Shown: positions 1 to 64,000 of the stretch, one piece after another | Position numbering within the stretch: position 1 is the first letter of the stretch | Layout: every line of letters begins with the position of its first letter | Origin: Alphaproteobacteria bacterium | GTDB lineage: Bacteria > Pseudomonadota > Alphaproteobacteria > UBA9219 | Direction: 5' to 3' | Length of the DNA: 64,000 nucleotides | Assembly (NCBI GenBank): GCA_033763555.1 | Contig: JANRKK010000045.1 | Coordinates: 2,277 to 66,276 of the forward strand | Position numbers and translations under genes: made by a program | The notes under the pieces: generated by a model | Told to the model about the DNA's origin: nothing | Seen by the model: only the letters and a program-made list of their open reading frames with translations | Databases searched by the model: none

Positions 1-959
1 CTGATCTGAGCCTTCCCGAGCCCATTACAGGTGGCGAAACGCGTCAGGATTCCGTGCGTTTAGGGCTCGAAGCTCTAGCAAAATTGAAGAAACCGGGCAT
101 GGTCATGATCCATGATGCCGCCCGGCCTTTAATTGATGCGGCGACCATCACGGCTGTCCGCAAAGCCCTTGATAAAAGCAAGGGCGCCATTGCCGCCAAG
201 CCTCTGGTCGACACGCTGAAGCGCGGCAAAGATGAGCTGATCGAAACCACCATTGACCGCCAAAATCTCTGGCAGGCTCATACCCCGCAGGCTTTCCATT
301 TTGATGCTATTCTTGATGCCCACCGCGCCACCATAGGCGCTAAATTGACGGATGATGCCGCCGTGGCCGAAAAAGCCGGAATGACTGTTACCCTTGTCCC
401 CTCGAACCCTGACAATATGAAAATTACCAATCCTGACGATCTTGATCGCGCCGCCCGCCTGATGGGCCACAATTTTGGCGATGTCCGCACGGGCATGGGC
501 TTTGATGTTCACCGCCTCATTCCTGGCGATGCTATTATTATCTGCGGTGTCAAAATTCCACATAACCGCAAGGCTGAAGGCCATTCTGACGCCGATGTCG
601 GTCTGCATGCGCTGGTTGATGCTATTTTGGGCGCGATGGGTGCGGGCGATATCGGTCAGCACTTCCCGCCTTCCGATCCGCAATGGAAAGGCAAGGACAG
701 CGCGCATTTCGTACGCCATGTTGTTGGGTTGCTGAGCGAGCGCGGCGGTTTTATTGCACATGTCGATGTCACTCTGATGTGCGAGCAACCTCGCATCGGT
801 CCGCATCGTGATGCGATGGTGAAACGTATGGCTGAACTTCTTGAAGTCACTCCTGATCGCGTCAGCGTCAAGGCAACAACCACCGAACGTTTAGGCTTCA
901 CAGGTCGCGAAGAAGGCATTGCAGCGCAGGCGGTGGCAACGCTTCGCTTTCCGGGTTAA
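1..959 (+). CDS. ispDF: Bifunctional 2-C-methyl-D-erythritol 4-phosphate cytidylyltransferase / 2-C-methyl-D-erythritol 2,4-cyclodiphosphate synthase (IspDF), 5' end truncated by the window edge
   Basis: ORF track 54..959. The IspD segment (MVMIHDAARPL) is followed by the IspF motif (FDVHRL...GHSDADV...). The IspD part is too short for an internal start, so the gene begins upstream of the window. Confidence 0.88.
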   Translation, partial: DLSLPEPITGGETRQDSVRLGLEALAKLKKPGMVMIHDAARPLIDAATITAVRKALDKSKGAIAAKPLVDTLKRGKDELIETTIDRQNLWQAHTPQAFHFDAILDAHRATIGAKLTDDAAVAEKAGMTVTLVPSNPDNMKITNPDDLDRAARLMGHNFGDVRTGMGFDVHRLIPGDAIIICGVKIPHNRKAEGHSDADVGLHALVDAILGAMGAGDIGQHFPPSDPQWKGKDSAHFVRHVVGLLSERGGFIAHVDVTLMCEQPRIGPHRDAMVKRMAELLEVTPDRVSVKATTTERLGFTGREEGIAAQAVATLRFPG

Positions 960-964
960 CGGCA

Positions 965-1462
965 ATGTTTCCGCCTGATATTCACGATCTGGCGCGCAAA
1001 GTTATCGAAAGCTACACGGCGCAAAAACAGAAAATTGTCACCGCGGAATCCTGCACGGGCGGTCTGGTTGCAGCGGCGCTCACGCAAATTCCGGGTTCAT
1101 CCGCCGTTGTTGAGCGCGGTTTCGTTGCTTACAGCAATCAAGCCAAGACCGAAATTCTCGGCGTGATGCCGGAAACGCTCGAGGATTACGGCGCGGTTAG
1201 CGACAAGGTTGCTGAAGAAATGGCGCAAGGCGCTTTGGAGTTTTCGCAGGCCGATATTGCTGTTTCTGTAACGGGCATTGCAGGCCCATCCGGCGCTGAA
1301 ACAGGCAAGCCTGTGGGTCTGGTCTATTTCGGATTGGCCACCCGATCAGGTGCCGTCTTCCATTACAAAAGCCAATATAACGGCGATCGCGACGACATCC
1401 GTCTTCAGGCGACCCGTGAGGCTTTGCGGCTTTCACTTTCCATGGCGGATGAAGATAAATAA
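965..1462 (+). CDS. CinA C-terminal domain protein / nicotinamide-nucleotide amidohydrolase PncC-like
   Basis: 165 aa with a CinA_C-like sequence (ESCTGGLVAAALT...GAVSDKVAEEMA...GIAGPSG). It sits 6 nt downstream of ispDF, as is common in alphaproteobacteria. Confidence 0.78.
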   Translation: MFPPDIHDLARKVIESYTAQKQKIVTAESCTGGLVAAALTQIPGSSAVVERGFVAYSNQAKTEILGVMPETLEDYGAVSDKVAEEMAQGALEFSQADIAVSVTGIAGPSGAETGKPVGLVYFGLATRSGAVFHYKSQYNGDRDDIRLQATREALRLSLSMADEDK

Positions 1463-1522
1463 TATATATTTCAATTGGTTATAATAGTTTTTTATCAGAT
1501 TTATATGCCGGGAAAGTATTTT

Positions 1523-1550
1523 CACGCTTCGCATTTGCGAAGAATTCGTG
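1523..1550. promoter_or_regulatory. Dyad-symmetric element (CACG-CTTCGCA-TT-TGCGAAG-AATT-CGTG) in the AT-rich region upstream of the priming transferase
   Basis: The palindrome was read directly from the sequence. It lies between the cinA-like stop (1462) and the 1603 start. Confidence 0.3.
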
Positions 1551-1602
1551 TATATCAATCTCTTCCGTTAATAGTCTGTTAATAACTTAAAGAGCCGTTC
1601 CT

Positions 1603-3165
1603 ATGGTCCAGATTTCATTGAAAAACAAAGCGGCTCAAGCCAAGCCGCAGATCCACGAAGATGTGGATAATATGCTCGCGCAAGTTGAGAATCTTGCCCG
1701 CGAAGCGCGTCAGCCTGAAATCACGGAAACCATCAACGAAGCGCCGCGTAGCTTCCCGAATTTTACCCGCCTGCTACAAATTTCGGGTCGTTACCTGATG
1801 ATGAGCGACATTGTCGCCCTGCTGGCTGCTTTTACATGCGGTGGCGTCGGAGCCTGGGCCGTTGATGTCTATCTGTTCAACGAAGGCTTCCAGGAATTGT
1901 TCCATATTATGTCATTGCAGCAATTTGCCATCTTCACAGGCTTGGGCGCAGTTGCGCTGCTGTGGCTGGACACCAAAGGCCATTACCGTCAGCGCCTCCC
2001 TTATTGGGAAGTCATTGGTCATCTGGTTGCCGTGGTCATGCTCGGGTTCCTTGCGGGAGGCTTTATTCAATTCGCTTCCAAGAATGACTCCTCCCGTTTG
2101 TGGATGGGGTTGAGCTGGCTGATGTTTGGCGTGTTTTTGCTGACGGGCCGCACCCTCGTGCGCCGTATGTTGGAGAAACACGGCCTCTGGAAAGTTCCAG
2201 CCGTCATGATCGGCACAGGCCCGACGGCCCAGGCAGCGATGAGTACCCTGAATCGCGAACGCAAGATGGGTTTTGCGCTGGTCAAACAAATTGATGCTTC
2301 GGCTTTGGAAACCTTGTCGAAGCCGCATGCCTGGAAGCATTTGCTGATGACGCATGGTGCATCGCATATTTTCCTCGCGCTGGAAGGCAGTGAAGTCGAA
2401 AAAAATTCAGTGGCGATCAAATCCATGGTTCGCGCGCGCGTCCCCTGCTCCATCATTCCGGCCTGGCTTGGCTTGCCGTCCAGCACGCTGTCGCCGCATC
2501 ACTTCATGATGCATGACGTTGTGCTGCTGCATAACACCAACCGCTTGCAATTGCCCTTGCCGCGCCTGCTCAAGCGCAGCTTCGATATTCTTCTCGCAGG
2601 AACAGCCCTTGTTGTACTGTCGCCTTTGTTTGCTGGCGTTGCTTTGTTGGTGCGTCGTGATGGTGGCCCGGCCTTTTTCAAGCAGGCGCGTGTTGGCCGC
2701 GGCGGACGTCTGTTCAATTGCTATAAGTTCCGCTCTATGCGCATCGATGCCGAGAAATTTCTCGCGCGTTATCTGATTGAAAATCCCGCTGCCGCACAGG
2801 AATGGCGCCAGTTTCAGAAACTGAAAAATGATGTGCGCGTCACGAAGTTTGGCCAATTCATTCGCCGCACCAGCCTCGATGAATTGCCGCAGCTGATCAA
2901 TGTGCTGAAAGGCGAAATGAGCCTTGTAGGTCCGCGTCCCTGTATGCCCGGACAGGAAGATTTCTATGCCGAAGATTTCAGCTTCTATGAATCCGTGCGC
3001 CCGGGCATCACAGGCCCATGGCAGGTCAGCGGTCGCAACAAGCTGACTTTCAAGGAACGCGTCCAGCTGGAATCCTGGTATGCGCGTAACTGGAGTCTGT
3101 GGATGGACGTTGTTATCGTTCTGAAAACAGTCCCAACGTTGCTCAAAAAAGATCAGGCGTTTTAA
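1603..3165 (+). CDS. Undecaprenyl-phosphate hexose-1-phosphate transferase (WbaP/PssA/ExoY-family priming sugar transferase) with an N-terminal multi-TM domain
   Basis: 520 aa. The C-terminal bacterial sugar transferase signature is present ([11 protein letters not shown]...[21 protein letters not shown]), with TM helices in the first 200 aa. Confidence 0.85.
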
Positions 3166-3223
3166 GAGCGTTTGCCTGATCAATATTTAAATCATTTATA
3201 CAGATCAAGCAGGCGATTTATTC

Positions 3224-3688
3224 ATGCCGCGTCCCTACAAAATATCTGATGAAACCCGTCGCCAAAAATCCGAACAACTGAAACGGCAATGGAAAGATCC
3301 TCAGTTTAAAGAGATAGCTAAAACGACTGCTAGAAACACCATGAAACAGCAATGGGCCAATCCGGAAATCAGAGCTCGGCGAACATCTGCTGCCAGAAAA
3401 CGAATGACACGATTAAATGCTGACCCTCTCTTTAAAGCTAAAGCAAGAGTAGCTGGAGGAAAAATTTTAAAGCGACTAAACGCAGATCCTGTAATGCGTA
3501 GCAGAATAATGGCCGCGTCTCGTGAAGCCATGGTGCGATTGAATGCTGACCCGGCATTTAGAGCCAAAAACGCAGCTGCGATGAGTGAGCGCATGAAAAA
3601 GCTGTGGGACAATCCCGAAAGCCGGGAAGCAATGTTGGAGGCCCGAAGAATTAAAAGAGAGCTACGCTCTAAGCCACCCACTCCGTAA
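3224..3688 (+). CDS. Hypothetical basic protein built of six tandem ~21-22 aa helical repeats (LNADPxF[KR]AK..., WxNPExR...)
   Basis: 154 aa, lacking Cys, with a run of six similar ~21-22 aa segments containing the motifs LNADP and W-x-[DN]-P-[EQ]. GC is visibly lower (~45%) than the neighbours. The 3' end overlaps the convergent GH10 gene by 27 nt. Confidence 0.55.
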   Translation: MPRPYKISDETRRQKSEQLKRQWKDPQFKEIAKTTARNTMKQQWANPEIRARRTSAARKRMTRLNADPLFKAKARVAGGKILKRLNADPVMRSRIMAASREAMVRLNADPAFRAKNAAAMSERMKKLWDNPESREAMLEARRIKRELRSKPPTP

Positions 3689-4810
3689 ACTTTCCCACAA
3701 AGGCCCGCGCTGATAATTTGTATCGAGCGGCAGGCTTCCTTGCGCATCGCCTAGGGCATCTTCCAGCCAGCTGCGGCGGTCGCTCAACCCCCATGTCAGC
3801 AGCGTATTGACGGATCCGCTTTCTTGCACCATGGCGAGGTAGGTCTGCACATAATTTTGCGCGAAGGTGCTTCGTTCATAGCCCTCACCTGGAACACGGC
3901 TAAGATCGAGATCAAGCTCGGTTATATAAATCTCAATCCCCAAACCACGAACTGTTTTCAGGAATTCGGTAAAGTCCCTGCCTCCCAAGGGCAGATGGCA
4001 TCGCAAATGGCTTTGCAGTCCCAGCGCATGAATTGGAACGTTTTTGGTTTTGAGTTTTTTGAGAAGATTCAGAAGAAGTTTTCGTTTGGCATATCCATAG
4101 CCATCACCGCGTTCCAAACCAAAATCATTGTAGACAAGCGTAAGCCCCGGATCGACCTGATGTGCATAGTGGAACACCTGAGAGATGTAATTCGGGCCAA
4201 GTGCTTTGAGCCATAGCGTCTCACGCAAACCATCCTTGCGCGGTGAACGCGGATCGATCGCCTCATTAACGACATCCCAATTGCGGATCATCGGTGAAGT
4301 TTCGGCAACTACACGCTCGATATGTGCGCGCAGAATTTTTTCTGCGGTCTTTTTATTTTTGAGTTCGGGCACAAGCCATGATGGGTTTGCATGATGCCAG
4401 ACCAAAACATGTCCACGCATCGCCAGGCTGTTGGCTTGCGCAAATTGTGCCAGACGATGATAGCCGCTGAAATCAAATTCCGCAGGCGATGGTCGCAACG
4501 CATCCCATTTCAACTCACCCTCGGGAACAAGCAACGCGACTTCCCTCTTCAACGCCTCGGCAAAGCGATGGTCATTGAGCTGGCTGCTTTTAACAGCAGC
4601 ACCATAAAGGCGGCCTTTTTTGCGGGCCAAAGCCCCCAGGCCTGGGCTGCGAAAGCCCGTTTCCGGATAAAGGCTGAGAGATTCGCATCCGGCTAGGCTC
4701 AGGCCTGAAAATCCGAGCAGCGGCAGGCCCAAAAGAGCCCGTAAAAAATCGCGGCGCAAAATATTTTTTGGGGAGAGAAAGCTCGAATGCATGCAAACGG
4801 ATAAAAACAT
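3662..4810 (-). CDS. Glycoside hydrolase family 10 (endo-beta-1,4-xylanase-like) with a twin-arginine (Tat) signal and lipobox
   Basis: The GH10 catalytic motifs WDVVNEA (acid/base) and ITELDLD (nucleophile) are present. The N-terminus carries RRDFLRALLGLPLLGF...LAGC, a Tat motif plus lipobox-like Cys. Confidence 0.8.
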   Translation of the reverse strand: MFLSVCMHSSFLSPKNILRRDFLRALLGLPLLGFSGLSLAGCESLSLYPETGFRSPGLGALARKKGRLYGAAVKSSQLNDHRFAEALKREVALLVPEGELKWDALRPSPAEFDFSGYHRLAQFAQANSLAMRGHVLVWHHANPSWLVPELKNKKTAEKILRAHIERVVAETSPMIRNWDVVNEAIDPRSPRKDGLRETLWLKALGPNYISQVFHYAHQVDPGLTLVYNDFGLERGDGYGYAKRKLLLNLLKKLKTKNVPIHALGLQSHLRCHLPLGGRDFTEFLKTVRGLGIEIYITELDLDLSRVPGEGYERSTFAQNYVQTYLAMVQESGSVNTLLTWGLSDRRSWLEDALGDAQGSLPLDTNYQRGPLWESLRSGWLRA

Positions 4811-4949
4811 AAGAAAAAGAAGGGCGAAATAGAAAAATTGGATAAAATTTAAAGTAAATCATCCGTTAATACTAAGTATAATTAAAAAGCGATTAGTCAT
4901 ACGCATCTAAGATGGACCTTGATTTCAACAAGTATTCAAGGTCTTTCCC

Positions 4950-5459
4950 GTGAAAAATTACTTAAAGATATTTTCCGTTTTGAGCCTTATTGCGCTTGCG
5001 AACTGCGCGCAAACTTCGGCTGTATCTGACGGAACCACTATCCCCTCTGAAACCCTGGCCCCCCTGGCCAGCTGGGTTGGACAGGCCACCAAAGTCCCCA
5101 TGGTGTCCTTACCCATTACAGTTGCCAGCAATACCCGGCTGAAATCAGCCATGGGCCTGGAAGGCGTTCAACAGGCCCGTGCCATGGCAGCCTATCTGCC
5201 TGGCCAGATCGTCATCAATAACCTGGCCTGGGACCCTGAATCGCTGCGTTCCCAAAGCTATTTGGTCCATGAGCTTGTCCATCATGCCCAGCTCCTTAGC
5301 GGCCGTAAGTATGCCTGCCATGCGGCCAAAGAAAGCGAAGCTTACAGGCTGCAAAATCAATGGCTTGTCGAGCATGGCCTCTCGGCTATCACCAGTGACC
5401 AATGGATCGCCGAAATTGCATCCTGCAAGGGTGATGCTGACGACCATGGGTCGCTCTAG
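4950..5459 (+). CDS. Hypothetical lipoprotein with an HExxH motif (possible small zinc metallopeptidase)
   Basis: 169 aa with signal/lipobox MKNYLKIFSVLSLIALANC and the motif HELVHHAQ. An AT-rich divergent promoter region is shared with the GH10 gene. Confidence 0.5.
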   Translation: MKNYLKIFSVLSLIALANCAQTSAVSDGTTIPSETLAPLASWVGQATKVPMVSLPITVASNTRLKSAMGLEGVQQARAMAAYLPGQIVINNLAWDPESLRSQSYLVHELVHHAQLLSGRKYACHAAKESEAYRLQNQWLVEHGLSAITSDQWIAEIASCKGDADDHGSL

Positions 5460-5706
5460 CCTGACCTAAGTCTTCCTTTGATTTTTACCGATAAGTCAAA
5501 ATATTCAATTAATTTCAATTAGTTGAATAGATATCACATTGTTTTAAAAATACCACATAGGCCTTAAAAGCTTTCCCTGGGCCTCGATTTCCCCCTGTTA
5601 ACTATAAAAATTTGTGGAAAAAATATAGCGGACTCCTTAGAACATGGGGGTCTTGTGAGGGGCTTCGACGGTCTTGGCCGCACGCAAAAAACGTAAGGGG
5701 AACATC

Positions 5707-6285
5707 ATGAAAAAGCTTCTTTTAGTCATTGCACTCGTATTCTCGATTGCCGGAATTTCTCCGGTACACGCAGCCACCTGGACGAACGAAGTTCAGGCAG
5801 CCATCCAAAGCGGCAATTTTGAACAAATCAACGTCATCGGCGCAAAAAATCCTTCGGCCGCTGGCGACATCGCCGTCTATCTGCTGCAGCAGTCTCAGAA
5901 CAAAGCTCTGTCGCAAGATGTGCGCGTGAAGCTGTTTACGGCTGCAACGCCGTTCGCAGGTCAGATTGCCCCGAACGACACGGCCGCTGCAGGCAAAATC
6001 ATCAATGCGATGCTGGCTTTGGCGAACAACCCGGCTTTCCAAAAGACCAATCCGAACGCTGCCGCTGACATCTACGCCAGCGCTCTGAACATGAGCGGTC
6101 AGCCGAACATGATTGTTGGCAACCCCAACCTGCACAACGCCGTTCTGGCTGATGCCGATGATTTCCTCGGCAACGCTCCGGCGGATGCGGACAAGAGATT
6201 GCGTGAACAGGTCAGCTTGGCTTTGTTTGTCGGCGCTCCCCCTCCCCTGGGTCCGCGCGGCATCATCAACCCGAGCTTTGAGTAA
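5707..6285 (+). CDS. Hypothetical secreted protein (Ala/Asn/Pro-rich)
   Basis: Start chosen at MKKLLLVIALVFSIAGISPVHA (signal peptide), preceded by the RBS AAGGGGAA. The ORF-track start at 5674 is probably too far upstream. Confidence 0.55.
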   Translation: MKKLLLVIALVFSIAGISPVHAATWTNEVQAAIQSGNFEQINVIGAKNPSAAGDIAVYLLQQSQNKALSQDVRVKLFTAATPFAGQIAPNDTAAAGKIINAMLALANNPAFQKTNPNAAADIYASALNMSGQPNMIVGNPNLHNAVLADADDFLGNAPADADKRLREQVSLALFVGAPPPLGPRGIINPSFE

Positions 6286-6326
6286 TCACGTTTAGGTTTT
6301 GTTAGGCTTTTGACGTCTTGAATAAC

Positions 6327-6357
6327 CCCCGGCGGGTCCTCCGCCGGGGAGTCTTTT
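6327..6357 (+). terminator. Rho-independent terminator (CCCCGGCGG-GTCCT-CCGCCGGGG followed by a T-run)
   Basis: A GC-rich hairpin plus TCTTTTG immediately follows the 6285 stop. Confidence 0.6.
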
Positions 6358-6377
6358 GAGAATAACCGGAGGGTTGA

Positions 6378-7685
6378 ATGAAGAGAGTGTTTCTTGCTGT
6401 GGTCATTCTGACTGTCAGCTTTGTGGTGGCAAAAACCGCGCAAGCCGATGCCGGATTGCTTGGCCAAAACGTGCAAGTGCTCGATGCGTCGCTGAACATG
6501 CGCCGCTCAACCACCGAACAAATCGACCCCATCCGCGGCCAATCGGTTCTAATGCGCCCGCGTCCGGATTTCGATCCTGTGCCAATTCCCGTTGGCTCGT
6601 TCCAGCTGTTCCCGGCCATCAACGTCGGCACCTACTACGACAGCAACATCTTCGCCTTGCAGAACAATGAAGAGAGAGACCTTGTATGGAAAATCAACCC
6701 GACAATGTCTTTCCTGTCCAACTGGGGTCGTCATGCGCTCGGATTTACGGGGCTGGCGGATATTGATTACTACACCGTCGATGACAAACAGAATTACGCA
6801 GGCGGCGCCATGCAGGCAGAAGGTCGCTATGACATCTCCGAACAAATGTGGCTGTCAGGCGTTGGCGGCTATCAGCGTGTAACAGAACTCAAGGGTTCTC
6901 CTGCCGACCAAGGTAATGCCGCTGGCCCCAGTCAATATGATCTTTACAGTGCTGGCGCGCAGTTTTATCGCGGCGTTGGTCTTCTGAAGACCACGGTCAA
7001 TTACAACTTTGGCTACTACGAATACAGTCCCGTTGAAATCATCGGTGGTGGCACAGCAAGCCAAAGTGCGCGTGACCGTACCCAGAACAAGGTCGATGGT
7101 GAAGTCCGTTACGATGTTACGGAAAACCTCAAGCCCTTCATCCGCGGTGCTTATAACTGGCGCGACTACACGACAACCAGCTCTCACTCATCGAATGGTT
7201 ATAATATCGATGTTGGTGCTGCGATGGATTTCGGTGGCATCACAACAGCCGAAGCCTATATCGGTTACATGTCGCAGGACTATTACAACTTCATGAGCGG
7301 CGTGGTGGATGCGATCGATTTCGGCGGCAACCTCCTCTGGAACGTAACGCCTCTCACTTCGGTTGAATTCCGTGCCCGCCGCAGCATTGAAGAAACGACG
7401 GTTGGTTCAGCTTCGTCCTTTCTGGCTTCGGAAGGCCAGATGATCCTGAGTCATGAGCTGAGACGCGACATCGTTCTCCAGTCCCGCGTGATCTATGACG
7501 GGTTGGATTACAACGAAATCGAACGCCATGATGATCTGTATGATGTCGGCGTCGGCGCGCGTTACTACATGAACCGTAACTTTTATGGCGACTTCACTTA
7601 TGACTTCCAGCGCCGCACGACGGATGCTGCTGGTCTGAACTATGACCGCCATATCGCGTTCCTACGGTTTGGCGCGCAATACTAA
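6378..7685 (+). CDS. Outer-membrane beta-barrel protein, probable partner of the downstream short OPX export protein
   Basis: 435 aa with signal peptide MKRVFLAVVILTVSFVVAKTAQA. It is Tyr/Gly/Asn-rich with alternating beta-strand patterns and a C-terminal aromatic end (...LRFGAQY). It sits 14 nt upstream of the Wza-like gene. Confidence 0.7.
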   Translation: MKRVFLAVVILTVSFVVAKTAQADAGLLGQNVQVLDASLNMRRSTTEQIDPIRGQSVLMRPRPDFDPVPIPVGSFQLFPAINVGTYYDSNIFALQNNEERDLVWKINPTMSFLSNWGRHALGFTGLADIDYYTVDDKQNYAGGAMQAEGRYDISEQMWLSGVGGYQRVTELKGSPADQGNAAGPSQYDLYSAGAQFYRGVGLLKTTVNYNFGYYEYSPVEIIGGGTASQSARDRTQNKVDGEVRYDVTENLKPFIRGAYNWRDYTTTSSHSSNGYNIDVGAAMDFGGITTAEAYIGYMSQDYYNFMSGVVDAIDFGGNLLWNVTPLTSVEFRARRSIEETTVGSASSFLASEGQMILSHELRRDIVLQSRVIYDGLDYNEIERHDDLYDVGVGARYYMNRNFYGDFTYDFQRRTTDAAGLNYDRHIAFLRFGAQY

Positions 7686-7698
7686 CTTTAACTGACAG

Positions 7699-8277
7699 GT
7701 GTCCATGCCGTTCAGGGGTCTTCTGTTCGCTGCTGTTGTGTGCGCTGGCTTAGGTTCTGCGCCTATGCTGTCTGTGGCAGAAACGGCAACGCCATCCCCT
7801 GCTCCAGCTCCCCAGAAAATCAGCGATTATGTGCTGGGTGTTGGCGATAAGCTGAAGATTACCGTCTTCGGTGAGGACAACCTCTCGGGTGACTTTGAGA
7901 TTTCTTCGACAGGCGTGATTTCCATGTCCCTGATCGGAGAAGTGAAAGCTTCGGGTTTGACTATTACGCAGGTGCAGAACACGATTACCCGCAAGCTGTC
8001 CGAGGGCTACATGAAGAACCCGCATGTCAGCCTTCAGGTCTTGAATTACAGGCCCTTTTTTATCGTGGGTGAAGTGATGAAGCCCGGCAGTTACAATTAT
8101 GTAAATGGCATGACGGTGATCAATGCTGTCGCGCTGGCCGGGGGTTATACATATAGAGCCGACAAAGACGATATTAAGGTAAAGCATGGAGGGCCCGACG
8201 CCAAGGAAGAGCCTGCAAAAGAAGGCACGGCTATTCTTCCCGGCGATGTTGTTAACGTGCCTGAAAGATTTTTCTGA
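7699..8277 (+). CDS. Polysaccharide export protein, Wza/GumB/ExoF-like OPX (short form, periplasmic Poly_export domain only)
   Basis: 192 aa with a signal peptide and a Poly_export-like core (YVLGVGDKLKITVFGEDNLSG...ITQVQNTITRKLSEGYMKNPHVSLQVLNYRPFFIVGEV). It is too short to contain a C-terminal OM-spanning helix domain. Confidence 0.8.
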   Translation: MSMPFRGLLFAAVVCAGLGSAPMLSVAETATPSPAPAPQKISDYVLGVGDKLKITVFGEDNLSGDFEISSTGVISMSLIGEVKASGLTITQVQNTITRKLSEGYMKNPHVSLQVLNYRPFFIVGEVMKPGSYNYVNGMTVINAVALAGGYTYRADKDDIKVKHGGPDAKEEPAKEGTAILPGDVVNVPERFF

Positions 8278-8327
8278 TTAATTATTAGCCCCTTCCATGG
8301 GGTCTTAATACCCGAAAGCAGGATGAT

Positions 8328-10472
8328 ATGAATCAAGAACAATTGATGATGATGACGGACGTCCGCGAAATCTGGCTTTTCGTGCGCCGTAACGCCAAGC
8401 TTATCCTGTTGATCGCCGTCAGCGCTTCTATCCTGGCCTTCATATCGACCTTTATCATCCCGCCTCGCTACACAGGCGAAGCGGTGATCATGCTCGACCC
8501 GCGCAAAACGAACCTGACCAACGTTCAGTCAGTTCTCTCCAACCTTCCTGCTGAAAACGCAGCCGTCCGAAGCGAAATCGACATCATTGAATCGCGGGCC
8601 GTCATCAACCGCGTCATTGAAGAGCTCGACCTGCTCAACAATGCCGATTTCAACCCCAGCCTGTCCGGTACGCGTTGGTTCCTCCGCCTTTTCGCCAGCC
8701 GCAAGCCCGAAAGCAAGCAGCAACAGATCAGCGAAGACCGTAGCGCTATTGCCAACAAGCTGACCAAGCGCCTGACAGTCGAGAATGACGGCCGTTCCTA
8801 CAGCATCGTCCTCAAATACCGTGATCGCGACCCCGCCCAGGCTGCCAAGATTGCCAATTCCTTTGCTGATCAATATCTCGTTGATCAGCTGGAAGTTAAG
8901 TACGACATCACCCAGCGCGCCAACGCCTGGCTGTCCAAGCGCCTTTCCGATCTACGCGATAAGGTTGGCGTCGCCGAGCGAGCGATTGAAGACTACAAGA
9001 CATCCAACAATCTGGTCGATGTCGGCGATGAAACCATCACGCAACAGCAGCTAAGCGCCATCGATGAACATTTGCTGGAAGCCCGCGCCGAAAGGTCACA
9101 GGCCGAAGCGCGCTACACCAGCGTTAAAAATATGGGCGAACATGCCCTTGAAACATCGTCCGTCATCATCGCTTCCCCGTTGATTCAACAATTAAAGCAG
9201 CAGGAAGCTGAAGTCCGCCGGAAAGAGGCTGACCTCGCCACCCGCTACGGCGACCGCCATCCGATGATCATCGATACGCGTAATGAGCTGCGCAGTATCC
9301 GCGACAAAATTGCCGAAGAAATCAAAAAAATCGTCGCGGGTCTTAAGAATGATTACGACATCGCCTCCAGCAAGACGGACAGCCTGGAGCGTGAACTGAC
9401 CCGCCTGAAGGCCGAAACGGGCGAAGGTAACAAGGCCATGGTTGTCCTGCGACAAATGCAGCGCGAAGCCAGCTCCAACCGCAGCCTGTATGAAGGTTTT
9501 TTGAACCGCTTTAAGCAGATCGCCGAGCAGCAGGATCTGCAGATTGCAGATTCCCGTATCATTGCCCGCGCAGAACCGCCGATTAAACCACACTTCCCCA
9601 AAAAGTGGATATTCACAGGTGTCGGCGCGGCGGCAGGCCTGGTTCTGGGCTTCCTCTTGACGCTTCTGCTGGAATATCTCGACCGTGGCATGCGTTCGCT
9701 GACGGCGGCTGAAAAGCTTTATGGCATTTCAGGATTGGGCATCGTTCCCCTTGCTGAAACATCCGAAGGCCAACTGCCAACCGATTATCTGCTGGAAAAA
9801 CCGCTATCGATCTATGCCGAATCCATCCGGTCTATCCGTGCTGCTATCCACTTCTCAAACGTCGACCGTCCCCCAAAAACTGTTGTCGTTACCAGTTCCT
9901 TCCCCAACGAAGGGAAGACTGTGTTTTCATCCTCCCTGGCCCGCTTGTTGGCAAAATCAGGGCAGAAAACCATCCTGATCGACGCTGATATGCGCCGCCC
10001 GCGCATCCATAGCATTCTGGGTCTCGACAAAAATAAACCTGATCTGGCCTCAGTTCTGGCTGGCAAGGCTACACTTGCCCAAGCCCTCCAGAAGGACGCC
10101 AGCGGTGCGGATGTCATCATCGCCCGGGCCCGCACCATGAATCCGCAGGATTTGCTGAATTCCCACCAGATGGAAAAGCTGCTCAATACGCTGCGCGAAA
10201 ACTATGATATGGTGATTATCGATACGCCTCCGGTCATGGCCGTGGCTGACGCCGCGCTCATCGGCCAGAAGGCGGATACGACGGTTTATGTTGCCCGTTG
10301 GTCGGCCACACCCAAGGAAGTCATCGGTGAAGGTCTGAAGCAGTTGGCAAAGTTCAATATCCGCCTTGCGGGCATGGTGCTGACGCAGGTCGATCTCCAA
10401 GACAAGAAGCAATACGGTTACGACGACTACAGCTACTATTATGGCCAGTACAAGAGCTATTACACGAATTAA
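8328..10472 (+). CDS. Polysaccharide co-polymerase PCP-2a / tyrosine autokinase (Wzc/ExoP-like chain-length determinant)
   Basis: 714 aa with an N-terminal TM, a Wzz-like periplasmic coiled coil and a second TM. The C-terminal P-loop ATPase domain carries SSFPNEGKTVFSSSLA and DTPPV, and there is a Tyr-rich tail YGYDDYSYYYGQYKSYYTN. Confidence 0.85.
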   Translation: MNQEQLMMMTDVREIWLFVRRNAKLILLIAVSASILAFISTFIIPPRYTGEAVIMLDPRKTNLTNVQSVLSNLPAENAAVRSEIDIIESRAVINRVIEELDLLNNADFNPSLSGTRWFLRLFASRKPESKQQQISEDRSAIANKLTKRLTVENDGRSYSIVLKYRDRDPAQAAKIANSFADQYLVDQLEVKYDITQRANAWLSKRLSDLRDKVGVAERAIEDYKTSNNLVDVGDETITQQQLSAIDEHLLEARAERSQAEARYTSVKNMGEHALETSSVIIASPLIQQLKQQEAEVRRKEADLATRYGDRHPMIIDTRNELRSIRDKIAEEIKKIVAGLKNDYDIASSKTDSLERELTRLKAETGEGNKAMVVLRQMQREASSNRSLYEGFLNRFKQIAEQQDLQIADSRIIARAEPPIKPHFPKKWIFTGVGAAAGLVLGFLLTLLLEYLDRGMRSLTAAEKLYGISGLGIVPLAETSEGQLPTDYLLEKPLSIYAESIRSIRAAIHFSNVDRPPKTVVVTSSFPNEGKTVFSSSLARLLAKSGQKTILIDADMRRPRIHSILGLDKNKPDLASVLAGKATLAQALQKDASGADVIIARARTMNPQDLLNSHQMEKLLNTLRENYDMVIIDTPPVMAVADAALIGQKADTTVYVARWSATPKEVIGEGLKQLAKFNIRLAGMVLTQVDLQDKKQYGYDDYSYYYGQYKSYYTN

Positions 10473-11043
10473 ATCCGTTAAGAACGGATTTGCCGCGCTG
10501 TACGGCGCGCTGGTGCTCTTTGCCCTGATCAATCTGTTCTGGACGCTGACCCCGGCCGAAGACAGCAACGCCAAAATCGATGAAAAGATGCAGACGGTGG
10601 ACAGCCTCCCCGTCCGTGAGCGGCTTGAGCTTCTGACCCAGTTGCGTCAGGACCAGGAAAGCAACCTGACGCGCAGACCGTCAGAGCCCTATGGCTGGGC
10701 CCGCCTCTCTCGCCTGCGTTCCATGACCCAGGGTGATGCAAAGGCTGCCTTTGCGGCCCTGCAGATGTCCGATCTTGTCAGCCCCTATGAGGCTGCCCAA
10801 ATGCCGGAGCGCGCCATCATGTGGTACAAGCTGCGCGGCGTTCAAACGCCGGAGCAGCGCGCCTATCAGGATATTCTCTGGAAAAAAGCCTACGGGTTTC
10901 AACGCAAGGCGACCTGGACGATTGCCGTCGATAACAATCTGATCAAGGAAGTTGGCGAATCCTTGAAGAAGACCGAGCCGTCCCTGTACGAAGAATGGAA
11001 GACATGGGACGCCATGCGCAGCCAGGGCAAAACGACGCCCTAG
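10441..11043 (+). CDS. Hypothetical membrane-anchored protein
   Basis: 200 aa with a single N-terminal TM (FAALYGALVLFALINLFWTL). Its only ATG start overlaps the Wzc-like 3' end by 32 nt out of frame. The 3' end abuts the convergent ligase-like gene. Confidence 0.4.
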   Translation: MASTRAITRIKSVKNGFAALYGALVLFALINLFWTLTPAEDSNAKIDEKMQTVDSLPVRERLELLTQLRQDQESNLTRRPSEPYGWARLSRLRSMTQGDAKAAFAALQMSDLVSPYEAAQMPERAIMWYKLRGVQTPEQRAYQDILWKKAYGFQRKATWTIAVDNNLIKEVGESLKKTEPSLYEEWKTWDAMRSQGKTTP

Positions 11044-12434
11044 CCTTTCGTGTTCGCAATGGTCTGACGGTCGGATTGCGTCCAGCTCTGCGCCAGCCCC
11101 GTTCCTAACAACGCTGCCCATACCATCGCTACACCGGGTATCTGCAGGCTGAAATCCACGCAGGCATGCAGCAGAACCATGCATGAGGTGGTCAGGGCCA
11201 GAACGGAGAAAATACCATTCTGGCGGCGGCGCATGACGCCATGGCCCAGAACGCTTAGCAGCAGCCCTATGGCCACCCACAGCAGCAACCCAAAGGGAAC
11301 GCCCAGATCCAGAAGGGATTCCAGAACATCGCTGTGCGCGCGTTTAAAGCCCATCAGCATATTATGCTGATAAAGGCGGTATTCCGCCTCAAACCCGTTC
11401 AGCCCATAGCCCAGCCAGGGATTATCAAGCAGAGCCCGCCAGACCATTTTGTAGACTTTGAGCCTGTCCAGCGATGAGCTGTCATTGAACAGCACCGAGA
11501 AGCGCTCAGACAGCTGCATGGCGATGACCGAAGCCACAATCAGAAGGCCCAGAGCCACAAGGCCCATGATGACCATCCGCTTCCAGGCTTTGAGATAGAT
11601 TTGATAAAAGAAAAAATACGCGCCAACGCCGAAGACAGCCAGCAACAGCCCCGCGCGCGAATGGCTGAATATGATGCAGAGAAAAACCATGAACAGCAAA
11701 AAGACCTGAAAGAAGCCTTCCTTCACCAGCCATTCACGGAGCAAGGCAATCCGCTTGTGTGGTTTTTGCCTTTGAACCTTCTGCTGCCATGAACGGAAGA
11801 ACAGCGACGCGCCACAGACCAGAACCATACCCGCATAAAGGGCGAAGTGGTTACGATTGACGAAAGTCGCCGTCAAATCCCCCTGATAAGCCCATTTATC
11901 AAACCAGAGAATTTTATCCATGCCCGTGATGTAGACGAGCAGGCCATAGGCGCAAATGACAGTACCGGATAGCCACAGGGTTTTGATCAGGCTTTGCGCC
12001 CTGCCCGCATCTTGCCCCAGAATGTAGCCCAGCAGCCCTGCGGCGATGTAGGTCATCAGGCCCGTAATGCCTTGCAGACTATCTTCAGGCGTAACGGCTA
12101 TCGCGCCATGGATAGAGGTGCCCAGAACGGTCGCTGCTTCATGCCAGAGCGGATGCACCCAGGAGCCGGGAACAAAGGGCATGGTCTGAAAGAAGGCCCA
12201 TAGCAGGACAACCCCAAAAAGCCCGAGAGCCCAGCGTATGCGCGGAAAGAAATGCACCTGCGACCATACGCCCGGGCTGGAAAGTAACAACAGGCAGCTT
12301 GCCGCTAGTCCGGCCTGCGCCAGCCCCATGGGTATCGGCCGATTACCGCCAAGCCCGATGGGCAACAACGCTACACTCAGGGCAAAGCACCAGAAGGCGT
12401 AGTCGGTAAAATTCAGGCGGTTTGTATGAGCCAT
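11040..12434 (-). CDS. O-antigen ligase / Wzy_C-family polytopic membrane protein (EPS polymerase or ligase, ExoQ-like)
   Basis: 464 aa with about 10-12 TM helices and a Wzy_C-like motif region (FSHSRAGLLLAVFGVGAYFFF). Confidence 0.65.
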   Translation of the reverse strand: MAHTNRLNFTDYAFWCFALSVALLPIGLGGNRPIPMGLAQAGLAASCLLLLSSPGVWSQVHFFPRIRWALGLFGVVLLWAFFQTMPFVPGSWVHPLWHEAATVLGTSIHGAIAVTPEDSLQGITGLMTYIAAGLLGYILGQDAGRAQSLIKTLWLSGTVICAYGLLVYITGMDKILWFDKWAYQGDLTATFVNRNHFALYAGMVLVCGASLFFRSWQQKVQRQKPHKRIALLREWLVKEGFFQVFLLFMVFLCIIFSHSRAGLLLAVFGVGAYFFFYQIYLKAWKRMVIMGLVALGLLIVASVIAMQLSERFSVLFNDSSSLDRLKVYKMVWRALLDNPWLGYGLNGFEAEYRLYQHNMLMGFKRAHSDVLESLLDLGVPFGLLLWVAIGLLLSVLGHGVMRRRQNGIFSVLALTTSCMVLLHACVDFSLQIPGVAMVWAALLGTGLAQSWTQSDRQTIANTKG

Positions 12435-13141
12435 TGTTTCGTCCCTTCAAGCGCCAAGGCTGTGAGGCAGCCCGTTGCATAAGCGCCTGTATCTATACTG
12501 ATGCGATTCGGGCAAAACTCAGCCTCAAATGTAATGGTATGGCCATGTACGACAACCTTGCCGAAGGAATCCTTGTGGTTCAGGAATTCATAACGAATCC
12601 AGACAAGATCCTGCTCATTTTGTGATTCGAGTGCGACGCCCGGCCGCACCCCTGCATGGCAGAAAAAATAATCGCCGTAGGTGGCTGAAAGCTCCAAATT
12701 TTCCAGAAAATCCACATGCGCTGGCGGAACCTTGGAAGCCATTTCCTTCAGAACTTCGGTGGGATTTTCGGTCAACTTGGCAGGCGACAGGCCATAGCTG
12801 AGAAGCGTCTCCCTGCCTCCGAATTGGAACCAGTCGCCAAGCAATCCAGGATCGGAATCGCGCAACAGCTGTCGCATGACTTGTTCGTGATTACCCATAA
12901 GGAAAATGGGTGGTTCTTTTTCCTTCGCGCGCCAGTCGATCAGATAGTCGATGATCTGGCAGCTATGGAGGCCACGGTCGATATAATCGCCAAGAAAAAT
13001 CTTTTTAACAGGGCCTTTTGCTGTCTTTGCATCCTCATCGATTTTGGCAAGCAGCTGTTTCAATAAATCCAGACGGCCATGCACATCGCCTACGGCGTAA
13101 AGCCGTATCCCTTCGGGAAGGCTCGGAGATGATGTGGTCAT
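12413..13141 (-). CDS. PPP-family metallophosphoesterase (bacterial Ser/Thr protein phosphatase, PrpA/ApaH-like)
   Basis: The motifs GDVHGR, GDYIDRG, GNHE and HGHT are present. The 3' end overlaps the start of the ligase-like gene by 22 nt. Confidence 0.8.
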   Translation of the reverse strand: MTTSSPSLPEGIRLYAVGDVHGRLDLLKQLLAKIDEDAKTAKGPVKKIFLGDYIDRGLHSCQIIDYLIDWRAKEKEPPIFLMGNHEQVMRQLLRDSDPGLLGDWFQFGGRETLLSYGLSPAKLTENPTEVLKEMASKVPPAHVDFLENLELSATYGDYFFCHAGVRPGVALESQNEQDLVWIRYEFLNHKDSFGKVVVHGHTITFEAEFCPNRISIDTGAYATGCLTALALEGTKQWLIQTA

Positions 13142-13236
13142 GAATGAAGCCGTAAGGCTGGTTAAGTTCGATCGATTTTTCTCAGGAAGCTATACAAACC
13201 CTTGCCAGGACTGTCAAAAATGCGCAATTCTTCTGC

Positions 13237-14793
13237 ATGGCTTTTTCCCGTTCTGTTGCAACTGTTGGGTTCTTTACGCTTCTGTCGCGCCTGCTTGGCT
13301 TTGTGCGCGATCTGGTAACCGCCAATCTGCTGGGCGTAGGCCCTGTCGCCGATGCCTATATCGTCGCTCAGCGGCTCCCCAACATGTTCCGCGCCCTATT
13401 CGCTGAAGGAGCCGTGGATTCCACCTTTGTGCCGATTTACACCCGCAAAAAGCGGCAAGAAGCTCCGGCCGAGGTCGCCGTCTTCGTCAATCACATTTTC
13501 ACGATACTGGTTCTGGTTCTTTTACCCCTGACCATTCTTGCTATCCTGCTCATGCCGTGGGTTATCCGTTTGATCGCACCCGGCTTTGCCGATGATCCCC
13601 AGCGTTTTAATCTGGCTGTCACCTATGGCAGCATTACCTTCGGTTATCTTCTGCTGGTTTCCGTTACGGCTCTCCAAGGCGGCTTGTTGAATGCCAATCG
13701 GCATTTTGCGCCCTTTGCCATTGCTCCCGTCATTCTGAACGCCATCATGATTGCCGGACTTCTCTATGCGAAATGGGAAGGTCTGGAAGCAGGGCTGATT
13801 GGCTCATGGGCTTTGATCGCGGGCGGCGTGGCGCAATGCGCTTGGCTTTATGTCTATTGCCGCCGTCAGGGTCTTTCTTTGGGTTTTGCCTGGCCCCGTT
13901 GGACAAGCGATGTCCGGCGCTTTTTCAAACTTGTCGGGCCGGGTGTGATCGGCATCAGCGCTGATCAAATCCACCTGCTGGTTTCGACCATTTTGGCTTC
14001 AACGCTGCCTTCAGGTGCCATTGCGGCGCTTTATTATGCCGACCGAGTTAATCAACTTCCTTTTGGTGTTATCGGCGGTGCAATTGCAACAACTCTGCTG
14101 CCCGTCTTGACTCATCACATCGCCGCCCGCGAAACCAAGGAAACGACCCATCATTTCAGCCGCGCGATTGAGATCGCCCTCCTCGTCAGCCTGCCTGTGG
14201 GCCTGGTTCTGCTTCTGGCGGCCGAACCGCTTATCCGCATTTTGTTCCAGCATGGTGCGTTCGATGCCGAAAATACCCGCTCTACGGCACAGGCCCTTGC
14301 CAGCTACGCGCTGGCTATTCCGGCCTATATGATGGTGCGCATTCTGAATATGCGTTTCTTCGCACATGAAGATACGAAAACGCCTGTGCTTGTGACCTTT
14401 ATTGCCGTTCTCGCGAATGGCGGTGCAGCATGGCTGCTCAAGCCTTCACTTGGCCATGTCGGCATTGCTTTGGCCTTCACCTTCGCCCTTTGGGTTAATG
14501 CCGTCTGTTTAAGCTTTCTTTTGTGGCAACGAGGTCAGTTTCGCGTTGACCGGACTTTAAAACGGCACCTACCGCGCCTTGCCGGAGCCGCAGCCATTAT
14601 GGGAGGTGTGTTGATGGTGAGCGTAAGGCTGAATGAAAGTCTGAGCGAAGTTCTTGTGTTGCCAGACTTTATCTATGATCTGGTCGTTTTGGGCATCCGA
14701 CTTGGCGTAAGCGGCATGGCTTACCTTGCAGTCCTTGATATGCTGGGTGTCGCGCGCCTGTCGGATATCAAGAAGCTTTTGAAACGCGCTTGA
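13237..14793 (+). CDS. murJ: MurJ/MviN-family (MVF) lipid-linked oligosaccharide flippase
   Basis: 518 aa with a conserved MurJ N-terminus (LLSRLLGFVRDLVTANLLGVGPVADAYIVAQRLPNMFRALFAEGA) and about 14 TM helices. Confidence 0.85.
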   Translation: MAFSRSVATVGFFTLLSRLLGFVRDLVTANLLGVGPVADAYIVAQRLPNMFRALFAEGAVDSTFVPIYTRKKRQEAPAEVAVFVNHIFTILVLVLLPLTILAILLMPWVIRLIAPGFADDPQRFNLAVTYGSITFGYLLLVSVTALQGGLLNANRHFAPFAIAPVILNAIMIAGLLYAKWEGLEAGLIGSWALIAGGVAQCAWLYVYCRRQGLSLGFAWPRWTSDVRRFFKLVGPGVIGISADQIHLLVSTILASTLPSGAIAALYYADRVNQLPFGVIGGAIATTLLPVLTHHIAARETKETTHHFSRAIEIALLVSLPVGLVLLLAAEPLIRILFQHGAFDAENTRSTAQALASYALAIPAYMMVRILNMRFFAHEDTKTPVLVTFIAVLANGGAAWLLKPSLGHVGIALAFTFALWVNAVCLSFLLWQRGQFRVDRTLKRHLPRLAGAAAIMGGVLMVSVRLNESLSEVLVLPDFIYDLVVLGIRLGVSGMAYLAVLDMLGVARLSDIKKLLKRA

Positions 14794-15550
14794 GATAAAC
14801 GCCTTTCACTTTTTCGACGATAGCGCAGACGAGTTTCTTGATAAAAACCTGATACTCGATCAGGTAACGGCGCCACAATCTGCCCGGCTCTTTGTAGAGC
14901 CTGTACAGAAAGCGTATATTCCACTCATCAACCCAGCGCGGGTAGTACGGATCAGCCAGCAAATACTGGTCAAAAAATCCGCCGCAGGTAATGGCCATGC
15001 CTTTGTATCCCGCATCGCGCAAGGCTAGCAAAAAGGCTTCCTGACGCGGCGCACCCATAGCCACAATGACGGCATCAGGCGATTTGGCGATGACACCTTC
15101 CACTTTCGGCCCGAAATCGCCGTATCCATGGAATGTGCCGACAATTTTTAATTCGGGATAATGGACATGGAGTTTTTCATGCATGGATTCATCCACGCCC
15201 GGATCGCCACCGACGAGCATAAGGGATGCTTTGCGTTCAATGACCGCCCGCAAGAAAGGATCAGCCAATGACGTCATGTCAAAGCTGACCCGCTGACAAT
15301 CCTCTTTCGTCAGTAAACGGCAGGCCAATGCAACGCCTTCGCCATCCGGCAAGTTGAGGGACATCTGTTCCAGTGTAGGAACATATTCAGGGCGCTTCTC
15401 AGCCAAAGCCCAGGCGGCTGGATTGATAAAGGTCACAAGGCGCGGCTTGCCCTTTTTCTGCAGCAACTGACAGACGCCTTCAACGCTCGCGCCGACATCC
15501 AGCGGCAATCCAAGAAAAGTGATACGCTTCATACTCATGTTTGTGTCCAA
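14768..15550 (-). CDS. WecB/TagA/CpsF-family glycosyltransferase
   Basis: 260 aa with core ITFLGLPLDV...LVTFINPAAWALAEKRPEY...DGEGVA, typical of PF03808. The 3' end overlaps the murJ 3' end convergently by 26 nt. Confidence 0.75.
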   Translation of the reverse strand: MDTNMSMKRITFLGLPLDVGASVEGVCQLLQKKGKPRLVTFINPAAWALAEKRPEYVPTLEQMSLNLPDGEGVALACRLLTKEDCQRVSFDMTSLADPFLRAVIERKASLMLVGGDPGVDESMHEKLHVHYPELKIVGTFHGYGDFGPKVEGVIAKSPDAVIVAMGAPRQEAFLLALRDAGYKGMAITCGGFFDQYLLADPYYPRWVDEWNIRFLYRLYKEPGRLWRRYLIEYQVFIKKLVCAIVEKVKGVYLKRVSKAS

Positions 15551-15552
15551 TC

Positions 15553-16632
15553 TTATGCCTGTTTGCGCGCCTGTCCGGTTAGATCCGAGCGATAGGCTGC
15601 AAAGGCAGTATCATCCTTGATCAGCCCCAGCCGCACAAGATCGCCGGAATTCCTGTACATAACGCTTTTTCCATAGAAGAACGACATGCGAGGGTCTGAT
15701 TCCATGGCCTTAAGATAACGGGCATATTCGCTTGCGCCATCAAAATGTTCACCGCGCTTGACCTCTCCCATAACCCGTTCGTGGAAATCTGAAAAAAACT
15801 TGAAATGCAGCAAGGCGCCTGTGACCGAAGCCAGCTTGAGGGGCGAAACCATGTGGCTGTTGACCAATTGGAAACCGGGTTTCACCTGAAACAGGGGAAC
15901 TTTGAAAAGAATGGGCGGCACCGAGCAATTGACCGACAGTTGAATGCCAAAACGGCTTAAAAGATCGCGCAGACGGCGTAAAATTTTGGTTTTGGCTACG
16001 GCCCACATCCCTGCCCTGTGATACTCAGGATAAAAGCGCCGCAAACGCGGGCCGCCGACAGGCTCGATACGGGGAAACGGCTTTTTGGCAAAAGGCGCCT
16101 TCAGACGTGGCCGGAATTTATATTCCGTATCAAGATAAGGGCAAACTTCGAGGAAAGGCTGGCCTTGTTTATAGACCGCCTCGGCCACAGGCCCGCGATT
16201 ATACATATCGATCATGGCCGTATAGAGCCCTTCTGCACCTGTACCTTCCAGATAGGTGCAGAACTCAGGCAGTAACACACTCTCACAGCCCGGATAGATC
16301 AGCATCTCATCGGCATCAAGGATAAGCCACCAGTGCGAGCCTTCGCCATATTGCTGCAAGATATGCTCATGCCAGAGAACGCCATATTTTGCAGTAGCGA
16401 ATGATTCTGACGTGGAAAAGACATGGCAGTCTTTCTGCTGCGCCAAAAATTCCAGGCTGCCATCTGTGGAACCATTATCGACCACAAAAAAACGGCTGAT
16501 ACCCAGCTTGCGGTAATAGCTCAGGAGCCAAGGCAGCCTCTGCGCCTCGTTGCGCGCGATGATAATAGCGCGGCATTCGGGCGTGCTGTTCTCGATAAGA
16601 TGAGAGTCGAGGCGTTGCAGGGTACTGGCCAT
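15553..16632 (-). CDS. Glycosyltransferase family 2 protein (Glyco_tranf_2_4-like)
   Basis: N-terminus RAIIIARNEAQRLPWLLSYYRKLGISRFFVVDNGSTDGS and a DxD motif LDADEML. It is 2 nt downstream of the WecB-like gene. Confidence 0.7.
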   Translation of the reverse strand: MASTLQRLDSHLIENSTPECRAIIIARNEAQRLPWLLSYYRKLGISRFFVVDNGSTDGSLEFLAQQKDCHVFSTSESFATAKYGVLWHEHILQQYGEGSHWWLILDADEMLIYPGCESVLLPEFCTYLEGTGAEGLYTAMIDMYNRGPVAEAVYKQGQPFLEVCPYLDTEYKFRPRLKAPFAKKPFPRIEPVGGPRLRRFYPEYHRAGMWAVAKTKILRRLRDLLSRFGIQLSVNCSVPPILFKVPLFQVKPGFQLVNSHMVSPLKLASVTGALLHFKFFSDFHERVMGEVKRGEHFDGASEYARYLKAMESDPRMSFFYGKSVMYRNSGDLVRLGLIKDDTAFAAYRSDLTGQARKQA

Positions 16633-16770
16633 CAGTCTGTCGTGAGATTAAGGGTTATGCGCAGGCAATGATTAAAAAATCAGCCGCTGTAATATGGGCA
16701 TTGTATATAGCATATAACGTTAAACTTCAAGTTATTACAATAAGTTATTGAATTTTCTGTAACTATAGGT

Positions 16771-17922
16771 TTAGCGTTTTGCGAGCTTTCGCCCAAGGGC
16801 CATGGCGGGCATTTCGACAAAGCGGTTCATGAGGGCTGAAGCTGTCAGGGAAGCTGCCAGTACAACCAAAACGACTGCTCCATAGGGTAATATCCCCAGC
16901 AATTCACGGAACAAAAGAATGAGGATGGGTAAGTGAAGCAGATAGAGACTGTAGGAGATATGCCCCAGCCAAACTAAAGCTTTAGCTTCCAAGAGTTTCC
17001 GAATTTGAGCAGCTTCAACGGCCAGTATTACTAGAACCACCGCGCCAACGCCGTACAGAACATCCGCATAATGCGAATGCGGAATGGGGAACATCAATAA
17101 AGGAATAAGCAGTAGCGCATAGCGCTTGGGTGCCGATAGCTTGCGCATATAGCCATGGATTTCTCTTGCGTGCTTGCTGATTAATATTCCGGCCATGAAA
17201 AACGGAATAAACCGTGCCGTAATAACCCAGGTAATAAGAAAACTGTCAGTTCGGACAAGCCAATGATCCGTCTGTCCTGAAACCAGCAAAAGCCCTGTAG
17301 CGACAACGTATAAAATGATACCTGCAATAACAGCCTTTTTTGTGCTGCGGCATAGCAGCATGAGAAGTGGGAAAATAATCGAGATGCGCATTTCATAAAC
17401 CAGCGACCACATCACGGTATTGAGGGACATGGTTTTTTCCGTTCCCACCATCAGAAGATGTCCCATGAAGGTAAGAAAATCGGGCGGCGCCGCAGGCCAT
17501 ATGCCTTGCAGCCATTGGCTTGTCCCCTCGCCTGTATGGCCAAACCCTATTTGATACAGCAAGGCCGCAAGGAAGATGGATACGAAGAAAGGTATGTAAA
17601 TCCGGCAGATGCGTTTGATAAGATAATGCGGATAATCCGGCTGTTTCCCGCGCAAAAACGGCAAGGCCAACACATAGCCGCTGAGAACAAAAAAGATAAT
17701 CACCGAAGCGTGGCCGTTGATGAAAAGCCGCAAAGGCGTATAGCGTATCCAATTCAACTGCCAGCGCAGCTCTTCCGGCCAGGTTAGATAACAATGCGAA
17801 AAAACGACTACGAGCGCGGCAATACCGCGCAAGGAATCCAGCGCTTCGATCCGCCCCGAGAAAGCGTTTTTGACGTCTTTATCCATGCGTGCTTTTAACC
17901 CATCGCCCAAAACCGGATGCAT
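16771..17922 (-). CDS. Acyltransferase family 3 membrane protein (polysaccharide O-acetyltransferase, ExoZ-like)
   Basis: 383 aa, polytopic, with the acyltransferase_3 motif LDSLRGIAALVVVFSHCY. Confidence 0.8.
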   Translation of the reverse strand: MHPVLGDGLKARMDKDVKNAFSGRIEALDSLRGIAALVVVFSHCYLTWPEELRWQLNWIRYTPLRLFINGHASVIIFFVLSGYVLALPFLRGKQPDYPHYLIKRICRIYIPFFVSIFLAALLYQIGFGHTGEGTSQWLQGIWPAAPPDFLTFMGHLLMVGTEKTMSLNTVMWSLVYEMRISIIFPLLMLLCRSTKKAVIAGIILYVVATGLLLVSGQTDHWLVRTDSFLITWVITARFIPFFMAGILISKHAREIHGYMRKLSAPKRYALLLIPLLMFPIPHSHYADVLYGVGAVVLVILAVEAAQIRKLLEAKALVWLGHISYSLYLLHLPILILLFRELLGILPYGAVVLVVLAASLTASALMNRFVEMPAMALGRKLAKR

Positions 17923-18087
17923 ACTAATGTATTGAAATGTAATAAGAAATTAATTTTTCTCTTTCCTGTGCAACCCCTTTTGCTATAGATTGCCGAGGAA
18001 ATCAGCCATATCGCAGCGCAATATTCCTGCCGAAATCGGCTCATACGAATTGATAATGAGATTTTTGTCAAAGGACACTCCGTAACT

Positions 18088-19119
18088 ATGAAGCGCGCTG
18101 TTGTTTTTCCGGGATTAGGTAGTCAAGCCATCGGTATGGGTGCGCAACTGGCGCAATCCTTTGCTGAAGCGCGTCTGGTGTTCGAGGAAGTGGATGAGGC
18201 TCTCGGCCAGAACTTGACAAGCCTGATGTTCACCGGACCGCAAAAGGAGCTCGATCTTCCCGAAAATGCTCAACCCGCGCTTGTTGCCGTAGGTGTTGCC
18301 GTCGCGCGTACCCTCGAAGGCCAAGGCGACATCGATCTGCCAGATATGGCCCATTACATCGCAGGCCACAGCCTTGGTGAATACACAGCGCTCTGCGCTG
18401 CCGGAAGCTACGCGTTGGGTGATATGGTGCGCTTTTTAAAGCAGCATGGCCAGATCGTCCGTCAGGCATTCCCTGACCCTATCGGCGGTATGGCCGTTCT
18501 GAGTGGCGTGGATTGGGCGGTTGCACAGAAAATCTGCGATGAAGCCGCGCAGGGAGAAGTCTGCTTTACCGCCAATGATAATGCTGCCGATCAGGTGGTG
18601 ATCAGCGGCCATATTGGAGCCATCAACCGGGTGCTTGAAACTGCGCCTGCGTACGGATGCCGCCGTAGCATAAAACTCCCCGTTTATGCGCCTTACCACA
18701 GCCCGTTGGCTCAGCCGATACTCGACATGACAGGTGGATTGCTCAAAGCCCTGCCCGTGAAAAAGCCGTCATTGCCATGGCTTGCCAATGGTATTGTTGA
18801 GACCGTTACCGATGCCGCTGGTATTGCCGATCTGTTGAACCGTCAGGTAACCGGGCGTGTACGCTGGCGTGAATCCATGATCTATCTGAAAGACCGTGGT
18901 GTCGGTGAAATCGTCAATTGCGGCCCTGGAAAAGTTCTTGCTGGGCTCGCCAAGAAGACTCACGAGCAGGTCCGGACAATTTCGCTGAATACGCCTGAGG
19001 AAATCTATGGCTTCCTCGATAGTCTTGCTTCCGGAACAGATTCGTTGGCGGCCGAGTCTGCTCCCGCCGAAACGCTGGAACGCAAGCAAACCATCTATTC
19101 CAGCCAGGAAAACCTATAA
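18088..19119 (+). CDS. fabD: Malonyl-CoA:ACP transacylase (FabD) with a ~30 aa C-terminal extension
   Basis: Active-site GHSLGEYTALCAAG and overall FabD collinearity. It is not linked to fabG/acpP/fabF here. Confidence 0.85.
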   Translation: MKRAVVFPGLGSQAIGMGAQLAQSFAEARLVFEEVDEALGQNLTSLMFTGPQKELDLPENAQPALVAVGVAVARTLEGQGDIDLPDMAHYIAGHSLGEYTALCAAGSYALGDMVRFLKQHGQIVRQAFPDPIGGMAVLSGVDWAVAQKICDEAAQGEVCFTANDNAADQVVISGHIGAINRVLETAPAYGCRRSIKLPVYAPYHSPLAQPILDMTGGLLKALPVKKPSLPWLANGIVETVTDAAGIADLLNRQVTGRVRWRESMIYLKDRGVGEIVNCGPGKVLAGLAKKTHEQVRTISLNTPEEIYGFLDSLASGTDSLAAESAPAETLERKQTIYSSQENL

Positions 19120-19164
19120 TTAACTAAATCCAGTGCATAACCGACGGACTGATTCTATCCGTCC

Positions 19165-20145
19165 GTGAGCAAGCCTATGGCCACTTCCAAAAAACGTGAC
19201 ATCGCACAGGATATCGCCAAGGCGATCGGCATTCTCGCTGTGGTCTACGCCCATGTTCTGTGGGGCCTGGTCAGTTCCTCTATTTTTGCAGATGGCAATC
19301 CGTTGCATTTCATCGATATGGGACTGCAAATCTACACGATGCCGCTTTTCTTCCTGCTGGCCGGGTATAACGCCCCATCCAGCCTCAAGCGTTCTACGCC
19401 TGCTGAATTTATCCGCAAACGCGCCAGTATGCTGATACCTGTTTATCTGATCTGGTCGGTGGTACAGGGCGGCATGAAATACGCGCTGAGCGGACAGGTG
19501 AATGATCCTGTAACGCTTCAGGATCTTTTAGCTATTCCCTACAAACCCATTGGCCAGTTTTGGTTTCTCTATGCTCTCTTGATTTACCATATCGCTACGG
19601 CGTTGCTTTACCGTCGGCCATGGGTTCTTGCATCTCTTGCCATTGCAGCCTTTCTGGCCAATCCATGGCTGGAGGATTTCCCCCGGGATTATTGTTACAG
19701 CGGTATTTTTTATGTTCTCGGATTCCTTCTGGCAAACAAAGATCTTCCGTCCATCAAGGCAAAACACATCGCCCCTGCCCTTGGGGTTGCGGTTATTGTG
19801 TATGCCTGCGGATTGGCCATGAATTGGAGTTATGGCCTGGACTCGCGCAATCTCTTGCTGTTGCCTGCAACATTATCCGGCATTGGGCTGGTTATGTTTT
19901 TATCTCAAAAATTGTCGGCATCGTCTGCAGGACCTGCTCTGGCCTATGTCGGCCGCGCATCACTCGCCATCTATGTGCTGCATGTCATTTGCTTTGCCGG
20001 ATGGCGCGCTTTTATACTGAAGCTTGGTGTGACGGAGGCCTATGTGCATCTCGTAACAGGTACGCTGGTTGGCCTCGGCGTACCTCTACTACTTTATAGT
20101 GTTCTAGGGCGCTTTAAGCTTCGTCGTTACGCCTATCTTGGCTGA
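19165..20145 (+). CDS. Acyltransferase family 3 membrane protein
   Basis: 326 aa, polytopic, with N-terminal AKAIGILAVVYAHVLWG. It is 45 nt downstream of fabD. Confidence 0.75.
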   Translation: MSKPMATSKKRDIAQDIAKAIGILAVVYAHVLWGLVSSSIFADGNPLHFIDMGLQIYTMPLFFLLAGYNAPSSLKRSTPAEFIRKRASMLIPVYLIWSVVQGGMKYALSGQVNDPVTLQDLLAIPYKPIGQFWFLYALLIYHIATALLYRRPWVLASLAIAAFLANPWLEDFPRDYCYSGIFYVLGFLLANKDLPSIKAKHIAPALGVAVIVYACGLAMNWSYGLDSRNLLLLPATLSGIGLVMFLSQKLSASSAGPALAYVGRASLAIYVLHVICFAGWRAFILKLGVTEAYVHLVTGTLVGLGVPLLLYSVLGRFKLRRYAYLG

Positions 20146-21654
20146 AGCCGGATCTTTCGGCATTTCAGCCTGCCAGTGCCGTGCGACCAATACACCGCTG
20201 AGCAGAAGCCACAACCCCCATCCAGCAGGTGACAGTGCTTCTTCCTGAAAAATGCCATTCACGAAAAGAATAGCCAGCGCCAGCGGAATAAGCGTGAGGC
20301 GCGGTTCGGAAACAAAATACAGGCTCGATTTCCACACGGCTTTCCAGAGATACCAGTAGAAAAAGAAAAGCACGATGGTACCGATACCCATTTGATAGAA
20401 CGCCACGCCAAAAGCGCTTTCAAATCCGAAGTTGGCGCCGAAATTCTGGAAGAATTGAAGGCCCGAGGTTGTTTCATTCAACCCCTTGCTGGACAGGGTA
20501 CCACCGACGCCGATGCCGTGGCCTGCGGGATTCATCAGAAATCCTTTGATGCCGCCAAGGAAGCCCATAACGTGGAAATCCCGGGTCGACAGGCCGTAGG
20601 CTATCCCCACCACAGCATAACCGATCATACAGGCCAGCAGTGCCGTCAAAACCCAGGCGCGATTGCGCGTCCGTATATAAAGCATGTAAAGCCCAAAACA
20701 GACGAGCAGCATAATAAGAGGGCCTTTGGCACCCACAAGAGTTGCAATGACGAAACAGAAGAAGGCCAGAAAATAAAAGCGGTATATGAAACAAACGATG
20801 CAACAAAAAACCAGATCATAGGCATAGGAAATAGGATGAAAGATAGGGCCGTTCGGACGCAAAATACGGAAATCCAGTCCCATCATGCCTGATAGATTCA
20901 GATAATTTCCACTGCTGTGATTGATGACGTCCATGACGTTATCAAACACTTCGGTTTCGGCGGAAGCCGTTGAGAATTTCAGGCGCATAAAATCGGCGGC
21001 ATTAAAGAAGGAATACAAATCATACGTCCAAAAAAACTCCACCAGCCCCCATGTCACAAGAATAAGGGCCAGAAGACGGATGATATTGATGACGTAACCA
21101 AGCCTCAGCCGGAAACCGAATGCCAAGCCGATTGCCAGCAGCAATCCGCCCGTAAGATAGACGCGCACATAGACAAGAACGCTTGACAGGTTTACCTGTA
21201 AAAGTCCCAAAACGGCATAAAATCCGACGACAACAAAGAAGAAAAACATCCAGCGCAGAAGCGGCAGATTTTCCTTTGGAAAGCGGCCGCGCAGTTTTAG
21301 CCAGACCGGAAAGCATATCAACGATGTAAAGAAAATATTCAGAAAGCCTGTCCCCAGAAGCAGACGAAAATCGTCAAAATCTTGGATATTGGCGGCTGCT
21401 AAGGCAATAAAAGCATTCTGAAGAAAAAAACATCCCATAAGCAAGGCAAAAGAGACTTCGGCACTGAGCAGGACAGCCAGAAGTGTCATGGCAATCAGCC
21501 ATATGAATCCAGGTGATCCGAATCCCGTTCCCAAAACGGCATGTACCCCAAGGATTAGCAAAGCCACGGTCATAGCCATGACGGCCTGAATCAGACTCTG
21601 CCGTTGGTCCATGGTGACGGCGTTAATTGTTTTGAATTGCGTGCGCAATGTCAT
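20104..21654 (-). CDS. Polytopic membrane protein, candidate Wzy-type polysaccharide polymerase
   Basis: 516 aa with more than 12 TM segments and a large loop. It is the first gene of an overlapping string (GH5 and UXS upstream, with ATGA/4-nt overlaps). Family assignment rests on topology and context only. Confidence 0.5.
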   Translation of the reverse strand: MTLRTQFKTINAVTMDQRQSLIQAVMAMTVALLILGVHAVLGTGFGSPGFIWLIAMTLLAVLLSAEVSFALLMGCFFLQNAFIALAAANIQDFDDFRLLLGTGFLNIFFTSLICFPVWLKLRGRFPKENLPLLRWMFFFFVVVGFYAVLGLLQVNLSSVLVYVRVYLTGGLLLAIGLAFGFRLRLGYVINIIRLLALILVTWGLVEFFWTYDLYSFFNAADFMRLKFSTASAETEVFDNVMDVINHSSGNYLNLSGMMGLDFRILRPNGPIFHPISYAYDLVFCCIVCFIYRFYFLAFFCFVIATLVGAKGPLIMLLVCFGLYMLYIRTRNRAWVLTALLACMIGYAVVGIAYGLSTRDFHVMGFLGGIKGFLMNPAGHGIGVGGTLSSKGLNETTSGLQFFQNFGANFGFESAFGVAFYQMGIGTIVLFFFYWYLWKAVWKSSLYFVSEPRLTLIPLALAILFVNGIFQEEALSPAGWGLWLLLSGVLVARHWQAEMPKDPASAKIGVTTKLKAP

Positions 21655-22793
21655 GGTGAATCAGTATGCCCGAGGCCCAAAGCTTCTGCCATGGCTTTAT
21701 CAGAATTTCCCCGTGGGTCAATCAAGCCGAAGCGGCCACGATATTCCCAAAGAGCCCAGGGAATGCCCGCTTTTTCAAGCGCCTCACGCACATCCCGCAA
21801 CCAGTTATAACGGCTCTGATCATCAATGTGGGGGCGATAGACACCGAACTCGGTGCAAATGACCCGAACCTTTGAACGCCGCCGCCATTCCTCTACGCGG
21901 CCAATTATTTCTATAATTGTCGCCCGGTTCCAGCCGCGCATGACATATTCTTGAATCTTGGCATCATCCATATCGAAATCGAACTTTGTATCGACGGGAT
22001 AGACAATGGGCGTACGGCTGCGCCATTCCGGCAACCACTCAACGCCATGATGCGTTACAATCATGGGGTCATAAAAATGAAAATCATAAAGAAGATTTTT
22101 GTCCTTATAGGGTTTCATAAGAATAAGTTCCCACCAGCCGCTATGCGGGCCTGTGGTCACGACAAAAGTATTCTTGGGAAAGTCTTTACGCAGATTGTTA
22201 ACCAGCTGTTCCTGCATCTGCCACCAGAGAAAACTTTCGACTGGTGGCTCGTTATACAAGCCCAGAAAAATCCGCTGGGACGGAAAATCCTTGATCACAG
22301 GTTGCAGGTTTTTCCATATTCCCTCGACTTGCGCCATGGTCTCGCGCGGCGTTTCCTTGAGCCTGCTTTCTCCAGCTAGGCCTGGATGCAAATCGATAAT
22401 GACACTCAAACCTTGATTTAAAAGCTCGACAAGGTCACAGCGCAGCTCGGCAAGCCGATCTTTCTGCTCATCTTCATCACTTAAAGTGAGCCAAACAGGA
22501 TGAAGCGGCAACCGGACATAATCGAACCCCTGCCCTCGCAATTTCGGTATATCTTCGCTCTTATAAGATGTGTCCCGGCGATCTTCCCACCAGCGCGATA
22601 AATTCACGCCGCGCTTGAGCGTAACAGACCGTTCTCCACGAGGCGCTTTACTGGCATCGTAGATACATGTATCGGCTGCCATGGCCTTCGATAAAGGCAG
22701 GATGGCGAGCAAAAGAAAAAGTAGGAAAAGGCGGCGCATGCCATGCCACATACACCATAATCGACTTAAATTCACGGATGTTGGCGCGCTCAC
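21651..22793 (-). CDS. Glycoside hydrolase family 5 (endoglucanase-like), secreted
   Basis: The GH5 motifs LGLYNEPP (acid/base) and ICTEFGV (nucleophile) are present, with an N-terminal signal peptide ([22 protein letters not shown]). Confidence 0.75.
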
Positions 22794-23740
22794 GCCGCCA
22801 ACAGGTTTTTAAAATATTCAATCGTCGGCTTAAGGCCGTTCTCCAAAGCAATTTTCGGTTCCCATCCCAGGGCCTTCTTGGCCAGGGAGATATCGGGGCA
22901 GCGCTGGCGTGGGTCATCCTGCATGCGCGGGTGATGGCTGATACTTGAGGAAGATTTGGTCATTTTCATAACCATCTCCGCCAGCTCTTTGATTGTAAAT
23001 TCGCCCGGATTGCCAAGATTGACGGGGCCCGTGAAATCATCCGGCGACGCCATGAGTTTTATCAGGCCATCCACCAGATCATCAACATAGCAGAAAGATC
23101 GCGTCTGGTTGCCGTCGCCATGAAGGGTCAGTGATTTGCCTTCCAGCGCCTGCACGATAAAGCTCGACACAACGCGCCCATCATTCGGGTGCGTGCGCGG
23201 GCCATAGGTATTGAAAATACGAGCAACTTTAATGTTCAGGCCGTGCTGGCGGCGGTAATCAAAGAACAAAGTTTCTGCGCAGCGCTTGCCCTCATCGTAA
23301 CAGGCCCGCGGTCCGATCGGGTTGACATTGCCCCAGTAATCTTCTGTTTGCGGGTGCACCGCAGGATCACCGTAAACTTCGCTGGTCGAAGATAAAAGAA
23401 TTTTCGCTTTCCGGCGCTTGGCCAAACCGAGCATATTGATGGAACCCACGACGCTGGTCTTGGTCGTTTGCACCGGGTCAAACTGGTAATGAATAGGCGA
23501 AGCCGGACAAGCGAGATGGTAAATTTCATCCACCTCCACATAGAGCGGGAAACACACATCATGTCGCATGACTTCAAAATGCGGATTACCAAGCATCGAG
23601 GCGATATTTTCGCGCGTGCCCGTATAGAAATTATCGACGCAGATAACAGCGCATTTCTCGCGCAGCAGCCTTTCACATAAGTGCGAGCCGACAAAGCCAG
23701 CGCCGCCAGTGACCAGAACTCGTTTATAGGCTCGTTGCAT
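22790..23740 (-). CDS. UDP-glucuronate decarboxylase (UDP-xylose synthase, UXS)
   Basis: [19 protein letters not shown]...[10 protein letters not shown]... is typical of UXS-type short-chain dehydrogenases. It overlaps the GH5 gene by 4 nt. Confidence 0.8.
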
Positions 23741-23783
23741 GGGAGGAATTTTCAGGAAAGATTGATGACTTAAGGAAGGTTGT

Positions 23784-23860
<77 letters not shown>

Positions 23861-24056
23861 GTCACCATACGAAAAATCAAAAAACCACTGAAAAGAGGCG
23901 TGTTTGTGGCTCTTTCACAGCCGCTTGTCAAATAGTCTAGCAACTATGGGTTTGAAAGGCAAAAAATAGCGCTGCCGAAAAGGCCCGTCACACAGCCGAA
24001 TCTGTCAGAAATGGGTTGCCTTTCCTTCACGCCCCGTGGCAAGAAGCCCAAGTTCA

Positions 24057-24078
24057 GCCCCGCGACGGGGCTTTTTTG
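24057..24078 (+). terminator. Terminator-like hairpin (GCCCCGCGACGGGGC + TTTTTT) inside the 5' leader of the NRAMP gene; candidate attenuator or riboswitch expression platform
   Basis: Read directly from the sequence, 55 nt upstream of the 24133 start. No upstream plus-strand gene exists for it to terminate. Confidence 0.45.
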
Positions 24079-24132
24079 CAATCTCACAGGCGCCATGTCT
24101 GACGGCATAAAACGAAGAAAGATGGCTGATAT

Positions 24133-25401
24133 ATGCGGTTTCTTTATCGCTATCCGATTAACTTCTGGCGGAGGCTGGGCCCGGGCCTGATCACAGGCGC
24201 GGCGGACGATGATCCCAGCGGCATTGCGACATATTCCCAGGTAGGCGCCGAATTCGGCTATAAAATCAGCTGGACGATACCTTTCTGCTATCCGCTGATG
24301 GTCGCCATTCAGGAAATCAGCGCCCGTATCGGTCGCACGACCAGCTACGGCCTCGCAGGTAATCTGCGGCTGTTTTATCCCATCGCCATTCTGCGCATCA
24401 TGGTGCTGCTGCTCCTGATCGCCAATACGGTCAATCTCGGCGCGGATTTGGGGGCGATGGGCTCGGCGCTGCAGCTCGTGATCGGCGGTAACACAAAAAT
24501 CTGGGCGGCTCTTTTTGGCGTTTTGTGCGTCATCGCCCAGATGTTCATGGATTACCGCCGTTATATCGCACTTCTGAAATGGCTGACCTTGTCCCTGTTT
24601 GCCTATGTCGGCGTCGTTTTGATTGTGGAGATGCCGTGGCGCGACGTAATGGTCGGTTTGTTTATCCCGCATATTGAAGCCAATGCAGGCTATCTCGCAG
24701 CTATCGTCGCCGTTTTCGGCACAACAATCAGCCCTTATTTGTTTTTCTGGCAATCCACGCAGGAAGCTGAAGATGTCATTGCTAACCCCGATGCGCAGCC
24801 TCTGCTCGTCGCGCCCGAGCAGGCAGCCAGTGAGATGAAACGTATCCGCTTCGATACGATGGTCGGCATGGGTTTTTCCAACCTGATCGCCCTTTTTATA
24901 ATTCTTACGACAGCAGCAACGCTGAATGCCCACGGCATTACGGATATTCAAACGTCCAGCCAGGCAGCGGAAGCTTTGAGGCCTATCGCCGGCCCTCTGG
25001 CCTTCACGATTTTTGCACTTGGCATTATCGGCACCGGATTGCTTGCCGTGCCCATTCTTGCGGCATCTTCTGCGTATGCCGTAGGCGAGGCACTTAACTG
25101 GCGCATCGGCCTTGGCCGACGTCCGCGCGAGGCTAAGGCCTTTTATGCCACGCTCGCGGGGGCTACTCTGATCGGTGTGGTCATCAATTTCACCAGCGTC
25201 GACCCGATCAAGGCGCTGTTCTGGGCCGCCATTCTGAATGGCATCATTGCCGTGCCGATGATGTTTGTGATGATGCACATGGCATCATCCACACGCATTA
25301 TGGGTGATCACACCATTCCCAAACCTCTCAAGATCATGGGATGGCTTTCAACGCTGGTCATGACGGCCGTGGTCGCGGCCATGTTTGTAACAATGTTTTA
25401 G
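24133..25401 (+). CDS. mntH: NRAMP-family divalent metal (Mn2+/Fe2+) transporter
   Basis: GPGLITGAADDDPSGIATYSQVGAEFGY and about 11 TM helices. The 444-aa ORF on the opposite strand is antisense noise. Confidence 0.85.
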   Translation: MRFLYRYPINFWRRLGPGLITGAADDDPSGIATYSQVGAEFGYKISWTIPFCYPLMVAIQEISARIGRTTSYGLAGNLRLFYPIAILRIMVLLLLIANTVNLGADLGAMGSALQLVIGGNTKIWAALFGVLCVIAQMFMDYRRYIALLKWLTLSLFAYVGVVLIVEMPWRDVMVGLFIPHIEANAGYLAAIVAVFGTTISPYLFFWQSTQEAEDVIANPDAQPLLVAPEQAASEMKRIRFDTMVGMGFSNLIALFIILTTAATLNAHGITDIQTSSQAAEALRPIAGPLAFTIFALGIIGTGLLAVPILAASSAYAVGEALNWRIGLGRRPREAKAFYATLAGATLIGVVINFTSVDPIKALFWAAILNGIIAVPMMFVMMHMASSTRIMGDHTIPKPLKIMGWLSTLVMTAVVAAMFVTMF

Positions 25402-25512
25402 GCCATAAAACGCAGGCAAAAGCGGCTTGCAAAGGGTGGCGGGAATTGTATGATGCGCCCCCTGCCCTACTTTTTTGGCATAAGGGACAGACGAATGTAA
25501 GTGCTTACGGAT

Positions 25513-25587
<75 letters not shown>

Positions 25588-25621
25588 ACTTTTACTTAGG
25601 CTTTCAAAAACACCCTGCTAC

Positions 25622-26326
25622 TTAATTTTTTCTACACAAATAGATATTAGCTGTCTGCGGGACTGATCCAGAGGCAGCAAGTCCATAGCTGGCAACCCAA
25701 AAACCGTTGATTTCCTGTAGGCCAGCAAGAGGTCTTTCCGACATAAATTGCAACGTCCACCCGCTCGCACAAGTGCATCCAGACGTACCTCCGGCAATAG
25801 CAGGAAAAATAGGTGTTCCCATTGTTGTGTTTGTACCATTTGAATTATTTCTCGCTTCACACCACCCCGCTACGGCGCCCGGTGGCATGAATCCGTATTG
25901 AGACCAACCATTGGCTGTGCCGTCTGTGCATGCTTCAAGTTTGTTAGTAAATGTTCCCGCTGGCCCAGGAACGGCACGTATTCCGGCCCACCCGCCGCCG
26001 CCGCAGCCACTACTTTTTGTGCCTCCAGACCATAAAAATATTTGGTCATCGATATCGACCGTACCCTTAACCGAAAATCTAGGATCAAAGCCAGGAGGCC
26101 GAGTTTCCCCAGCAACAGGAAGCCCCACACTAACCTGACCGTTTGGAAATACTTGAATTGCCGTGGTTCCTCCCGCCCCAATGGGGAGTGTTTGCCCAGA
26201 CTGAGAATTCAATCCATCCGCAGCCATCGCCGATGCAGACGCAATACATAGAGCAGCAGCAAGACTGAGCGCGCTTAAGCGGCATCGAGCCGAACCGGAC
26301 TTCAAATAAGAAATGGCGTCACGCAT
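25622..26326 (-). CDS. Hypothetical secreted Gly/Cys/Trp-rich protein
   Basis: 234 aa with a signal peptide (LSALSLAAALCIASASAMA), 8 Cys and many Gly-rich stretches. It lies directly 3' of tRNA-Gly, with a long AT-rich upstream region (26327-26675). Confidence 0.5.
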   Translation of the reverse strand: MRDAISYLKSGSARCRLSALSLAAALCIASASAMAADGLNSQSGQTLPIGAGGTTAIQVFPNGQVSVGLPVAGETRPPGFDPRFSVKGTVDIDDQIFLWSGGTKSSGCGGGGWAGIRAVPGPAGTFTNKLEACTDGTANGWSQYGFMPPGAVAGWCEARNNSNGTNTTMGTPIFPAIAGGTSGCTCASGWTLQFMSERPLAGLQEINGFWVASYGLAASGSVPQTANIYLCRKN

Positions 26327-26675
26327 GTGATCCCTCGCTTGCTTTCAGTTTAGAAGCAAAATTGAACTATCTGGGATTAAAGCTATCACACCAGCATTAA
26401 CAAGGTTTTAATCAGGGTTTCCAGCCCTTTAAGGGCTTGTTTTTATGACCCCAATGAACCGACTCGCCAGAGGGTCTATCTTAAATTGGCACATGCCAGC
26501 ATAGGTGAGTCATTTTTAACACATTGATAAATAAAAGAAAAACCAATTAAAGAAAGAGTTTTTTGCTTTCATGATTTGCGACTAAGTTACGAATCGTAAG
26601 TTACTGAAACATTTTTGGGTAGCTGCGGAATCGGTAAGAACTGCTGGAAATGGGTATCTCCAGCCCGTGTAACAA

Positions 26676-26897
26676 ATGAAGGATAAAGCCGTGGTGGTTG
26701 AGCTTTCCCCTATTGCCTATATGGCCTTATGCGGCCTTGTGCAGGACGCCTTGCAGCACCCGAGCGATGCAACGCCTCTTTTGAATCGCGTTGCGCAGGA
26801 GCTCGCCAATGCGACGGCCAACGGTATGCTGCCGTCTGATCTTCTGGAACAGCCTGAGCGTATCGAAGCCCTGCGCCGCGCTGGCATGGCTGCCTAA
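26676..26897 (+). CDS. Small hypothetical protein (73 aa)
   Basis: The ORF has native-like GC and codon usage. No recognisable domain is present. Confidence 0.35.
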   Translation: MKDKAVVVELSPIAYMALCGLVQDALQHPSDATPLLNRVAQELANATANGMLPSDLLEQPERIEALRRAGMAA

Positions 26898-26972
26898 CAG
26901 CCCTTATCTCCGTTCACCGCTAATTTCCTGAGCACTCTCGCCAGAGGCGTGAAGAGCCGTTATAGATAACGC

Positions 26973-27278
26973 ATGACCAATCTTTTTGATACAGGACTAC
27001 TGTGGATCCGCACCCATGTGACGGGATGGGTTTTGCTTGGGCTGTTCGGACAAGGTCTTTTTATGATGCGCTTTATCTATCAGTGGATCGCCAGCGAACG
27101 CGCCAAAAAAAGCATCATGCCGGAAGCCTTTTGGTATTTCAGTCTGGCAGGCGGCATTATCGTATTCACCTATGCCGTTCACCGCGAGGATATTGTATTC
27201 ATTCTGGGACAGGGCCTAGGCGTTTTTATTTATCTGCGGAATATTTATTTCATCTGGCGGCATAAACGCCATGCCTGA
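26973..27278 (+). CDS. Small membrane protein with a lipid-A-biosynthesis N-terminal (LAB_N)-like domain
   Basis: 101 aa with 3 TM helices (WIRTHVTGWVLLGLFGQGLFMMRFIYQWIASERAKKS...). It overlaps the start of the GT39 gene by 8 nt. Such small proteins typically accompany ArnT-like transferases. Confidence 0.65.
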   Translation: MTNLFDTGLLWIRTHVTGWVLLGLFGQGLFMMRFIYQWIASERAKKSIMPEAFWYFSLAGGIIVFTYAVHREDIVFILGQGLGVFIYLRNIYFIWRHKRHA

Positions 27279-28968
27279 ACGGGTGGCATCCCTGCCCGCG
27301 GTTTTCCTTGCTCCCGGCAAAAAACGCCTGAGCGTCTGGGCGTATATCTTCCTTTTTTTCCTGTGTGTAGCATTTTATGCGCCGGGATTTGTCTCTCTGC
27401 CACCAACGGACCGTGACGAGTCATCCTTCGCGCAATCCTCCAAGCAGATGATTGAGAGCAACAATTACGTCGATATAAGGATTCAAGAGAAACCGCGTTA
27501 CAAGAAGCCCATCGGCATTTACTGGCTGCAAGCCTCAAGCGTCAAACTCCTGAACCCGGATCATTTGAAGGAAATCTGGGCCTACCGCGTACCTTCTTTT
27601 CTGGGCGCGGCCACGGCTGTTCTGATGACGGCAGCGCTGGGTACATTTCTTTTTGGCCCTCTGGCGGGAATACTGGGGGCCATGATGATGGCCGGGTGTG
27701 TTGTGCTGAACGTGGAAGCACGCATGGCCAAGACCGACGCTGCCCTGCTCGGCTGCATCATGGTCATGCAATACGGTCTGGCGAAAGCCTACATAAAACG
27801 CAAAGAGAAATTTGCAACTTCCCTTGCCTTCTGGACAGCGCTTGGTCTGGGCGTTCTGATCAAGGGGCCTATCATTCTTCTGGTGTTATTCTCGACTTTG
27901 CTCTGGCTGTGGCTACAGGAAAGAAAATTAAAATGGTTTCTGACGCTCCGTCCCGCTATGGGCCTGCCTTATGCACTGGCACTGATTATTCCATGGTTCA
28001 CACTTATGATTTTGGGAAGCCAGGGACAATTTGTTGATCAATCCATCGGCCATGATTTTATTGCCAAAATATGGAACGGCGAATTCCGCGGCATCATACC
28101 GCCGGGCGTGCATCTACTGGCCCTGCCTGTGGTTTTTGCGCCTTTTGCGCTTTTCGCCTTTTTGGCGTTGCCGGATATATGGCGCCATCGGCACGAACCC
28201 GCCATCCGGTTCTGTTTGGGCTGGATCATACCCGCATGGATTGTCTTTGAATTATCGCTGACCAAACTTCCCCATTATGTCATGCCACTTTATCCCGCGA
28301 TTGCCATGCTCGCAGCAAAATTCCTGAGCGATGGTTTTCCTGCGCTGACAAAAAATATAAAACCTTGGTTTCCAGCCCTTGTCATGGGTTTGTGGCTGAT
28401 GATCTGCACCGGGCTTCTGCTGGCCTTGATCTATATGCCTTATGCCCTCGATCAGGCGTGGAACGCATGGCAGATTGGCGCCAGCGCGTTGTTTTTCCTC
28501 AGCCTGAATGCAGCCCTGTTTTTTTTAATGCAGCGGACACCCAGCCGGAGTGTTATTGCCCTGACAATCGGCAGTCTGATTTTCATGGGCGTTACTTTTG
28601 GCATTACCCTGCCCCGCCTGCAGCATATATGGCTCTCCAAGCAGGTGGCCCATATCGCGGAGCGCACCAAGCCATGCGAGAAACCAGAAATCATCACCGC
28701 AACCTATGATGAGCCGAGCCTGGTTTTTCTGGCCGGAACAGAAACGCAATTTATTGCCAGCGGCGCGCAGGCGGCTTTTGCCGTTTGGCTTAATCCCTGC
28801 CGTATGGCCTTGATCGACGGCAATCATAAGCAGCTGTTTTTGGATGTGTTCGCCAAGGCACGTTACAAACCTATTGAGGTTGGCCATGTTGAAGGACTGA
28901 ACACGGGCCGCGGCCGCAAGGTTTCCCTGACACTTTACACCTTGCCTATGGAAGCGAAACGCCAATGA
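27271..28968 (+). CDS. Glycosyltransferase family 39/83 (ArnT/PMT-like undecaprenyl-phosphate-sugar:lipid A glycosyltransferase)
   Basis: 565 aa with about 12 TM helices and an ArnT-like N-terminus (PPTDRDESSFAQSSKQMIESNNYVDIRIQEKPRYKKPIGIYWLQA). Confidence 0.8.
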   Translation: MPERVASLPAVFLAPGKKRLSVWAYIFLFFLCVAFYAPGFVSLPPTDRDESSFAQSSKQMIESNNYVDIRIQEKPRYKKPIGIYWLQASSVKLLNPDHLKEIWAYRVPSFLGAATAVLMTAALGTFLFGPLAGILGAMMMAGCVVLNVEARMAKTDAALLGCIMVMQYGLAKAYIKRKEKFATSLAFWTALGLGVLIKGPIILLVLFSTLLWLWLQERKLKWFLTLRPAMGLPYALALIIPWFTLMILGSQGQFVDQSIGHDFIAKIWNGEFRGIIPPGVHLLALPVVFAPFALFAFLALPDIWRHRHEPAIRFCLGWIIPAWIVFELSLTKLPHYVMPLYPAIAMLAAKFLSDGFPALTKNIKPWFPALVMGLWLMICTGLLLALIYMPYALDQAWNAWQIGASALFFLSLNAALFFLMQRTPSRSVIALTIGSLIFMGVTFGITLPRLQHIWLSKQVAHIAERTKPCEKPEIITATYDEPSLVFLAGTETQFIASGAQAAFAVWLNPCRMALIDGNHKQLFLDVFAKARYKPIEVGHVEGLNTGRGRKVSLTLYTLPMEAKRQ

Positions 28969-29660
28969 CAAAGAAGCATTACATTCTGAGTGGTATTTTT
29001 CTGTTTTTGGCGCTTGAGATTCTTCTGATCACCTTTGCCGACAAGCCCATTTCGCAGGAACTGCGTATCATTGAAGCGCAGAACCCGGGTTTGATCGGTT
29101 TTTTCCGTAGCTACACCGATCTTGGGAAATCCAAATGGTATCTCTGGCCTTCTGGCATAGCCATTTTGGTATTTTCTGCCCTGCTGCACATGAAGCTCTT
29201 TTCACGTCAGGCACGAATGAAGCTCAAGCGGATAGGTGAAAAGCTTTTATTCTTCTTTCTTTGTATCGCGGCTTCGGGAATTATCACGGATATTCTCAAG
29301 CGGCTTATCGGCCGCGCGCGCCCGGTAAAGCTGGAGCAGGACGGTCTCTATGGGTTTTTTCCCGTTGTTTTTGAATCCCGTTTCCATTCCATGCCGTCCG
29401 GCCATGCCACAACGGCCTTTGCTCTGGCTTTCGCGCTCGCGGTGCTGCTCCCACGCTGGCGCGTTGCATTCTTTGCTCTAGGCGTTTTTCTGGCAGTCAG
29501 CCGCATTATGGTTAATGCGCATTTTCTTTCGGATGTGCTGGCAGGCGGCGTGATCGCCTACCTCACCACCCTGCTGATGCAGCGGCTGGACGCATACCAT
29601 GGGATGTTTCTTGCGCGTGATAGTATTTTTCCCATTGACCGGAAATCCCGCCGTCGTTAA
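28965..29660 (+). CDS. PAP2-family membrane phosphatase (lipid A phosphatase LpxE/LpxF-like or PgpB-like)
   Basis: The PAP2 motifs K...RARP, PSGH and SRIMVNAHFLSD are present. It overlaps GT39 by 4 nt. Confidence 0.8.
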   Translation: MTKKHYILSGIFLFLALEILLITFADKPISQELRIIEAQNPGLIGFFRSYTDLGKSKWYLWPSGIAILVFSALLHMKLFSRQARMKLKRIGEKLLFFFLCIAASGIITDILKRLIGRARPVKLEQDGLYGFFPVVFESRFHSMPSGHATTAFALAFALAVLLPRWRVAFFALGVFLAVSRIMVNAHFLSDVLAGGVIAYLTTLLMQRLDAYHGMFLARDSIFPIDRKSRRR

Positions 29661-29669
29661 ATTTCCTGC

Positions 29670-30158
29670 ATGCAGAAAGCCAAGGCAAACCGTACACCCA
29701 ACTGGGTGCGCAATTTACGCGCCCTGATGGATGAAAAAGGCTACAACCCGCGCAGCCTGTCACTAAAAGCGGGCCTGAGCCCCACGGCGGTACGGGACAT
29801 GCTGGAAGGCCGCTCACGTTTCCCCCGGTATGATACGGCGAAAGCCCTGGCGGATGCGCTGGACACAACACCAGCCTTTCTGATGGGTGATGAAAAGATG
29901 GCCCATGAAATGAATGCCGCAGGCCAGGGCCTGGTTGAAGACATGGAGCTGCTGACTGAAATTATTGCGCGGCTTCGTGAGGTAACAGAGGAATTGAACC
30001 GCAAATTATCGCCGCGCGATTTCGCGGCCATGACGACAACGATCTATAAGCGCATCCAGGCTAGCGACGAACGTAAAGGCAAAATCGGCTCGATACGGCC
30101 GCAAATTCACGATTTACTTGATTATGAGATGTTACGGCAAAGAAGTGCAAAGCGCTGA
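29670..30158 (+). CDS. XRE-family helix-turn-helix transcriptional regulator with a C-terminal helical domain
   Basis: An N-terminal HTH_XRE-like segment (WVRNLRALMDEKGYNPRSLSLKAGLSPTAVRDMLEGRSRFPRYDTAKALADALDTTPAFL) sits in a 162 aa protein. Confidence 0.6.
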   Translation: MQKAKANRTPNWVRNLRALMDEKGYNPRSLSLKAGLSPTAVRDMLEGRSRFPRYDTAKALADALDTTPAFLMGDEKMAHEMNAAGQGLVEDMELLTEIIARLREVTEELNRKLSPRDFAAMTTTIYKRIQASDERKGKIGSIRPQIHDLLDYEMLRQRSAKR

Positions 30159-30204
30159 TTAAGCATAAATATATTTGAAGTCATTAAACATAAGGTGGTG
30201 GGTT

Positions 30205-30573
30205 ATGCATGACCAAGGCGATAAAATCGTAACGCTGGCGCGTGAGATGTTGCGCTCCGAGCCTTTTATGGAACCGGAATCCTCGCTTTCCCGGATTTCG
30301 CTGTCTTTCAAGGTTTTATGCTTTGCTACCATGCTGGCAGCCTTTGGCAGCAGTGGCGTCACCCTTCTGGCCAGCGAAGCCTGGCGGCCCCTCAACCGCT
30401 ATGAACGCACCGAACTGCAGGCTCTGTTTTATTATGCCGCCCTCAAAAAAGGGATACATGAAAAAACCTTGCGCAGCGATGTGAGAGACAAGTTTGGCTT
30501 CCATGATCTGGACGATATGACACCTTACGATTACAGCATCACACGCCGTTATCTTCAGGATATCGCGCGCTGA
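30205..30573 (+). CDS. Hypothetical protein (123 aa) with one hydrophobic segment
   Basis: The ORF track gives 30175..30573; the start was chosen at MHDQGDK. No recognisable domain. Confidence 0.45.
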   Translation: MHDQGDKIVTLAREMLRSEPFMEPESSLSRISLSFKVLCFATMLAAFGSSGVTLLASEAWRPLNRYERTELQALFYYAALKKGIHEKTLRSDVRDKFGFHDLDDMTPYDYSITRRYLQDIAR

Positions 30574-30849
30574 ATATTCCTGTATGTAAAATTACAGAAT
30601 GATCTTGATATGGGATAAATCCCATTGTAAGGAGGCAAAAGGCTTGTTTGTGTGAGTGCTAATGCCTCCGATTGCCTTGCATCGCTCCAGATTTTGTTCG
30701 ATCACGCTGAGCCGCCGCCAGCGGCCCGTCAGCTTTGATGATTTGGCGACGATCTTGGAGCTCGATCTCTTGATGGGAGATAAAAAAGGCTTTCATCGGC
30801 ATCTTGCAATCGCACTGGAAGATGCCTGGCGGCAGGGCAATAATTACCG

Positions 30850-31617
30850 TTAGATACTTTTTTTGGGAAGCCGTATTGACGGCTTAACAGAAGGCCTCAT
30901 AGGAGTTGGCTTACTTTGACGGCCTCCGTATTTTTCTTTCAGTTTTGCAAGTGATGAACCGCCCGGCAATGTACGAACGCCATTGTGAAGCGCTACATTT
31001 AATGCATTCCAGTTTCCTTCAACAGTAATCCATTTTCCTTTCTCGTTTTTATCCCAAATGACATTATCAGCAGGCTTTGGCCATCTTTTTTCCTTTTTAT
31101 GGAATAGCTCCATCCACCTCCAAATAAGGGCTTCATTGAGATTAGGACGAAATCCTCGATCGCGCATAAATTTGGACAAGGAAGAACCTCCGGGAAGGCC
31201 CCGAAAACCTCGCCTCAAATCAAGACTAATTGAAGCCCAGCTGCCTGGCACTTGAATCCACTGTCCCTTTGTATTTTTATCCCATACCACTTTGTCGGTG
31301 ATTCCGGGTAATCGGTCCTCTTTTTCTCGAAATAATTTTATCCTGCGCTCAACAATTTCTTCTGAAAGAAGGTCACATAACCCATATTCAGATTTTATCT
31401 GATTTAAAGATGAACCACCAAGAAGTCCACCGCGCCCTGTAACAAGAGCCTGATCTATAGAACTCCATGTCCCCGGAATTTGATGCCAAACACCTGCTGA
31501 ATTTTTATCCCAGATAATTTTATCCCGCGCGGAGGGCCATTTACCTTCCATCTCATGGAACAATTGAATCCACTGGACGATTTGCTTCTCTGTTAAAGGC
31601 CGAGCGGGATATGACAT
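30850..31617 (-). CDS. Hypothetical protein made of three tandem ~85-aa repeats (LFxE..W..DKN..G.W...PG.W....AL..G.RGLPGGSSL)
   Basis: 255 aa. The three repeats align by eye with conserved W/G positions and the motifs WDKN and LPGGSSL. GC is ~45%, well below the neighbours. Confidence 0.6.
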   Translation of the reverse strand: MSYPARPLTEKQIVQWIQLFHEMEGKWPSARDKIIWDKNSAGVWHQIPGTWSSIDQALVTGRGGLLGGSSLNQIKSEYGLCDLLSEEIVERRIKLFREKEDRLPGITDKVVWDKNTKGQWIQVPGSWASISLDLRRGFRGLPGGSSLSKFMRDRGFRPNLNEALIWRWMELFHKKEKRWPKPADNVIWDKNEKGKWITVEGNWNALNVALHNGVRTLPGGSSLAKLKEKYGGRQSKPTPMRPSVKPSIRLPKKSI

Positions 31618-31733
31618 AGCCGTCTTTCAAATATGATTTTCAAATACGCGGGTATTCTAAACCCAACTGCTGAAAGTAATAAATTTAACCAATAGATGTT
31701 TTTGCTTAATTCAAAAGAGGTTAGAAAGCGATC

Positions 31734-32579
31734 TTAAGGTTTAGCCAATTCCCGGACAGGCACAAAGCGGAATCCCCGGGCTTCAGCATCCGGCAGCCAG
31801 GATTCCAGAGCCTCCAAAGTTGTCGGGTGAGGATGGCCGATAACCACGGCATGGCCCTTACGGCGCGCGATATGCTCGGCCTGCTCTATCTGTTTGCGAA
31901 TGGCCGGAAGCGTTCCGTCATCATCCAGAAAAACATCCCTGCCGATGGTGGCCAGCCCATATTGCCGCGCCGTCTGTTCGCCAACGGATTGGGTGCTGGT
32001 ACGGGAGTCGAGAAAAAATAGACTGCGTTGCTGCAACTCCTTCATGACCAGATCCATACCTGCTGCATCGGCCGTAAATTTGCTGCCCATATGGTTGTTG
32101 ACTCCATCAAAGCCTGTAAAGCTGGCCAGCCCCACTTCTAACCGTCGTTGCAATTCGTCCTGCGGCAGTCCGGTCAGCAAAGCTCCGGGGCCCGGATCGG
32201 CACGCCCCATGGGCTCCATAGGCATATGCAGAAGCAATTCATGGCCATGATTGCGGGCATCCCTCGCCTGCTCTTTCAGTCGCGTTGCGTAAGGCAGAAA
32301 GGCCAGCGTCACTTGTGGCGGCAGATTAATCGCCCGCCTGGTATCGCGAATATCCAGACCGAGATCGTCGATAACCACGGCAATCAACATCTGGCCGGGC
32401 CGCTCGATTTCAGGCTCTTTTGGCAAAGGCTCTTCAGCAAGTGGTGGCAGTTCGACCTTGACGCGTGCCGATGGAACAACACGGACAGGCAGCGGCGGTG
32501 CGAAAGCCACCCATAATCCTGCGGTAGCCACGCAAAGCCAGAAAACCAGTTGAAGTTTGCGGCGGCGCGCCTTTTTCAA
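31734..32579 (-). CDS. Divergent polysaccharide deacetylase family protein (YibQ-like)
   Basis: N-terminal TM, then AVVIDDLGLD...VTLAFLPYATRLKEQARDARNHGHELLLHMPMEP, typical of PF04748. Confidence 0.7.
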   Translation of the reverse strand: MKKARRRKLQLVFWLCVATAGLWVAFAPPLPVRVVPSARVKVELPPLAEEPLPKEPEIERPGQMLIAVVIDDLGLDIRDTRRAINLPPQVTLAFLPYATRLKEQARDARNHGHELLLHMPMEPMGRADPGPGALLTGLPQDELQRRLEVGLASFTGFDGVNNHMGSKFTADAAGMDLVMKELQQRSLFFLDSRTSTQSVGEQTARQYGLATIGRDVFLDDDGTLPAIRKQIEQAEHIARRKGHAVVIGHPHPTTLEALESWLPDAEARGFRFVPVRELAKP

Positions 32580-32585
32580 AGGCGC

Positions 32586-32915
32586 CTAACCGTAGGTCTT
32601 TACGGACGGATCGATGCGTTCCGACCAGGCGTGAATGCCACCTTTTAAATTAAAGACTTTGGTGAAGCCTTGCTGCTGCAAAAACGCCGTTGCCCGCGCG
32701 CTGCGGCCGCCATGATGGCAATGCACGACGATTGTCTGGTTTTTCGGCAATTCGGCAAAGCGAGTTTGCAGCTCGCTCATCGGCATCAACTGATTACCCG
32801 GCAGGCTGCAGATGTCATTTTCGCGCTTCTCACGCACATCCAGAACCAGAGGCGGCGTCGCGGATTGCAGCATATCGCGCAACTGCTCGACCTCAACGGA
32901 AGGAATATTCACCAT
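32586..32915 (-). CDS. Rhodanese-domain sulfurtransferase (single domain)
   Basis: 109 aa with the active-site loop VVHCHHGGRSARA. Confidence 0.75.
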   Translation of the reverse strand: MVNIPSVEVEQLRDMLQSATPPLVLDVREKRENDICSLPGNQLMPMSELQTRFAELPKNQTIVVHCHHGGRSARATAFLQQQGFTKVFNLKGGIHAWSERIDPSVKTYG

Positions 32916-32926
32916 GGGCCATCCCG

Positions 32927-33634
32927 TTAAAATTTAAACTGTGCCGGAGATGAAAATCCCGGCAGAGGTTTGATATTCGCATCGAACAAGGGGCGGTACG
33001 ACAAAGCGCCATGAATTTTCTCATAAAGCCGTGCCTCGCCTGTGTGCGCTGCCTGCGCGGGGCCATAATGGCGCATAACGACCATAAGCCTGCCACCTTC
33101 GGCAAGCTGTGCGGCCAGCGCATCCGGCAAGCGGTCAATACTGCCATTGATCAGGATGATATCGTAAGGCCCGTTGTGCGACCAGCCTTCCTGCAAAGGG
33201 CCGAGCTGCGCCTCCACATTGGTGATTTTTAGGGTTTCCAGGTTGAAAACGGCTTTTTGCATCAGCACCGGGTCGCATTCGACCGCGACCACCTCCTGCG
33301 CCAGCGCCGCCAGCGCCGCCGAGGAATAACCTGTAGTTGGGCCAATATCGAGAACACGATGTCCGGGTTTAATCGCTGCCTCTTGCAACAGGCGCGCAAG
33401 AACCATCGGTTCCATTAAATAACGGTTAGGTGCGATTTGCAGATCTTCGTCACTATAGGCAATGCCTGCCATGGGCGATGGCACGAAAATCTCGCGCGGC
33501 AGGCGACCCAGGGCTTCCAAGATACGTTCATCCGTGACTTTGTTGGGGCGTATCTGGCCTTCGACCATATGAAAGCGGGCTGCCGTGAAATCACGGAAGT
33601 TCTGATTTTCAGCGGGGCGTGTGGAAGCGCTCAT
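32927..33634 (-). CDS. pcm: Protein-L-isoaspartate O-methyltransferase
   Basis: SAM-binding motif GHRVLDIGPTTGYSSAALAALAQEVVAVE and PCMT-like overall length. Confidence 0.8.
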   Translation of the reverse strand: MSASTRPAENQNFRDFTAARFHMVEGQIRPNKVTDERILEALGRLPREIFVPSPMAGIAYSDEDLQIAPNRYLMEPMVLARLLQEAAIKPGHRVLDIGPTTGYSSAALAALAQEVVAVECDPVLMQKAVFNLETLKITNVEAQLGPLQEGWSHNGPYDIILINGSIDRLPDALAAQLAEGGRLMVVMRHYGPAQAAHTGEARLYEKIHGALSYRPLFDANIKPLPGFSSPAQFKF

Positions 33635-33721
33635 ATGCTGATTGATAGACGTTAACCTTACTCATGGCAACATGAGCCATTATATCAACGTCATTCCGGA
33701 AAATTTTCTGAACGAAGTGAA

Positions 33722-33770
33722 GAAAATTTATCCGGAATCCATGGCTGTGCCGATGGGCCATGGATTCCGG
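33722..33770 (-). terminator. Rho-independent terminator downstream of rpsI (perfect 14-bp-arm hairpin CCGGAATCCATGGC...GCCATGGATTCCGG followed by a T-run on the minus strand)
   Basis: Read directly from the sequence. A second weaker hairpin lies immediately downstream (33696-33735). Confidence 0.6.
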
Positions 33771-33816
33771 GTTCGCGCTACGCGCGCCCCGGAATGACGA
33801 AACAACGTTTTGGGTA

Positions 33817-34356
33817 TTAACGCTTGCTGTACTGGAAGCGACGGCGGGCCTTGGCGCGGCCGTACTTCTTGCGCTCGACAACGCGCGGATCACGGCGCAG
33901 GAATTTGGCAACCTTAAGCGGTGCGCGCAGTTCCGGCTCGAAATAGGTCAGAGCCTTGGAGATACCATGCTTCACGGCACCCGCCTGCCCCGACAATCCA
34001 CCACCGACAACCAGGCATTCCACATCGAACTGATTGGCGCGGTTGGCGACATCGAACGGCTGGTTGACAACCATCTGCAGAACCGGACGGGCGAAGTAGA
34101 TCTTCAGCTCACGGCCATTAACGAAGATTTTGCCGCTGCCCGGCTTGATCCAAACACGAGCGATGGCGTTCTTACGCTTGCCTGTGGCATAGGCGCGGCC
34201 ATGCTTGTCCAGCTTGCGCTCATGCTTGCCGGGTTCAGCCGAAGCCGCCGCGGTAGCAACAACCTGTTCTTTGGCTTCTTCTTTCGCCTTTTCTTTAACG
34301 GTCGCCTTGATGTCGGTCAGCTTGGCAGCTCTGGGTTTGCGCGGAGGTGTTGGCAT
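33817..34356 (-). CDS. rpsI: 30S ribosomal protein S9 (with a Lys/Ala/Glu-rich N-terminal extension)
   Basis: ...[31 protein letters not shown]...[19 protein letters not shown]...[15 protein letters not shown]. The start ATG overlaps the rplM stop (TAATG). Confidence 0.92.
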
Positions 34357-34856
34357 TAGGAAGCCCTCTTGTTCTTGGGATTACGGGCGGCGAAATCAAT
34401 CGTCTTCGGGTTCTGCGCGGCGTGCGGATGTTCCTTGCCCGCATAGACCTTGAGGAAGGTCATCTGACGGCGGCCCAGCGGCCCGCGCGGCATCATACGT
34501 TCAACAGCCTTGGTAATAACCCGTTCCGGATGCGCGCCCGCCAAAATCTTGGCGCGGGTGCGGCTCTTAATCCCGCCGGGATAGCCTGTGTGATAGAAAA
34601 ATTCCTTTTCCTCAGCCTTCTTGCCCGTCATGCGAATTTTTTCGGCATTGATGACAATGACATTGTCACCGCAATCAACCGACGGTGTGAAGGTCGCGCG
34701 ATGCTTGCCGCGCAGAATGGTGGCAATCCCTGCCGCCAGACGGCCGAGAATGACGCCATCGGCATCGATCAGAACCCAGTTCTTTTTGACGTCCTGATGA
34801 CGCAGCTCAAAGCTCTTCGTCTGGACACTTGGTTTAACGCGAATTTTTCCGGCCAT
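34356..34856 (-). CDS. rplM: 50S ribosomal protein L13
   Basis: The start was moved to the internal Met preceded by the RBS AGGGAGA ([42 protein letters not shown]...). The ORF-track start at 34931 is too far upstream. Confidence 0.92.
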
Positions 34857-35066
34857 GTTGATCTCCCTAAACCCGCCTGTGGCGGAGCCGGGTTGATACA
34901 AATTGAGGGAGTCGATGTCAATAAAAATCAAGCAGGACAGCGATAAAATATATGGGGTATTATGATACCCTATATTTAACTATAAGTCTCATCTAATTGA
35001 CAGCCTTATATGTACAGGCATAGCATTCATGAGATTTCATCACACCAAATAAAGAGGGCTTCAATT

Positions 35067-35660
35067 ATGGAATTTACGCAAAATCCAACCCCCACTGATA
35101 TGGCTGCGTTTGTAAAAGAAGCCGTAGACGCAAAAACGAACACTGACTCTCCAGAACGGCAAGCACAATTGGCGGCTAAAGCCCAAGAGCATGCTGCGCT
35201 AGAAGCAAAAAAAGAACCATTTCGAGTTGCCGCGCGGGAAGTTGCCGAAACCATTCTTGGCGGTCTTCAAGCCCTCCCCCTCAATAACCGTGTGATAGAA
35301 GAAAAAAGAATTGTGCTAAATTTTCATATTGTTCCAAATCTCTTTGCGGTGACTTTGGGATCAAGCGACGCAGCTCTTCAAAAGCCTAAAGAAACTGGGA
35401 ATCTGGTAAGCTTCCTAATTCCCGGATGGGAAGGTCGTGTAACTGGCGATCACAGCTGGAACACCCGGTATATGGGATTTAAGTTTGACTGCGTGTATGA
35501 CGACGACAGAAATTTACAACATATTACCGTTAGACGGCATGAAGGATTTGAATCGGCTTTTGGCGACAGCTTAGGTAAATTTTCGTATTCTCCCGAAAGA
35601 CCTGCCGAGATGTACAGAGAACTTGCTGGGCTGTTTACGCGCTACGAATGGAACCGCTAA
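35067..35660 (+). CDS. Hypothetical protein, low-GC orphan
   Basis: 197 aa starting at MEFTQNPTPTD after the RBS AAAGAGGG. GC is ~46%. No recognisable domain. It is flanked by the rplM promoter region and a convergent GT2 gene. Confidence 0.5.
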   Translation: MEFTQNPTPTDMAAFVKEAVDAKTNTDSPERQAQLAAKAQEHAALEAKKEPFRVAAREVAETILGGLQALPLNNRVIEEKRIVLNFHIVPNLFAVTLGSSDAALQKPKETGNLVSFLIPGWEGRVTGDHSWNTRYMGFKFDCVYDDDRNLQHITVRRHEGFESAFGDSLGKFSYSPERPAEMYRELAGLFTRYEWNR

Positions 35661-35669
35661 GCTCAACAA

Positions 35670-36518
35670 TCAGCCTGCGATAATTTTTAGATAAGTCCGC
35701 ACCCAAATGGCCAGATCGAGCAGCCATAGAAATGGCTTTGGATATTCCTTGCCGAAATTCTTGTGGAAATAGCGGATAAAGCCGCGCGCCTTGTGTTTTT
35801 CAACGAAGGCTCTTGTTGCCCTGCTCGTGCTGCCAATATGCGTCACGACCACATCCGGGGCAAAATAAATCTCGCCTCCGGCACAGCGGAGACGCAGACA
35901 TAAGTCCAAATCCTCAACATGGAGGAAATAACCTTCATCGAATCCTGTGATTTTCCAAAAATCCTCGCGTGTCAGGAACATGAACGCGCCGCTGATGGCG
36001 GGTATGGGCGTTAAAGCGGATGGAATAGGTTCTTCATTAAAATTCAGCCGCGCCTTCGGGAAGAAATGATGGAGGCACAGCGCCTCGATAAAAGCCGTCA
36101 TGGGCGTCAACAAAGCGCGGCGGCAACCGCGTTGATCGCTGCCATCCTCATCCAGCAGCCGCGCACCGATCATAAAAGGCCGTTTTAAGCCTGCCGCATG
36201 GGCTTGAAGACGGGTCAAAGCATCCGGTAGCAACAGGCTGTCAGGATTAAGAAAAAGAAGGTGGGTGCCCCCGGCTGCCTTTGCGCCGAGATTACACCCC
36301 CGGCTGAAGCCAACATTGCCATGGCCTGTGACAAAGCGCAGGCGGCTTTCCTGCTCCGCCATGGCTTGCAGCTGAGCAGTAATTTCAGGGGGATTGCCGT
36401 TATCGACGAGGCAGAGCTCCACAGGCTCTGTCTGGGCCAACACACTGGCAATGGCCTGAAACAGCACAGGACCCGTGTAATAGCTGACCATGACGACGGA
36501 GGTTATGGGGGGCGGCAT
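35670..36518 (-). CDS. Glycosyltransferase family 2 (rhamnosyltransferase-like)
   Basis: N-terminus SVVMVSYYTGPVLFQAIASVLAQTEPVELCLVDNGNPPE with GT-A features. It is divergent from rfbCBDA. Confidence 0.75.
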   Translation of the reverse strand: MPPPITSVVMVSYYTGPVLFQAIASVLAQTEPVELCLVDNGNPPEITAQLQAMAEQESRLRFVTGHGNVGFSRGCNLGAKAAGGTHLLFLNPDSLLLPDALTRLQAHAAGLKRPFMIGARLLDEDGSDQRGCRRALLTPMTAFIEALCLHHFFPKARLNFNEEPIPSALTPIPAISGAFMFLTREDFWKITGFDEGYFLHVEDLDLCLRLRCAGGEIYFAPDVVVTHIGSTSRATRAFVEKHKARGFIRYFHKNFGKEYPKPFLWLLDLAIWVRTYLKIIAG

Positions 36519-36530
36519 TGGGATGTTAAT

Positions 36531-36612
36531 CGCTAGTTGCTAGTTGCTAGCATATACAAAACCCGGCAAATTGCTAATCCCCAGCAACTAGCAACTGACA
36601 GCTAGCAACTTA
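36531..36612. promoter_or_regulatory. Composite repeat/palindrome in the divergent GT2-rfbC promoter: direct TTGCTAG repeats (GCTAGTTGCTAGTTGCTAGC) facing an inverted copy (AGCAACTAGCAACTGACAGCTAGCAACT)
   Basis: Read directly from the sequence. It occupies almost the whole 93-nt intergenic space and ends at the rfbC ATG. Confidence 0.5.
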
Positions 36613-37169
36613 TGATCACCGTTAAAGAACTCGCCATACCGGATGTTAAACTACTGATGCCCAAGCTGCATCAGGATGACCGGGGCTATGTCACGGAAAT
36701 TGCCCATGACCGACACCTGCAAGAACTGGGCATTCCTATGAGATTCATGCAGGAAAACCAGTCTCTCTCCCGCCATAAAAACACCGTCCGCGGCTTGCAC
36801 GGGCAGCAACCACCGCATGCGCAGGCCAAGCTGGTACGCGTGCTGCGCGGCAAAATTTTTGATGTCGCCGTGGATGTGCGGCCTCAATCCAAAACCTATG
36901 GTCAATATGTCAGCGCCGTTTTGTCGGAAGATGAAGTCACGCAGATGTTTATCCCGGCTGGATTCCTGCATGGTTTCTGCACATTGGAAGACAACACCGT
37001 CGTGCTTTATAAAATGTCGGATTTCTATGCGCCGGGAAATGAGGTTGGCATTATCTGGAACGACCCCGATGTGAAGATCGACTGGCCCGTTGATCCGTCT
37101 AAAGCCATTCTGTCCGGCAAGGATGAGAAGCTGCCTCGCTTCAAAGATTTTCCCCGTATCGCGTGGTGA
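36612..37169 (+). CDS. rfbC: dTDP-4-dehydrorhamnose 3,5-epimerase
   Basis: 185 aa with the RmlC cupin sequence (...QENQSLSRHKNTVRGLHGQ...). Confidence 0.9.
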   Translation: MITVKELAIPDVKLLMPKLHQDDRGYVTEIAHDRHLQELGIPMRFMQENQSLSRHKNTVRGLHGQQPPHAQAKLVRVLRGKIFDVAVDVRPQSKTYGQYVSAVLSEDEVTQMFIPAGFLHGFCTLEDNTVVLYKMSDFYAPGNEVGIIWNDPDVKIDWPVDPSKAILSGKDEKLPRFKDFPRIAW

Positions 37170-38248
37170 GTTCTGTGCAAACTATTATCGTCACAGGCGC
37201 GGCAGGTTTTATCGGTTCGGCTTTGTGCCGTTATTTGCGCAGCAACAAACTGGCGCGGGTGATCGGTATCGACGCCATGACCTATGCCGCCAGCCGCGAA
37301 GCGCTGGACAGCCTCAAGAATGACCCTGATTTTCGACTGGTTGAAGCGGATATTTGTGACGGCACAGCCGTCATGGAAATTCTGGCCGCCAGCTCACCGG
37401 ATGGCGTTATCCATCTGGCCGCCGAGACGCATGTTGACCGTTCGATCGACAATCCTGGCGCATTCATTCAGGCCAATGTCGTTGGCACCTATGCTATGCT
37501 CGAGATGGTACGCTTTTATCTGGCGGTGATGCCGGAGGAACGGCGTAAGAATTTCCGCTTTCTGCATGTGTCGACCGACGAGGTTTATGGCTCACTCGGC
37601 CCCAAGGGACGCTTTACGGAAGAAACCGCCTATGCGCCAAATTCGCCCTATGCCGCCAGCAAGGCGGCGGCTGACCATCTGGCGCGCGCATGGTACAGCA
37701 CCTTTGATCTTCCGGTACTCATCAGCAATTGCTCAAACAATTATGGCCCCTATCAATTTCCGGAAAAACTCATCCCGCTCTGCATTGCTAAAGCGCTGAA
37801 CGGCGAAAAGCTTCCGATCTATGGCAAGGGAGAAAATATTCGCGACTGGCTGTTTGTCGACGACCATGCCGAAGCGCTGTACACAATCTACAACAAAGGA
37901 CGTCTTGGCGAAAAATACAACGTTGGCGGCGACGCAGAATGGAAAAATCTTGATCTGGTGCATGAGCTTTGCGCAGCGCTGGATGAGATGCTGCCAAAAT
38001 CATCGCATCGCCCACATAAAAATCTAATTACCTACGTCACCGACAGGCCCGGCCATGATGCGCGCTACGCCATGGATTTCACAAAACTGAAGAAAGAACT
38101 GGGATGGACGCCACGCACATCCCTGCGCGAAGGACTGAAGAAGACCGTGGCCTGGTATATCGAGAACCGTTCCTGGTGCGATGACATACGCCTCCGCAAA
38201 TATAGTGGTGAACGATTGGGGCAGCTTTCATCCGCTGTAAATACCTGA
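37163..38248 (+). CDS. rfbB: dTDP-glucose 4,6-dehydratase
   Basis: TGAAGFIGSALCRYL...YAASKAAADHLARAW with RmlB length. It overlaps rfbC by 7 nt. Confidence 0.92.
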   Translation: MVSSVQTIIVTGAAGFIGSALCRYLRSNKLARVIGIDAMTYAASREALDSLKNDPDFRLVEADICDGTAVMEILAASSPDGVIHLAAETHVDRSIDNPGAFIQANVVGTYAMLEMVRFYLAVMPEERRKNFRFLHVSTDEVYGSLGPKGRFTEETAYAPNSPYAASKAAADHLARAWYSTFDLPVLISNCSNNYGPYQFPEKLIPLCIAKALNGEKLPIYGKGENIRDWLFVDDHAEALYTIYNKGRLGEKYNVGGDAEWKNLDLVHELCAALDEMLPKSSHRPHKNLITYVTDRPGHDARYAMDFTKLKKELGWTPRTSLREGLKKTVAWYIENRSWCDDIRLRKYSGERLGQLSSAVNT

Positions 38249-38249
38249 C

Positions 38250-39152
38250 ATGGCGATAAAGCGCATCATGCTTCTGGGTGCAACGGGACAGATCGGGCAA
38301 GCCGTGCGGGCGCAACCCCTGCCTGGCGATTGGCAGCTTGGCGTTTATGGCCGCGCAGAATTCGATGCCACCGACCATCAGGCCATGCAAAGCGCGATAC
38401 AGACTTTTAAACCGGATCTTATTATCAACGCCGCCGCGATGACGGCTGTTGATAAATGCGAAATAGAGCAAGACGCGGCCATGGAAGCGAATTTTGAGGC
38501 TCCGGCCCATCTCGCCGTGCAATGCGGCGCAGCCGACATACCACTCATTCACTTGTCGACGGATTATGTTTTCGACGGCACGGAAAACAGGCCCTACCGC
38601 ACCGATGATGCGATGAATCCGCTCAGCACCTATGGCCAGAGCAAAATGATGGGCGAGGAATCCATCCGGCATGAGCTGGCCTGGCATGTTATCCTGCGCG
38701 TCTCATCTGTGTTCAGCGCCTTTGGCACAAATCTTCTGACCAAAACGCTGCAGATGATTGATGAGCGCGATGAGCTGAAAATCGTCACCGACCAGAAATC
38801 CTGCCCGACCCCGGCGCAGGATATTGCTAAGGCTGTCGTTGTGATGGGCGATGCCATTCTGCGCGGTAAAAGCAACGGCTTCGGTACATTCCATTTCTGC
38901 GGCACGCCGGACGTTACGCGTCTGGAATTCGTCACCGACATTATGAATGCCTATGCGCCTTATACCGCGAAGCGGCCAAAAATCACCCCGGCACTCAGCG
39001 CCGACTTCCCCGGCTTTGCCCAGCGGCCTGCCTATTCCTCGCTGGATTGCAGCCGTATTCAGGAAATTTACGGCCTTACGCAAAGGCCATGGCGCGACGG
39101 GCTGGCTGAGGCTATGGATGTGTTGATGCATGGTAAAAGGAAAGTGGCATGA
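38250..39152 (+). CDS. rfbD: dTDP-4-dehydrorhamnose reductase
   Basis: [12 protein letters not shown]... and a RmlD-like 300 aa protein between rfbB and rfbA. Confidence 0.85.
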
Positions 39153-40030
39153 CAATCAAGAAAGGCATCATCCTCGCGGGCGGCAGCGGCACGCGCCTTT
39201 ATCCTGCCACGCGCGCGATCAGCAAGCAGCTGATGCCCATTTATGACAAGCCAATGATTTATTATTCGCTCTCGACCATCATGCTGTCAGGCATCCGCGA
39301 ATTTCTGCTGATCAGCACGCCACGCGATATTCCCCTGTTCAAGGGGCTGCTCGGCGACGGCAGCCAATGGGGCATCAATATTTCCTACGCTGAACAGGCA
39401 GCGCCGAACGGGCTGGCTGAGGCCTTTATCATTGGCCGCTCATTCATTGGCAATGACAATGTGGCGATGATTTTAGGTGATAATCTTTATTACGGTCAGG
39501 GCTTGCAGGATTTGCTGCCTCAGGTGGCTGAAAAACGATCCGGTGCGACCGTGTTCGGCTATCGCGTTGCCAATCCGGAGCGCTATGGCGTGATTGTTTA
39601 TGACGATGCGGGTAGACCCATCGACATGATTGAAAAGCCGAAAGATCCGCCGTCACGTTGGGCAATCACAGGACTTTATTTCTATGACAATCAGGTTGTC
39701 GAGATTGCCAAGAGCCTGAAGCCCTCACCACGCGGCGAGCTCGAAATCACCGACCTGAACCGTGTTTATCTCAAACAGCAGAATATGGATGTCATACGGC
39801 TGGGGCGCGGTTATGCCTGGCTGGATACCGGAACACATGAATCCCTTGGCACCGCATCAGATTTCGTCCGCATCATTGAACAACGCCAGGGCTTGAAAAT
39901 CGGCTGCCCCGAAGAAATTGCCTTCGCCCGCGGCTATATCAGCGCCGAGCAGGTCCTGAAAATCGTAGGACAAATGGGCCAGACAGAATACGCGGCCTAT
40001 TTATGGGATTTGGTTGATCCAGAACCCTAA
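39149..40030 (+). CDS. rfbA: Glucose-1-phosphate thymidylyltransferase
   Basis: [35 protein letters not shown]... is canonical RmlA. Confidence 0.92.
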
Positions 40031-40887
40031 AACGCCCATTGATTCCGAAACCATGTCATTTGCCGTTTAGCATAGTTGCGCGTTGCCTGCTGGGCTTTTG
40101 CAATGGATTCATCCAACGGCATCTCATTCCGCAGATAGGCGCCAATCTCCCGAACACCGAGAGTTTTCATCGCGGGCAATTCAGCATTCAGGTTACGCGC
40201 AAGAAAAGCCCTCACTTCGTCGACGGCACCCTGTTCGATCATCCCGGCAAAGCGGCGGTCACAGGCGGCGTAGAGCGTTGTGCGCTCAGGCAAAAGCAGG
40301 TGAGGCTCAATGGAAAAAAATTCCAGATAATTTTCGGGCGTATTTTTCTGCCAATGGATAATCGGCTTCCCGGTATGCGCAGCAACCTCATAAGCGCGGA
40401 TTAGTCTTTGGCGGTCATTTTTTTCCAGACGCCGGGCGCTTTCCGGATCAAGCCTGGCCAATTCTCTACGAAATTCTTCTTCGCCTAGCTCTGCATAAAG
40501 TTTTTCGGCTTTCTCCCGAACCTCGCCCGGAATTTCAGGAATATCTGCCAGCCCACCGAGCAGCGCCCGGAAATACATTCCCGTTCCGCCGACAAGAATA
40601 GGCGTCCGCCCGTTATCGATGGTCTTCGCAATCGCTCGCTTTGCCAGAGCCACCCATTTTCCGGCCGATGAAGACTCCGATGGATCGAGAACGCCATACA
40701 GTTCATGTGGAACCTCGCGGCATTCGGATTCGCTGGGCTGCGCAGTTAAAATCGGCAATCCGGCATAGACCTGCATGGCGTCGGCATTGATGATGGTGCC
40801 GTTGGATCCGCGCGCTATCTCAAGCGCCAAAGCGGACTTTCCCGAGGCTGTAGGGCCAGCAATAAGAATGATTTTGGGCTGCAGCAT
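40027..40887 (-). CDS. miaA: tRNA dimethylallyltransferase
   Basis: P-loop [19 protein letters not shown] and MiaA collinearity. The 3' end overlaps rfbA convergently by 4 nt. Confidence 0.9.
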
Positions 40888-40982
40888 GGGTGGTTTTTAA
40901 GACAAAACAGGCCCGAAAGAATAGGCATTTGTCTCAGAACGCCAGTTTTGATAGCTTGGCAACATCAAGAAAGGCGGAAAAT

Positions 40983-41165
40983 ATGGGATTAAGCATCTGG
41001 CATCTTCTGGTCGTTTTGGCGGTTGTCCTGGTCATATTCGGGGCCGGACGGCTTCCGCAAGTGATGGGTGATCTCGGCAAAGGCATACGCAGCTTCAAGG
41101 CAGGGCTGAGCGGCGAAGACAAATCCGACAAGCCAAAATTGCCGCCTTCGGATACATCCGCCTGA
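40983..41165 (+). CDS. tatA: Twin-arginine translocase subunit TatA
   Basis: MGLSIWHLLVVLAVVLVIFGAGRLPQVMGDLGKGIRSFKAG. The start was taken at the internal Met of ORF 40890..41165. Confidence 0.85.
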   Translation: MGLSIWHLLVVLAVVLVIFGAGRLPQVMGDLGKGIRSFKAGLSGEDKSDKPKLPPSDTSA

Positions 41166-41184
41166 CGTTTTTCTGGCTTCCACA

Positions 41185-41439
41185 ATGCTCGACGTAGCCT
41201 GGCCAGAACTTATGGTGATCGGGGCGGTGGCGCTTGTGGCCATCGGTCCAAAAGACCTGCCCAAGGTCATGCACACGCTTGGCCAATGGGCTGGAAAAGC
41301 CCGCGATCTTGCGCATGATTTCCAGCGCGCCTTCGAGCAGCTGAGCTATGAAAATGAAATTGCCGAAAAATTGAAAAAGCAGGACGCAACACCGCCTGCT
41401 TCACCAGAACCGCCGAACCATGACCGACCAGCAACTTGA
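41185..41439 (+). CDS. tatB: Twin-arginine translocase subunit TatB
   Basis: MLDVAWPELMVIGAVALVAIGPKDLPKVMHTLGQWAGKARDL, located between tatA and tatC. Confidence 0.75.
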   Translation: MLDVAWPELMVIGAVALVAIGPKDLPKVMHTLGQWAGKARDLAHDFQRAFEQLSYENEIAEKLKKQDATPPASPEPPNHDRPAT

Positions 41440-42220
41440 CCCGCTGCGGCAACCCCTGCTCGCGCATCTTCTGGAACTGCGCAAGCGGCTGATCTGGTCG
41501 CTAACGGCTATTTTGATCGGCTTTGCTGTTAGCTACTGTTTTGCAGCGGAAATTTATGAGTTTCTGGTACGCCCGCTTGCGCATGTAACCGAAGGCGAAA
41601 ACCGCCGTCTGATTTATACGGGCCTGACGGAAGCCTTCGTCACCTACATCAAGCTGGCTTTGTGGACAGGATGCTTCATCGCTTTTCCAGTTATCGCCAC
41701 GCAGATATGGATGTTTGTCGCGCCGGGTCTATACAAAAACGAACGCCGCGCATTTTTTCCATTCTTGATCGCTACGCCCGTTTTTTTCTTGATGGGTGCT
41801 GCTGTGGCCTATTATTTCGTTTTTCCGATGGCATGGAAATTTTTTCTGAGCTTTGAAATTCCAGTTGCCGCTGGAGGATTGCCCGTCCAACTCGAAGCCC
41901 GCGTCAGCGAGTATCTGTCGCTTTCCATGACGGTTATTTTTGCGTTTGGTATTGCCTTTGAACTGCCCGTCATTCTGGTTTTGCTGACGCGCGTCGGGCT
42001 TTTGTCCTCGGCCAAACTCTCGGCTTTCCGGCGCTACGCCATTGTTCTGATTTTTATCGTTGCGGCCGTTATTACCCCGCCCGATGTCATCAGCCAGATC
42101 AGCCTCGCCTTGCCGCTCATGCTTCTTTACGAATTGTCGATTTTAGGCGCGAAATGGGTGGAAAGAGGGCGTATTATAGGAAGCACGAATCACGCCGCCC
42201 ATCCGGGAGACCCCTCATGA
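41420..42220 (+). CDS. tatC: Twin-arginine translocase subunit TatC
   Basis: 266 aa with 6 TM helices and the TatC N-terminus LAHLLELRKRLIWSL. Confidence 0.9.
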   Translation: MTDQQLDPLRQPLLAHLLELRKRLIWSLTAILIGFAVSYCFAAEIYEFLVRPLAHVTEGENRRLIYTGLTEAFVTYIKLALWTGCFIAFPVIATQIWMFVAPGLYKNERRAFFPFLIATPVFFLMGAAVAYYFVFPMAWKFFLSFEIPVAAGGLPVQLEARVSEYLSLSMTVIFAFGIAFELPVILVLLTRVGLLSSAKLSAFRRYAIVLIFIVAAVITPPDVISQISLALPLMLLYELSILGAKWVERGRIIGSTNHAAHPGDPS

Positions 42221-43986
42221 TAACGCAGCACACAAATAAAATCCGCGTTGCCATCGGCTTTGCACAAGGGCTCATGTTGTTCGCTCTGCACAAAGCGGCG
42301 GTTACCGGAACATGGTGGCCCGGCACGGATGCCCTCAGCTTCTCAGCGCTGCTGATGATGGTTGTTATGGTTCCACCCTTACTGATCACAGGCTATGGCC
42401 AGATGCGAACGCGCTCTTTATTCGCCTGGGGGCTTTGCGCCGCCGTCCTGCTGGCTGGCCTGGCAATGTATGATGTCAGCACCCGCGGCGGCGTCGATGT
42501 CAACGGACTGCTTTCCTACCGCGAAGCCCGGCAGGTGAATGCGCCGTCCTTTATGCTCGTATTCTTTGCAGCAGTCGGGTTTTGTATCGCTCATACTTTG
42601 ATTATGGCAGGCGATGCTGAAAGAAAATATATCTCTTCCTACCCGCGTTACTTCGATACCGCATGGAAACTGGCCGTGCAGGTTATTCTATCAGGCGTGT
42701 TTGTCGGGCTCTTCTGGGGCGTTCTGATCTTGGGCTCTGCCCTTTTCAATCTCATCAAAATCAAATTCATCTCGGACCTTATTGAAAAGGAATGGTTCTA
42801 TTATCCAGCGACAGCAATGGCTTTTGCCTACGCTCTGCATGTTACGGATGTGCGCGGCAATCTGGTGCGCAGCATCCGCACCTTGAAGCTAACGCTTTTC
42901 TCATGGCTTCTGCCGCTGATGGCCTTGTTCGGAGCTGGTTTCCTCATCGCCCTTCCCTTTCAGGGGTTGGAGCATTTGTGGAGCACCCGTTACGCCAGCG
43001 TTATCCTTCTGGCGGCAGCGGCCTGGCTGATCGTGCTGATCAACGCCGCTTATCAGGATGGCACACCAGAACATGCGCCGCCGAAAATCCTGCGTTATGC
43101 GGGTTCTCTAGCTTCCGTTCTGCTGTTGCCTCTGGTCGTGATTGCCGCTTACGCCATTTCTCTGCGCGTCGAGCAATATGGCTGGACGGCCAACCTTATC
43201 CAAAAATTCGCCTGTGTGATTGTCGGCATGTGCTACGCCGTCGGCTATTTATGGGCCGCCATTATACCGCACCCATGGCTGCGCAAGCTGGAGCGCACCA
43301 ATATTCTGGCTGCGCTGCTCACTCTGGCTGTTTTGCTGGCGCTGTTCACGCCGATTGCCGACCCGGCACGCCTCTCTGTCACCAGCCAGATCGGCCGCCT
43401 GGAAAAAGGCGAGGTATCGCCTGACAAGTTTGACTATGTCTATCTTGCCAAAGAAGGTGAGATTTACGGAACAAACGCCCTCAAAAAACTGGAAGCCGCC
43501 GCCAGCGGCCCGCAGGCTGAGTTGATCAAGAAAAAGGTCAGCGAAGCCCTGCTCTCGAAAAATAGCCCACGCCCGCTGCGCGTTCCACTGGTCGATGTTA
43601 CGGATATTACGGTTTATCCCAAAGGCCGGAACCTACCGGAAAGCTTTACGAGACAAGTATGGGATGTCTCCAAAGTTGAACGCTGGGAGATGCCGTCCTG
43701 CCTCTACAACATCGAACAGAAATGTGAAGCGTTTTTGATCGACGGAGCAAAGGGTGTGGAGTTCATTATCCTTATGGATGTTGCCGCTTATGGTAACTCA
43801 GTTATCTTTCACTCTGCCGAAGGTGGCTGGAAGAATGCAGGCAGGCTCTGGCAAGGCAAGCTGAACTGTAAAGGCATTCGTGAAGCCCTGCGCAGCAAGC
43901 CATTCAAAATGGTGCCCTCAGGCAAACAAGAACTTGAGGTTGATGGCATACGCATCCCCTTCAAACCCGACGATAAATGCCCGTAA
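42217..43986 (+). CDS. Large polytopic membrane protein with a C-terminal soluble domain (DUF4153-like), translationally coupled to tatC
   Basis: The start MITQHTNK overlaps the tatC stop (ATGA). About 10 TM helices are followed by a ~200 aa hydrophilic C-terminus. The DUF assignment is from memory only. Confidence 0.7.
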   Translation: MITQHTNKIRVAIGFAQGLMLFALHKAAVTGTWWPGTDALSFSALLMMVVMVPPLLITGYGQMRTRSLFAWGLCAAVLLAGLAMYDVSTRGGVDVNGLLSYREARQVNAPSFMLVFFAAVGFCIAHTLIMAGDAERKYISSYPRYFDTAWKLAVQVILSGVFVGLFWGVLILGSALFNLIKIKFISDLIEKEWFYYPATAMAFAYALHVTDVRGNLVRSIRTLKLTLFSWLLPLMALFGAGFLIALPFQGLEHLWSTRYASVILLAAAAWLIVLINAAYQDGTPEHAPPKILRYAGSLASVLLLPLVVIAAYAISLRVEQYGWTANLIQKFACVIVGMCYAVGYLWAAIIPHPWLRKLERTNILAALLTLAVLLALFTPIADPARLSVTSQIGRLEKGEVSPDKFDYVYLAKEGEIYGTNALKKLEAAASGPQAELIKKKVSEALLSKNSPRPLRVPLVDVTDITVYPKGRNLPESFTRQVWDVSKVERWEMPSCLYNIEQKCEAFLIDGAKGVEFIILMDVAAYGNSVIFHSAEGGWKNAGRLWQGKLNCKGIREALRSKPFKMVPSGKQELEVDGIRIPFKPDDKCP

Positions 43987-43998
43987 GGCCACCTGCCC

Positions 43999-45303
43999 AT
44001 GCATGACATACGTTTCATTCGTGAAAATCCCGATGCGTTCTACGCAGGGCTAAGACGCCGTGGATATGTATCTCCTGGATTAACAGGCTATGGCGATGCC
44101 GCAGAGGACATTCTTGACCTTGATACTGAACGCCGTAAAAAACAGACTTTAATGCAGGAGTTACAGGCCCAACGGAATGATCTATCCAAACAAGTTGGAG
44201 AGATTAAACGTAAAGGCAACAATGCTGATGCTTTAATGCAGGAAGTCACGGCTATTAAGGACAAAATCGCTACGCTAGAAAATGAAGAACAACAAGTTGC
44301 CCTCCAGTTGAACCAAATACTCTCAAGCCTTCCCAATCTTGCCGCCGATAATGTTCCCGACGGCGTCGATGAAAAAGGCAATAAAGAATTGCGCCGCTCC
44401 GGTGAACCCAAACGCACCAACTCCGCCAAGCAGCATTTCGATCTGGGCGAAGCACTCGGTTATATGGATTTTGCGACGGCAACCAAATTATCTGGTGCGC
44501 GCTTTACTCTGCTGAAAGGGCCTCTGGCACGACTGGAACGCGCCCTTGGCAATTTCATGCTGGATATTCATACGAAAGAATTCGGCTACACCGAAGTTTC
44601 CCCGCCCCTGCTCGTGCGTGAAGAAATTATGTATGGCACAGGCCAGCTGCCGAAGTTCCGTGATGATCAGTTTCAGACCAATACCGGGCTTTGGCTCATT
44701 CCCACCGCCGAAGTGCCACTAACTAATTTCGTAAACGATATGATTATCGAGCGCGAAACTCTGCCCTTCCGCTTTACCGCAAAAACGCCATGTTTCCGTG
44801 CCGAAGCTGGGGCTGCGGGCAAGGATACCCGCGGCATGTTGCGCCAACACCAGTTTTACAAGGTTGAGCTTGTGAGCATTACAACCCCCGATCAATCCGA
44901 ACAGGAACATGACCGCATGACTGCCTGCGCCGAGGCTGTTCTGAAAAAACTGGAACTGCCCTTCCGCACCATGGTTCTGTGCGCGGGCGATATGGGCTTT
45001 GCCGCCCGTAAGACCTACGACATCGAAGTCTGGATGCCGGGCCAGAATGCCTATCGTGAGATTTCCAGTTGCTCCAACTGCGGTGATTTCCAGGCGCGAC
45101 GCATGAATGCGCGCAGTAAGGCGGCAGGTGACAAGAACACCGAATTTGTCCATACGCTGAACGGATCGGGCATCGCCGTTGGCCGCGCCCTGATCGCCAT
45201 TATGGAAAACTTCCAGCAGCCGGATGGTTCCATCGTTATTCCAACGGCACTGCAACCCTATATGGACGGCATGAAACAAATCGAGGCGGGAGCCAAACCA
45301 TGA
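43999..45303 (+). CDS. serS: Seryl-tRNA synthetase
   Basis: [14 protein letters not shown]..., the class II motifs ([24 protein letters not shown]) and 434 aa. Confidence 0.92.
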
Positions 45304-46274
45304 CATCACCATCCAAAAATTTCAGTGCCTTGCTGTTCGCAAGCTTGGTGCTGGTCTCCTGCACCTTTATTCACCATCAACAGCCCAGCCTTCCGGCACG
45401 TGCCAGCCTTACGCCGGGCGAAACGGTTACCGTCGGTAAAAACCAGAATGTCTATGCCGTCGCACGCCAGCATAATGTGTCCATGCGCGACCTGATCGTT
45501 CTGAATGATTTGAAGGCGCCTTTTACATTGAAAGAAGGCCAGCAATTGACGCTGCCCTATGGCGCACGTTCCGAAACACCCTATAACGCGCCTTACAGCA
45601 CTGCATCTTCGTCATCGCCTTCCCTGCCGCCACCGCCCATGAATTCCGGGTCTGCGCGTTCGATGGATGTGGAAGCTGTTCCCCTGCCGCCGATCGAAAC
45701 ATCGCCACCGCAGCCTGTTCATTCGCCATCTAACATCCGAAGCGGCGCCGTCAGCAGCGCGCCTGTAACAGCTGCGCCCGTTGAAAGCTTGAATGCGCCT
45801 GCTACACCACCCCGGCCTGTTGCGACCACAGCCGAACCATCGCGGGCCGAGCAGATCGCATCAGAAAGATCGCCGGACGCCGAAAGCCACCCTTCCGCCA
45901 TTACCATGAAATGGCCTGTGCAAGGCCCCATCCTGTCCAGCTTTGGGCCGAAGGGTCAGGGGCTGAACAATGATGGCATCAATATCGGTGCACCCAAGGG
46001 CGCACCTGTGGTCGCGGCTGCCAGTGGCATTGTCGCCTATGCTGGAAATGAAATGAAGGGCTTCGGTAATCTTGTCCTTATCCGGCACCATGGTGGATGG
46101 GTAACGGCCTATGCGCATCTCGACCGCGCCCTCGTGACAAAAGATGTTGTCGTCGCACAAGGTGATATGATTGGTACGGTTGGCAAAACGGGCGACGCCG
46201 CTTCACCGCAACTGCATTTTGAAACGCGCTATAACGGTAAACCTGTCGACCCGAAGGGCATAATTAAGGAATAA
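45300..46274 (+). CDS. nlpD: LysM-domain / M23-peptidase lipoprotein (NlpD-like murein hydrolase activator)
   Basis: Signal/lipobox LVSC, a LysM segment ([20 protein letters not shown]), a Pro/Ser-rich linker and a C-terminal M23 domain ([24 protein letters not shown]...HLHFE). Confidence 0.8.
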
Positions 46275-47055
46275 GCAGGCTGCGTGTCGCAGCCTCGACA
46301 TCCGGTTGTTTCAGCAAGGATTCTCCAACCAAAAATGCGTGCACATTTACTGCCTGCATGCGCGCAATGTCTTCGAACGTGCTGATACCGCTTTCGCTCA
46401 CGACAAGGCGGCCCTTTGGCACAAGTGGAGCCAGCTCCTCTGTCGTCTTAAGGCTGACCTTCAAGGTTTTGAGATTACGATTATTGATACCAATCAGCCC
46501 GGATGGAAGTTTTAAGGCCCGATCGAGTTCTTTCTTATTATGCACTTCAATTAAGACTTCCATCCCGTAGTCCACGGCAGCTTTATGCAGTTCCGCTGCT
46601 TTTTTATCGTCCAATGCCGCCATAATCAGCAGGATACAATCCGCGCCAATCACCCGCGCTTCGGCCACTTGCCAGACATCCAACATAAAATCCTTACGCA
46701 AAGCGGGTAGCTTGCAATTCGCCCGCGCTTCCGCCAGATCGCTGTTACGTCCTTGAAAATAAGGCTCATCAGTCAGAACCGACAGGCACGCTGCCCCTGC
46801 TTTTTCATAAGTCTGCGCCAGCTCTTTGGGCGAGAATTCCGACCGTATTACGCCCGCTGACGGCGATGCTTTCTTGATTTCAGCAATCAGCCCGATGCTG
46901 CCCTTATCAATTTTCGTTTGCAAAGTTTCGGCAAACTTGCGCGGCGGCGCATTGGCGCGCGCTTTTTTGTCCACAATCTCAAAAGGACGCTCCTTGGATA
47001 ACTGAGCCACATGCGTGCGCTTGTCAGCGCAGATTTTTTCCAGAATATCGGTCAT
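46264..47055 (-). CDS. trpC: Indole-3-glycerol phosphate synthase
   Basis: ...LIAEIKKASPSAGVI...FLVGESLLK and IGPS collinearity over 263 aa. Confidence 0.88.
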   Translation of the reverse strand: MTDILEKICADKRTHVAQLSKERPFEIVDKKARANAPPRKFAETLQTKIDKGSIGLIAEIKKASPSAGVIRSEFSPKELAQTYEKAGAACLSVLTDEPYFQGRNSDLAEARANCKLPALRKDFMLDVWQVAEARVIGADCILLIMAALDDKKAAELHKAAVDYGMEVLIEVHNKKELDRALKLPSGLIGINNRNLKTLKVSLKTTEELAPLVPKGRLVVSESGISTFEDIARMQAVNVHAFLVGESLLKQPDVEAATRSLLIP

Positions 47056-48102
47056 TTATCCCTTGAGTATCTTGAATTTCTCGGTTGCTTCGATCAACGC
47101 TGCACGAATACCTGGCTCCAGCGCCGAATGCCCGGCATCAGGAATAATACGGTACTCGGCCTGCGGCCAGCACTGCCTTAATTCTTCCATCGCCAGAATA
47201 GGACAAATAACGTCATAGCGTCCATGCACGACAAAACCGGGAATACGATGCAGCTTGTCAGCATGGCGCAGCAGCTGATCGTCTGGCGTAAACAGGTTGT
47301 TCTTGAAGTAATGCGCTTCGATCCGCGCAAGGCCGATGCGGTGCTGATCATCATTAATGACCACAGAACCTTCTGGACCAGGGCACAGAGTTGAACATGT
47401 GCTTTCATAACCCGCCCAGGCACGAATGGCCTCCATGCGGCGTTGTTCATCCGGCCCGTCAAATATCTTGATATAGGCAGAAAGCAAATCATGCCGCTCC
47501 TCCGCGGGGATAACATTGGCGAATTTTGCCCAGGCTTCGGGAAAAATATTGCGGATACCGTACAGGAACCAATCGATCTCCCGCTTCTGCAAAAGGCAGA
47601 TGCCTCGCAGAATGAGGCCAAGGCAGCGCTCGGGGTGCGTCTGGGCATAGCTTAACGCCAGCGTGCTGCCCCACGAACCGCCAAACACATGCCAGCGCTC
47701 AACGCCGCGATGCTGGCGCAGAGTCTCAATATCCTGAACCAGAAGTTCGGTTGTATTGAGCCGGGTTTCACCGAGCGGGCGGGAGCGCCCGGCCCCACGC
47801 TGATCAAAAATGATGATGCGCCAATCGTCGGGATTGAAGAAACGGCGATGCGTCGGCGTAGCCCCCGCACCCGGTCCGCCATGCAAAAAAACCACCGGAA
47901 CACCCTTGGGATTGCCGCATTCTTCCCAATAAAGATTATGCAGATCATCGACCTGCAACATGCCTTTGGCATGCGGCTCAATCGGCGGAAAGAAATCGCG
48001 GAGGCCGGAAGACGGCGCAGATGCAGGAGTGTGAGGCGACACGGAAATTCCTGTTCGGATAGTGTTGCCAGAGGTTATAGCCCATAGACCGTCGAATGCC
48101 AA
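47056..48102 (-). CDS. pip: Proline iminopeptidase (alpha/beta hydrolase)
   Basis: LHNLYWEECGNPKGVPVVFLHGGPGAGA...FDQRGAGRS...GGSWGSTLA. An N-terminal ~45 aa extension in the ORF suggests the true start is downstream. Confidence 0.85.
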   Translation of the reverse strand: MAFDGLWAITSGNTIRTGISVSPHTPASAPSSGLRDFFPPIEPHAKGMLQVDDLHNLYWEECGNPKGVPVVFLHGGPGAGATPTHRRFFNPDDWRIIIFDQRGAGRSRPLGETRLNTTELLVQDIETLRQHRGVERWHVFGGSWGSTLALSYAQTHPERCLGLILRGICLLQKREIDWFLYGIRNIFPEAWAKFANVIPAEERHDLLSAYIKIFDGPDEQRRMEAIRAWAGYESTCSTLCPGPEGSVVINDDQHRIGLARIEAHYFKNNLFTPDDQLLRHADKLHRIPGFVVHGRYDVICPILAMEELRQCWPQAEYRIIPDAGHSALEPGIRAALIEATEKFKILKG

Positions 48103-48159
48103 AAACCCCTCGTACCTTTACCAGGGCTGTCGTAAGCTGGGATTCCCACCGGAGATTCC

Positions 48160-48562
48160 CGTGAAAACCGTTATCACCTTTGGAACCTATGATCTGTTCC
48201 ATATCGGCCATGTGCGTATCCTGACCCGCGCGCGCGCCTATGGCGACAGGCTGGTGGTTGGCGTTTCAACCGATACTCTCAATATCTCCAAGAAGAATTA
48301 CAAGCCTGTCTTCGCCCAGGAACATCGGTTGGAGATCGTCAAGGCCCTGTCCTGTGTCGATGACGCTTTCTATGAAGAAAGCCTTGAGCTAAAGGGCGAA
48401 TATATCAAGAAACACAAAGCCGATATTCTGGTCATGGGTGATGACTGGAAAGGGCGGTTCGACGAATTTAAATCGCTGTGCGAAGTCGTCTATCTTCCGC
48501 GTACAGAGGGCATCTCGACAACGCAGGTCAAGGAAGATGTTATCCAGAAAGCCCTGCGCTAG
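48160..48562 (+). CDS. Cytidylyltransferase-like small nucleotidyltransferase (TagD/glycerol-3-phosphate cytidylyltransferase family)
   Basis: A GTG start after the RBS GGAG. TFGTYDLFHIGH is the (H/T)xGH nucleotidyltransferase motif. It is 133 aa, TagD-sized. Confidence 0.7.
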
Positions 48563-49530
48563 GATTTTGTCGATCTGATTTTCTCGCGCCCCAGCGGATG
48601 ATGCTGCACCACCGTTTTGGCCAGACGATCCGAAGCGACATGCGTGTAGATCTGCGTCGTGGCAATATCGGCATGGCCAAGCATCGTCTGCACACTGCGC
48701 AAGTCCGCGCCATGCTCAATCAGGTGTGTGGCAAAAGCATGCCGCAGCACATGCGGACTGAGACGCGAGGGGTCGAGCCCGGCCTGAAGCCCGGTTGCCT
48801 TCACAAGCTGGAAGAAACGCTGCCGCGTCAAGTGCGTTGAGCCGTCGCGTGAAGGAAAGAGAAAAACCGACTTTTTCTTTTCACCGAGAGCTTCTTTGCG
48901 GAAAGGCAGCCAGGCTTTCAGTGCCTTCACAGCGGGTTCGCCCAGCGGCACGACACGTTCCTTGCCGCCTTTGCCTTTCACCTGCACAAGATTGCGGTCA
49001 AACTGCACAGACGAAAGCGGCAGACCAACAAGTTCTGTCACCCGTAGGCCAGAGGCATAGAGCAGCTCCAGCATCGCTTTCAGCCGCACGCCCTCGCTAC
49101 CGCGCTGGCGTGCGACGGTGCTCAGAAGCTTGCCAACATCTTCTTCGCTCAGATATTTCGGCAGAGATCGACCCAGTTTCGGCGCGTCGATACTGCGGCT
49201 TGGATCATCCTTGCGGTGATGTTCAGATAACAAAAAGCGAAAAAACTGCCGCAGCGCCGATAAACGTCGAGCTTGCGTACGCGGTGCGTTCTGCCCCACG
49301 GCCTGAAGATAGGCACGAATATCATCCTCATTGGCCTCGGCCAGATCGGTTTTCTTTTTTACCAGAAACAGCGCTACATCCGTCAGATCGCGTCTGTATG
49401 CCAGCCGCGTGTTCGCCGAAGCGTTACGTTCGGCCAGCAGCATATCAAGAAAGGATTCGAGCAGCGTCGAGGTGCGCCAACCGATGCCCTTATTGTCTTC
49501 GATATGTTTCTGTTTTGGCATTGCCGTCAA
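48559..49530 (-). CDS. xerD: Site-specific tyrosine recombinase XerD
   Basis: N-terminal FLDMLLAERNASANTRLAYRRDL, the C-terminal catalytic region HVLRHAFATHL...LGHADIATTQIYTHV, and the conserved neighbourhood upstream of aroK-aroB. Confidence 0.8.
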   Translation of the reverse strand: MTAMPKQKHIEDNKGIGWRTSTLLESFLDMLLAERNASANTRLAYRRDLTDVALFLVKKKTDLAEANEDDIRAYLQAVGQNAPRTQARRLSALRQFFRFLLSEHHRKDDPSRSIDAPKLGRSLPKYLSEEDVGKLLSTVARQRGSEGVRLKAMLELLYASGLRVTELVGLPLSSVQFDRNLVQVKGKGGKERVVPLGEPAVKALKAWLPFRKEALGEKKKSVFLFPSRDGSTHLTRQRFFQLVKATGLQAGLDPSRLSPHVLRHAFATHLIEHGADLRSVQTMLGHADIATTQIYTHVASDRLAKTVVQHHPLGREKIRSTKS

Positions 49531-49548
49531 ACTCCCGGCCGAGGCGCA

Positions 49549-51420
49549 TTACGGCTTCGGTGCAGACAGCAAAAGAGCAGTCGCCATTTCACGCGCCAAT
49601 GATGCGGCATCGGCTGTCAATCCTGCCGCGCGTAGGCCACGAATAACGGCAAGAACCGCTGTAAAAGGCTTGTCAGTCATGTTTTCTGCTACTAGCAGGC
49701 CAAATAAAACCGTTTCGCCACGCCGCCCGGCTGCACTGGCGGCACGGAGCCTTTCAACCAGCAAAGCAGGCGGAGCCATGCGCTTTTCGGCAGCCGCAAC
49801 CTCCATCACCTTTGCCCATTCGCTGTCCTGCACGACAAACCCGGCAGCATCCAGCAACAGAAGAATATTCCCTGCTCTTTCACGCTGAGCGCGATCGTCT
49901 GATTTAGCGTCCGCGATCTTTACGGCTTCATCAAGCCATTTGGTAAGATTTTGATTATAAGCGCTGTCCGATTCCAACCCCACCAGGACAGTCAAGGGCC
50001 AGAATCTTTCCAGCTCCACCGCAAGGGCAGGCATTCCGGCCGATGCCTGCCGGGCCAGCTTCAGCCATTCCAGGGCTGCCTCTGGCTTACCTGCCACCAT
50101 GTAAAGAAGACCAAGAGAAGCCGAGGAGGTATTATGGGTTGCATTTGGCGGAAGCGTTCCCAGCATATCTACCAGAACCTGCCCTTGCGTGCCGTTCAAT
50201 CCGGATGGAGGCGTGCTGCGCATAAATTTCAGGGCTAAATCGATTTTCTTCGCCTCGACGGTTTCCGACAGAGCTGCCTGGTAAAGCAGCGCATGCAGAC
50301 GCCCGCCTGTTTCCGAGCTGCTGGCTGCATTGGCAAGGATTTCAGGCGTAAAACTGATGGAAGCGTAAACAGCTTCAAGCTCTGCTGCCGTTATCAAGCC
50401 GCCGGATGCCGCTTTCTCGGCAAGCTCCAGCCGCCGATTATCATCCTTGGCTTTTAAACGAAGAAGCGGCGGAATGAGAGAGGCTTCGGGACGGGCGTAG
50501 ATTTCTGCCGGAACAGGCAAATCGGCCTGCTGCAATAATGCCAAAATAAGCGCGTTCAACGGCGTCAAACGACGCGGCAGCTGCTTCGTGCCCGTCAAAA
50601 GAGTTTTTTCTACCAGCGAGAAATAGGCTTCGTCCTTCACGCCCTGCGCGCGCAGCAGATCAATCGTCAGCTGCGCGGCCTTGGTATCTTTCGCTTTCAA
50701 CTGGCAAATCAGAAGCAATTTCTGCCATTCAGCGCTGGTGTGGTCCTTGATAATATCGGGCAGTTTGGCGCAGACATTATCGCTTTCGCTGCTCGTTAGA
50801 GCGGCTTCGGCGGCCCGGCGCAAAGTGATTTCGTCGATATGCTCCGGCTTGGCTAGCTGCACAAGCTTCCAGGCGCTAACAGCATCGCCCAGCATGACCA
50901 GTTTTTCCACGCGCATGGCCGTTAGATGTTGTGCGGTACCCACGACACCGACGGGCACGCCTGCTGTTGTCAGAAGAAAACGGCGCGCCAAATTATTCAA
51001 GGCAGGTGACGAAGTTGGAAGATTCAAGTGAGGCAGAAGCCGGGTAACGACCTCGCGCGAGGTTCCCTTCCACAAGGAAGCGCCAAGGCCGCCTTCATTA
51101 TTACCGTAGAGTCCTATAGATTCCGGGTCGATATCGCCAAGCATTCCGGATTCAACGGGTTTACCGACAATCTCGCTGACTGCAGGTTTTGTGATAGGTG
51201 CGGGTGGTGGAGCTTGAGAAATGGCAGGCGCTGTGGCTGAAGGGGCTACCACCGTTGCTGGCGGCAAAGCTGAAGGTTCTTTCGTCGTTATGGCTTCCGC
51301 AGGTCGCGGCAGAAAACTGGCGTCTCGCCCGTCATCGATAGAATTCTGGGCATGAATGGGGGACGCAACAAGCGCCAGAAACCCTGCAAGGGCAAAAAGA
51401 CTAACGCGGGATTTGAGCAT
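49549..51420 (-). CDS. Hypothetical periplasmic protein, N-terminal Pro/Ala-rich then large helical-repeat domain
   Basis: The start was taken at MLKSRVSLFALAGFLALVASPIHAQ (signal peptide). It is about 620 aa and occupies the conserved position between xerD and aroK. Confidence 0.6.
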   Translation of the reverse strand: MLKSRVSLFALAGFLALVASPIHAQNSIDDGRDASFLPRPAEAITTKEPSALPPATVVAPSATAPAISQAPPPAPITKPAVSEIVGKPVESGMLGDIDPESIGLYGNNEGGLGASLWKGTSREVVTRLLPHLNLPTSSPALNNLARRFLLTTAGVPVGVVGTAQHLTAMRVEKLVMLGDAVSAWKLVQLAKPEHIDEITLRRAAEAALTSSESDNVCAKLPDIIKDHTSAEWQKLLLICQLKAKDTKAAQLTIDLLRAQGVKDEAYFSLVEKTLLTGTKQLPRRLTPLNALILALLQQADLPVPAEIYARPEASLIPPLLRLKAKDDNRRLELAEKAASGGLITAAELEAVYASISFTPEILANAASSSETGGRLHALLYQAALSETVEAKKIDLALKFMRSTPPSGLNGTQGQVLVDMLGTLPPNATHNTSSASLGLLYMVAGKPEAALEWLKLARQASAGMPALAVELERFWPLTVLVGLESDSAYNQNLTKWLDEAVKIADAKSDDRAQRERAGNILLLLDAAGFVVQDSEWAKVMEVAAAEKRMAPPALLVERLRAASAAGRRGETVLFGLLVAENMTDKPFTAVLAVIRGLRAAGLTADAASLAREMATALLLSAPKP

Positions 51421-51615
51421 CGGGTATCGCCTGTTCCATTTTCTGCTGTTGCGGCGGCATCGTGGCATTTCCCAGCCACAGGAAAAATCCAGCCAGTCCG
51501 AGCACCAGGATCGTCAAAACAAGACCGAGAATGCGATTATTCTTCACTTCTACACCCCTTTTCTTGCATCCCGGCAACCGCCTGTGGGATAGTCGTGGAA
51601 ACAGCTTTATTATGG

Positions 51616-52179
51616 ATGAACATGCCGGAAGTTTCCAGCTTTGTCCCGGACCGCACGATTGTCCTTGTCGGAATGATGGGCGCAGGCAAAAGCAGCGTCG
51701 GCCGCAAGCTGGCCTCTCGGCTGTCCTTGCCCTTCTTTGATTCGGATGTCGAGATCGAGACTGCGGCACGCATGAGCATCCCTCAATTCTTCGAGCATTA
51801 CGGCGAAGCTGAATTCCGGAAGGGGGAACGGCGGGTTATTGCCCGACTGTTAGACGGGCCATTGCATGTTCTGTCCGCCGGGGGTGGTTCCTTCATGGAT
51901 ACAGAAACCCGCTCTCTTATACGCAGCCGCGCCCTGTCCATCTGGCTAAAGGCCGACTTGGATACATTGGTTGAGCGAGCGACACGCCGGGACAACCGCC
52001 CGTTGCTGAAAGGCGGCGATCCGCGGGAAAAAATGATGGAGCTTATGGTAAAACGGGAATCTCTTTATGCTGAGGCGGACGTTACCGTTCCCAGCGACAA
52101 CCGCCCGGTTGACGAAACCCTGGAACGCATCCTGAAAGCTTTAAGCGCCTATGCCGAAAAGGCCAAGGCGGCATCATGA
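51616..52179 (+). CDS. aroK: Shikimate kinase
   Basis: Internal start MNMPEV...IVLVGMMGAGKSSVGRKLA (P-loop). The ORF-track start at 51352 is too far upstream and overlaps the divergent gene. Confidence 0.85.
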   Translation: MNMPEVSSFVPDRTIVLVGMMGAGKSSVGRKLASRLSLPFFDSDVEIETAARMSIPQFFEHYGEAEFRKGERRVIARLLDGPLHVLSAGGGSFMDTETRSLIRSRALSIWLKADLDTLVERATRRDNRPLLKGGDPREKMMELMVKRESLYAEADVTVPSDNRPVDETLERILKALSAYAEKAKAAS

Positions 52180-52186
52180 GGCCCGA

Positions 52187-53356
52187 ATGAATCCACCTCC
52201 CTCCAAACGATCGGCTTCGTCCGCGCCCCATCCTTACGCGCAAGGCAAAATCGTCACGATTGATTTGTCGGGAGCGGATAACAGGCCGTCCTATGACATT
52301 GTGATCGGCGAAAACATCCTGTCCGAAGCAGGTACGCTCATAAACGTCCGGCTTGGCGCAAAACGCTGCATGGTCATTACAGATTCCAATGTCGGGCCGC
52401 TTTACCTGGCGCGGCTGGAAGCCGTTCTTGGCGCTGCCGGGCATACGGTTCTTCCGTCGCTGACTTTACCCTCAGGCGAGGGCAGCAAGGATTATGCCAC
52501 GCTTGAATCTGTTCTTGAGCATATGACGAACAAAGGTATTGACCGCAAAAGCCTGGTGATCGCTTTAGGTGGCGGCGTAATAGGCGATATTGCCGGGCTC
52601 GCGGCATCGCTGGCTCTACGCGGTATTGATGTGGTGCAAATGCCAACAACCCTACTGGCTCAGGTGGATAGTTCCGTCGGCGGCAAAACAGGCATCAACA
52701 CCGCACATGGCAAAAATACTGTCGGTACATTCTATCAGCCGCGCCTGGTGATCGCCGATGTTGCCCTGCTGGACTCCCTGCCTCGGCGCGAGTTGCTGGC
52801 AGGTTATGCCGAGATCGTTAAATACGGCCTTATCCGCGATGAGGCGTTTTTCCGCTGGTGCCAATCGCACGCAGGAAAATTGCTGAGTGGTGACCGCGAA
52901 GCACAGATCTATGCCGTGAACGCCAGCTGCAAACATAAAGCCGACATTGTCGCCGCCGATGAACGCGAGGCAGGTGAACGCGCTTTATTAAATTTTGGCC
53001 ATAGTTTTGGTCATGCTCTGGAGGCCGTAACAGGCTACAGCAACAGCCTGCTGCATGGCGAAGCCGTGGCGATCGGCATGGTGATGGCTTTCCGACTGTC
53101 GGCACAGTTGGGCCTGTGCTCGCATGATCAGGCTTACGAAGTCCGCGATCACCTGGCCAAAATGGGGCTTCCAGTTTCTCCCAAGCCTTATACGCAGGAT
53201 GTCGACAAGCTGATGGCGCTGATGAAACAGGACAAGAAGGCGCATGACGGCAAAATGACGCTTATCCTCGCACGCGGCTTCGGTCAAACCTTCATCAGCC
53301 ACAACACCAACGAAAATGATGTGCGGGATGTGTGGTACGCCTTCATGCAGGAATAA
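52187..53356 (+). CDS. aroB: 3-dehydroquinate synthase
   Basis: The start MNPPPSKR is 8 nt after the aroK stop. ...LGGGVIGDIAGLAAS...GGKTGIN... are typical AroB. Confidence 0.9.
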   Translation: MNPPPSKRSASSAPHPYAQGKIVTIDLSGADNRPSYDIVIGENILSEAGTLINVRLGAKRCMVITDSNVGPLYLARLEAVLGAAGHTVLPSLTLPSGEGSKDYATLESVLEHMTNKGIDRKSLVIALGGGVIGDIAGLAASLALRGIDVVQMPTTLLAQVDSSVGGKTGINTAHGKNTVGTFYQPRLVIADVALLDSLPRRELLAGYAEIVKYGLIRDEAFFRWCQSHAGKLLSGDREAQIYAVNASCKHKADIVAADEREAGERALLNFGHSFGHALEAVTGYSNSLLHGEAVAIGMVMAFRLSAQLGLCSHDQAYEVRDHLAKMGLPVSPKPYTQDVDKLMALMKQDKKAHDGKMTLILARGFGQTFISHNTNENDVRDVWYAFMQE

Positions 53357-53374
53357 ACGGGCACCAGGCTTTCC

Positions 53375-54475
53375 ATGGAACGCACGGACGTAGTCGTTAT
53401 CGGGGCTGGCGTCATTGGGCTGGCCATAGCCCGGGCGCTCGCGCAAAAAGGCCGCGAGGTTATTATCCTCGAAGCCGAGAACGCCATTGGCACCATGACC
53501 AGCGCGCGCAATAGCGGCGTTATACATGCAGGCATTTACTATCGGCCCGGCAGTTTGAAAGCGCGGCTGTGCGTTGCGGGACGGGACAAGCTTTATGCCT
53601 ATGCCAAGGAACGCGGCATTCCACATAAGAAATGCGGCAAACTGATTGTTTCAACCGATGAAACACAGATTGAAAAACTGACGCAATGGCATGCCATCGC
53701 CATGCAGAATGGTGTCACGGGTATTCGCCGCGTAACGCCGGAAGAAGCGCGCAAGCTGGAGCCGGAAGTTTCCTGCGTTGCCGCCCTGCATGTGCCAATC
53801 AGTGGCATCATCGATGTGCACTCTTACCTGCTTACGCTGCTGGGAGATGCTGAAGCGGCCAACGCCATTCTGGCCTTGCGCGCGCCTGTTTTAAAAGGTG
53901 AAGTCGATGGCGATGGCTTTGTGCTGGATGTTGGTGGTGAAACGCCAACGCGATTGGCCTGCCGGACGCTGATCAATGCCGCTGGGCTTGGCGCGCAGGA
54001 ATTTGCGAAAAAACTGACAGGATTAAATCCAGCCACTGTACCGCCGCTTGTGCTCGCCAAAGGCAGCTATTTCAGTTTGAGTGGCAAGACGCCATTTCAA
54101 ATGTTGATCTATCCCCTGCCCGTGCTGGGTTCATCCGGCCTGCATGCCAGCTGCGATCTGGGCGGCCAGGCGCGCTTTGGCCCCGATGTGGAGTGGATTG
54201 ATCATATTGATTACCGTGTTGACCCGGCCCGTTCAGTCCTGTTTGAAGAATCCGTACGGCGCTACTGGCCCAATCTGCCCAACCGGGCTCTGCAACCCGA
54301 TTATGCAGGCATCCGGCCCAAAACAGCACGCGCAAGCCCGCATGACAGCGACTTCATCATCCAGACATCCCGTGAGCATAATGTCCCCGGCCTGATTAAC
54401 CTCTATGGTATTGAATCCCCGGGCCTGACGGCATCACTGGCCTTGGCAGAGGAAGTGATGGCACGGCTTGCCTGA
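53375..54475 (+). CDS. FAD-dependent oxidoreductase (L-2-hydroxyglutarate oxidase/LhgO-like)
   Basis: N-terminal FAD-binding fold DVVVIGAGVIGLAIARALAQKGREVIILE and 366 aa. Confidence 0.75.
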   Translation: MERTDVVVIGAGVIGLAIARALAQKGREVIILEAENAIGTMTSARNSGVIHAGIYYRPGSLKARLCVAGRDKLYAYAKERGIPHKKCGKLIVSTDETQIEKLTQWHAIAMQNGVTGIRRVTPEEARKLEPEVSCVAALHVPISGIIDVHSYLLTLLGDAEAANAILALRAPVLKGEVDGDGFVLDVGGETPTRLACRTLINAAGLGAQEFAKKLTGLNPATVPPLVLAKGSYFSLSGKTPFQMLIYPLPVLGSSGLHASCDLGGQARFGPDVEWIDHIDYRVDPARSVLFEESVRRYWPNLPNRALQPDYAGIRPKTARASPHDSDFIIQTSREHNVPGLINLYGIESPGLTASLALAEEVMARLA

Positions 54476-54518
54476 GGCGCACTTCCCGACGCACGCAAAA
54501 AGACGTACCCTGCCCCGC

Positions 54519-55238
54519 ATGTCACAACCACAGCCCCTGGCCCTGAAACCACATATTTTGGTCGTCGATGATGATGATCGGCTGCGCAGCCTTTTGCGCC
54601 GTTATCTGGCCGAACAGGATTTTATTGTTACCACAGCTTCAAGCGCCGATGACGCCCGCGCCAAGCTGAAAAGCCTGAGCTATGACCTTATGGTGCTGGA
54701 TATCATGATGCCAGGCGAAACAGGGTTGGAGCTCACCCAATCCTTGCGTAACACCTCAAAATCCCCTGCCAAGCAGCTGCCAATACTGCTTCTTACGGCG
54801 CGCGGTGAATCTGGAGACCGGATTGAAGGGTTTGAGGTAGGAGCTGATGATTATCTGCCCAAACCTTTTGAACCGCGCGAACTTCTGCTGCGCATCAACG
54901 CCATCCTGCGCCGGATGCCAAAACCTCCGCTGACTTTGCCGAAACTCAAGCTCGGCGCATGGCAATACGACCCGCAGCGTGATGAGCTGCAATCGGACAG
55001 TGAAACTGTAAGATTGACCGATATGGAAGCCGGATTGATGCGCGTCCTGGCCGCCGAGCCGGGCGTGGCCTTCAGCCGTGAGGCGCTTGCCGAACGCAGC
55101 AAAGGCGCCATCAGTGATCGCACAGTTGATGTGCAGGTCACGCGCCTGCGCCGCAAGATCGAGCCCGATGTCAAAAATCCACGTTATCTTGTGACGGTAC
55201 GCGGTGAAGGCTATATGCTGATGCCGGATATAGGCTGA
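54519..55238 (+). CDS. OmpR-family two-component response regulator (closely OmpR-like)
   Basis: The start was taken at MSQPQP. HILVVDDDDRLRSLLRRYLAEQDF...MVLDIMMPGETG...GADDYLPKPFEPRELLLRINAILRR is nearly collinear with E. coli OmpR. Confidence 0.88.
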   Translation: MSQPQPLALKPHILVVDDDDRLRSLLRRYLAEQDFIVTTASSADDARAKLKSLSYDLMVLDIMMPGETGLELTQSLRNTSKSPAKQLPILLLTARGESGDRIEGFEVGADDYLPKPFEPRELLLRINAILRRMPKPPLTLPKLKLGAWQYDPQRDELQSDSETVRLTDMEAGLMRVLAAEPGVAFSREALAERSKGAISDRTVDVQVTRLRRKIEPDVKNPRYLVTVRGEGYMLMPDIG

Positions 55239-56593
55239 TGAGCGATACATCCAAAACACCCTCGGAACGGCGCATACCGCTGGCCCTGCGCTTCAAGCGC
55301 ATCTTGCCGCGCAGCCTGTTCGGCCGGACATTACTCATCATCGTCTTGCCGACCCTGATCACGCTGGCGGCGGCTACTTATGTTTTCTTCAATCGCCATT
55401 GGTACACAGTGACCAACCGCATGACTTACGCGGTTGCAGGCGATGTCGCGGTGGTTGTCGACCTGATGCAGAAAAGCTCGAACGCTGAAAGCGTGGCTGC
55501 CGTGGTACGACTGGCATCGGAGAAAATGGATTTATTTGTCAGTTTTGCACCCGCCACAACCCTGCCCTCAACGGCACGCGAGACGCTCAACCCTCTGCGC
55601 AATATGCTGCGCCACGCGCTGAATGATCGCCTCTCTTACCCTTTCAACATCGATATGCGGCATGCACCGGAAATGATCGCGATTGAGGTCGGCGCGCCAG
55701 AGGGCGTCTACACCATCCTGTCGCCGGAACGCCGGGTTTACACGCCAACAACGGAAGTTTTCATTGCCTGGATGACGGGAAGCTCAATCCTCCTGTCGGC
55801 CATTGCGCTGCTTTTCATGCGCAACCAGATAAGGCCCATCCGGCGGCTGGCCGATGCGGCCGAGGCCATTGGTAAAGGCCGCGATGTGCCCTGGTTCAAG
55901 CTGGAAGGCGCAGCCGAAGTGCGGCAGGCGGGCGCGGCGCTGATGGTCATGCGCGACCGCCTGAAACGCCAGATTACACAGCGCACGGCCATGCTGGCAG
56001 GTGTTTCGCACGATCTGCGGACACCACTGACACGCATGAAGCTGCAATTGGAAATGATGCCGGAATCCGACGCCAAAAAAGAATTCGCGGCGGATATTGC
56101 CGATATGGAAACCATGCTGGAAGCCTATCTCGCCTTTGCCCGCGGCGAGGAAGCCGAACCCGCGATGGAAACCGATCTGGCTGAACTGTTGAACGAAGTT
56201 ACCACGGCCGCCAAACGGCAGAACCCGCGTATCCAAATCAACGTGCCAGAGGGTGCAAAGGTGACATTACGGCGCAACGCCATGAAACGTTGCCTCGCCA
56301 ACCTCATTGGCAATGCCGCGCGGTATGGCAAGCAGGCGCAGGTGAATGTAGCCCTGCGTGACCATGCGGTTGATATTGTGATTGATGATGATGGCCCCGG
56401 CATCGCCCCTGCGCAGCGTGAGGATGTTTTTCGGCCTTTCACGCGGCTTGAGGAATCCCGCAACCCAGCCACAGGCGGTGTTGGGCTCGGCTTGACGATT
56501 GCGCGCGACATCGCACGCTTCCATGGCGGCGATGTTGTTCTGGAGAATAGTCCACTTGGCGGATTACGGGCACGGGTTTGGCTACCAGTATAA
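55238..56593 (+). CDS. EnvZ-like sensor histidine kinase
   Basis: The start overlaps the regulator stop (ATGA). Two TM helices, a HAMP region, the H-box AGVSHDLRTPLTRM and the G-box GLGLTIARDIARFHGG are present. Confidence 0.88.
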   Translation: MSDTSKTPSERRIPLALRFKRILPRSLFGRTLLIIVLPTLITLAAATYVFFNRHWYTVTNRMTYAVAGDVAVVVDLMQKSSNAESVAAVVRLASEKMDLFVSFAPATTLPSTARETLNPLRNMLRHALNDRLSYPFNIDMRHAPEMIAIEVGAPEGVYTILSPERRVYTPTTEVFIAWMTGSSILLSAIALLFMRNQIRPIRRLADAAEAIGKGRDVPWFKLEGAAEVRQAGAALMVMRDRLKRQITQRTAMLAGVSHDLRTPLTRMKLQLEMMPESDAKKEFAADIADMETMLEAYLAFARGEEAEPAMETDLAELLNEVTTAAKRQNPRIQINVPEGAKVTLRRNAMKRCLANLIGNAARYGKQAQVNVALRDHAVDIVIDDDGPGIAPAQREDVFRPFTRLEESRNPATGGVGLGLTIARDIARFHGGDVVLENSPLGGLRARVWLPV

Positions 56594-56598
56594 TTTTC

Positions 56599-57120
56599 AT
56601 GGAACAAAAAATATTTTGTATCGATTTTGAAGCTTCGGCGTTAGGCCCTCGTGGCTATCCAATTGAAGTTGGAGTGGCAGATGTGCAAACTGGCGAGACT
56701 CAAGCATGGCTTATTAAACCGACCACCGAATGGCTTCACGAAAGAATTTGGTCAGAGGCATCAGAAACTATTCATGGAATTTCACAAAACCAGCTCTTAA
56801 ATGATGGTCAAGACCCAAAGATTATTATACCTGAAGTCGTCAATATATGTTCCGATGGTATCGTCCTTTCAGATAATGTGAAAAGCGATTCCTCATGGTT
56901 CCAAACCTTGTGTGATGCCATTGAACTTCCGCGCATGCCGTTTCAGATACAATCTTTTCAAGACGCAGCATGCGAAATAGCTGGAAGGCACCATTCAGAC
57001 CCAACCCATAAGATAGAAAAGGCCATAGAGCAGGCTGTCGAAAAGTTCCCCAACCCACACAGAGCGGGACCAGACGCCAGAAGAAACGCTGAAGTTATTC
57101 GTTTGTTACTCGGGGCATAA
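56599..57120 (+). CDS. Small DEDDh (DnaQ-like) 3'-5' exonuclease-domain protein, low-GC
   Basis: 174 aa starting at MEQKIFCIDFEAS (Exo I D-x-E), with HGISQNQLL (Exo II region) and HRAGPDA (Exo III H-x4-D). GC is ~43%. Confidence 0.55.
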   Translation: MEQKIFCIDFEASALGPRGYPIEVGVADVQTGETQAWLIKPTTEWLHERIWSEASETIHGISQNQLLNDGQDPKIIIPEVVNICSDGIVLSDNVKSDSSWFQTLCDAIELPRMPFQIQSFQDAACEIAGRHHSDPTHKIEKAIEQAVEKFPNPHRAGPDARRNAEVIRLLLGA

Positions 57121-57193
57121 CTACACCTTGCAAGAAAATATCAGGGTGTAATAGAATTATCCGAATTCAAATCCAATTCATATGGGGAGTAAT

Positions 57194-57595
57194 ATGACCG
57201 CCTGTATAGTAAGAGACACCAACACGGATGGGGTGCGAATTATTGTCCATGGAGCCAATGGGCATGAAAACATGATACATTATGTTGATTCAGACGGCTC
57301 CCCCGTAATGGCCGCCTTGGGATATGGTTTACGAGAGAGTTATGTATGCAATGGAATTATTGAAAGACTCATACCAGGTCGGACAAAAACAGTTGTTCAA
57401 ATATCCGGATCTATAGAAGAGTGTGGAGAACCCATCCTGCCGCCTACGACAAGAAGAAGTCGCGCACAAGAAAGTGCCTCTGAAATTGTTCAGGCATTCC
57501 GCGAAGCAGGATTAACACCACCTCCGGTCAGACAAAGCCGCCCCTTGCAAGCCATCAATTATATGCGGCAAGCAGTTGACGGAATGTCGCTTTAA
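57194..57595 (+). CDS. Hypothetical protein, partner of the exonuclease-like gene
   Basis: 133 aa starting at MTACIV after the RBS GGGGAG. No recognisable domain. GC is below the backbone. Confidence 0.45.
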   Translation: MTACIVRDTNTDGVRIIVHGANGHENMIHYVDSDGSPVMAALGYGLRESYVCNGIIERLIPGRTKTVVQISGSIEECGEPILPPTTRRSRAQESASEIVQAFREAGLTPPPVRQSRPLQAINYMRQAVDGMSL

Positions 57596-57614
57596 GATTG
57601 TGCCCAGTATGTGA

Positions 57615-58517
57615 TCACGCAACTTGCGGCCACAGCCAGGCCGCACCGCGAACGCCGCTGCTGTCGCCATGTTTGGCGGGCCGTAAGGGCGTTTCGAGAC
57701 TGTCCGAGAATGCATATTGAGCCATGAGTGGAGGCACCAAAGTATAAAGTTCTTTCACGTTCGACATGCCACCACCCAGAACGATGACATCAGGGTCAAG
57801 AATATTTGTAAGAGCCGCCAGCGCCCGCGCCAGGCGATCAGCATAAATATTAAGACTTGTTTGGGCAGTCACCTCACCTTTAGATGCAAGCTCAACAATT
57901 TCATTACCCCTTAAATCCTGACCCGAACGCGCCTTATAATCGATACGGAATCCTGTTCCTGAAATATAGGTTTCCTGACATCCATTCTTACCGCAATAAC
58001 ATTTCGATCCGGGATATTCATCGGGCTGCATCCATGGAAGGGGATTATGTCCCCATTCGCCGCCGATGGCATTCGCGCCCCTGATCACCTCACCCTTGAC
58101 GGCAAGACCGCCGCCACAACCCGTGCCAAGAATGGCCCCGAATACGACCCGGCTGCCTTCGCCCGCGCCATCAATTGCCTCGGAAACCGCAAAACAGTTG
58201 GCATCATTCTCGACGCGCACTTCACGTTTGAGAGTCTTGGACAAATCTTGGTCAAGAGGACGGCCGTTTGTGATCGTAAGGTTGGAATTGCGCACCAGAC
58301 CTGTTTTAGGCGAAATAGACCCGGGCATACCCATGCCAATGGAAACTTGCGTATGGAGTTCGGATTCCGCTCCCGTTACAAGGGCCGCAATTTCGCGGAC
58401 AACATTTTCATAATTATCGCGCGGCGTCTTGGCACGACGACGCAGCCGTTCTGCGCCGTCGTCATCAAGCGCTATGGCCTCAATTTTCGTTCCGCCAAGA
58501 TCAATACCGATGCGCAT
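57615..58517 (-). CDS. ROK-family sugar kinase (N-acetylglucosamine kinase NagK-like)
   Basis: MRIGIDLGGTKIE... and the ROK zinc motif CYCGKNGCQE. Confidence 0.8.
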   Translation of the reverse strand: MRIGIDLGGTKIEAIALDDDGAERLRRRAKTPRDNYENVVREIAALVTGAESELHTQVSIGMGMPGSISPKTGLVRNSNLTITNGRPLDQDLSKTLKREVRVENDANCFAVSEAIDGAGEGSRVVFGAILGTGCGGGLAVKGEVIRGANAIGGEWGHNPLPWMQPDEYPGSKCYCGKNGCQETYISGTGFRIDYKARSGQDLRGNEIVELASKGEVTAQTSLNIYADRLARALAALTNILDPDVIVLGGGMSNVKELYTLVPPLMAQYAFSDSLETPLRPAKHGDSSGVRGAAWLWPQVA

Positions 58518-58537
58518 CGCGGTAACTCAAATACAGA

Positions 58538-59407
58538 TTAACGGATGGAGGGTGTCGCAGAACGCCCTAAAACTGAACGGCCCGCGGGAGAGGTATAGAT
58601 TTGCGCTTCAAAATTCGGGCGAGCATTTTTAGCCATGTCAGCTTGTAACCACATGGTCGCATGCGGCAAATCCGCCATACTGGAAATGACGATAGACGCA
58701 CCTTCGCCCAGCAAAACTTTAGCCTGTGCAGGCTTGTCCTCATAAAAGGTGGCGGCAACCGTACCAATAACGGGCGTATCAGGACGGCCAGCTTTTGCCT
58801 TTTGAACCCCCGAAGCACTGTCTTCAACAATGATCGTATCTTTTGGATTCCATCCAAGAGCACCGAAAGTTTCATCATATTTATTGGGATGGCCATAACC
58901 ACTGCGACGACGTGGTCCGGCAGGAAATATTTCAGCAAGCCTGGCATTTTCAAGTGTTTGCGCATCAACCGCGCAGTCAAGACAGATATCCATGCGTTCA
59001 GCAGGACTTGTGGTTGCCAACGCCATATTTTCGGGCCCAAACATATTACGAATTTTCATCAGCGCGGGCGTAGCCCCAGGAATAGCCTTAAGAAGTGCCT
59101 TAAAACGGCTGTTAGTTTCGAGGGTAACCAGCTCTGCGTAGGAAACGGCTACATCAACATCTTCAGGAAGCTTGTAGGCCTTTCTGATTTGATCGCGAGG
59201 TAAATTAAAATTTCGTATCAGAGTATCAACAATTCTATCCGTCGATGTCCCCGGATAAGTCCTGTAAATATAATTCTCTGGCAAATCAGCGTCAGGCTTG
59301 TAACGCAAAACCAGGACGCGTCCGCACTCATCCATGACGCGCATTGCAATATGTTCACTATCGATATTGACGCCGTCATTATCGAAGATGATATATTTAT
59401 AACGCAT
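58538..59407 (-). CDS. HAD-superfamily hydrolase (sugar-phosphate phosphatase-like)
   Basis: Motif I IIFDNDGVNIDSE. A later Asp-rich segment is consistent with a HAD core plus cap. Confidence 0.6.
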   Translation of the reverse strand: MRYKYIIFDNDGVNIDSEHIAMRVMDECGRVLVLRYKPDADLPENYIYRTYPGTSTDRIVDTLIRNFNLPRDQIRKAYKLPEDVDVAVSYAELVTLETNSRFKALLKAIPGATPALMKIRNMFGPENMALATTSPAERMDICLDCAVDAQTLENARLAEIFPAGPRRRSGYGHPNKYDETFGALGWNPKDTIIVEDSASGVQKAKAGRPDTPVIGTVAATFYEDKPAQAKVLLGEGASIVISSMADLPHATMWLQADMAKNARPNFEAQIYTSPAGRSVLGRSATPSIR

Positions 59408-59442
59408 TATTATTCCTGTGAAAAAACCAATCCCAGATCGGC

Positions 59443-60942
59443 CTAACTATACTCGATTTCAATTACTTTCCTGATTCCTTTTTCATAAATCATTGGCAGA
59501 AAGGCACAGACATGGTTAACAAAAGCAGTTTTTTCCATGACCTGTTCACCAAATACCTCTTTAACAGCCAGCAAGGGCTTGGCATCCGTTCCTGAATCTT
59601 TCGCCAGTTTTTGTAGTCGCGCGGCAAGTGGATCATTCAAAGTATAGGTTGATTTATCGTCCTGCACACCCGTCAGATAACGAAACCATGCGGCAACCAG
59701 AAGCGCCAGACCTTTGACATCCTGCCCTTTTGTCAGTCTTTCATAAACAATCGGCACAAGCTGGTTGGCGATTTTTGAGGAACCATCGGAACAAATACGT
59801 TCCCATGTATCCAGAATGGCTGGATTGGCAAAACGCTCCAGAATGGTTGTTTTATAAGGTTCCAGATCAAGCCCCGGCACGGGTGGCAAGGTCGATGTGA
59901 TTTCATCATCCATCACTTTACGCGCATAACGCGCCAAAAGTGCATCGGACGCCCCTTCATGCACATGCACAAAGCCCATGAGGAAGGCCGGATAGGCCAG
60001 AACCGTATGAATGACGTTCAGCAGGCGTATTTTGGCAAGCTCATAAGGATAAACGTCACCAACAAACTGCGCACCGACATTTTCCCATGCTGGACGACCG
60101 AGCGTGAATTTGTCTTCCAGAATCCATTGGCAGAAAGGTTCACAAACCACCAAGGCTTCATCGGTATAGCCAAACCTCTCCGTCAGGCTGACTTTGTCGG
60201 CTGCGGTCGTAACAGGCGTTATGCGGTCAACCATGGTATTCGGGAAAGCCACGTTCGCTTCAATCCAGTTCGCTAGTTTTTCATCCTGCAGGCGCGCAAG
60301 GGCGGTTACGATATCCGCTGTCTTGTGGCCATTACCGGGCAGATTATCGCAGGACAGAACGGTAAAAGGCGCAGCCCCCTGTTGCTGTCTCCAGCGCAAC
60401 GCTGCGACGATCAAACCAATAACGCTTTGCGGCTCATTCGGATTTGCCAGATCGTGCACGATGGCTGGATTTTTCTCATTCAGCTTTCCGGTTTGCGGAT
60501 TGTGGCAGTAGCCCTTTTCGGTAATTGTAAGGGACAGGATTTTAACCGCAGGATCTTCCAGACGTTTTAAAACCGCCTGCACATTACCGGGCATCAGCAT
60601 GGCTTCGCGTAAGGAACCGACGATGCGCACATCGGTGGTCTTTGGGCCCTTCATTGCCACGCTGTAGAGCGTATTTTGGGCCTGCAGCCCATCAATCAGG
60701 TTTTTGTCGGACGGCAAAGCGCCTACACCGCAAATCCCCCATGAACCGGGTTTTTGCGCCAGCGTATCATCCGTATACACCGCCTGATGCGAACGGTGAA
60801 AAGCGCCGAGGCTGACATGAACAATGCCCACAGGCACTTTCTGCCAATCATAGGCAGGCCGCTGAATAACCGAAGGGAGCGATGATAAAGTACCAGCATT
60901 CAAAGCCATAGAACTGGCTGTTTTCAAGGCTGGCCGGGTCAT
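59443..60942 (-). CDS. Mannitol dehydrogenase family oxidoreductase (long-chain polyol/aldonate dehydrogenase; mannitol 2-dehydrogenase / fructuronate reductase-like)
   Basis: N-terminal Rossmann VGIVHVSLGAFHRSHQAVYTD and 499 aa. Confidence 0.8.
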   Translation of the reverse strand: MTRPALKTASSMALNAGTLSSLPSVIQRPAYDWQKVPVGIVHVSLGAFHRSHQAVYTDDTLAQKPGSWGICGVGALPSDKNLIDGLQAQNTLYSVAMKGPKTTDVRIVGSLREAMLMPGNVQAVLKRLEDPAVKILSLTITEKGYCHNPQTGKLNEKNPAIVHDLANPNEPQSVIGLIVAALRWRQQQGAAPFTVLSCDNLPGNGHKTADIVTALARLQDEKLANWIEANVAFPNTMVDRITPVTTAADKVSLTERFGYTDEALVVCEPFCQWILEDKFTLGRPAWENVGAQFVGDVYPYELAKIRLLNVIHTVLAYPAFLMGFVHVHEGASDALLARYARKVMDDEITSTLPPVPGLDLEPYKTTILERFANPAILDTWERICSDGSSKIANQLVPIVYERLTKGQDVKGLALLVAAWFRYLTGVQDDKSTYTLNDPLAARLQKLAKDSGTDAKPLLAVKEVFGEQVMEKTAFVNHVCAFLPMIYEKGIRKVIEIEYS

Positions 60943-60945
60943 GTT

Positions 60946-62400
60946 TTAGGTTGGCGCAAGAACTGGCAATGGACCAGAACCTGATACCAACGAGCGCTCA
61001 GGATTAGTGATAAATCGTTCTGCCAAGGCAACTGCCAGCCCCTTTTCCTGGATTAAGGCGTAATCGTCAAACACCCGGTCAACAAAACTCCTTAGAACAC
61101 TAGGAGAAACTCCTTTGGCACCCGGAGTCAGAAAATCAACCAATTCCTCCGGCGTATCAATGGGATTTGTCGTTATATCTTCACCCAAAAATTCAATACC
61201 ATTCGTCTTCATGTAATTCATCCACGCCGCAATCGCAAAAGCAGAACCATCAGCTGGCAGTCCGCACTCCAGAGCTGCCGCATTAAAAAGACGCGGCACA
61301 ACTTTTGAGCAAGTAGAGACTAAAAGACGGTCAACTGTATCGGGAAGTTTGTCATTACCAAAACGCTCAAGAGTTGTGGCATGCCATTGGCTGACATCCA
61401 CATTCAAACGCACCGATAACGCATCTTCAGCTTGCTTTAAAAACTTCTCAAGATATGAGCGCAACACCGGATGCTTAGCGGTATCAATAGCTTCATGTAC
61501 AATTTGTACGCCTATGATTTTTGCCACAACCGCCAAAGCTAAATGGCCTCCATTCACAATGCCAATTTTGGCCTCTTCGTAAGGACGCGTATCGCTTACA
61601 AATTTAGCGCCCACCTCATCAAGCGGCGGACGTGTGCCCGGACTAAATCTATCTTCTATAAAAAATGCACGATGCTCTTCGGATACGATGGGGGTTCCAA
61701 CAATGACATGATGCTCATAAATATCAGCAGGAGTTCTTGGAACAATGCGATCAACCACCGAATGCGGACAGGCTACTTTTTCGGCATACTGAGCAAGTTC
61801 AGGACTCACTTCATGCGCCAACCTAACAATGGCATTACGGGTAATGGTCCCATTCCTGGGCAGATTATCAAGAGATAAAATAGTGGGATAAGGAAGATCG
61901 CGCTGTTGTCGAAGATAAAGACTTGCAACCAACCATCCCGGAACAGTTCTTACATTTTCCCAATCCTGTTTCTTTAGCGCTACAATATCGGCACTTAATT
62001 TTTCTACATCAGGCATATTTGATGCATTCAAACAGTACCCTGAATGGGTGATTGTCAGAGTTATCAGCCTTGTCTCAGGTGAAGCCATCCGCTCGATAAC
62101 GGCAGCAGGGGATTTTTGACCGCCCATAACACCCAACAAAGGCCCCAAAATATGTCGATGAATTCTTCCATTTTGAGCAATTAAAGTATACAGATGTCCG
62201 GTATCCGGAGATGGCTCCTGGTCGTCACGACATGTCGGCTTAATACCCATGACACCCCAATCTTTATAACCAAGCTCAGCCAAGTCGTGCAGATAATTGA
62301 ACAGATGCGCCCGCGCGAAATTACCCGTCCCAACATGAACAACCCCCGGCTTCAATTGAGCCGGATCATAACCGAGCATAGCTTGAGCAAGATTGTTCAT
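60946..62400 (-). CDS. Mannitol dehydrogenase family oxidoreductase, tandem paralog
   Basis: VVHVGTGNFARAHLFNYLHD and 484 aa. It is 3 nt from the neighbouring paralog. Confidence 0.8.
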   Translation of the reverse strand: MNNLAQAMLGYDPAQLKPGVVHVGTGNFARAHLFNYLHDLAELGYKDWGVMGIKPTCRDDQEPSPDTGHLYTLIAQNGRIHRHILGPLLGVMGGQKSPAAVIERMASPETRLITLTITHSGYCLNASNMPDVEKLSADIVALKKQDWENVRTVPGWLVASLYLRQQRDLPYPTILSLDNLPRNGTITRNAIVRLAHEVSPELAQYAEKVACPHSVVDRIVPRTPADIYEHHVIVGTPIVSEEHRAFFIEDRFSPGTRPPLDEVGAKFVSDTRPYEEAKIGIVNGGHLALAVVAKIIGVQIVHEAIDTAKHPVLRSYLEKFLKQAEDALSVRLNVDVSQWHATTLERFGNDKLPDTVDRLLVSTCSKVVPRLFNAAALECGLPADGSAFAIAAWMNYMKTNGIEFLGEDITTNPIDTPEELVDFLTPGAKGVSPSVLRSFVDRVFDDYALIQEKGLAVALAERFITNPERSLVSGSGPLPVLAPT

Positions 62401-62452
62401 CGCTGTTCCGCTATGACACTATGGGGGTGATGAAAAACCGCATCTGAGTGCC

Positions 62453-63451
62453 TCAGGCTACGGCTTCGGTGACGTCGCGCGGTTTCGCGCCGATGGAAAT
62501 CAAATGATAGGCAGCCGTATTGTTGGCGCCACGCAGAATATCCATCAAGGTTGCAGAGGTCAGGTTTTCAACATCCTGCTGCGTCAGGCAGCTTTTTCTC
62601 GCAAACTCGATGGTCAGTCCGGCATTGAAGTTATCGCCCGCACCAACCGTATTATAGACAACAAGATCAAGCGATTTGGCTTCAGCACTGACTTTCTTTG
62701 TATAGGCTTCAGAGCCATGCATGCCTTTGGTAAACACGGCCATGCTGGCGCCCTGAGCCAGCCAGATTTCAGCAACCTGCTTCGGCGTCATGTCCGGATA
62801 GGCCCATGCAATATCCGCATCGCTTGCCTTCATCACATGGGCGATACTGGCCCACTCCAGAACGATCTTACGGTATTGCTCTCTGTCACGGGCAATGGAT
62901 GGTCGCGTGTTCAGATCATAAAACACCAAAGATTCTTGGCGCTGCTTGCGCGCAAACTCTAGCCAGGCAAATCGCGCAGGCTCCATAACCGTTGAGATCG
63001 AACCAAAACAGCAAATCTTTTTATCACCGCCGGTTTCGAGCTTTTGTGGCAAATCTTCAATTTTTGTCATTTGCTCGGCGGTATCACGACCGTAGAAGGA
63101 AAAACTGTTCTCCTGTCCCGGACGAACCGAGACAACGGCCAGCGTTGTATTACGCTCAACCCGTTTAATCGCAGAAGTATCGATTTTAGAATCCTGGAGG
63201 GTCTTAAAAAAACGCTCCCCGAACATATCGTTGGAGAGCGGACCTACAAAACCTACTTTGACATCCATGCCTTCGCGCTTAACGGCCTTAGACGCGCCCA
63301 TGGCGCCATGAAATTGCGAACCGCCGAGCAGCAGACGAAAATCGCCAGACCCCTGGTTCTGTTCCAGAAGATCGGCAACAAACTCCCCACAAAAGAAAAC
63401 CCGAACGGCCATTCGAATTCTTTCCTTCGGTGCCAGACACAAAACCGACAT
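62453..63451 (-). CDS. PfkB-family carbohydrate kinase (fructokinase/ribokinase-like)
   Basis: GAGD motif (NTVGAGDNFNAGLT) and a ribokinase-like fold. The true start may be the internal Met at 63412. Confidence 0.8.
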   Translation of the reverse strand: MSVLCLAPKERIRMAVRVFFCGEFVADLLEQNQGSGDFRLLLGGSQFHGAMGASKAVKREGMDVKVGFVGPLSNDMFGERFFKTLQDSKIDTSAIKRVERNTTLAVVSVRPGQENSFSFYGRDTAEQMTKIEDLPQKLETGGDKKICCFGSISTVMEPARFAWLEFARKQRQESLVFYDLNTRPSIARDREQYRKIVLEWASIAHVMKASDADIAWAYPDMTPKQVAEIWLAQGASMAVFTKGMHGSEAYTKKVSAEAKSLDLVVYNTVGAGDNFNAGLTIEFARKSCLTQQDVENLTSATLMDILRGANNTAAYHLISIGAKPRDVTEAVA

Positions 63452-63883
63452 TAAGTGACAAAAGAAAAACCCAAGTAATACCGTCTGCCCTTACTTGGAT
63501 TTTTAGCAATAAAACCTTGAATAATCATGCGGTTAAATTGCCCTATGTCCTTGATTCTGATGATAGGTTTGAAAGTATATATGGTCAATATAAACTACAT
63601 TGTGCAATGCAATAAAAACTGCGCCTAGATTTTACAAACTAAGGAAAATTCGGTTTTTTAACTCTATCGGTTAACCAATTAACTTAATCAATACATAGGG
63701 AAAGCAACACGACTCGGCGCGAGCTTTAAACTTACCCACAGAGTTATTCCTGCCCTGCCCCAATCAAAAAAATAGTCTCGTGATGCCTGAATCGCTCCGG
63801 GACGCGTCGGTTGTTTTGGGTGGGTCGCTTTGCTATATCCTGTCTCGCCTTATTCCCTGAGAATCAGGCCCACGGTCAAAACC

Positions 63884-64000
63884 ATGAATCTCCGCATGAA
63901 ACGGCGCCGTCTCTATGAAGGCAAAGCCAAGGTTCTTTTTGAAGGGCCTGAGCCCGGCACGCTTGTGCAATATTTCAAGGACGATGCCACCGCCTTCAAC
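63884..64000 (+). CDS. purC: Phosphoribosylaminoimidazole-succinocarboxamide synthase (SAICAR synthetase), 3' end truncated by the window edge
   Basis: [33 protein letters not shown] is the canonical PurC N-terminus. Confidence 0.85.

Follow-up and report, generated by a model that had tools for sequence, protein, structure and literature searches.

Does a block of roughly 22 kb from an uncultured alphaproteobacterial MAG encode one polysaccharide pathway, and do its accessory genes set it apart from described clusters? The window, i.e., the whole stretch of DNA analyzed, spans 64 kb, and all coordinates refer to it, with strands given as + or −. An earlier note had described one contiguous locus for Wzy-dependent assembly and export, which was borne out by family matches along the block; family profile searches agreed with every named gene call (19 of the 19 genes with a family assignment). 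The "full assembly/export core" of that note stands insofar as the core genes are present, but a classical Wzx is absent and an outer-membrane β-barrel gene (6378–7685) had been overlooked, as had a DUF6647 gene (4950–5459) and two orphans (5674–6285 and 10441–11043). The block is well delimited, by ispDF and cinA on its upstream side and by tRNA-Met (23785–23861, −; ARAGORN and Rfam) and Nramp on its downstream side. Sequence analysis confirmed the block as a genuine cluster, predicted to build, acylate, trim and export a surface polysaccharide. It is probably a single locus of the Wzx/Wzy type whose product is a heteropolysaccharide, either secreted or capsular.

Independent loci from MAGs and metagenomes keep the gene order, and the clustering is not by chance. 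The backbone common to the related MAG loci consists of the initiating transferase (PGT), a Tat-exported GH10, DUF6647, the BBP2_2 barrel, an OPX protein, a PCP-2a kinase, a small membrane protein, a Wzy_C protein and a PPP phosphatase, and its synteny is seen in the independent loci L002/L003, L004 (the same contig as L006), L005, L011 and L089. In the variable arm are found genes for the flippase, for glycosyltransferases and for modification, as well as a GH5 gene that is coupled to one for a polytopic membrane protein. The Wzy_C/PPP/PCP/OPX/barrel module occurs across Proteobacteria and beyond, including cultured Azospirillum.

The PGT (1603–3165, +; Bac_transf, E = 1.5e-65) is a polyprenyl-phosphate hexose-1-phosphate transferase of the WbaP subfamily, scoring 417 bits against TIGR03022 (cutoff 403) and 277 bits against WcaJ, under the cutoff of 411; orthologs in L002, L010 and L089 are 59–63% identical. 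The GH10 glycanase (3662–4810, −; Glyco_hydro_10, E = 2.6e-74) is a predicted Tat-exported lipoprotein, with RRDFL (Tat signal) followed by LAGC (lipobox) at its N-terminus; the Tat motif is kept in L002 and L016. Its catalytic motifs WDVVNE and ITELD are intact, and among PDB entries it best matches xylanases (171 bits). Three independent loci, L002 and L089 among them, keep GH10 between PGT and DUF6647, and of the 41 metagenome loci counted (each 8 kb or longer), 19 have a GH10 relative beside a WecG, PGT or PCP gene. The exported DUF6647 protein (4950–5459, +; PF20352, E = 2.6e-11) carries an HELVHH motif conserved in L002 and L004, with orthologs in L002, L004 and L089 that are 55–64% identical. 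The same three loci carry, at the same position, orthologs (35–47% identity) of orf203 (5674–6285, +), a secreted backbone protein with a signal-peptide-like N-terminus, and a terminator-like hairpin (6327–6349) lies 3' of this gene. The basic repeat protein orf154 (3224–3688, +) is a doubtful gene: it has no family match, its GC3 is 0.40 vs ~0.6 in adjacent genes, and it was found only in this window, being absent between the PGT and GH10 genes of L002, which overlap each other.

The overlooked barrel (6378–7685, +; PF10082, E = 5.8e-83) belongs to BBP2_2, also gives weak EpsL/PEP-CTERM OMP matches, and matched no solved structure by sequence. Its gene lies immediately 5' of the OPX gene here, in L002, L004, L005, L011 and L089, and in many distant loci. 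The OPX protein (7699–8277, +) is a Class-3 (D1D2) form of 192 aa with Poly_export and SLBB domains only, lacking an OM-spanning domain; it ends in -RFF, and a terminal -R[FY]F is kept in five orthologs. Its best PDB match, aligned end to end, is 9N9A, a 186-aa OPX with an -SFF terminus. Short OPX proteins are widely paired with β-barrels (PMC9601211, PMC9603273), and the FF motif of WzaB docks the WzpB porin in M. xanthus (PMC12819527). Because the short -RFF OPX adjoins a BBP2_2 barrel, the two mark a predicted Class-3 OPX/porin translocon of the Myxococcus WzaB/WzpB type, with the barrel as the predicted porin partner. As in the M. xanthus EPS, BPS and spore-coat systems (WzaB/WzpB, EpsY/EpsX; 18-stranded porin), a short Poly_export and SLBB protein sits beside a barrel, assigned here by family match, and a PCP; its C-terminal aromatic pair aligns with the porin-docking Phe203-Phe204 of WzaB. 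Unlike those systems, the OPX here has no lipobox, and Lys-Asn replaces the PCP-contact motif Arg106-Arg107 of WzaB.

The PCP-2a co-polymerase (8328–10472, +) is fused to a BY-kinase, with Wzz, GNVR and AAA_31 (P-loop) domains, 146 bits against the BY-autokinase model TIGR01007 (cutoff 108) and the kinase motifs GKT, DADMRRP and IIDTPP. Its C-terminal tyrosine cluster, YGYDDYSYYYGQYKSYYTN, with nine Tyr among the last 19 residues, is conserved in eight orthologs. The PCP gene and orf200 (10441–11043, +), which encodes a single-pass membrane protein, share 32 nt where the former ends and the latter begins; in 11 of 13 close loci an ortholog of orf200 lies 3' of PCP, and a homolog occupies the same position on plasmid p1 of Azospirillum sp. 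TSH100 (36% over 91 aa, E = 6e-9).

Near the kinase gene lies that of a PPP-family metallophosphatase (12413–13141, −; Metallophos, E = 2e-14) with GDVHG, GDYIDRG and GNHE motifs, which, like the kinase tyrosine cluster, are conserved in orthologs. Its best PDB relatives are phosphotyrosine-specific RLPH2 and the Shewanella PPP tyrosine phosphatase, its nearest solved relatives being PPP-family tyrosine phosphatases (PMC12817480). The PPP gene is present in 22 of 29 distant loci carrying PCP, with a median identity there that exceeds that of PCP (46% and 37%), and in Azospirillum it overlaps the kinase gene. We propose that the PPP enzyme may be the tyrosine kinase's own phosphatase, and regard this as the best lead of the locus. 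Against the pairing, the link derives from gene neighborhood, and PssZ, the corresponding protein of Rhizobium, is reported to be a Ser/Thr phosphatase that affects transcription.

The right arm contributes two glycosyltransferases. One (14768–15550, −) is of the WecG/TagA/CpsF (GT26) family (PF03808, E = 3.8e-37; TIGR00696, 92 bits, cutoff 69), with orthologs in six related loci at 45–60% identity; the other (15553–16632, −) is GT2-like (Glyco_tranf_2_4, PF13704, E = 1.6e-26), with orthologs in L012 and L013. The sole flippase candidate is a MurJ-family protein (13237–14793, +; TIGR01695, 419 bits, cutoff 235); the locus encodes no classical Wzx, and this canonical-looking MurJ is its only MOP-superfamily protein. 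It matches the solved MurJ 7WAW at 275 bits and keeps the equivalents of Arg18, Arg24, Asp39, Arg52 and Arg270. L002, L005, L011 and L012 also carry MurJ, whereas the MurJ-less L004, L007 and L017 have a Wzx-type protein; the loci sampled have one or the other, never both. Against a role in EPS export, the protein resembles the housekeeping lipid II flippase, well over the equivalog cutoff and with all essential Arg kept, and a Wzx may lie elsewhere in the genome, as redundancy in promonan shows.

What polymer this machinery might make is less certain. Two acyltransferase-3 membrane O-acyltransferases are encoded, one at 16771–17922 (−; PF01757, E = 2.4e-39; at least eight TM segments), with no ortholog among the related loci, and one at 19165–20145 (+; PF01757, E = 8.3e-33; weak NolL and OpgC matches). 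The latter starts 45 nt 3' of a FabD paralog (18088–19119, +; TIGR00128, 230 bits, under the cutoff of 261), in which Ser (within GHSLGE) and the catalytic His are kept but Leu replaces the oxyanion-hole Gln (Gln11 equivalent) and His replaces the Arg that binds malonyl (Arg117 equivalent), a combination unique among its 120 nearest homologs, the closest of which is 57% identical. UDP-glucuronate decarboxylase (UDP-xylose synthase, UXS; 22790–23740, −), the first gene of a UXS–GH5–516-aa operon, matches human UXS1 over its full length (residues 1–313, 419 bits, E = 1.5e-124). The second glycanase (21651–22793, −; Cellulase, E = 4e-16) is a predicted Sec-exported GH5 with intact NEP and TEFG motifs, whose best PDB matches are Cel5A endoglucanases; its gene overlaps each neighbor, UXS and that of a 516-aa protein, by 4 nt. 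A GH5 gene followed by one for a polytopic membrane protein recurs in seven loci, among them L002, L004, L012, L014, L015 and L017.

From such genes the earlier note had predicted a xylose-containing, O-acylated heteropolysaccharide of a distinct EPS type, with GH10 and GH5 as dedicated depolymerases. The sequence makes that role of the two glycanases plausible, yet we hold the chemistry as a whole to be tentative, with the balance tilting slightly against it. In its favor are the unambiguous UXS, translationally coupled to GH5, the two acyltransferase-3 genes, and six distant loci of the same module with UXS homologs at least 67% identical. The xylose prediction draws on UXS alone, since GH10 belongs to the backbone common to related loci and to xylose-free promonan and is thus no argument for xylose; GH10 does not track UXS, and L002 has GH10 but no UXS anywhere in its 21 kb, the corresponding position included. 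Moreover, the 64-kb window contains neither a UDP-glucose dehydrogenase gene (ugd) to feed UXS nor a recognized xylosyltransferase. Only three sugar-transfer enzymes are present, none of them known to transfer xylose. The label "distinct type" also tells little, as variable arms differ freely between related loci.

Two of the encoded membrane proteins have a GT-C/WaaL fold. The Wzy_C-family protein (11040–12434, −; PF04932, E = 5.9e-19), a GT-C-like polymerase or ligase of the backbone, gave an AF2 model with pLDDT 87.8, whose top PDB fold is WaaL 7TPG (E = 4.6e-6, TM 0.56/0.63), followed by FtsW. The 516-aa protein (20104–21654, −), which the earlier note had called a second "Wzy-like" protein, has 13 TM segments and no Pfam or NCBIfam match, and represents an undescribed family with 658 cluster representatives in the profile search; its AF2 model (pLDDT 86.8) indicates a WaaL/Wzy-like fold, the WaaL ligase 7TPG being the sole significant PDB match (E = 2.9e-4). 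Natural fusions join the family to GH5 (P0347) and to PCP-kinase (P0374), each being one database representative and maybe a gene-calling artefact. The glycan could be cell-bound, a capsule or O-antigen-like layer, rather than free EPS; Wzy_C would then be a WaaL-type ligase that joins the polymer to an acceptor (lipid or protein), and the repeat units would in truth be polymerized by the variable 516-aa protein. The WaaL fold match fits this, as does the 44–61% identity of Wzy_C in related MAGs despite differing glycosyltransferase sets, conservation that is unusual in a polymerase specific to one repeat unit; the 516-aa family varies together with the variable arm and has the PCP fusion, and the surroundings include an rml operon and an ArnT-like/PAP2 pair. 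We nonetheless consider it unlikely: both proteins match WaaL, so that Pfam and fold cannot separate Wzy from WaaL here; PrmJ of promonan, of the O-antigen-ligase family, was annotated by its authors as Wzy and its deletion is EPS-minus; and a PCP-2a accompanied by OPX typically belongs to the export of EPS or capsule rather than to O-antigen ligation.

Quite improbable is a mosaic, in which a true EPS export core is interleaved by chance with accessory genes outside the pathway (a housekeeping MurJ, a decaying or housekeeping FabD, and a nutrient-scavenging xylanase and cellulase): by score and key residues MurJ does look like a true lipid II flippase, no ortholog of the FabD-like protein turned up at all and the two active-site substitutions of that protein could reflect relaxed selection, the nearest relatives of the glycanases are ordinary xylanases and Cel5A endoglucanases, and GH10 is dispensable in promonan, but the conserved GH10 slot and its neighbors on many metagenome contigs, the overlaps, membrane-protein pairing and P0347 fusion of GH5, and the mutual exclusion of MurJ and Wzx in the loci sampled speak against it.

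The single Wzx/Wzy-type locus that we favor was also compared with known systems. Succinoglycan (exo), xanthan (gum) and acetan clusters share its Wzx/Wzy logic and have AT3-type O-acyltransferases (ExoH/ExoZ, GumF/GumG), and succinoglycan has dedicated glycanases (ExoK/ExsH), a further likeness. To our knowledge, these gene sets include no GH10, GH5, PPP phosphatase, MurJ, UXS or barrel/short-OPX pair; the clusters are not collinear with the locus. The best plasmid- or chromid-borne PCP match is in Azospirillum (35% identity), below which 83 Sinorhizobium PCP records ranked (S. chiapasense, among the matches listed, being 30.7% identical). Plasmid p1 of the cultured Azospirillum sp. TSH100, an uncharacterized case, holds O-antigen-ligase-family, metallophosphoesterase, BY-kinase, orf200-homolog, short OPX and OM β-barrel genes within 10 kb, but differs in having GT4 glycosyltransferases and methyltransferases and no GH10, GH5, MurJ or UXS, and identities are only 34–45%.

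Pss-I of Rhizobium leguminosarum has a Wzx (PssL) and many glycosyltransferases. Like the present locus, this Wzy-dependent EPS region carries a PPP metallophosphatase with the three PPP motifs, PssZ, by the PCP, OPX and Wzy genes; PssZ is interpreted as acting via transcription, the glycanases PlyA and PlyB are type I-secreted, and the region is not collinear with the locus. Loss of PssZ abolishes EPS (PMC6071215, PMC8227245). The promonan cluster (prmA-Q) of Sphingomonas sp. LM7 makes a polymer of Glc, Gal and GlcA from which xylose is absent, and deletion of its GH10 gave no phenotype (PMC11340318). By described families it is likewise Wzx/Wzy-type, with a PHPT, OM β-barrel, short SLBB OPX, BY-kinase, WecG-family glycosyltransferase, O-antigen-ligase-family Wzy, GT2 enzymes, GH10, acyltransferase-3 and a second exported glycanase. 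It differs in its split Wzz and kinase, an extra AAA+ ATPase, Wzx, five glycosyltransferases, GH16 instead of GH5, and gene order, and lacks a PPP phosphatase, MurJ, DUF6647, the 516-aa protein, UXS and the FabD paralog. Among the described clusters that could be tested, none was collinear, in keeping with the earlier note, and neither promonan nor Pss-I nor Azospirillum has the gene order of the locus. The accessory gene set of that note proves less atypical than stated there: UXS, the FabD paralog and the two acyltransferase-3 genes are without counterpart in the sampled related loci, but GH10, PPP and GH5, along with DUF6647, fall in the shared backbone; GH10, acyltransferase-3 and a second glycanase recur in promonan, and PPP in Pss-I.

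The organism is uncultured and our reading rests on sequence; on this basis, we propose a plausible mechanism. First, a short repeat unit (~3 sugars), possibly with xylose and O-acyl groups, would be initiated by the WbaP-type transferase and assembled on undecaprenyl phosphate. The lipid-linked unit would then be flipped by the MurJ-family protein, the locus having no Wzx, and polymerized by Wzy_C, the 516-aa protein or both, with control exerted by the PCP kinase, whose phosphotyrosines would be reset by the adjacent PPP phosphatase. Finally, the polymer may be trimmed or released by the Tat-lipoprotein GH10 and by GH5, the latter coupled to the 516-aa protein. The pathway is of a known kind, and most of its "unusual" helper genes are seen again in related or studied clusters. 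The left arm and export core form a backbone common to the related MAG loci, and the exchangeable right arm would set the chemistry of the polymer.

Open reading frame (ORF) listing and hidden Markov model (HMM) scans bore out the gene map drawn in the earlier note for a polysaccharide locus at 1603-23740, with ispDF and cinA to its left and tRNA-Met and an Nramp gene to its right. The genes named there were recovered; overlooked were a BBP2_2 outer-membrane beta-barrel, a DUF6647 protein, orf203 and orf200. Its claim that the cluster departs from textbook systems also held, as the locus is not collinear with succinoglycan, xanthan or acetan clusters, and the best plasmid-borne homolog of its PCP (a PCP-2a co-polymerase fused to a BY-kinase) is only 35% identical. 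Of the two groups that the same note named for comparison, Acetobacteraceae and Rhizobiales (gum-like or acetan clusters), Acetobacteraceae was dropped; the close relatives are all uncultured metagenome-assembled genomes (MAGs) labeled Alphaproteobacteria, Rhodospirillales or, dubiously, Bdellovibrionales. The Wzy_C, 516-aa and FabD-like proteins each match proteins of an MAG labeled 'Alphaproteobacteria bacterium' at 100% identity. The nearest homologs of the Wzy_C protein (41-61% identity) likewise all lie in uncultured MAGs, and an exact-protein look-up returned the PCP sequence from a single record, one 4.4-kb Logan contig. The records titled 'Bdellovibrionales bacterium' (loci L008 and L009; proteins P0028, P0032, P0135 and P0140) have alphaproteobacterial MAGs as neighbors and may represent Micavibrio-like lineages or a mislabel.

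Related-locus contexts, gathered via exact-protein look-up, a genome-collection scan and a metagenome scan, share a backbone of constant gene order. In the window this comprises a WbaP-subfamily phosphoglycosyl transferase (PGT; 1603-3165, +; TIGR03022, 417 bits, cutoff 403), GH10 (3662-4810, -), DUF6647 (4950-5459, +; HMM scan), the orphan secreted protein orf203 (5674-6285, +; ORF listing), BBP2_2 (6378-7685, +; HMM E 5.8e-83), the 192-aa export protein OPX (7699-8277, +), the PCP (8328-10472, +; HMM), orf200 (10441-11043, +; ORF listing), a single-pass protein of 200 aa that begins before the kinase gene ends, Wzy_C (11040-12434, -; Pfam match) and a PPP metallophosphatase (12413-13141, -). 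The left arm is reproduced gene for gene in two related loci, L002 and L089. Downstream of PPP, gene content differs from locus to locus. The variable arm of the window encodes MurJ (13237-14793, +), a GT26 WecG-family enzyme (14768-15550, -), a GT2-like enzyme (15553-16632, -), acyltransferase-3 AT3a (16771-17922, -), a FabD-like protein (18088-19119, +), a second acyltransferase-3, AT3b (19165-20145, +), a 516-aa 13-TM protein (20104-21654, -), GH5 (21651-22793, -) and UDP-xylose synthase (UXS; 22790-23740, -); the two glycosyltransferases and both acyltransferases were assigned by HMM scan. That of L002 carries MurJ, GT2, a PIG-L deacetylase, an Alg14/Alg13-like pair, GT26, an ATP-grasp protein, a 516-aa homolog and GH5, and that of a further locus, L004, carries AT3, PIG-L, GT2, GT26, a Wzx-like protein, GT4, another membrane protein of ~430 aa and GH5. 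AT3a, the FabD-like gene and AT3b had no tblastn counterpart in any related locus, and the close group of loci yielded no true UXS (identity of 50% or more). The GC content of variable-arm genes is slightly lower than that of the backbone (0.49-0.51 vs 0.54-0.58).

Several small elements accompany the backbone. Relaxed Pfam searches gave no credible family for orf154, orf200, orf203 or the 516-aa protein. The very basic orf154 (3224-3688, +; no family match) consists of ~7 repeats of a (W/L)x(D/N)P-x-(F/I/M)(R/K) motif, has a GC3 of 0.40 and is missing between the PGT and GH10 genes of L002; a spurious ORF call or the insertion of a small gene could account for it. A HELVHH (HExxH-like) motif is invariant in DUF6647 of the window (4950-5459), L002 (18183-18659) and L004 (17483-17986), which suggests a small exported metallopeptidase-like protein always found beside exopolysaccharide (EPS) export genes. 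Between orf203 and the barrel gene, a GC-rich hairpin of 10 bp that leads into a T-run (6327-6349, +) may act as a terminator or attenuator before the export operon. An Rfam search over the window returned two tRNAs only, with no riboswitch and no leader, and a promoter scan was uninformative, with matches below shuffle expectation.

Of the hallmarks of a Wzx/Wzy pathway, the locus encodes an initiating transferase and a PCP-2a protein that has Walker motifs and ends in a tyrosine cluster (kinase C-terminus YGYDDYSYYYGQYKSYYTN). The OPX contains Poly_export and SLBB domains only, with no Wza_C helix. Its best solved relative, 9N9A (186 aa), aligns with it end to end, and the C-terminus is -PESFF in 9N9A versus -PERFF in the window, with -R[FY]F in five orthologs. 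The BBP2_2 gene ends 13 nt upstream of the OPX gene, a pairing conserved in other loci; the barrel itself had no PDB match by sequence. In Myxococcus xanthus, the WzaB tail residues Phe203-Phe204 are needed for WzpB porin binding and BPS secretion (PMC12819527), and OPX proteins shorter than 200 aa have a D1D2 architecture and are partnered with outer-membrane beta-barrels, 18-stranded in this species (PMC9601211, PMC9603273). Taken together, the domain content, the -PERFF tail, the adjoining barrel and the M. xanthus precedent suggest that the window encodes a Class-3 OPX/porin translocon, and the locus would work like the Class-3 OPX pathways of M. xanthus. Unlike M. xanthus WzaB, the window OPX has no lipobox, and the Arg-Arg PCP-contact motif is replaced by Lys-Asn.

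The reach of this machinery was assessed in a distant set of 67 Wzy_C loci (29-37% identity) from Alphaproteobacteria, Methylococcaceae, Lysobacterales, Desulfobacterales, Myxococcota and Gemmatimonas, with counts restricted to the 39 that have at least 20 kb of sequence. A PCP homolog is present in 29/39, and PCP, OPX and BBP2_2 occur together in 23. PPP homologs are found in 24 of the 39 loci, in 22 of them together with PCP, and 18/39 have PCP, OPX, BBP2_2 and PPP beside the query-matching Wzy_C. Conservation of the PPP protein is unusually high, with a median identity across the distant loci of 46%, compared with 37% for PCP and 32% for Wzy_C. Beta-barrel, D1D2 OPX, PCP-2a, orf200, Wzy_C and PPP form a conserved six-gene module, which ranges over Alpha-, Gamma- and Deltaproteobacteria and Gemmatimonadota.

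The PPP enzyme possesses all of the GDxHG, GDxxDRG and GNHE motifs. Among solved structures it comes closest to Arabidopsis RLPH2, a genuine tyrosine phosphatase (PMC12817480), and to a Shewanella PPP tyrosine phosphatase, both through weak matches confined to the N-terminal part. Gene neighborhoods in Azospirillum and Rhizobium place the enzyme next to kinases. On plasmid p1 of Azospirillum sp. TSH100 (locus L085, 11890-15717), an O-antigen-ligase-family gene is succeeded by those for a metallophosphoesterase, a tyrosine autokinase and an orf200 homolog; the metallophosphoesterase and kinase genes overlap by 25 nt and the kinase gene overlaps the orf200 homolog, making this stretch a tight three-gene unit, with a short OPX and a beta-barrel nearby. 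In Rhizobium sp. WL3 the PPP gene is flanked by an OPX and two autokinases, and in Phaeobacter it adjoins YjbH, YjbF and an OPX. Among the scanned window ORFs, no LMW-PTP was found. The sole studied bacterial counterpart is PssZ of the Rhizobium leguminosarum Pss-I cluster, whose loss abolishes EPS (PMC6071215, PMC8227245) and which has so far been interpreted as a Ser/Thr phosphatase affecting transcription. We infer that the PPP enzyme may be the phosphotyrosine phosphatase of the PCP-2a kinase. No open-access paper linking 'BY-kinase' with 'metallophosph*' was found.

The locus has two Wzy candidates, the Wzy_C Pfam protein and the 516-aa protein with its WaaL-like fold. AlphaFold2 models of both (pLDDT 87.8 and 86.8, respectively) gave WaaL (7TPG) as the only strong PDB match in a fold search, followed by SEDS proteins. 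The predicted link between the 516-aa protein and WaaL came only from this fold comparison, and profile comparison of its family with the Wzy_C family reached a probability of only 7.6%. The family, which has no Pfam model, yielded 29 matches by word-indexed search and 658 cluster representatives by profile search. Eight of ten scanned remote members had no credible Pfam match, and the other two are fusions: P0347 (842 aa) carries a C-terminal GH5 domain and P0374 (1000 aa) an N-terminal PCP tyrosine kinase. As each fusion is known from a single representative, both could be gene-calling artefacts. Wzy_C is kept across loci with unlike sugar chemistry and the 516-aa protein follows the variable arm; the two might serve as polymerase and ligase, in either assignment.

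The GH5 gene overlaps the UXS and 516-aa genes by 4 nt each. Its product, closest to Cel5A endoglucanases, keeps the NEP and TEFG motifs. A polytopic membrane-protein gene directly follows GH5 in the window and in six related loci (L002, L012, L004, L014, L015 and L017); in the last four this partner belongs to the ~430-aa family, for which profile comparison detected no relation to the 516-aa or Wzy_C families. Given the 4-nt overlaps and the recurrent pairing, GH5 is probably a coupled partner of a polymerase-like protein rather than a stray cellulase. The GH5/GT-C-like pair and the rare GH5 and PCP fusions point to an undescribed polymerase-hydrolase unit.

No Polysacc_synt-type or Wzx protein scored as such among the scanned ORFs of the 64-kb window, where the only MOP member is the MurJ equivalog (419 bits, cutoff 235), with a secondary Polysacc_synt_3 match at E 1e-8. 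Alignment to the solved structure 7WAW showed that the equivalents of Arg18, Arg24, Asp39, Arg52 and Arg270 are all kept. Because of this strong score and the kept residues, a housekeeping role is possible; no second murJ was found in the 64-kb window. In the promonan cluster (prmA-Q) of Sphingomonas sp. LM7, flippases encoded elsewhere are able to substitute (PMC11340318). The comparative locus data lean against a purely housekeeping MurJ. MurJ adjoins the PPP gene in L002, L005 and L011 and lies within the locus in L012, and in this small sample MurJ-less loci carry a Wzx-type gene (L017, Polysacc_synt_3 with 205 bits; L007, a weak Polysacc_synt match with a homolog in L004). On balance, the chances that MurJ has been recruited as the repeat-unit flippase appear about even.

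Besides its HMM match, GH10 shows RRDFL as a twin-arginine signal, LAGC as a lipobox and the catalytic motifs WDVVNE and ITELD; the orthologs of L002 and L016 share the Tat motif, and a tatC gene is present in the window. A single-sequence metagenome query returned no relatives, and a three-sequence alignment was required. A GH10 with 33-60% identity was found on 41 metagenome loci spanning 8 kb or more, and 19 of these also have a homolog of one of the window's EPS-core genes, in many cases a WecG-family glycosyltransferase (GT) immediately upstream, a PGT or a PCP. The GH10 lineage thus recurs in polysaccharide loci. In promonan, the GH10 PrmN is dispensable, acyltransferase-3 is essential and loss of a GH16 gives rugose colonies (PMC11340318). 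The promonan polymer is linear, with 3- and 4-linked Glc, Gal and GlcA (PMC11340318), so a GH10 is no evidence for xylose. Rhizobium PssW, a possible GH10 precedent, found no confirmation in the papers searched and was not used.

Xylose is instead suggested by UXS. At the sequence level this assignment is unambiguous: the protein aligns at full length with human UXS1 (419 bits, E 1.5e-124), and the next enzyme class scores 148 bits. UXS is predicted to supply UDP-xylose, which makes xylose in the polymer possible; no ugd gene was found in the window. With only three sugar-transferring enzymes in the locus, the repeat unit would be short, unless further GTs contribute. A cellobiose-type (GumD/GumM-like) backbone was set aside because the PGT scores as WbaP and not as WcaJ/GumD subfamily.

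O-acylation of the polymer is likely. The FabD paralog (230 bits, below the 261-bit equivalog cutoff) is ~52% identical to Bartonella FabD, has an intact catalytic dyad (the GHSLGE Ser and His) and is extended by 30 aa at its C-terminus; no ortholog exceeds 57% identity. The equivalents of Escherichia coli Gln11 and Arg117 are Leu and His; among 120 aligned sequences, the query included, Gln and Arg occupy these positions in 118 and 119, respectively. Arg117 of FabD binds the malonyl carboxylate, and since it is replaced, the paralog is unlikely to be a normal malonyl transferase. Its gene lies 45 nt upstream of AT3b, a position suggesting that the enzyme helps to provide an unusual acyl group. 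Being a singleton, the paralog could also be in decay. The missing malonyl-binding Arg next to an acyltransferase-3 hints at an unusual acyl donor, in a single case.

Other parts of the window were also inspected. At the right edge of the locus (23785-25587), tRNA-Met (-) and tRNA-Gly (+) flank a lone Nramp transporter gene, antisense to which runs a 444-aa ORF (23944-25278) with no family match that is probably spurious. At 27271-30158, the genes for an ArnT/PMT_2-type glycosyltransferase and a PAP2 phosphatase share 4 nt, with an HTH regulator after them; the arrangement resembles a unit for modifying lipid A or a glycolipid. A GT2 gene divergent from a complete rmlC-rmlB-rmlD-rmlA dTDP-rhamnose operon (35670-40030) could feed this or another surface glycan. 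Further on, an XerC/D-type tyrosine recombinase adjoins a 639-aa ORF with no Pfam match (48559-51468), and a ROK kinase, two mannitol-dehydrogenase-family paralogs and a PfkB kinase in a stretch of lower GC (57615-63451, 0.48-0.50) probably form a hexuronate or sugar-alcohol catabolic cluster.

At the family level, the closest gene set is that of promonan, plus a Pss-I-like PPP phosphatase: barrel, OPX, WecG, Wzy_C, GH10, AT3 and a second glycanase are all matched (Table 4 of PMC11340318). However, gene order differs, and promonan has a split Wzz and kinase plus the AAA+ ATPase PrmE, whereas the window has a PCP fused to its kinase and no AAA+ gene. The locus is collinear with neither the M. 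xanthus Class-3 pathways, promonan nor Pss-I. We tentatively propose, while rating it somewhat below an even chance, a joint reading in which PPP would serve the PCP-2a autokinase as its dedicated phosphotyrosine phosphatase and so add a third class of BY-kinase phosphatase to LMW-PTP (Wzb) and PHP (CpsB). In this lineage the six-gene module would be joined to a second unit, just as little studied, in which an exported GH5 is physically coupled to the WaaL-fold membrane protein, with a MurJ-type flippase replacing Wzx.

As one further polysaccharide pathway of an uncultured lineage, the locus is routine and would not surprise a specialist. The leads for testing are the PPP-kinase association, the GH5/GT-C-like pair and the MurJ-for-Wzx pattern. 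A PPP phosphatase accompanies tyrosine-kinase co-polymerases in many bacteria, culturable Azospirillum and Rhizobium among them. Should it indeed be the phosphatase of the kinase, PssZ-type proteins would have to be reread and the view of how Wzy-dependent export is regulated would be revised.

Follow-up and report, generated by a model that had tools for sequence, protein, structure and literature searches.

A predicted Tat-exported GH10 lipoprotein as a conserved member of a Wzx/Wzy-type polysaccharide locus in an uncultured alphaproteobacterial lineage

A GH10 glycosylhydrolase gene is a fixed member of a surface-polysaccharide locus in the window, the 64-kb stretch of DNA that was analyzed as a whole. 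Its product is probably a retaining endo-beta-1,4-glycanase, periplasmic and membrane tethered, that serves as a dedicated accessory of a Wzx/Wzy-type pathway and trims the cell's own polymer. It is a further example of the GH10s found in Rhizobium and Sphingomonas clusters and, since these were already known, a new example rather than a new kind. Cluster-encoded glycanases govern exopolysaccharide (EPS) chain length and release and serve as anti-biofilm tools. Among those of family GH10, PssW and PrmN have been named in the literature and are still annotated "endo-1,4-beta-xylanase"; the present locus (Table 1) adds a clean, strongly syntenic case from an uncultured alphaproteobacterial lineage.

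Table 1. Features of the GH10 locus and of other regions of the window discussed in the text, with positions counted in the window
Feature	Position	Strand	Remarks
Priming polyprenyl-phosphate sugar-1-phosphate transferase (PGT), WbaP-type	1603..3165	+	Pfam Bac_transf E=1.5e-65; TIGR03022 WbaP 417 bits vs cut-off 403; syntenic in relatives
GH10 ORF	3662..4810	-	382 aa; from ORF list
GH10 catalytic (beta/alpha)8 domain, residues 58-374	3689..4639	-	Pfam; alternating strands/helices in AlphaFold model
Glu298, nucleophile, in ITELD (residues 296-300)	3917..3919	-	Aligned to TE(L/M)D of solved xylanases
Glu183, general acid/base, in WDVVNEA (residues 178-184)	4262..4264	-	Aligned to NEA of solved xylanases
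Ala141, position of xylanase Gln	4388..4390	-	W-H-x-Q -> W-H-H-A
Gly98, position of conserved xylanase -2 Asn	4517..4519	-	E-N-x-x-K-W -> E-G-E-L-K-W
Lipobox L39-A-G-C42	4685..4696	-	Cys42 (4685-4687) = predicted lipidated first mature residue
Signal peptide, residues 1-41	4688..4810	-	Twin-arginine n-region, 17-aa h-region ALLGLPLLGFSGLSLAG, lipobox
Arg19-Arg20 in twin-arginine motif L-R-R-D-F-L-R	4751..4756	-	
Alternative GH10 start	ATG 4792	-	Gives 376 aa
Divergent intergenic region, GH10 / DUF6647-export operon	4811..4949	n/a	AT-rich
DUF6647 lipoprotein, HELVHH motif	4950..5459	+	Pfam DUF6647 E=2.6e-11
orf203, conserved secreted protein	5674..6285	+	Syntenic homologs 35-54% identity; no Pfam or NCBIfam match
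Outer-membrane beta-barrel porin BBP2_2	6378..7685	+	Pfam PF10082 E=5.8e-83; syntenic
Short Wza-like outer-membrane polysaccharide export protein	7699..8277	+	Pfam Poly_export + SLBB; syntenic, 69-74% identity
Wzc-type co-polymerase with tyrosine autokinase	8328..10472	+	Pfam Wzz, GNVR, AAA_31; TIGR01007 145.8 bits vs cut-off 108
orf200, conserved protein	10441..11043	+	Syntenic homologs 44-49% identity; no Pfam match
Wzy-type polymerase, O-antigen ligase family	11040..12434	-	Pfam Wzy_C E=5.9e-19; syntenic
Metallophosphoesterase	12413..13141	-	Pfam Metallophos; syntenic in L001, L002, P0038 contig
MurJ-family flippase	13237..14793	+	TIGR01695 419 bits vs cut-off 235; syntenic in L001, L002
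WecG/TagA/CpsF (GT26) glycosyltransferase	14768..15550	-	Pfam E=3.8e-37
GT2 glycosyltransferase	15553..16632	-	Pfam Glyco_tranf_2_4 E=1.6e-26
Acyltransferase-3, OafA-like O-acyltransferase	16771..17922	-	Pfam Acyl_transf_3 E=2.4e-39
UXS operon: 516-aa polytopic membrane protein (20104-21654), secreted GH5 (21651-22793), UXS (22790-23740)	20104..23740	-	One operon; outside conserved core, context only
rml genes (rhamnose-containing O-antigen candidate)	36.6-40.0 kb		
tatA (~40983-41165), tatB (41185-41439), tatC (41420-42220)	40983..42220	+	Housekeeping, context only

The gene order PGT, GH10, DUF6647, orf203, BBP2_2, Poly_export, Wzc, orf200, Wzy, and Metallophos is identical in three relatives (L001, L002, and L004), although their outer flanks differ. 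The P0038 contig keeps the block from GH10 to Metallophos, with PGT separated from GH10 by a few additional genes. The position of GH10 is thus conserved in four relatives (44-61% identity), which bears out the earlier note in placing the gene inside an EPS locus; the note had also allowed that homologs in relatives might lie at unrelated loci, and the contrary was seen in these four. With a place inside a Wzx/Wzy-type cluster that is kept in relatives, the gene fits the PrmN/PssW type of cluster-encoded GH10. DUF6647 is the constant divergent neighbor, with syntenic homologs at 58-61% identity in L001-L005 and on the P0038 contig. The close clade was studied via metagenome contigs, and a scan of a genome collection gave no GH10 above 42% identity among the matches listed.

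Both catalytic motifs that had been reported from the sequence, WDVVNEA and ITELD, belong to an intact GH10. Pfam Glyco_hydro_10 (PF00331) gave E=2.6e-74 over residues 58-374 (250.7 bits, cut-off 22.1), covered profile positions 2-307 of 311, and was the sole Pfam domain of the protein, with no GH16 catalytic domain of the ExoK/ExsH type. The Asn-Glu of the acid/base motif and the nucleophile Glu are invariant across 85 loci and 27 homologs, and in the alignment of these 27 the -1 subsite residues are canonical. The AlphaFold model (mean pLDDT 87.7, pTM 0.84) predicts the (beta/alpha)8 barrel typical of GH10, and its first 50 Foldseek matches in the PDB were all GH10-fold entries, the best of them GH10 xylanases with target-normalized TM 0.86-0.92. 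The candidate starts ATG 4810 and ATG 4792 both lack a Shine-Dalgarno sequence; the start of homolog P0002 coincides with Met7 of the window protein in the 27-homolog alignment. In the public annotation, the protein is an endo-1,4-beta-xylanase that starts at Leu61, which hides the signal peptide.

The N-terminus reads MFLSVCMHSSFLSPKNILRRDFLRALLGLPLLGFSGLSLAGC and contains the twin-arginine motif RRDFLRAL that the earlier note had singled out, together with a Cys described there as lipobox-like, which in fact sits in a canonical lipobox (L-A-G-C42, fitting [LVI][ASTVI][GAS]C). L-R-R-D-F-L-R is a motif of the [ST]-R-R-x-F-L-K type and is followed by a moderately hydrophobic h-region (mean Kyte-Doolittle 1.66) with many Gly, Ser, and Pro residues. 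The Arg pair and the Cys are found in 27 of 27 homologs (44-72% identity) amid variable neighboring residues, and this invariance makes them more than chance; in most of these homologs, the motif takes the form [ST]-R-R-x-[FL]-L. Of 228 full-length GH10 homologs, 212 combine an RR pair with an h-region, across phyla, and the lipobox is present in 25/32 members of the close clade compared with 14/80 and 3/116 in more distant groups. As predicted from these motifs, the Tat signal is the norm across this GH10 branch and the lipobox is specific to the window clade. In the AlphaFold model, residues 1-11 and 21-47 (counted from Met7) have pLDDT <50, as expected of a signal peptide plus linker.

The competing view of the export route, in which the signal peptide uses Sec and the arginines are part of a positively charged n-region, is unlikely. 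It agrees with the fact that GH10 enzymes need no cofactor and that Leu, not Ser/Thr, precedes the pair in the window protein. On isolated N-termini, Pfam TAT_signal (PF10518) did not match the window protein and gave three homologs 13.5-16.6 bits, under the cut-off of 22.7. This model is short and insensitive, so the blank weakens the Tat call without overturning it, and given that blank the call is based on the motif and on how well it is conserved. A Sec signal fits poorly with an Arg pair that stays fixed while its flanks vary, mostly in the form [ST]-R-R-x-[FL]-L, with the recurrence of RR and h-region across phyla, or with an h-region of such modest hydrophobicity and high Gly/Ser/Pro content.

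For a Tat-exported accessory of the polysaccharide pathway, the following course can be proposed. The (beta/alpha)8 enzyme would fold in the cytoplasm and be exported by the housekeeping TatABC by means of its RRDFLR signal. Cys42 would then be lipidated and followed by a linker of ~15 residues. Since the +2 residue is Glu rather than Asp (Asp at +2 in 0/27 homologs), the tether would probably be to the outer membrane, at its periplasmic face, if the +2 rule of E. coli can be extrapolated. The enzyme would there have the Wzy polymerase and Wzc as neighbors, together with the short Wza-like exporter and the beta-barrel porin, and through Glu183 and Glu298 it would cut beta-1,4 bonds of the cell's own nascent polymer. 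By analogy, the effect may be to set or lower chain length, to release polymer, or to clear polymer that has stalled in the periplasm. ExoK, PslG, and BcsZ have been proposed to act likewise in other systems.

Tat machinery is encoded ~36 kb from GH10, as the earlier note had reported, with a clear tatC (Pfam TatC E=1.2e-72) and TatA/TatB-like ORFs beside it. The link to GH10 that was attached to this distance did not hold up: tatABC is flanked by miaA and serS, and because these are housekeeping neighbors and Tat signals are normal in this GH10 branch, the proximity was dropped as a meaningful observation.

The substrate would more likely have a hexose/uronic-acid backbone than be xylan, in view of two losses at the -2 subsite. 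The xylanase -2 Asn makes a hydrogen bond to xylose O3, and the Gln excludes a C6 group (review PMC5738707). Five solved xylanases have Asn at the position of Gly98, which is G, N, R, S, T, L, or A in the close clade, and Gln at the position of Ala141, where the 27-member clade has Ala, Ser, or Gly without exception. These positions are presumably Asn44 and Gln87 in the residue numbering of Cex. With Gly98 and Ala141, the window protein departs from the -2 subsite of a strict endo-1,4-beta-xylanase (EC 3.2.1.8), and it retains the site's Glu, Lys, and Trp. The xylanase Gln was present in 1/29 loci with EPS context versus 24/56 others (Fisher p=1e-4, not phylogeny-corrected). As loss of the -2 Asn lowers activity on oligosaccharides rather than on polymer, the subsite argument is no more than suggestive; the solved relatives are all xylanases, and the -1 residues of the window protein are canonical.

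The earlier note had proposed that the enzyme trims a xylan-like backbone, that is, a beta-1,4-xylose chain made from the UDP-xylose of UXS and cut by GH10 as a true endo-xylanase. This is now improbable, even though GH10 is overwhelmingly a xylanase family, the -1 subsite is intact, and a UXS lies inside the same 64-kb window. As had been claimed, that gene does encode a UDP-glucuronate decarboxylase (E=1.5e-124 against human UXS1; motifs YDEGKR and RIFNTYGPR), but its tie to GH10 is lost because it lies 18 kb away in an operon of its own. This operon also encodes a secreted GH5 and a membrane protein that had no match in a PDB search. A fabD-like gene (18088-19119) separates it from the core locus. 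UXS was found within 10 kb of GH10 in 0/85 loci, the flanks of the close relatives ending before the equivalent position. Further, the EPSs from GH10-containing clusters that have been characterized, promonan (PMC11340318) and that of Rhizobium leguminosarum, are Glc/GlcA/Gal polymers with no xylose, which together with the replaced -2 Asn and Gln leaves xylan trimming unsupported.

PrmN is the GH10 glycosylhydrolase from the gene cluster for promonan, an EPS of Sphingomonas sp. LM7 (PMC11340318), and, like the window protein, is encoded in an alphaproteobacterial Wzx/Wzy cluster. The two clusters share a priming transferase, beta-barrel porin, Wza-like exporter, Wzz/tyrosine kinase, WecG-family GT26, Wzy, GT2, and OafA-type acyltransferase (prmO in promonan). 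They differ in that the window GH10 is divergent from the export operon and adjoins the priming transferase, and in that the window locus has fewer glycosyltransferases, lacks the AAA+ ATPase, the GH16 partner, and a Polysacc_synt-type Wzx, and additionally contains DUF6647 and two more conserved genes of unknown family. The proteins were compared by proxy through a syntenic Sphingobium ortholog (L014; gene order AAA+/Wzz/kinase/WecG/x/Wzy/GT2x3/GH10/acyltransferase). By this proxy the window GH10 is nearer to the PrmN type than to xylanases, with 38% identity over the full length and 229 bits against 171 bits for the best solved xylanase. The Sphingobium protein also has an RRDFL...LAAC signal, and it too has both -2 residues replaced (Phe and Ala, compared with Gly and Ala in the window). 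Deletion of prmN left colony morphology and EPS production unchanged (PMC11340318), and the role of a GH10 in an EPS cluster may accordingly be subtle, conditional, or redundant.

PssW, from the Pss-I EPS region of R. leguminosarum, has been called a GH10 that yields low-molecular-weight EPS (preprint). Its gene is the first of the 14-gene pssW-pssE glycosyltransferase operon, and the EPS of this species has Glc:GlcA:Gal 5:2:1 and no xylose. The likeness to the window protein, a GH10 encoded in an EPS gene region, is drawn from literature descriptions only, as no R. leguminosarum protein was among the best 120 matches of either GH10 search (one with the R. tibeticum GH10 as query). The export routes would differ, since the EPS glycanases of rhizobia are said to use PrsDE instead of Tat to enter the periplasm (preprint), whereas Tat is predicted for the window GH10. 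In R. tibeticum (L077), the GH10 gene belongs to a cluster of another type, and its product has the Tat signal but no lipobox. The GH16 enzymes ExoK/ExsH of Sinorhizobium meliloti succinoglycan and PrmQ of promonan have the same proposed job, depolymerization of the producer's own EPS, but are beta-jelly rolls and not TIM barrels like the window GH10. Canonical GH10 xylanases, such as Thermotoga XynB (1vbr/3niy), C. thermocellum XynZ (1xyz), and Cellulomonas fimi Cex (2exo), have the fold, catalytic Glu pair, and -1 residues of the window protein, yet just 25-30% identity to it in structural alignment, and their context is xylan utilization whereas that of the window gene is polysaccharide synthesis.

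A distant survey covered 80 GH10 loci, chosen by similarity to the window clade, with 10-kb flanks. GT26, PGT, or Wzc homologs lay within 10 kb of GH10 in 24 of the 80, from several phyla; GT26 was that close in 19/80 compared with ~1% expected from a rough background, in statistics that ignore phylogenetic non-independence. Full Wzx/Wzy clusters surround GH10 in R. tibeticum, Roseibium, Calothrix PCC 7507, and Sphingobium, and GH10s within such clusters also occur in Rhizomicrobium, Methylobacterium, Bradyrhizobium, and many cyanobacteria. With these 24 distant loci and the precedents PssW and PrmN, GH10 is not unusual in such loci, contrary to the earlier note's view that it is uncommon in those of Alphaproteobacteria. 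In a neighbor-joining tree (no bootstrap), the window clade is sister to a clade of Sphingobium (PrmN-type) and Rhizomicrobium, all with EPS context. A literature search on cyanobacterial or Tat-lipoprotein GH10s in EPS clusters found nothing relevant.

The comparison brings out several shared traits: a Tat signal (with a lipid anchor in the window clade), loss of the two xylanase -2 residues, and an association, across phyla, with genes for GT26 and a priming transferase. We tentatively suggest that there could be a widespread GH10 branch whose members are not xylanases but Tat-exported endo-glycanases for self-made beta-1,4 Glc/GlcA heteropolysaccharides, with a rebuilt -2 subsite. Such a branch may include Alphaproteobacteria, Cyanobacteria, Gemmatimonadota, and some Acidobacteriota and be associated with GT26 and a priming transferase in Wzx/Wzy clusters. 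If true, such a substrate specificity would be new to the family. If the substrate is the producer's own Glc/GlcA-type polymer, many "xylanase" annotations would be wrong, and the xylan-degrading potential of genomes and metagenomes would be overestimated.

Two further explanations have little probability. The target could be another glycan, either the product of the UXS, GH5, and membrane protein or a rhamnose O-antigen, or the GH10 could be largely dispensable; the window does hold several separate glycan gene sets, and the lack of a visible phenotype on prmN deletion (PMC11340318) would agree with the latter, but GH10 is tightly paired with the export operon in a divergent arrangement that is conserved, which points to the polymer made by that operon, and the other modules were not seen beside GH10 in relatives. 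An ordinary plant-hemicellulose xylanase placed beside polysaccharide genes by chance would suit its public annotation and the related Acidobacteriaceae GH10 genes without polysaccharide-synthesis neighbors, but hardly the in-locus position kept in four relatives with different outer flanks, the remodeled -2 subsite, the periplasm-facing lipoprotein badly placed for insoluble xylan, or a window whose scanned genes included none for a xylosidase, a xylose isomerase, or xyloside transport.

Among NCBIfam models, only the WbaP subfamily, MurJ, the Wzc kinase domain, and the generic WecG/TagA/CpsF superfamily passed their cut-offs in the polysaccharide locus. EpsL/EpsE and PEP-CTERM export systems were considered as its identity, and as their models scored far below cut-off, the locus was not filed under either. 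The intergenic region between GH10 and DUF6647 probably holds shared promoters; a scan found no sigma-70 consensus there, and the motifs C-TTTAA-TA and AATTTTA are conserved. The same divergent arrangement is repeated in L001, L002, L004, and the P0038 contig. The MurJ-family gene is the sole MOP-family flippase in the core locus. The metallophosphoesterase has weak matches to Ser/Thr phosphatase models and is possibly the phosphatase partner of Wzc.

The GH10 gene of the window encodes a probable EPS glycanase of the PrmN/PssW type, carried within its polysaccharide cluster, from an uncultured lineage. Glyco_hydro_10 is the sole Pfam domain in its product (residues 58-374, E=2.6e-74, 250.7 bits against a cut-off of 22.1), and the nearest solved proteins are GH10 xylanases without exception, headed by Thermotoga petrophila Xyn10B (171 bits). 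In an AlphaFold model with 27 homologs as input (mean pLDDT 87.7), the (beta/alpha)8 barrel begins at about residue 50, counted from Met7, and Foldseek returned GH10-fold entries exclusively (target-normalised TM 0.86-0.92). The acid/base Glu183 lies in WDVVNEA (residues 178-184) and the nucleophile Glu298 in ITELD (residues 296-300), both motifs being invariant across all homologs examined. The earlier note, which had described a GH10 enzyme with intact catalytic motifs, a Tat-type signal and a lipobox inside an EPS locus, is confirmed on these points.

The N-terminus, MFLSVCMHSSFLSPKNILRRDFLRALLGLPLLGFSGLSLAGC, contains the twin-arginine motif R19-R20-D-F-L-R, a Gly/Ser/Pro-rich h-region of 17 residues (mean hydropathy 1.66) and, at the signal end, a canonical lipobox, L-A-G-C42. 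When the protein is aligned with its 26 close homologs (44-72% identity), just three of the first 50 positions are invariant in 27/27 sequences, namely both arginines and the lipobox Cys, and most homologs read [ST]-R-R-x-[FL]-L, which supports a predicted exported lipoprotein with a Tat-type signal. The combination of a twin arginine and a downstream hydrophobic stretch occurs in 27/32, 74/80 and 111/116 full-length proteins of three homolog sets, so Tat targeting appears to be a trait of the whole GH10 branch; the few close-clade exceptions appear to be truncated gene calls. The lipobox is frequent in the close clade alone (25/32 vs 14/80 and 3/116 in the other sets), which confines lipid anchoring to the window clade and Sphingobium PrmN-type proteins. 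As a caveat on the Tat call, Leu precedes the arginine pair; the Pfam TAT_signal model did not match the window N-terminus and scored three homologs at 13.5-16.6 bits (cut-off 22.7). No Shine-Dalgarno sequence precedes either candidate start codon, ATG 4810 or ATG 4792, and the signal peptide is kept with both. The public annotation leaves out the conserved signal peptide and lipobox, and conservation upstream of Leu61 argues that the longer form is correct. The significance that the earlier note gave to tatABC is not supported, as these genes sit among miaA, serS and other housekeeping genes and the Tat signal is branch-wide.

The gene set around GH10 is a Wzx/Wzy-type polysaccharide locus.

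Features of the window around and beyond the GH10 gene
Feature	Position (nt)	Strand	Remarks
ispDF, cinA			flank before the priming transferase
WbaP-type priming transferase	1603-3165		TIGR03022, 417 bits (cut-off 403)
154-aa ORF	3224-3688	+	convergent with GH10 gene, 27-bp overlap at its 3' end
GH10 gene	3662-4810	-	382 aa; opposite strand to priming transferase
Public annotation of GH10, 'endo-1,4-beta-xylanase'		-	322 aa, start Leu61; shorter than the 382-aa ORF in the 4628-4810 region; 100% identical record
Divergent intergenic region	4811-4949		139 bp, AT-rich; between GH10 gene and DUF6647/export operon
DUF6647 gene	4950-5459	+	own lipobox L-A-N-C; HELVHH motif; 58-61% identity in relatives
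orf203			conserved, family-less; after DUF6647
BBP2_2 beta-barrel, then short Wza-like exporter	6378-8277	+	exporter 192 aa
Wzc, then orf200			after Wza-like exporter; orf200 conserved, family-less
Wzy_C gene			after orf200
Metallophosphoesterase	12413-13141	-	adjoins Wzy; weak Ser/Thr-phosphatase similarity
MurJ-family flippase	13237-14793	+	MurJ equivalog model passed, 419 bits; syntenic in relatives
WecG/GT26 transferase, GT2, acyltransferase-3			last genes of core locus
fabD-like gene, second acyltransferase			beyond core locus, before UXS operon
UXS, secreted GH5, 516-aa polytopic membrane protein	20104-23740	-	compact operon, separate from core; UXS at 22790-23740
Nramp gene			beyond UXS operon
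ArnT-like PMT_2 transferase, PAP2 phosphatase	27271-29660	+
GT2 gene, then rml (dTDP-rhamnose) genes	35670-40030		GT2 at 35670-36518
tatA, tatB, tatC	40983-42220		between miaA and serS, then further housekeeping genes

The earlier note had named GH10 homologs at unrelated positions in relatives as evidence against its reading; on relatives' contigs with homologs of 61%, 59%, 54% and 44% identity, the position proved to be shared. The order priming transferase, GH10, DUF6647, orf203, BBP2_2, Poly_export, Wzc, orf200, Wzy_C, Metallophos (MurJ, WecG) is identical in L001, L002/L003 and L004/L005; on the P0038 contig the block from GH10 to Metallophos is preserved and a few additional genes separate GH10 from the priming transferase. 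The gene thus keeps its place despite differing outer flanks, which hold ispDF, cinA and ribosomal genes on one contig, PhaC and gene-transfer-agent genes on another and queuosine genes on a third; the interval between GH10 and the priming transferase is likewise variable. GH10 is divergent from DUF6647 in every case, with a gap of 119-163 bp. Two short motifs about 30 nt apart in this gap, C-TTTAA-TA and AATTTTA, are invariant in four sequences (54-61% protein identity) and may form a shared regulatory site; a scan of the window's intergenic region found no consensus sigma-70 promoter. The HELVHH motif of the DUF6647 protein, the constant partner of GH10, is of the HExxH zinc-metallopeptidase type.

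No Polysacc_synt-type Wzx was found in the core locus, where the MurJ-model protein is the sole MOP-family flippase. This protein is a housekeeping flippase for lipid II that sits within the locus, or else one recruited to carry the repeat unit. The BBP2_2/Wza-like pair matched the NCBIfam models for EpsL/EpsE and PEP-CTERM far under their cut-offs. The metallophosphoesterase beside Wzy is kept in L001, L002 and the P0038 contig (the L004 flank ends before this position), and recalls PssZ, the Ser/Thr phosphatase encoded in the Pss-I region of R. leguminosarum.

The earlier note considered GH10 genes uncommon in alphaproteobacterial EPS loci, a view contradicted by precedents and by our survey. 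PssW of R. leguminosarum, encoded by the head gene of the pssW-pssE operon, is described as a GH10 generating low-molecular-weight EPS. In Sphingomonas sp. LM7, the promonan cluster (17 genes) includes the GH10 gene prmN and further encodes a priming transferase, beta-barrel porin, Wza, Wzz, tyrosine kinase, WecG, Wzy, GT2s and an OafA acyltransferase (PMC11340318). The window's short Wza-like exporter and BBP2_2 beta-barrel share the pairing of prmC/prmD in that cluster. The survey covered at least 80 GH10 loci (30-42% identity) from species-representative genomes, with neighbors sought by tblastn with the window locus proteins. Among the loci listed, homologs of GT26, the priming transferase, Wzc or the exporter lie no more than 10 kb from GH10 in 24/80, and GT26 alone was found at this distance in 19/80 against about 1% expected from a rough background.

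Full clusters were confirmed in four genomes by Pfam or precomputed domains. In Rhizobium tibeticum, Wzz, Wzy, GT2, DUF6492, WecG and GT1 lie on one side of GH10 and Wzx on the other, and Roseibium sp. M-1 has the same layout, GH10 standing between Wzz/Wzy/GT/WecG genes and Wzx. Calothrix sp. PCC 7507 carries Wzc, Wzx, GT4, Wzy, GT2, GT4, WecG, GH10 and priming transferase on a single strand, with an 11-bp WecG/GH10 gene overlap. The order in Sphingobium ummariense (AAA+, Wzz, kinase, WecG, unknown gene, Wzy, three GT2s, GH10, acyltransferase) equals the published prmE-to-prmO order of the promonan cluster. In heterocystous cyanobacteria (loci L007, L009, L021, L031, L035, L045 and L087), a Tat-signal GH10 within Wzx/Wzy operons has a WecG-family GT26 as its immediate neighbor on one side and a priming transferase on the other, an arrangement for which no literature was found. 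In a neighbor-joining tree without bootstrap, the window clade is sister to a Sphingobium and Rhizomicrobium clade, and EPS-context GH10s form a few coherent groups separate from Acidobacteriaceae and canonical xylanase-like sequences. The window and Sphingobium proteins are 38% identical (229 bits) over their full length, including the signal peptide.

The proposal, linked to UXS, that the enzyme trims a xylan-like backbone of the organism's own polymer is not supported. UXS is a genuine UDP-glucuronate decarboxylase (human UXS1, E=1.5e-124) but lies outside the conserved core, accompanied by its own GH5 glycanase and a membrane protein. Among solved proteins the GH5 is nearest to two endoglucanases, FnCel5A and TmCel5A (E about 1e-21); the membrane protein matched nothing in Pfam, NCBIfam or PDB. 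This operon resembles an independent unit dedicated to a second glycan, which may contain xylose. Promonan consists of Glc 60, GlcA 24 and Gal 16 mol%, 3- and 4-linked, and R. leguminosarum EPS of Glc:GlcA:Gal 5:2:1; xylose is absent from both of these polymers attributed to GH10-containing clusters. A review describes good conservation of the -2 subsite among GH10 xylanases, with Trp-O2, Asn-O3 and Lys-ring oxygen contacts and often Glu too, and in Cex, Trp (subsite -1) and Gln (subsite -2) have to shift for the extra hydroxymethyl group of glucose (PMC5738707). The motifs E-N-x-x-K-W and W-H-[NS]-Q of five solved xylanases correspond to E-G-E-L-K-W and W-H-H-A in the window protein, where Gly and Ala take the place of this Asn and Gln. 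Across the 27-member clade, the Asn position is variable (G/N/R/S/T/L/A) and the Gln position is Ala, Ser or Gly throughout. Gln is present at the latter position in 1/29 EPS-context vs 24/56 other proteins of the 85 loci listed (Fisher p=1e-4, shared ancestry ignored). The -1 subsite is intact (Lys101, Asn182, His268 and both Trp). Most simply read, these residues point to a -2 pocket that is larger, less selective for xylose and possibly able to take a C6-bearing sugar. Xylose-free polymers, a UXS gene outside the core and a glycone side unlike that of xylanases thus argue against a xylan substrate. Loss of the -2 Asn hits oligosaccharide hydrolysis harder than polymer hydrolysis, so the window protein may still have xylan activity. 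GT26 enzymes such as WecG, TagA and GumM belong to the inverting transferases and attach the second sugar in beta linkage to a lipid-linked primer; the recurrent GT26-GH10 partnership would fit a repeat unit with a beta-1,4 linkage. The GH10 branch is biochemically uncharacterised, and its subsite changes raise the possibility that 'xylanase' is the wrong annotation throughout it.

The enzyme would fold in the cytoplasm and then be exported by TatABC. Cys42 would be lipidated and, since Asp directly follows the lipobox Cys in 0/27 aligned proteins, the lipoprotein would be sorted to the inner face of the outer membrane by the E. coli rule, whose application here is uncertain, with a linker of about 15 residues, a segment of low pLDDT in the AlphaFold model. 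It could then cut the nascent polymer at beta-1,4 bonds on the way from Wzy/Wzc to the Wza-like/beta-barrel exit, which would trim chain length or clear stalled polymer. Colonies remain mucoid after prmN deletion (PMC11340318), and this lack of a phenotype calls for caution, as the GH10 role may be conditional or redundant.

The 154-aa ORF convergent with GH10 contains three to four copies of a repeat of about 22 aa (RLNADPxF[KR]AK-like). It has no family match, is not conserved in the variable interval of the relatives and may not be a real gene. Besides the core locus, envelope-glycan genes are dispersed across the window as the ArnT-like/PAP2 set and the GT2-rml set. The best seryl-tRNA synthetase match is 77% identical, and the organism falls in an uncultured alphaproteobacterial lineage represented by MAGs alone, some relatives carrying the label 'Bdellovibrionales bacterium'. 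Gene-transfer-agent genes lie on one relative's 1.97-Mb contig; our guess is a small-genome, possibly Micavibrio-like alphaproteobacterial group.

What the first reader, a model, noticed from the sequence alone, without database searches (positions are those of the whole stretch)
6378..8277. Bipartite outer-membrane export module: 435-aa beta-barrel OMP immediately upstream of a short (192 aa) Wza-like OPX protein
The OPX protein has the periplasmic Poly_export core but is far too short to contain the C-terminal amphipathic helix that forms the Wza OM pore. The adjacent gene encodes a large Tyr/Gly-rich beta-barrel with a signal peptide and a C-terminal aromatic residue. This arrangement matches the recently proposed composite OPX/beta-barrel translocon type, reported for Myxococcus EPS/BPS/spore-coat pathways, rather than classical Wza. 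In an alphaproteobacterial Wzc-kinase locus it would be an interesting example.
Basis: partly seen in the sequence, partly recalled or inferred. Interest (0 to 1): 0.55.

Follow-up and report, generated by a model that had tools for sequence, protein, structure and literature searches.

The report
Two-part outer-membrane polysaccharide export channel
Two adjacent genes in an uncultured alphaproteobacterium encode a short periplasmic polysaccharide-export protein and an 18-stranded outer-membrane barrel; together they match an export channel already shown to work in Myxococcus, so this is a clear but fairly ordinary new example.

Summary
6378-7685 encodes a 435-aa secreted protein that matches Pfam PF10082 end to end. 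Its high-confidence model (pLDDT 87.6) is an 18-stranded beta-barrel with no plug, and AlgE is the top structural match. 7699-8277 encodes a 190-192-aa protein with only a Poly_export (D1) and one SLBB (D2) domain. It has no Wza_C helix and no D3.

Its best solved relative is the Myxococcus Class-3 OPX WzaB (PDB 9n9a), aligned to the last residue. It ends in ...PERFF. The terminal Phe-Phe is the motif shown in 2026 to dock WzaB onto its porin WzpB, and 116 of the 120 best homologues keep it.

The short length is the family norm (median 193 aa), so this is not a pseudogene. Barrel, OPX and Wzc lie in this order in 22 of 43 related genome loci. The surrounding locus is a Wzy-type EPS cluster.

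However, the system is already described: it is widespread in Gram-negatives and genetically shown in an alphaproteobacterium (Sphingomonas prmC/prmD).

Two differences from the Myxococcus model are mildly interesting. The OPX has no lipobox, although acylation is essential for WzaB, and the twin-arginine contact for the PCP is K-N here. Verdict: new member of a known kind, low to moderate interest.

The parts
1603..3165 (+). Initiating phosphoglycosyl transferase (Bac_transf with CoA_binding_3 N-terminal part). This is the first step of the same EPS pathway.
   Evidence: Pfam PF02397, E 1.5e-65
6327..6349 (+). Terminator-like hairpin (10 pairs, 9 of them G-C) followed by TCTTTT. It separates the upstream gene from the barrel gene, so a new transcription unit probably starts at the barrel.
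   Evidence: sequence
6378..7685 (+). Outer-membrane 18-stranded beta-barrel (PF10082/BBP2_2), the proposed outer-membrane conduit. It has an SPI signal peptide (residues 1-23), a conserved N-terminal segment of about 45 residues, and then strands from residue 75 to 434. A GGAGGG ribosome-binding site lies at 6368-6373.
7699..8277 (+). Class-3 (D1D2) OPX protein of 192 aa, or 190 aa if translation starts at the ATG at 7705. It has an SPI-type signal peptide without a lipobox, a Pro/Ala-rich linker, a Poly_export D1 (41-114) and an SLBB D2 (120 to the end).
8260..8274 (+). Codons for the C-terminal P-E-R-F-F tail. It corresponds to WzaB Phe203-Phe204, the porin-docking motif.
   Evidence: Aligned to VPESFF of 9n9a. 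FF in 116 of 120 homologues and YF in 4. E189 and F192 are invariant; R190 and F191 are nearly invariant.
8328..10472 (+). Wzc-type PCP-2a co-polymerase and tyrosine autokinase (Wzz + GNVR + P-loop kinase, with a Tyr-rich C-terminal tail). It is the inner-membrane partner of the OPX.
   Evidence: TIGR01005 390 bits; TIGR01007 146 bits, above its cut-off
10441..11043 (+). Conserved 200-aa protein with one N-terminal transmembrane helix. It overlaps the end of wzc by 32 nt. Function unknown; probably co-translated with the export genes.
11040..12434 (-). Wzy-type polymerase / O-antigen-ligase-like membrane protein
   Evidence: Pfam Wzy_C, E 5.9e-19; syntenic in related loci

Best explanation
The two genes encode a composite outer-membrane translocon of a Wzx/Wzy-dependent exopolysaccharide pathway. 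The 435-aa protein is inserted into the outer membrane as an 18-stranded barrel and forms the pore. The 190-192-aa OPX is exported by Sec and stays in the periplasm. There it is proposed to assemble into a ring (an octamer in the Myxococcus model) beneath the barrel. Its D2 domain and C-terminal Phe-Phe tail dock on the periplasmic rim of the barrel. Its D1 (Poly_export) tip contacts the periplasmic domain of the Wzc co-polymerase encoded next in the operon. Polymer made by the Wzy polymerase then passes through Wzc, the OPX ring and the barrel to the cell surface.

Shown here by computation: the domain content, the 18-strand fold, the missing OM-spanning segment, the conserved FF tail, the conserved gene order and the surrounding pathway genes.

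Inferred by analogy with WzaB/WzpB/WzcB and EpsY/EpsX: the physical contacts, the ring stoichiometry and the requirement of both proteins for export.
For: OPX architecture:
- It contains Poly_export plus one SLBB and nothing else. There is no Wza_C match even at E<=10.
- The model shows no C-terminal helix.
- The best solved relative is 9n9a, Class-3 OPX WzaB of M. xanthus. By sequence, E 4.3e-20, aligned from residue 33 to the last residue. By fold, Foldseek E 2.4e-10.
- Relative to Wza, the beta1-beta2 loop that carries the gating tyrosine ring is shortened by 11 residues (alignment). This is a stated Class-3 feature (PMC12819527).

Docking motif:
- The protein ends in VPERFF, against WzaB VPESFF. 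The terminal FF is kept in 116 of 120 homologues and is YF in the other 4.
- Deleting Ser-Phe-Phe from WzaB abolishes WzpB binding and secretion (PMC12819527).

Barrel:
- PF10082 matches over its full length.
- AF2 model: pLDDT 87.6, pTM 0.82, 18 long antiparallel strands with alternating long and short loops, and no helical plug.

Synteny:
- Of 43 genome loci holding a relative of the barrel (23-64% identity), 22 have a short OPX gene directly downstream on the same strand. 29 have one within 6 kb.
- All of these OPX proteins end in [EQ]R[FY]F, and wzc usually follows.

Operon and pathway:
- A strong terminator-like hairpin lies before the barrel gene and none lies inside barrel-OPX-wzc.
- The locus also has a PGT, a Wzy-like gene, a MurJ-like flippase, glycosyltransferases, acyltransferases and glycoside hydrolases.
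- There is no other OPX or PF10082 gene in the 64 kb.

Precedent: in Sphingomonas LM7, deletion of prmC (barrel) or of prmD (OPX) each gives an EPS-negative phenotype (PMC10635127).
Against: - No experiment exists for this organism, which is an uncultured MAG.
- I could not run a multimer co-fold, so the OPX-barrel contact is inferred.
- Sequence homology of the PF10082 barrel to Myxococcus WzpX/S/B or Vibrio VpsM could not be tested. JGI names the OPX homologues VpsN but calls the barrel homologues 'hypothetical protein'.
- Two features that are essential in WzaB are absent. There is no lipobox or acylated Cys. The Arg106-Arg107 contact for the PCP is Lys-Asn here.
- Some PF10082 barrels have no OPX neighbour, for example on S. 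meliloti pSymB and in 14 of the 43 loci.
- The D2 part of the OPX model is of only moderate confidence.
Confidence: 0.85

Rival explanations
1. The 192-aa OPX is the remnant of a full-length Wza that was truncated by a frameshift or a premature stop, and the barrel is an unrelated neighbour.
For: Its length is about half that of E. coli Wza (359-379 aa). It aligns only to Wza D1-D2, residues 62-207.
Against: - The 120 best homologues are 154-262 aa long, median 193.
- Conservation runs to the very last residue: E189 and F192 are invariant, and R190 and F191 nearly so.
- Only 50 nt separate the stop codon from wzc.
- The protein aligns end to end with the natural 204-aa WzaB.
Confidence: 0.01
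2. The short OPX crosses the outer membrane by itself, as P. aeruginosa PslD does. PslD lacks a C-terminal helix, but eight copies each contribute one C-terminal strand to a parallel beta-barrel. On this reading the adjacent barrel would have another role.
For: PslD (256 aa) looked like a pore-less OPX until cryo-EM showed an OM segment at residues 221-254 (PMC13434223). Short OPX proteins can therefore mislead.
Against: - In this protein the SLBB/D2 fold runs to about residue 186, and only about 6 residues (PERFF) follow. In PslD about 34 residues follow the last periplasmic domain.
- The whole chain aligns with WzaB, which is soluble and monomeric when not acylated.
- PslD has no adjacent barrel gene, whereas here the barrel gene is conserved next to the OPX gene.
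Confidence: 0.04
3. The barrel is not the export pore but an accessory protein. It could be a Wzi-like lectin that anchors or organises the polymer at the surface, or a general or sugar-specific porin. The polymer would then leave through an unidentified channel.
Against: - Wzi has an N-terminal helical plug and works beside a full-length, pore-forming Wza. Here the model shows no plug helix, and no other OM-spanning export component is encoded in the 64 kb.
- The gene order barrel-OPX-wzc is conserved, with 13-nt spacing here.
- The docking motif FF is conserved on the OPX.
- The barrel prmC is required for EPS in Sphingomonas.
Confidence: 0.08

Closest known systems
Myxococcus xanthus WzaB / WzpB / WzcB (BPS pathway), with the paralogous EpsY(WzaX)/EpsX(WzpX) and ExoA(WzaS)/ExoB(WzpS) systems: the composite Class-3 (D1D2) OPX / 18-stranded barrel translocon (PMC9601211, PMC9603273, PMC12819527; PDB 9n9a)
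   Same: - D1D2-only OPX of about 190-220 aa with no OM-spanning segment.
- Shortened beta1-beta2 loop.
- C-terminal ...PE-x-FF tail.
- Adjacent gene for an SPI-secreted 18-stranded barrel whose closest solved fold is AlgE.
- Adjacent PCP-2a tyrosine kinase, within a Wzy-type pathway.
   Different: - OPX identity to WzaB is only about 31% over the aligned region.
- The OPX here has an SPI signal peptide and no lipobox, whereas 47 of 48 myxobacterial OPX are lipoproteins and WzaB needs acylation to oligomerise and function.
- WzaB Arg106-Arg107 is Lys-Asn here.
- The barrel belongs to Pfam PF10082. Its sequence relation to the Wzp proteins could not be tested, and Wzp homologues were reported to be confined to myxobacteria (PMC9603273).
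- In the closest clade the barrel carries a conserved extra N-terminal segment.
Sphingomonas sp. LM7 promonan locus, prmC (OM beta-barrel) and prmD (SLBB/Wza-family OPX) (PMC10635127)
   Same: It is alphaproteobacterial. The barrel gene lies directly upstream of the OPX gene in a Wzy-dependent EPS cluster that also has a WecG-family glycosyltransferase, an acyltransferase and two glycoside hydrolases. Both genes are individually required for EPS.
   Different: In the prm locus the PCP is split (Wzz/EpsF-type protein plus a separate CapB-type kinase) and an AAA+ ATPase lies between. Here a single fused Wzc follows the OPX directly. No sequence comparison was possible.
Vibrio cholerae VpsN / VpsM
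   Same: It is a short OPX coupled with an OM barrel, recovered by the same genomic screen (PMC9601211). JGI labels several close homologues of this OPX 'VpsN'.
   Different: The barrel homologues here are not labelled VpsM by the same source. The pair is gammaproteobacterial. No direct comparison was possible.
Escherichia coli Wza (Class-1 OPX; PDB 2j58)
   Same: The Poly_export D1 and first SLBB D2 are homologous (E about 1e-11). It has the same partner type (Wzc) and the same pathway logic.
   Different: Wza has D3, the Wza_C amphipathic helix that forms the OM pore, the tyrosine-ring gating loop and a lipid anchor. All four are absent here.
Pseudomonas aeruginosa PslD (PMC13434223)
   Same: It is a short OPX without a C-terminal helix that forms a trans-envelope conduit with its PCP.
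   Different: PslD has a C-terminal OM segment of about 34 residues that builds an 8-stranded parallel barrel, is a lipoprotein, and has no partner barrel gene. This protein ends 6 residues after D2.
AlgE / PgaA / BcsC / PelB outer-membrane porins of synthase-dependent pathways
   Different: Sequence identity is only 6-14% and there is no detectable sequence homology. Those porins work with TPR or lipoprotein partners, not with an OPX ring.
Methylobacillus-type EpsE/EpsL and PEP-CTERM-associated outer-membrane proteins (NCBIfam TIGR03028, TIGR03014, TIGR03016)
   Same: They are weak relatives of both proteins (OPX 91 bits, barrel 33 bits). This shows that curators already link PF10082-like barrels to EPS export loci.
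   Different: All scores are far below the family cut-offs (275, 262.65 and 90.85 bits). No exosortase or PEP-CTERM gene was seen among the ORFs scanned.

Membership tests
Class-3 / D1D2 OPX (WzaB, EpsY type) | Poly_export (PES, D1) domain present | tested here: met
   PF02563, E 2.9e-23, residues 41-114
Class-3 / D1D2 OPX (WzaB, EpsY type) | Only SLBB domain(s) after D1; no Wza_C, no GfcC module, no C-terminal alpha-helix; length <=280 aa | tested here: met
   There is one SLBB and no other Pfam match at E<=10. The length is 192 aa. The model ends in strands and a 6-residue tail.
Class-3 / D1D2 OPX (WzaB, EpsY type) | Truncated beta1-beta2 loop lacking the Wza tyrosine-ring gate | tested here: met
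   The alignment to Wza shows 3+8 residues missing in this loop. The feature is described in PMC12819527.
Class-3 / D1D2 OPX (WzaB, EpsY type) | C-terminal Phe-Phe that docks on the partner porin | tested here: met
   The protein ends in PERFF, aligned to WzaB PESFF. FF is kept in 116 of 120 homologues. The binding itself was not testable.
Class-3 / D1D2 OPX (WzaB, EpsY type) | N-terminal SPII signal and acylated Cys (needed for WzaB oligomerisation; not universal, as about 50% of Class 3 are SPII and about 30% SPI) | tested here: not met
   The only Cys is preceded by A-V-V, which is not a lipobox, and an S-V-A|E cleavage site follows. Most of the 120 homologues have AxA-type signals and only about 8 have a convincing lipobox. 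This was a manual and regex reading; SignalP was not available.
Class-3 / D1D2 OPX (WzaB, EpsY type) | Arg106-Arg107 at the D1 tip contacting the PCP | tested here: not met
   The aligned residues are Lys106-Asn107. Position 106 is K/R in 110 of 111 homologues. Position 107 is D/N/S in 104 of 111. OPX-PCP contacts are reported to be pair-specific (PMC13434223).
Class-3 / D1D2 OPX (WzaB, EpsY type) | Gene coupled (within 5 genes) to an OM beta-barrel gene and a polysaccharide pathway gene | tested here: met
   The barrel gene is 13 nt upstream and wzc is 50 nt downstream. The arrangement is conserved in 22 of 43 loci.
OPX-partnered 18-stranded barrel translocon (EpsX/WzpX, WzpB, ExoB, VpsM) | SPI signal peptide and an 18-stranded antiparallel OM barrel (at least 16 strands by the Schwabe criterion) | tested here: met
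   AF2 model with pLDDT 87.6 and 18 long strands between residues 75 and 434. The signal peptide ends in AQA|D.
OPX-partnered 18-stranded barrel translocon (EpsX/WzpX, WzpB, ExoB, VpsM) | Closest solved folds are synthase-pathway porins (AlgE, PgaA) | tested here: met
OPX-partnered 18-stranded barrel translocon (EpsX/WzpX, WzpB, ExoB, VpsM) | Sequence homology to the EpsX/ExoB/MXAN_1916 or VpsM (K20920) profiles | not testable with these tools
There is no PDB entry and the afdb50 library was unavailable. JGI calls the barrel homologues 'hypothetical protein'.
OPX-partnered 18-stranded barrel translocon (EpsX/WzpX, WzpB, ExoB, VpsM) | Direct binding to, and mutual stabilisation with, the OPX; required for secretion | not testable with these tools
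   This needs experiments or a multimer co-fold.
Pfam PF10082 (BBP2_2, putative beta-barrel porin 2) | Score above the gathering threshold over the full model | tested here: met
   279.3 bits against 23.7, profile positions 1-378 of 378. All 116 homologues carry PF10082.
Class-1 OPX (E. coli Wza) | C-terminal amphipathic helix (Wza_C/D4) forming the OM pore, a D3 domain and a lipoprotein signal | tested here: not met
   There is no Wza_C match and only one SLBB, the protein is 192 aa long, and there is no lipobox.
PEP-CTERM/exosortase-associated EpsL (TIGR03014) and EpsE (TIGR03028) | Score above the NCBIfam equivalog cut-off | tested here: not met
   33 bits against 275, and 91 bits against 262.65.

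The most novel reading that the evidence does not exclude
This alphaproteobacterial clade may be a mechanistically distinct sub-type of the composite translocon. Its OPX is a soluble, non-acylated periplasmic protein. Ring assembly under the outer membrane would therefore not use a lipid anchor, although acylation is essential for WzaB. Instead the ring would be templated by protein contacts: the invariant PERFF tail, and possibly the clade-specific conserved N-terminal segment of the PF10082 barrel or the Wzc tip. This would show that the 'lipidation-dependent oligomerisation' step of the 2026 model is not general.
Probability: 0.3. Interest if true: 0.45.

Novelty: new member of a known kind. 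Interest (0 to 1): 0.25.

Why it matters
This locus adds a clean, compact example of the third type of outer-membrane polysaccharide exit route: the operon order is barrel, OPX, Wzc. It comes from a poorly studied group of Alphaproteobacteria.

It shows that the C-terminal Phe-Phe docking motif, so far demonstrated in one Myxococcus protein, is almost invariant in a large and distant clade. That supports the generality of the OPX-porin contact.

It also ties the otherwise uncharacterised Pfam family PF10082 to this role. I found no open-access paper that mentions PF10082.

The missing lipid anchor marks a point where the current model, built on lipidated WzaB, may not transfer to other systems. 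About 30% of Class-3 OPX proteins are already known to be SPI-type, so this question is worth testing but is not surprising.

Tried and rejected
- Pseudogene hypothesis: rejected on homologue lengths, conservation of the terminal residues and the 50-nt gap to wzc.
- PslD-like self-insertion: rejected because only about 6 residues follow D2.
- Does the barrel's conserved N-terminal extension (about residues 27-57) compensate for the missing lipid anchor? The loci give no clean correlation. SPI-type OPX also occur with barrels that lack the extension (L014, L016, L019, L022, L041), and L012 has an extension-like segment with a possible lipobox OPX. The idea is kept only as speculation.
- Is 'AETGEGNK' (Wzc 360-367) equivalent to the WzcB LGEG motif? 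The segment is only loosely conserved in the closest relatives, and WzcB was not available to align. Left open.
- The search for related loci with the 116-sequence alignment failed because no stretch was conserved enough. A 41-sequence alignment worked.
- The Foldseek afdb50 library, which might have named WzpX or VpsM models, was not available.
- A literature search for PF10082, DUF2320 and BBP2_2 returned nothing relevant.
- tblastn of the barrel against plasmids gave 13 weak hits, including Indioceanicola, Azospirillum, Sphingomonas and S. meliloti pSymB. The two regions I inspected had no OPX nearby: one is cut by the record end, and the S. meliloti one sits in a non-EPS context.
- A fused-chain co-fold of barrel plus OPX was considered.
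Full report
**1. Observation**

The ORF list shows two + strand ORFs exactly as reported. One runs 6378-7685 (435 aa, ATG start) and the other 7699-8277 (192 aa, GTG start). They are 13 nt apart. A 714-aa ORF follows 50 nt later at 8328-10472.

The 435-aa product matches Pfam PF10082 (BBP2_2, 'putative beta-barrel porin 2') over the whole model: positions 1-378 of 378, E 5.8e-83, 279 bits against a cut-off of 23.7. It begins with a typical signal peptidase I signal (MKRVFLAVVILTVSFVVAKTAQA|D). The mature part is 10.2% Gly and 7.5% Tyr. It ends in FGAQY.

The 192-aa product has a Poly_export domain (41-114, E 2.9e-23) and one SLBB domain (120-166). Nothing else matches, even at E<=10. The 714-aa product is a fused Wzc-type co-polymerase and tyrosine kinase with a Tyr-rich tail.

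There is one minor correction. An AGGTG lies just before the ATG at 7705, so the true product may be 190 aa. The public record of this MAG ('Alphaproteobacteria bacterium', contig of 79,858 bp) calls a 170-aa product from Met23, which lacks the signal peptide. That is almost certainly a start-site error, because the homologues all carry signal peptides.

**2. The short OPX is not a pseudogene**

A database search found 2,261 relatives. The best 120 are 154-262 aa long, with a median of 193. In an alignment of 111 of them, conservation runs to the last residue: E189 and F192 are invariant, and R190 and F191 are nearly so. There is no room downstream for lost domains. A profile built from these homologues finds no second OPX in the 64 kb, and a barrel profile finds no second barrel.

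**3. What the OPX is**

Among all solved structures, the best sequence match is 9n9a (E 4.3e-20), aligned from residue 33 to the C-terminus. Foldseek with the AF2 model confirms this hit as the 'Class-3 OPX WzaB from Myxococcus xanthus' (E 2.4e-10, 31% identity).

E. coli Wza matches only through its D1-D2 (residues 62-207). In that alignment the window protein lacks 11 residues of the beta1-beta2 loop, which in Wza carries the gating tyrosine ring. The AF2 model has a confident D1 and a weaker D2, with mean pLDDT 78.6. It ends in short strands and a 6-residue tail, with no C-terminal helix.

The protein ends in VPERFF, against VPESFF in WzaB. Mellouk et al. (Nat Commun 2026, PMC12819527) showed that the terminal Ser-Phe-Phe of WzaB is required for binding to the porin WzpB and for secretion in vivo. 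In the 120 best homologues the last two residues are FF in 116 and YF in 4.

**4. What the barrel is**

All 116 relatives found carry PF10082. They are 303-575 aa long, with a median of 439. The AF2 model, built with these as the alignment, is confident (pLDDT 87.6, pTM 0.82). It shows 18 long antiparallel strands between residues 75 and 434. Longer loops alternate with 3-5-residue turns, and there is no helical plug.

**5. Genomic coupling**

A scan of one genome per species with a 41-sequence barrel alignment returned 43 loci. Most are alphaproteobacterial MAGs. Cultured Kordiimonas marina, Virgifigura deserti and several Sphingomonadales are also present.

I extracted the ORFs and searched them with the window proteins:
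- 22 loci have a short OPX gene directly downstream of the barrel on the same strand.
- 29 have an OPX gene within 6 kb.
- Every one of these OPX products ends in [EQ]R[FY]F.
- wzc usually follows, and a Wzy-like gene often lies beyond it.

Fourteen loci show no OPX within the DNA held. Several of these are cut by contig ends, and in the Sphingomonadales the barrel sits next to wzc instead. A PF10082 barrel on S. meliloti pSymB has no EPS neighbours. So the family is not exclusively OPX-coupled.

In the window, a strong terminator-like hairpin (6327-6349) precedes the barrel gene. None lies within barrel-OPX-wzc. The three genes, plus the overlapping 200-aa ORF at 10441-11043, probably form one operon.

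The surrounding 1.6-23.7 kb region holds the following genes:
- a WcaJ-type phosphoglycosyl transferase
- a GH10 hydrolase
- a Wzy_C protein
- a MurJ-like flippase
- WecG-family and GT2 glycosyltransferases
- two Acyl_transf_3 O-acyltransferases
- a GH5 hydrolase
- a sugar epimerase/dehydratase

This is the content of a Wzx/Wzy-dependent EPS locus. The rest of the window is housekeeping.

**6. Mechanism**

The best-supported reading is the composite translocon. The barrel forms the outer-membrane pore. A ring of the D1D2 OPX sits beneath it, docked by the FF tails. The D1 tip engages the extended periplasmic domain of Wzc. The polymer passes through this continuous conduit.

The fold, the missing OM segment, the motif and the synteny are shown here by computation. 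The contacts, the stoichiometry and the requirement of both proteins for export are inferred from three studies:
- EpsY and EpsX stabilise each other and pull down together (PMC9601211).
- WzaB binds WzpB and WzcB, and the crystal structure is solved (PMC12819527).
- In Sphingomonas, prmC and prmD are each required for EPS (PMC10635127).

**7. Rivals**

- The pseudogene reading is refuted (section 2).
- A PslD-like mode deserved a check. PslD also lacks a C-terminal helix, yet cryo-EM in 2026 showed that its C-terminal segment of about 34 residues builds a parallel beta-barrel in the outer membrane. The window protein has only about 6 residues after D2 and aligns end to end with soluble WzaB, so this mode is very unlikely here.
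- A Wzi-like or nutrient-porin role for the barrel cannot be excluded computationally. It would leave the pathway with no outer-membrane exit. It also fits poorly with the missing plug helix, the tight conserved gene order and the conserved docking motif.

**8. Differences from the model system**

(a) Lipid anchor. 47 of 48 myxobacterial D1D2 OPX are lipoproteins. Non-acylated WzaB is monomeric and non-functional. The window OPX has no lipobox: its only Cys is preceded by A-V-V, and an SVA|E site follows. Most of its 120 homologues have plain AxA-type signals, and only about 8 have a convincing lipobox. More distant syntenic pairs include both types. Saidi et al. already noted that about 30% of Class-3 OPX proteins are SPI-type. 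The fact is therefore known, but how such proteins assemble is not.

(b) PCP contact. WzaB Arg106-Arg107 aligns with Lys106-Asn107. In the clade the loop is G-Y-[ML]-[KR]-[DN]-P, so it is conserved but is not a twin arginine. This fits the report that OPX-PCP contacts are pair-specific.

(c) Barrel family. The barrel belongs to PF10082. I could not test whether this is the same sequence family as WzpX/S/B or VpsM. JGI labels OPX homologues 'VpsN' but labels barrel homologues 'hypothetical'. Saidi et al. found Wzp homologues only in myxobacteria. No paper in the searchable library mentions PF10082.

(d) N-terminal segment. The closest clade has a strongly conserved segment before the barrel proper (about residues 27-57...RRSTTEQFDPIRGQSV...). 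It is predicted with low confidence.

**9. Novelty and verdict**

The kind of system is known. It was proposed in 2022, confirmed biochemically in 2026, reported as widespread (453 couples in 10 phyla) and shown genetically in an alphaproteobacterium. This locus is a new, well-formed member.

Its modest added value has three parts: the near-invariance of the FF tail in a distant clade, the link between PF10082 and this role, and the absence of lipidation. Interest is 0.25.

Noticed in passing
window 5674-6285 (+): A 203-aa secreted protein (signal peptide ...SPVHA|A, Ala/Asn-rich, no Pfam or NCBIfam match) lies directly upstream of the barrel gene, separated from it by the terminator-like hairpin. 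A homologue sits in the same position in 9 of the 12 closest loci (L002-L004, L006-L008, L010-L012). Its function is unknown.
   Followed up: partly
window 10441-11043 (+): A 200-aa ORF overlaps the last 32 nt of wzc. It has one N-terminal transmembrane helix and no family match. It is conserved directly after wzc in L001, L002, L003, L005 and L011. It could be an unrecognised accessory component of this export operon.
   Followed up: partly
window 7699-7767: The public annotation of this MAG starts the OPX at Met23 (170 aa). This removes the signal peptide, so the protein would be mis-scored as cytoplasmic by any automated survey.
   Followed up: yes
OPX homologues P0118-P0236; window residues 28-40: Between the signal peptide and D1, the OPX homologues carry a Pro/Ala/Ser-rich linker whose length varies greatly (about 5 to 90 residues), even though most have no lipid anchor to tether. 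Its purpose is unclear.
   Followed up: no
window 3662-4810 (-) and 21651-22793 (-): A GH10 and a GH5 glycoside hydrolase lie inside the EPS cluster. This recalls PslG in the Psl pathway and the two glycosylhydrolases of the Sphingomonas prm locus. They may trim or release the polymer.
   Followed up: no
window 13237-14793 (+) and 20104-21654 (-): The only flippase-like gene in the cluster scores as MurJ (381 bits) rather than as a Polysacc_synt-type Wzx. A 516-aa ORF at 20104-21654 has no Pfam match at all. Which protein flips the repeat unit is unresolved.
   Followed up: no
window 12413-13141 (-): A Metallophos (calcineurin-like phosphoesterase) gene lies next to the Wzy-like gene. No low-molecular-weight PTP (Wzb) was seen among the ORFs scanned, so the phosphatase partner of the Wzc kinase is not identified.
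   Followed up: no
L045 (S. meliloti pSymB, 6749-8185) and L044 (Indioceanicola profundi): PF10082 barrels also occur without any OPX or Wzc gene within 7 kb. Part of the family therefore presumably has another role, or works with distant partners.
   Followed up: partly
L021 3427-7170 (+): In this Rhodospirillaceae MAG the ORF holding the barrel is 1,247 aa when read from the first possible start codon. It could be a long N-terminal fusion or just an artefact of taking the longest ORF. Its OPX has a clear lipobox (VTGC).
   Followed up: no
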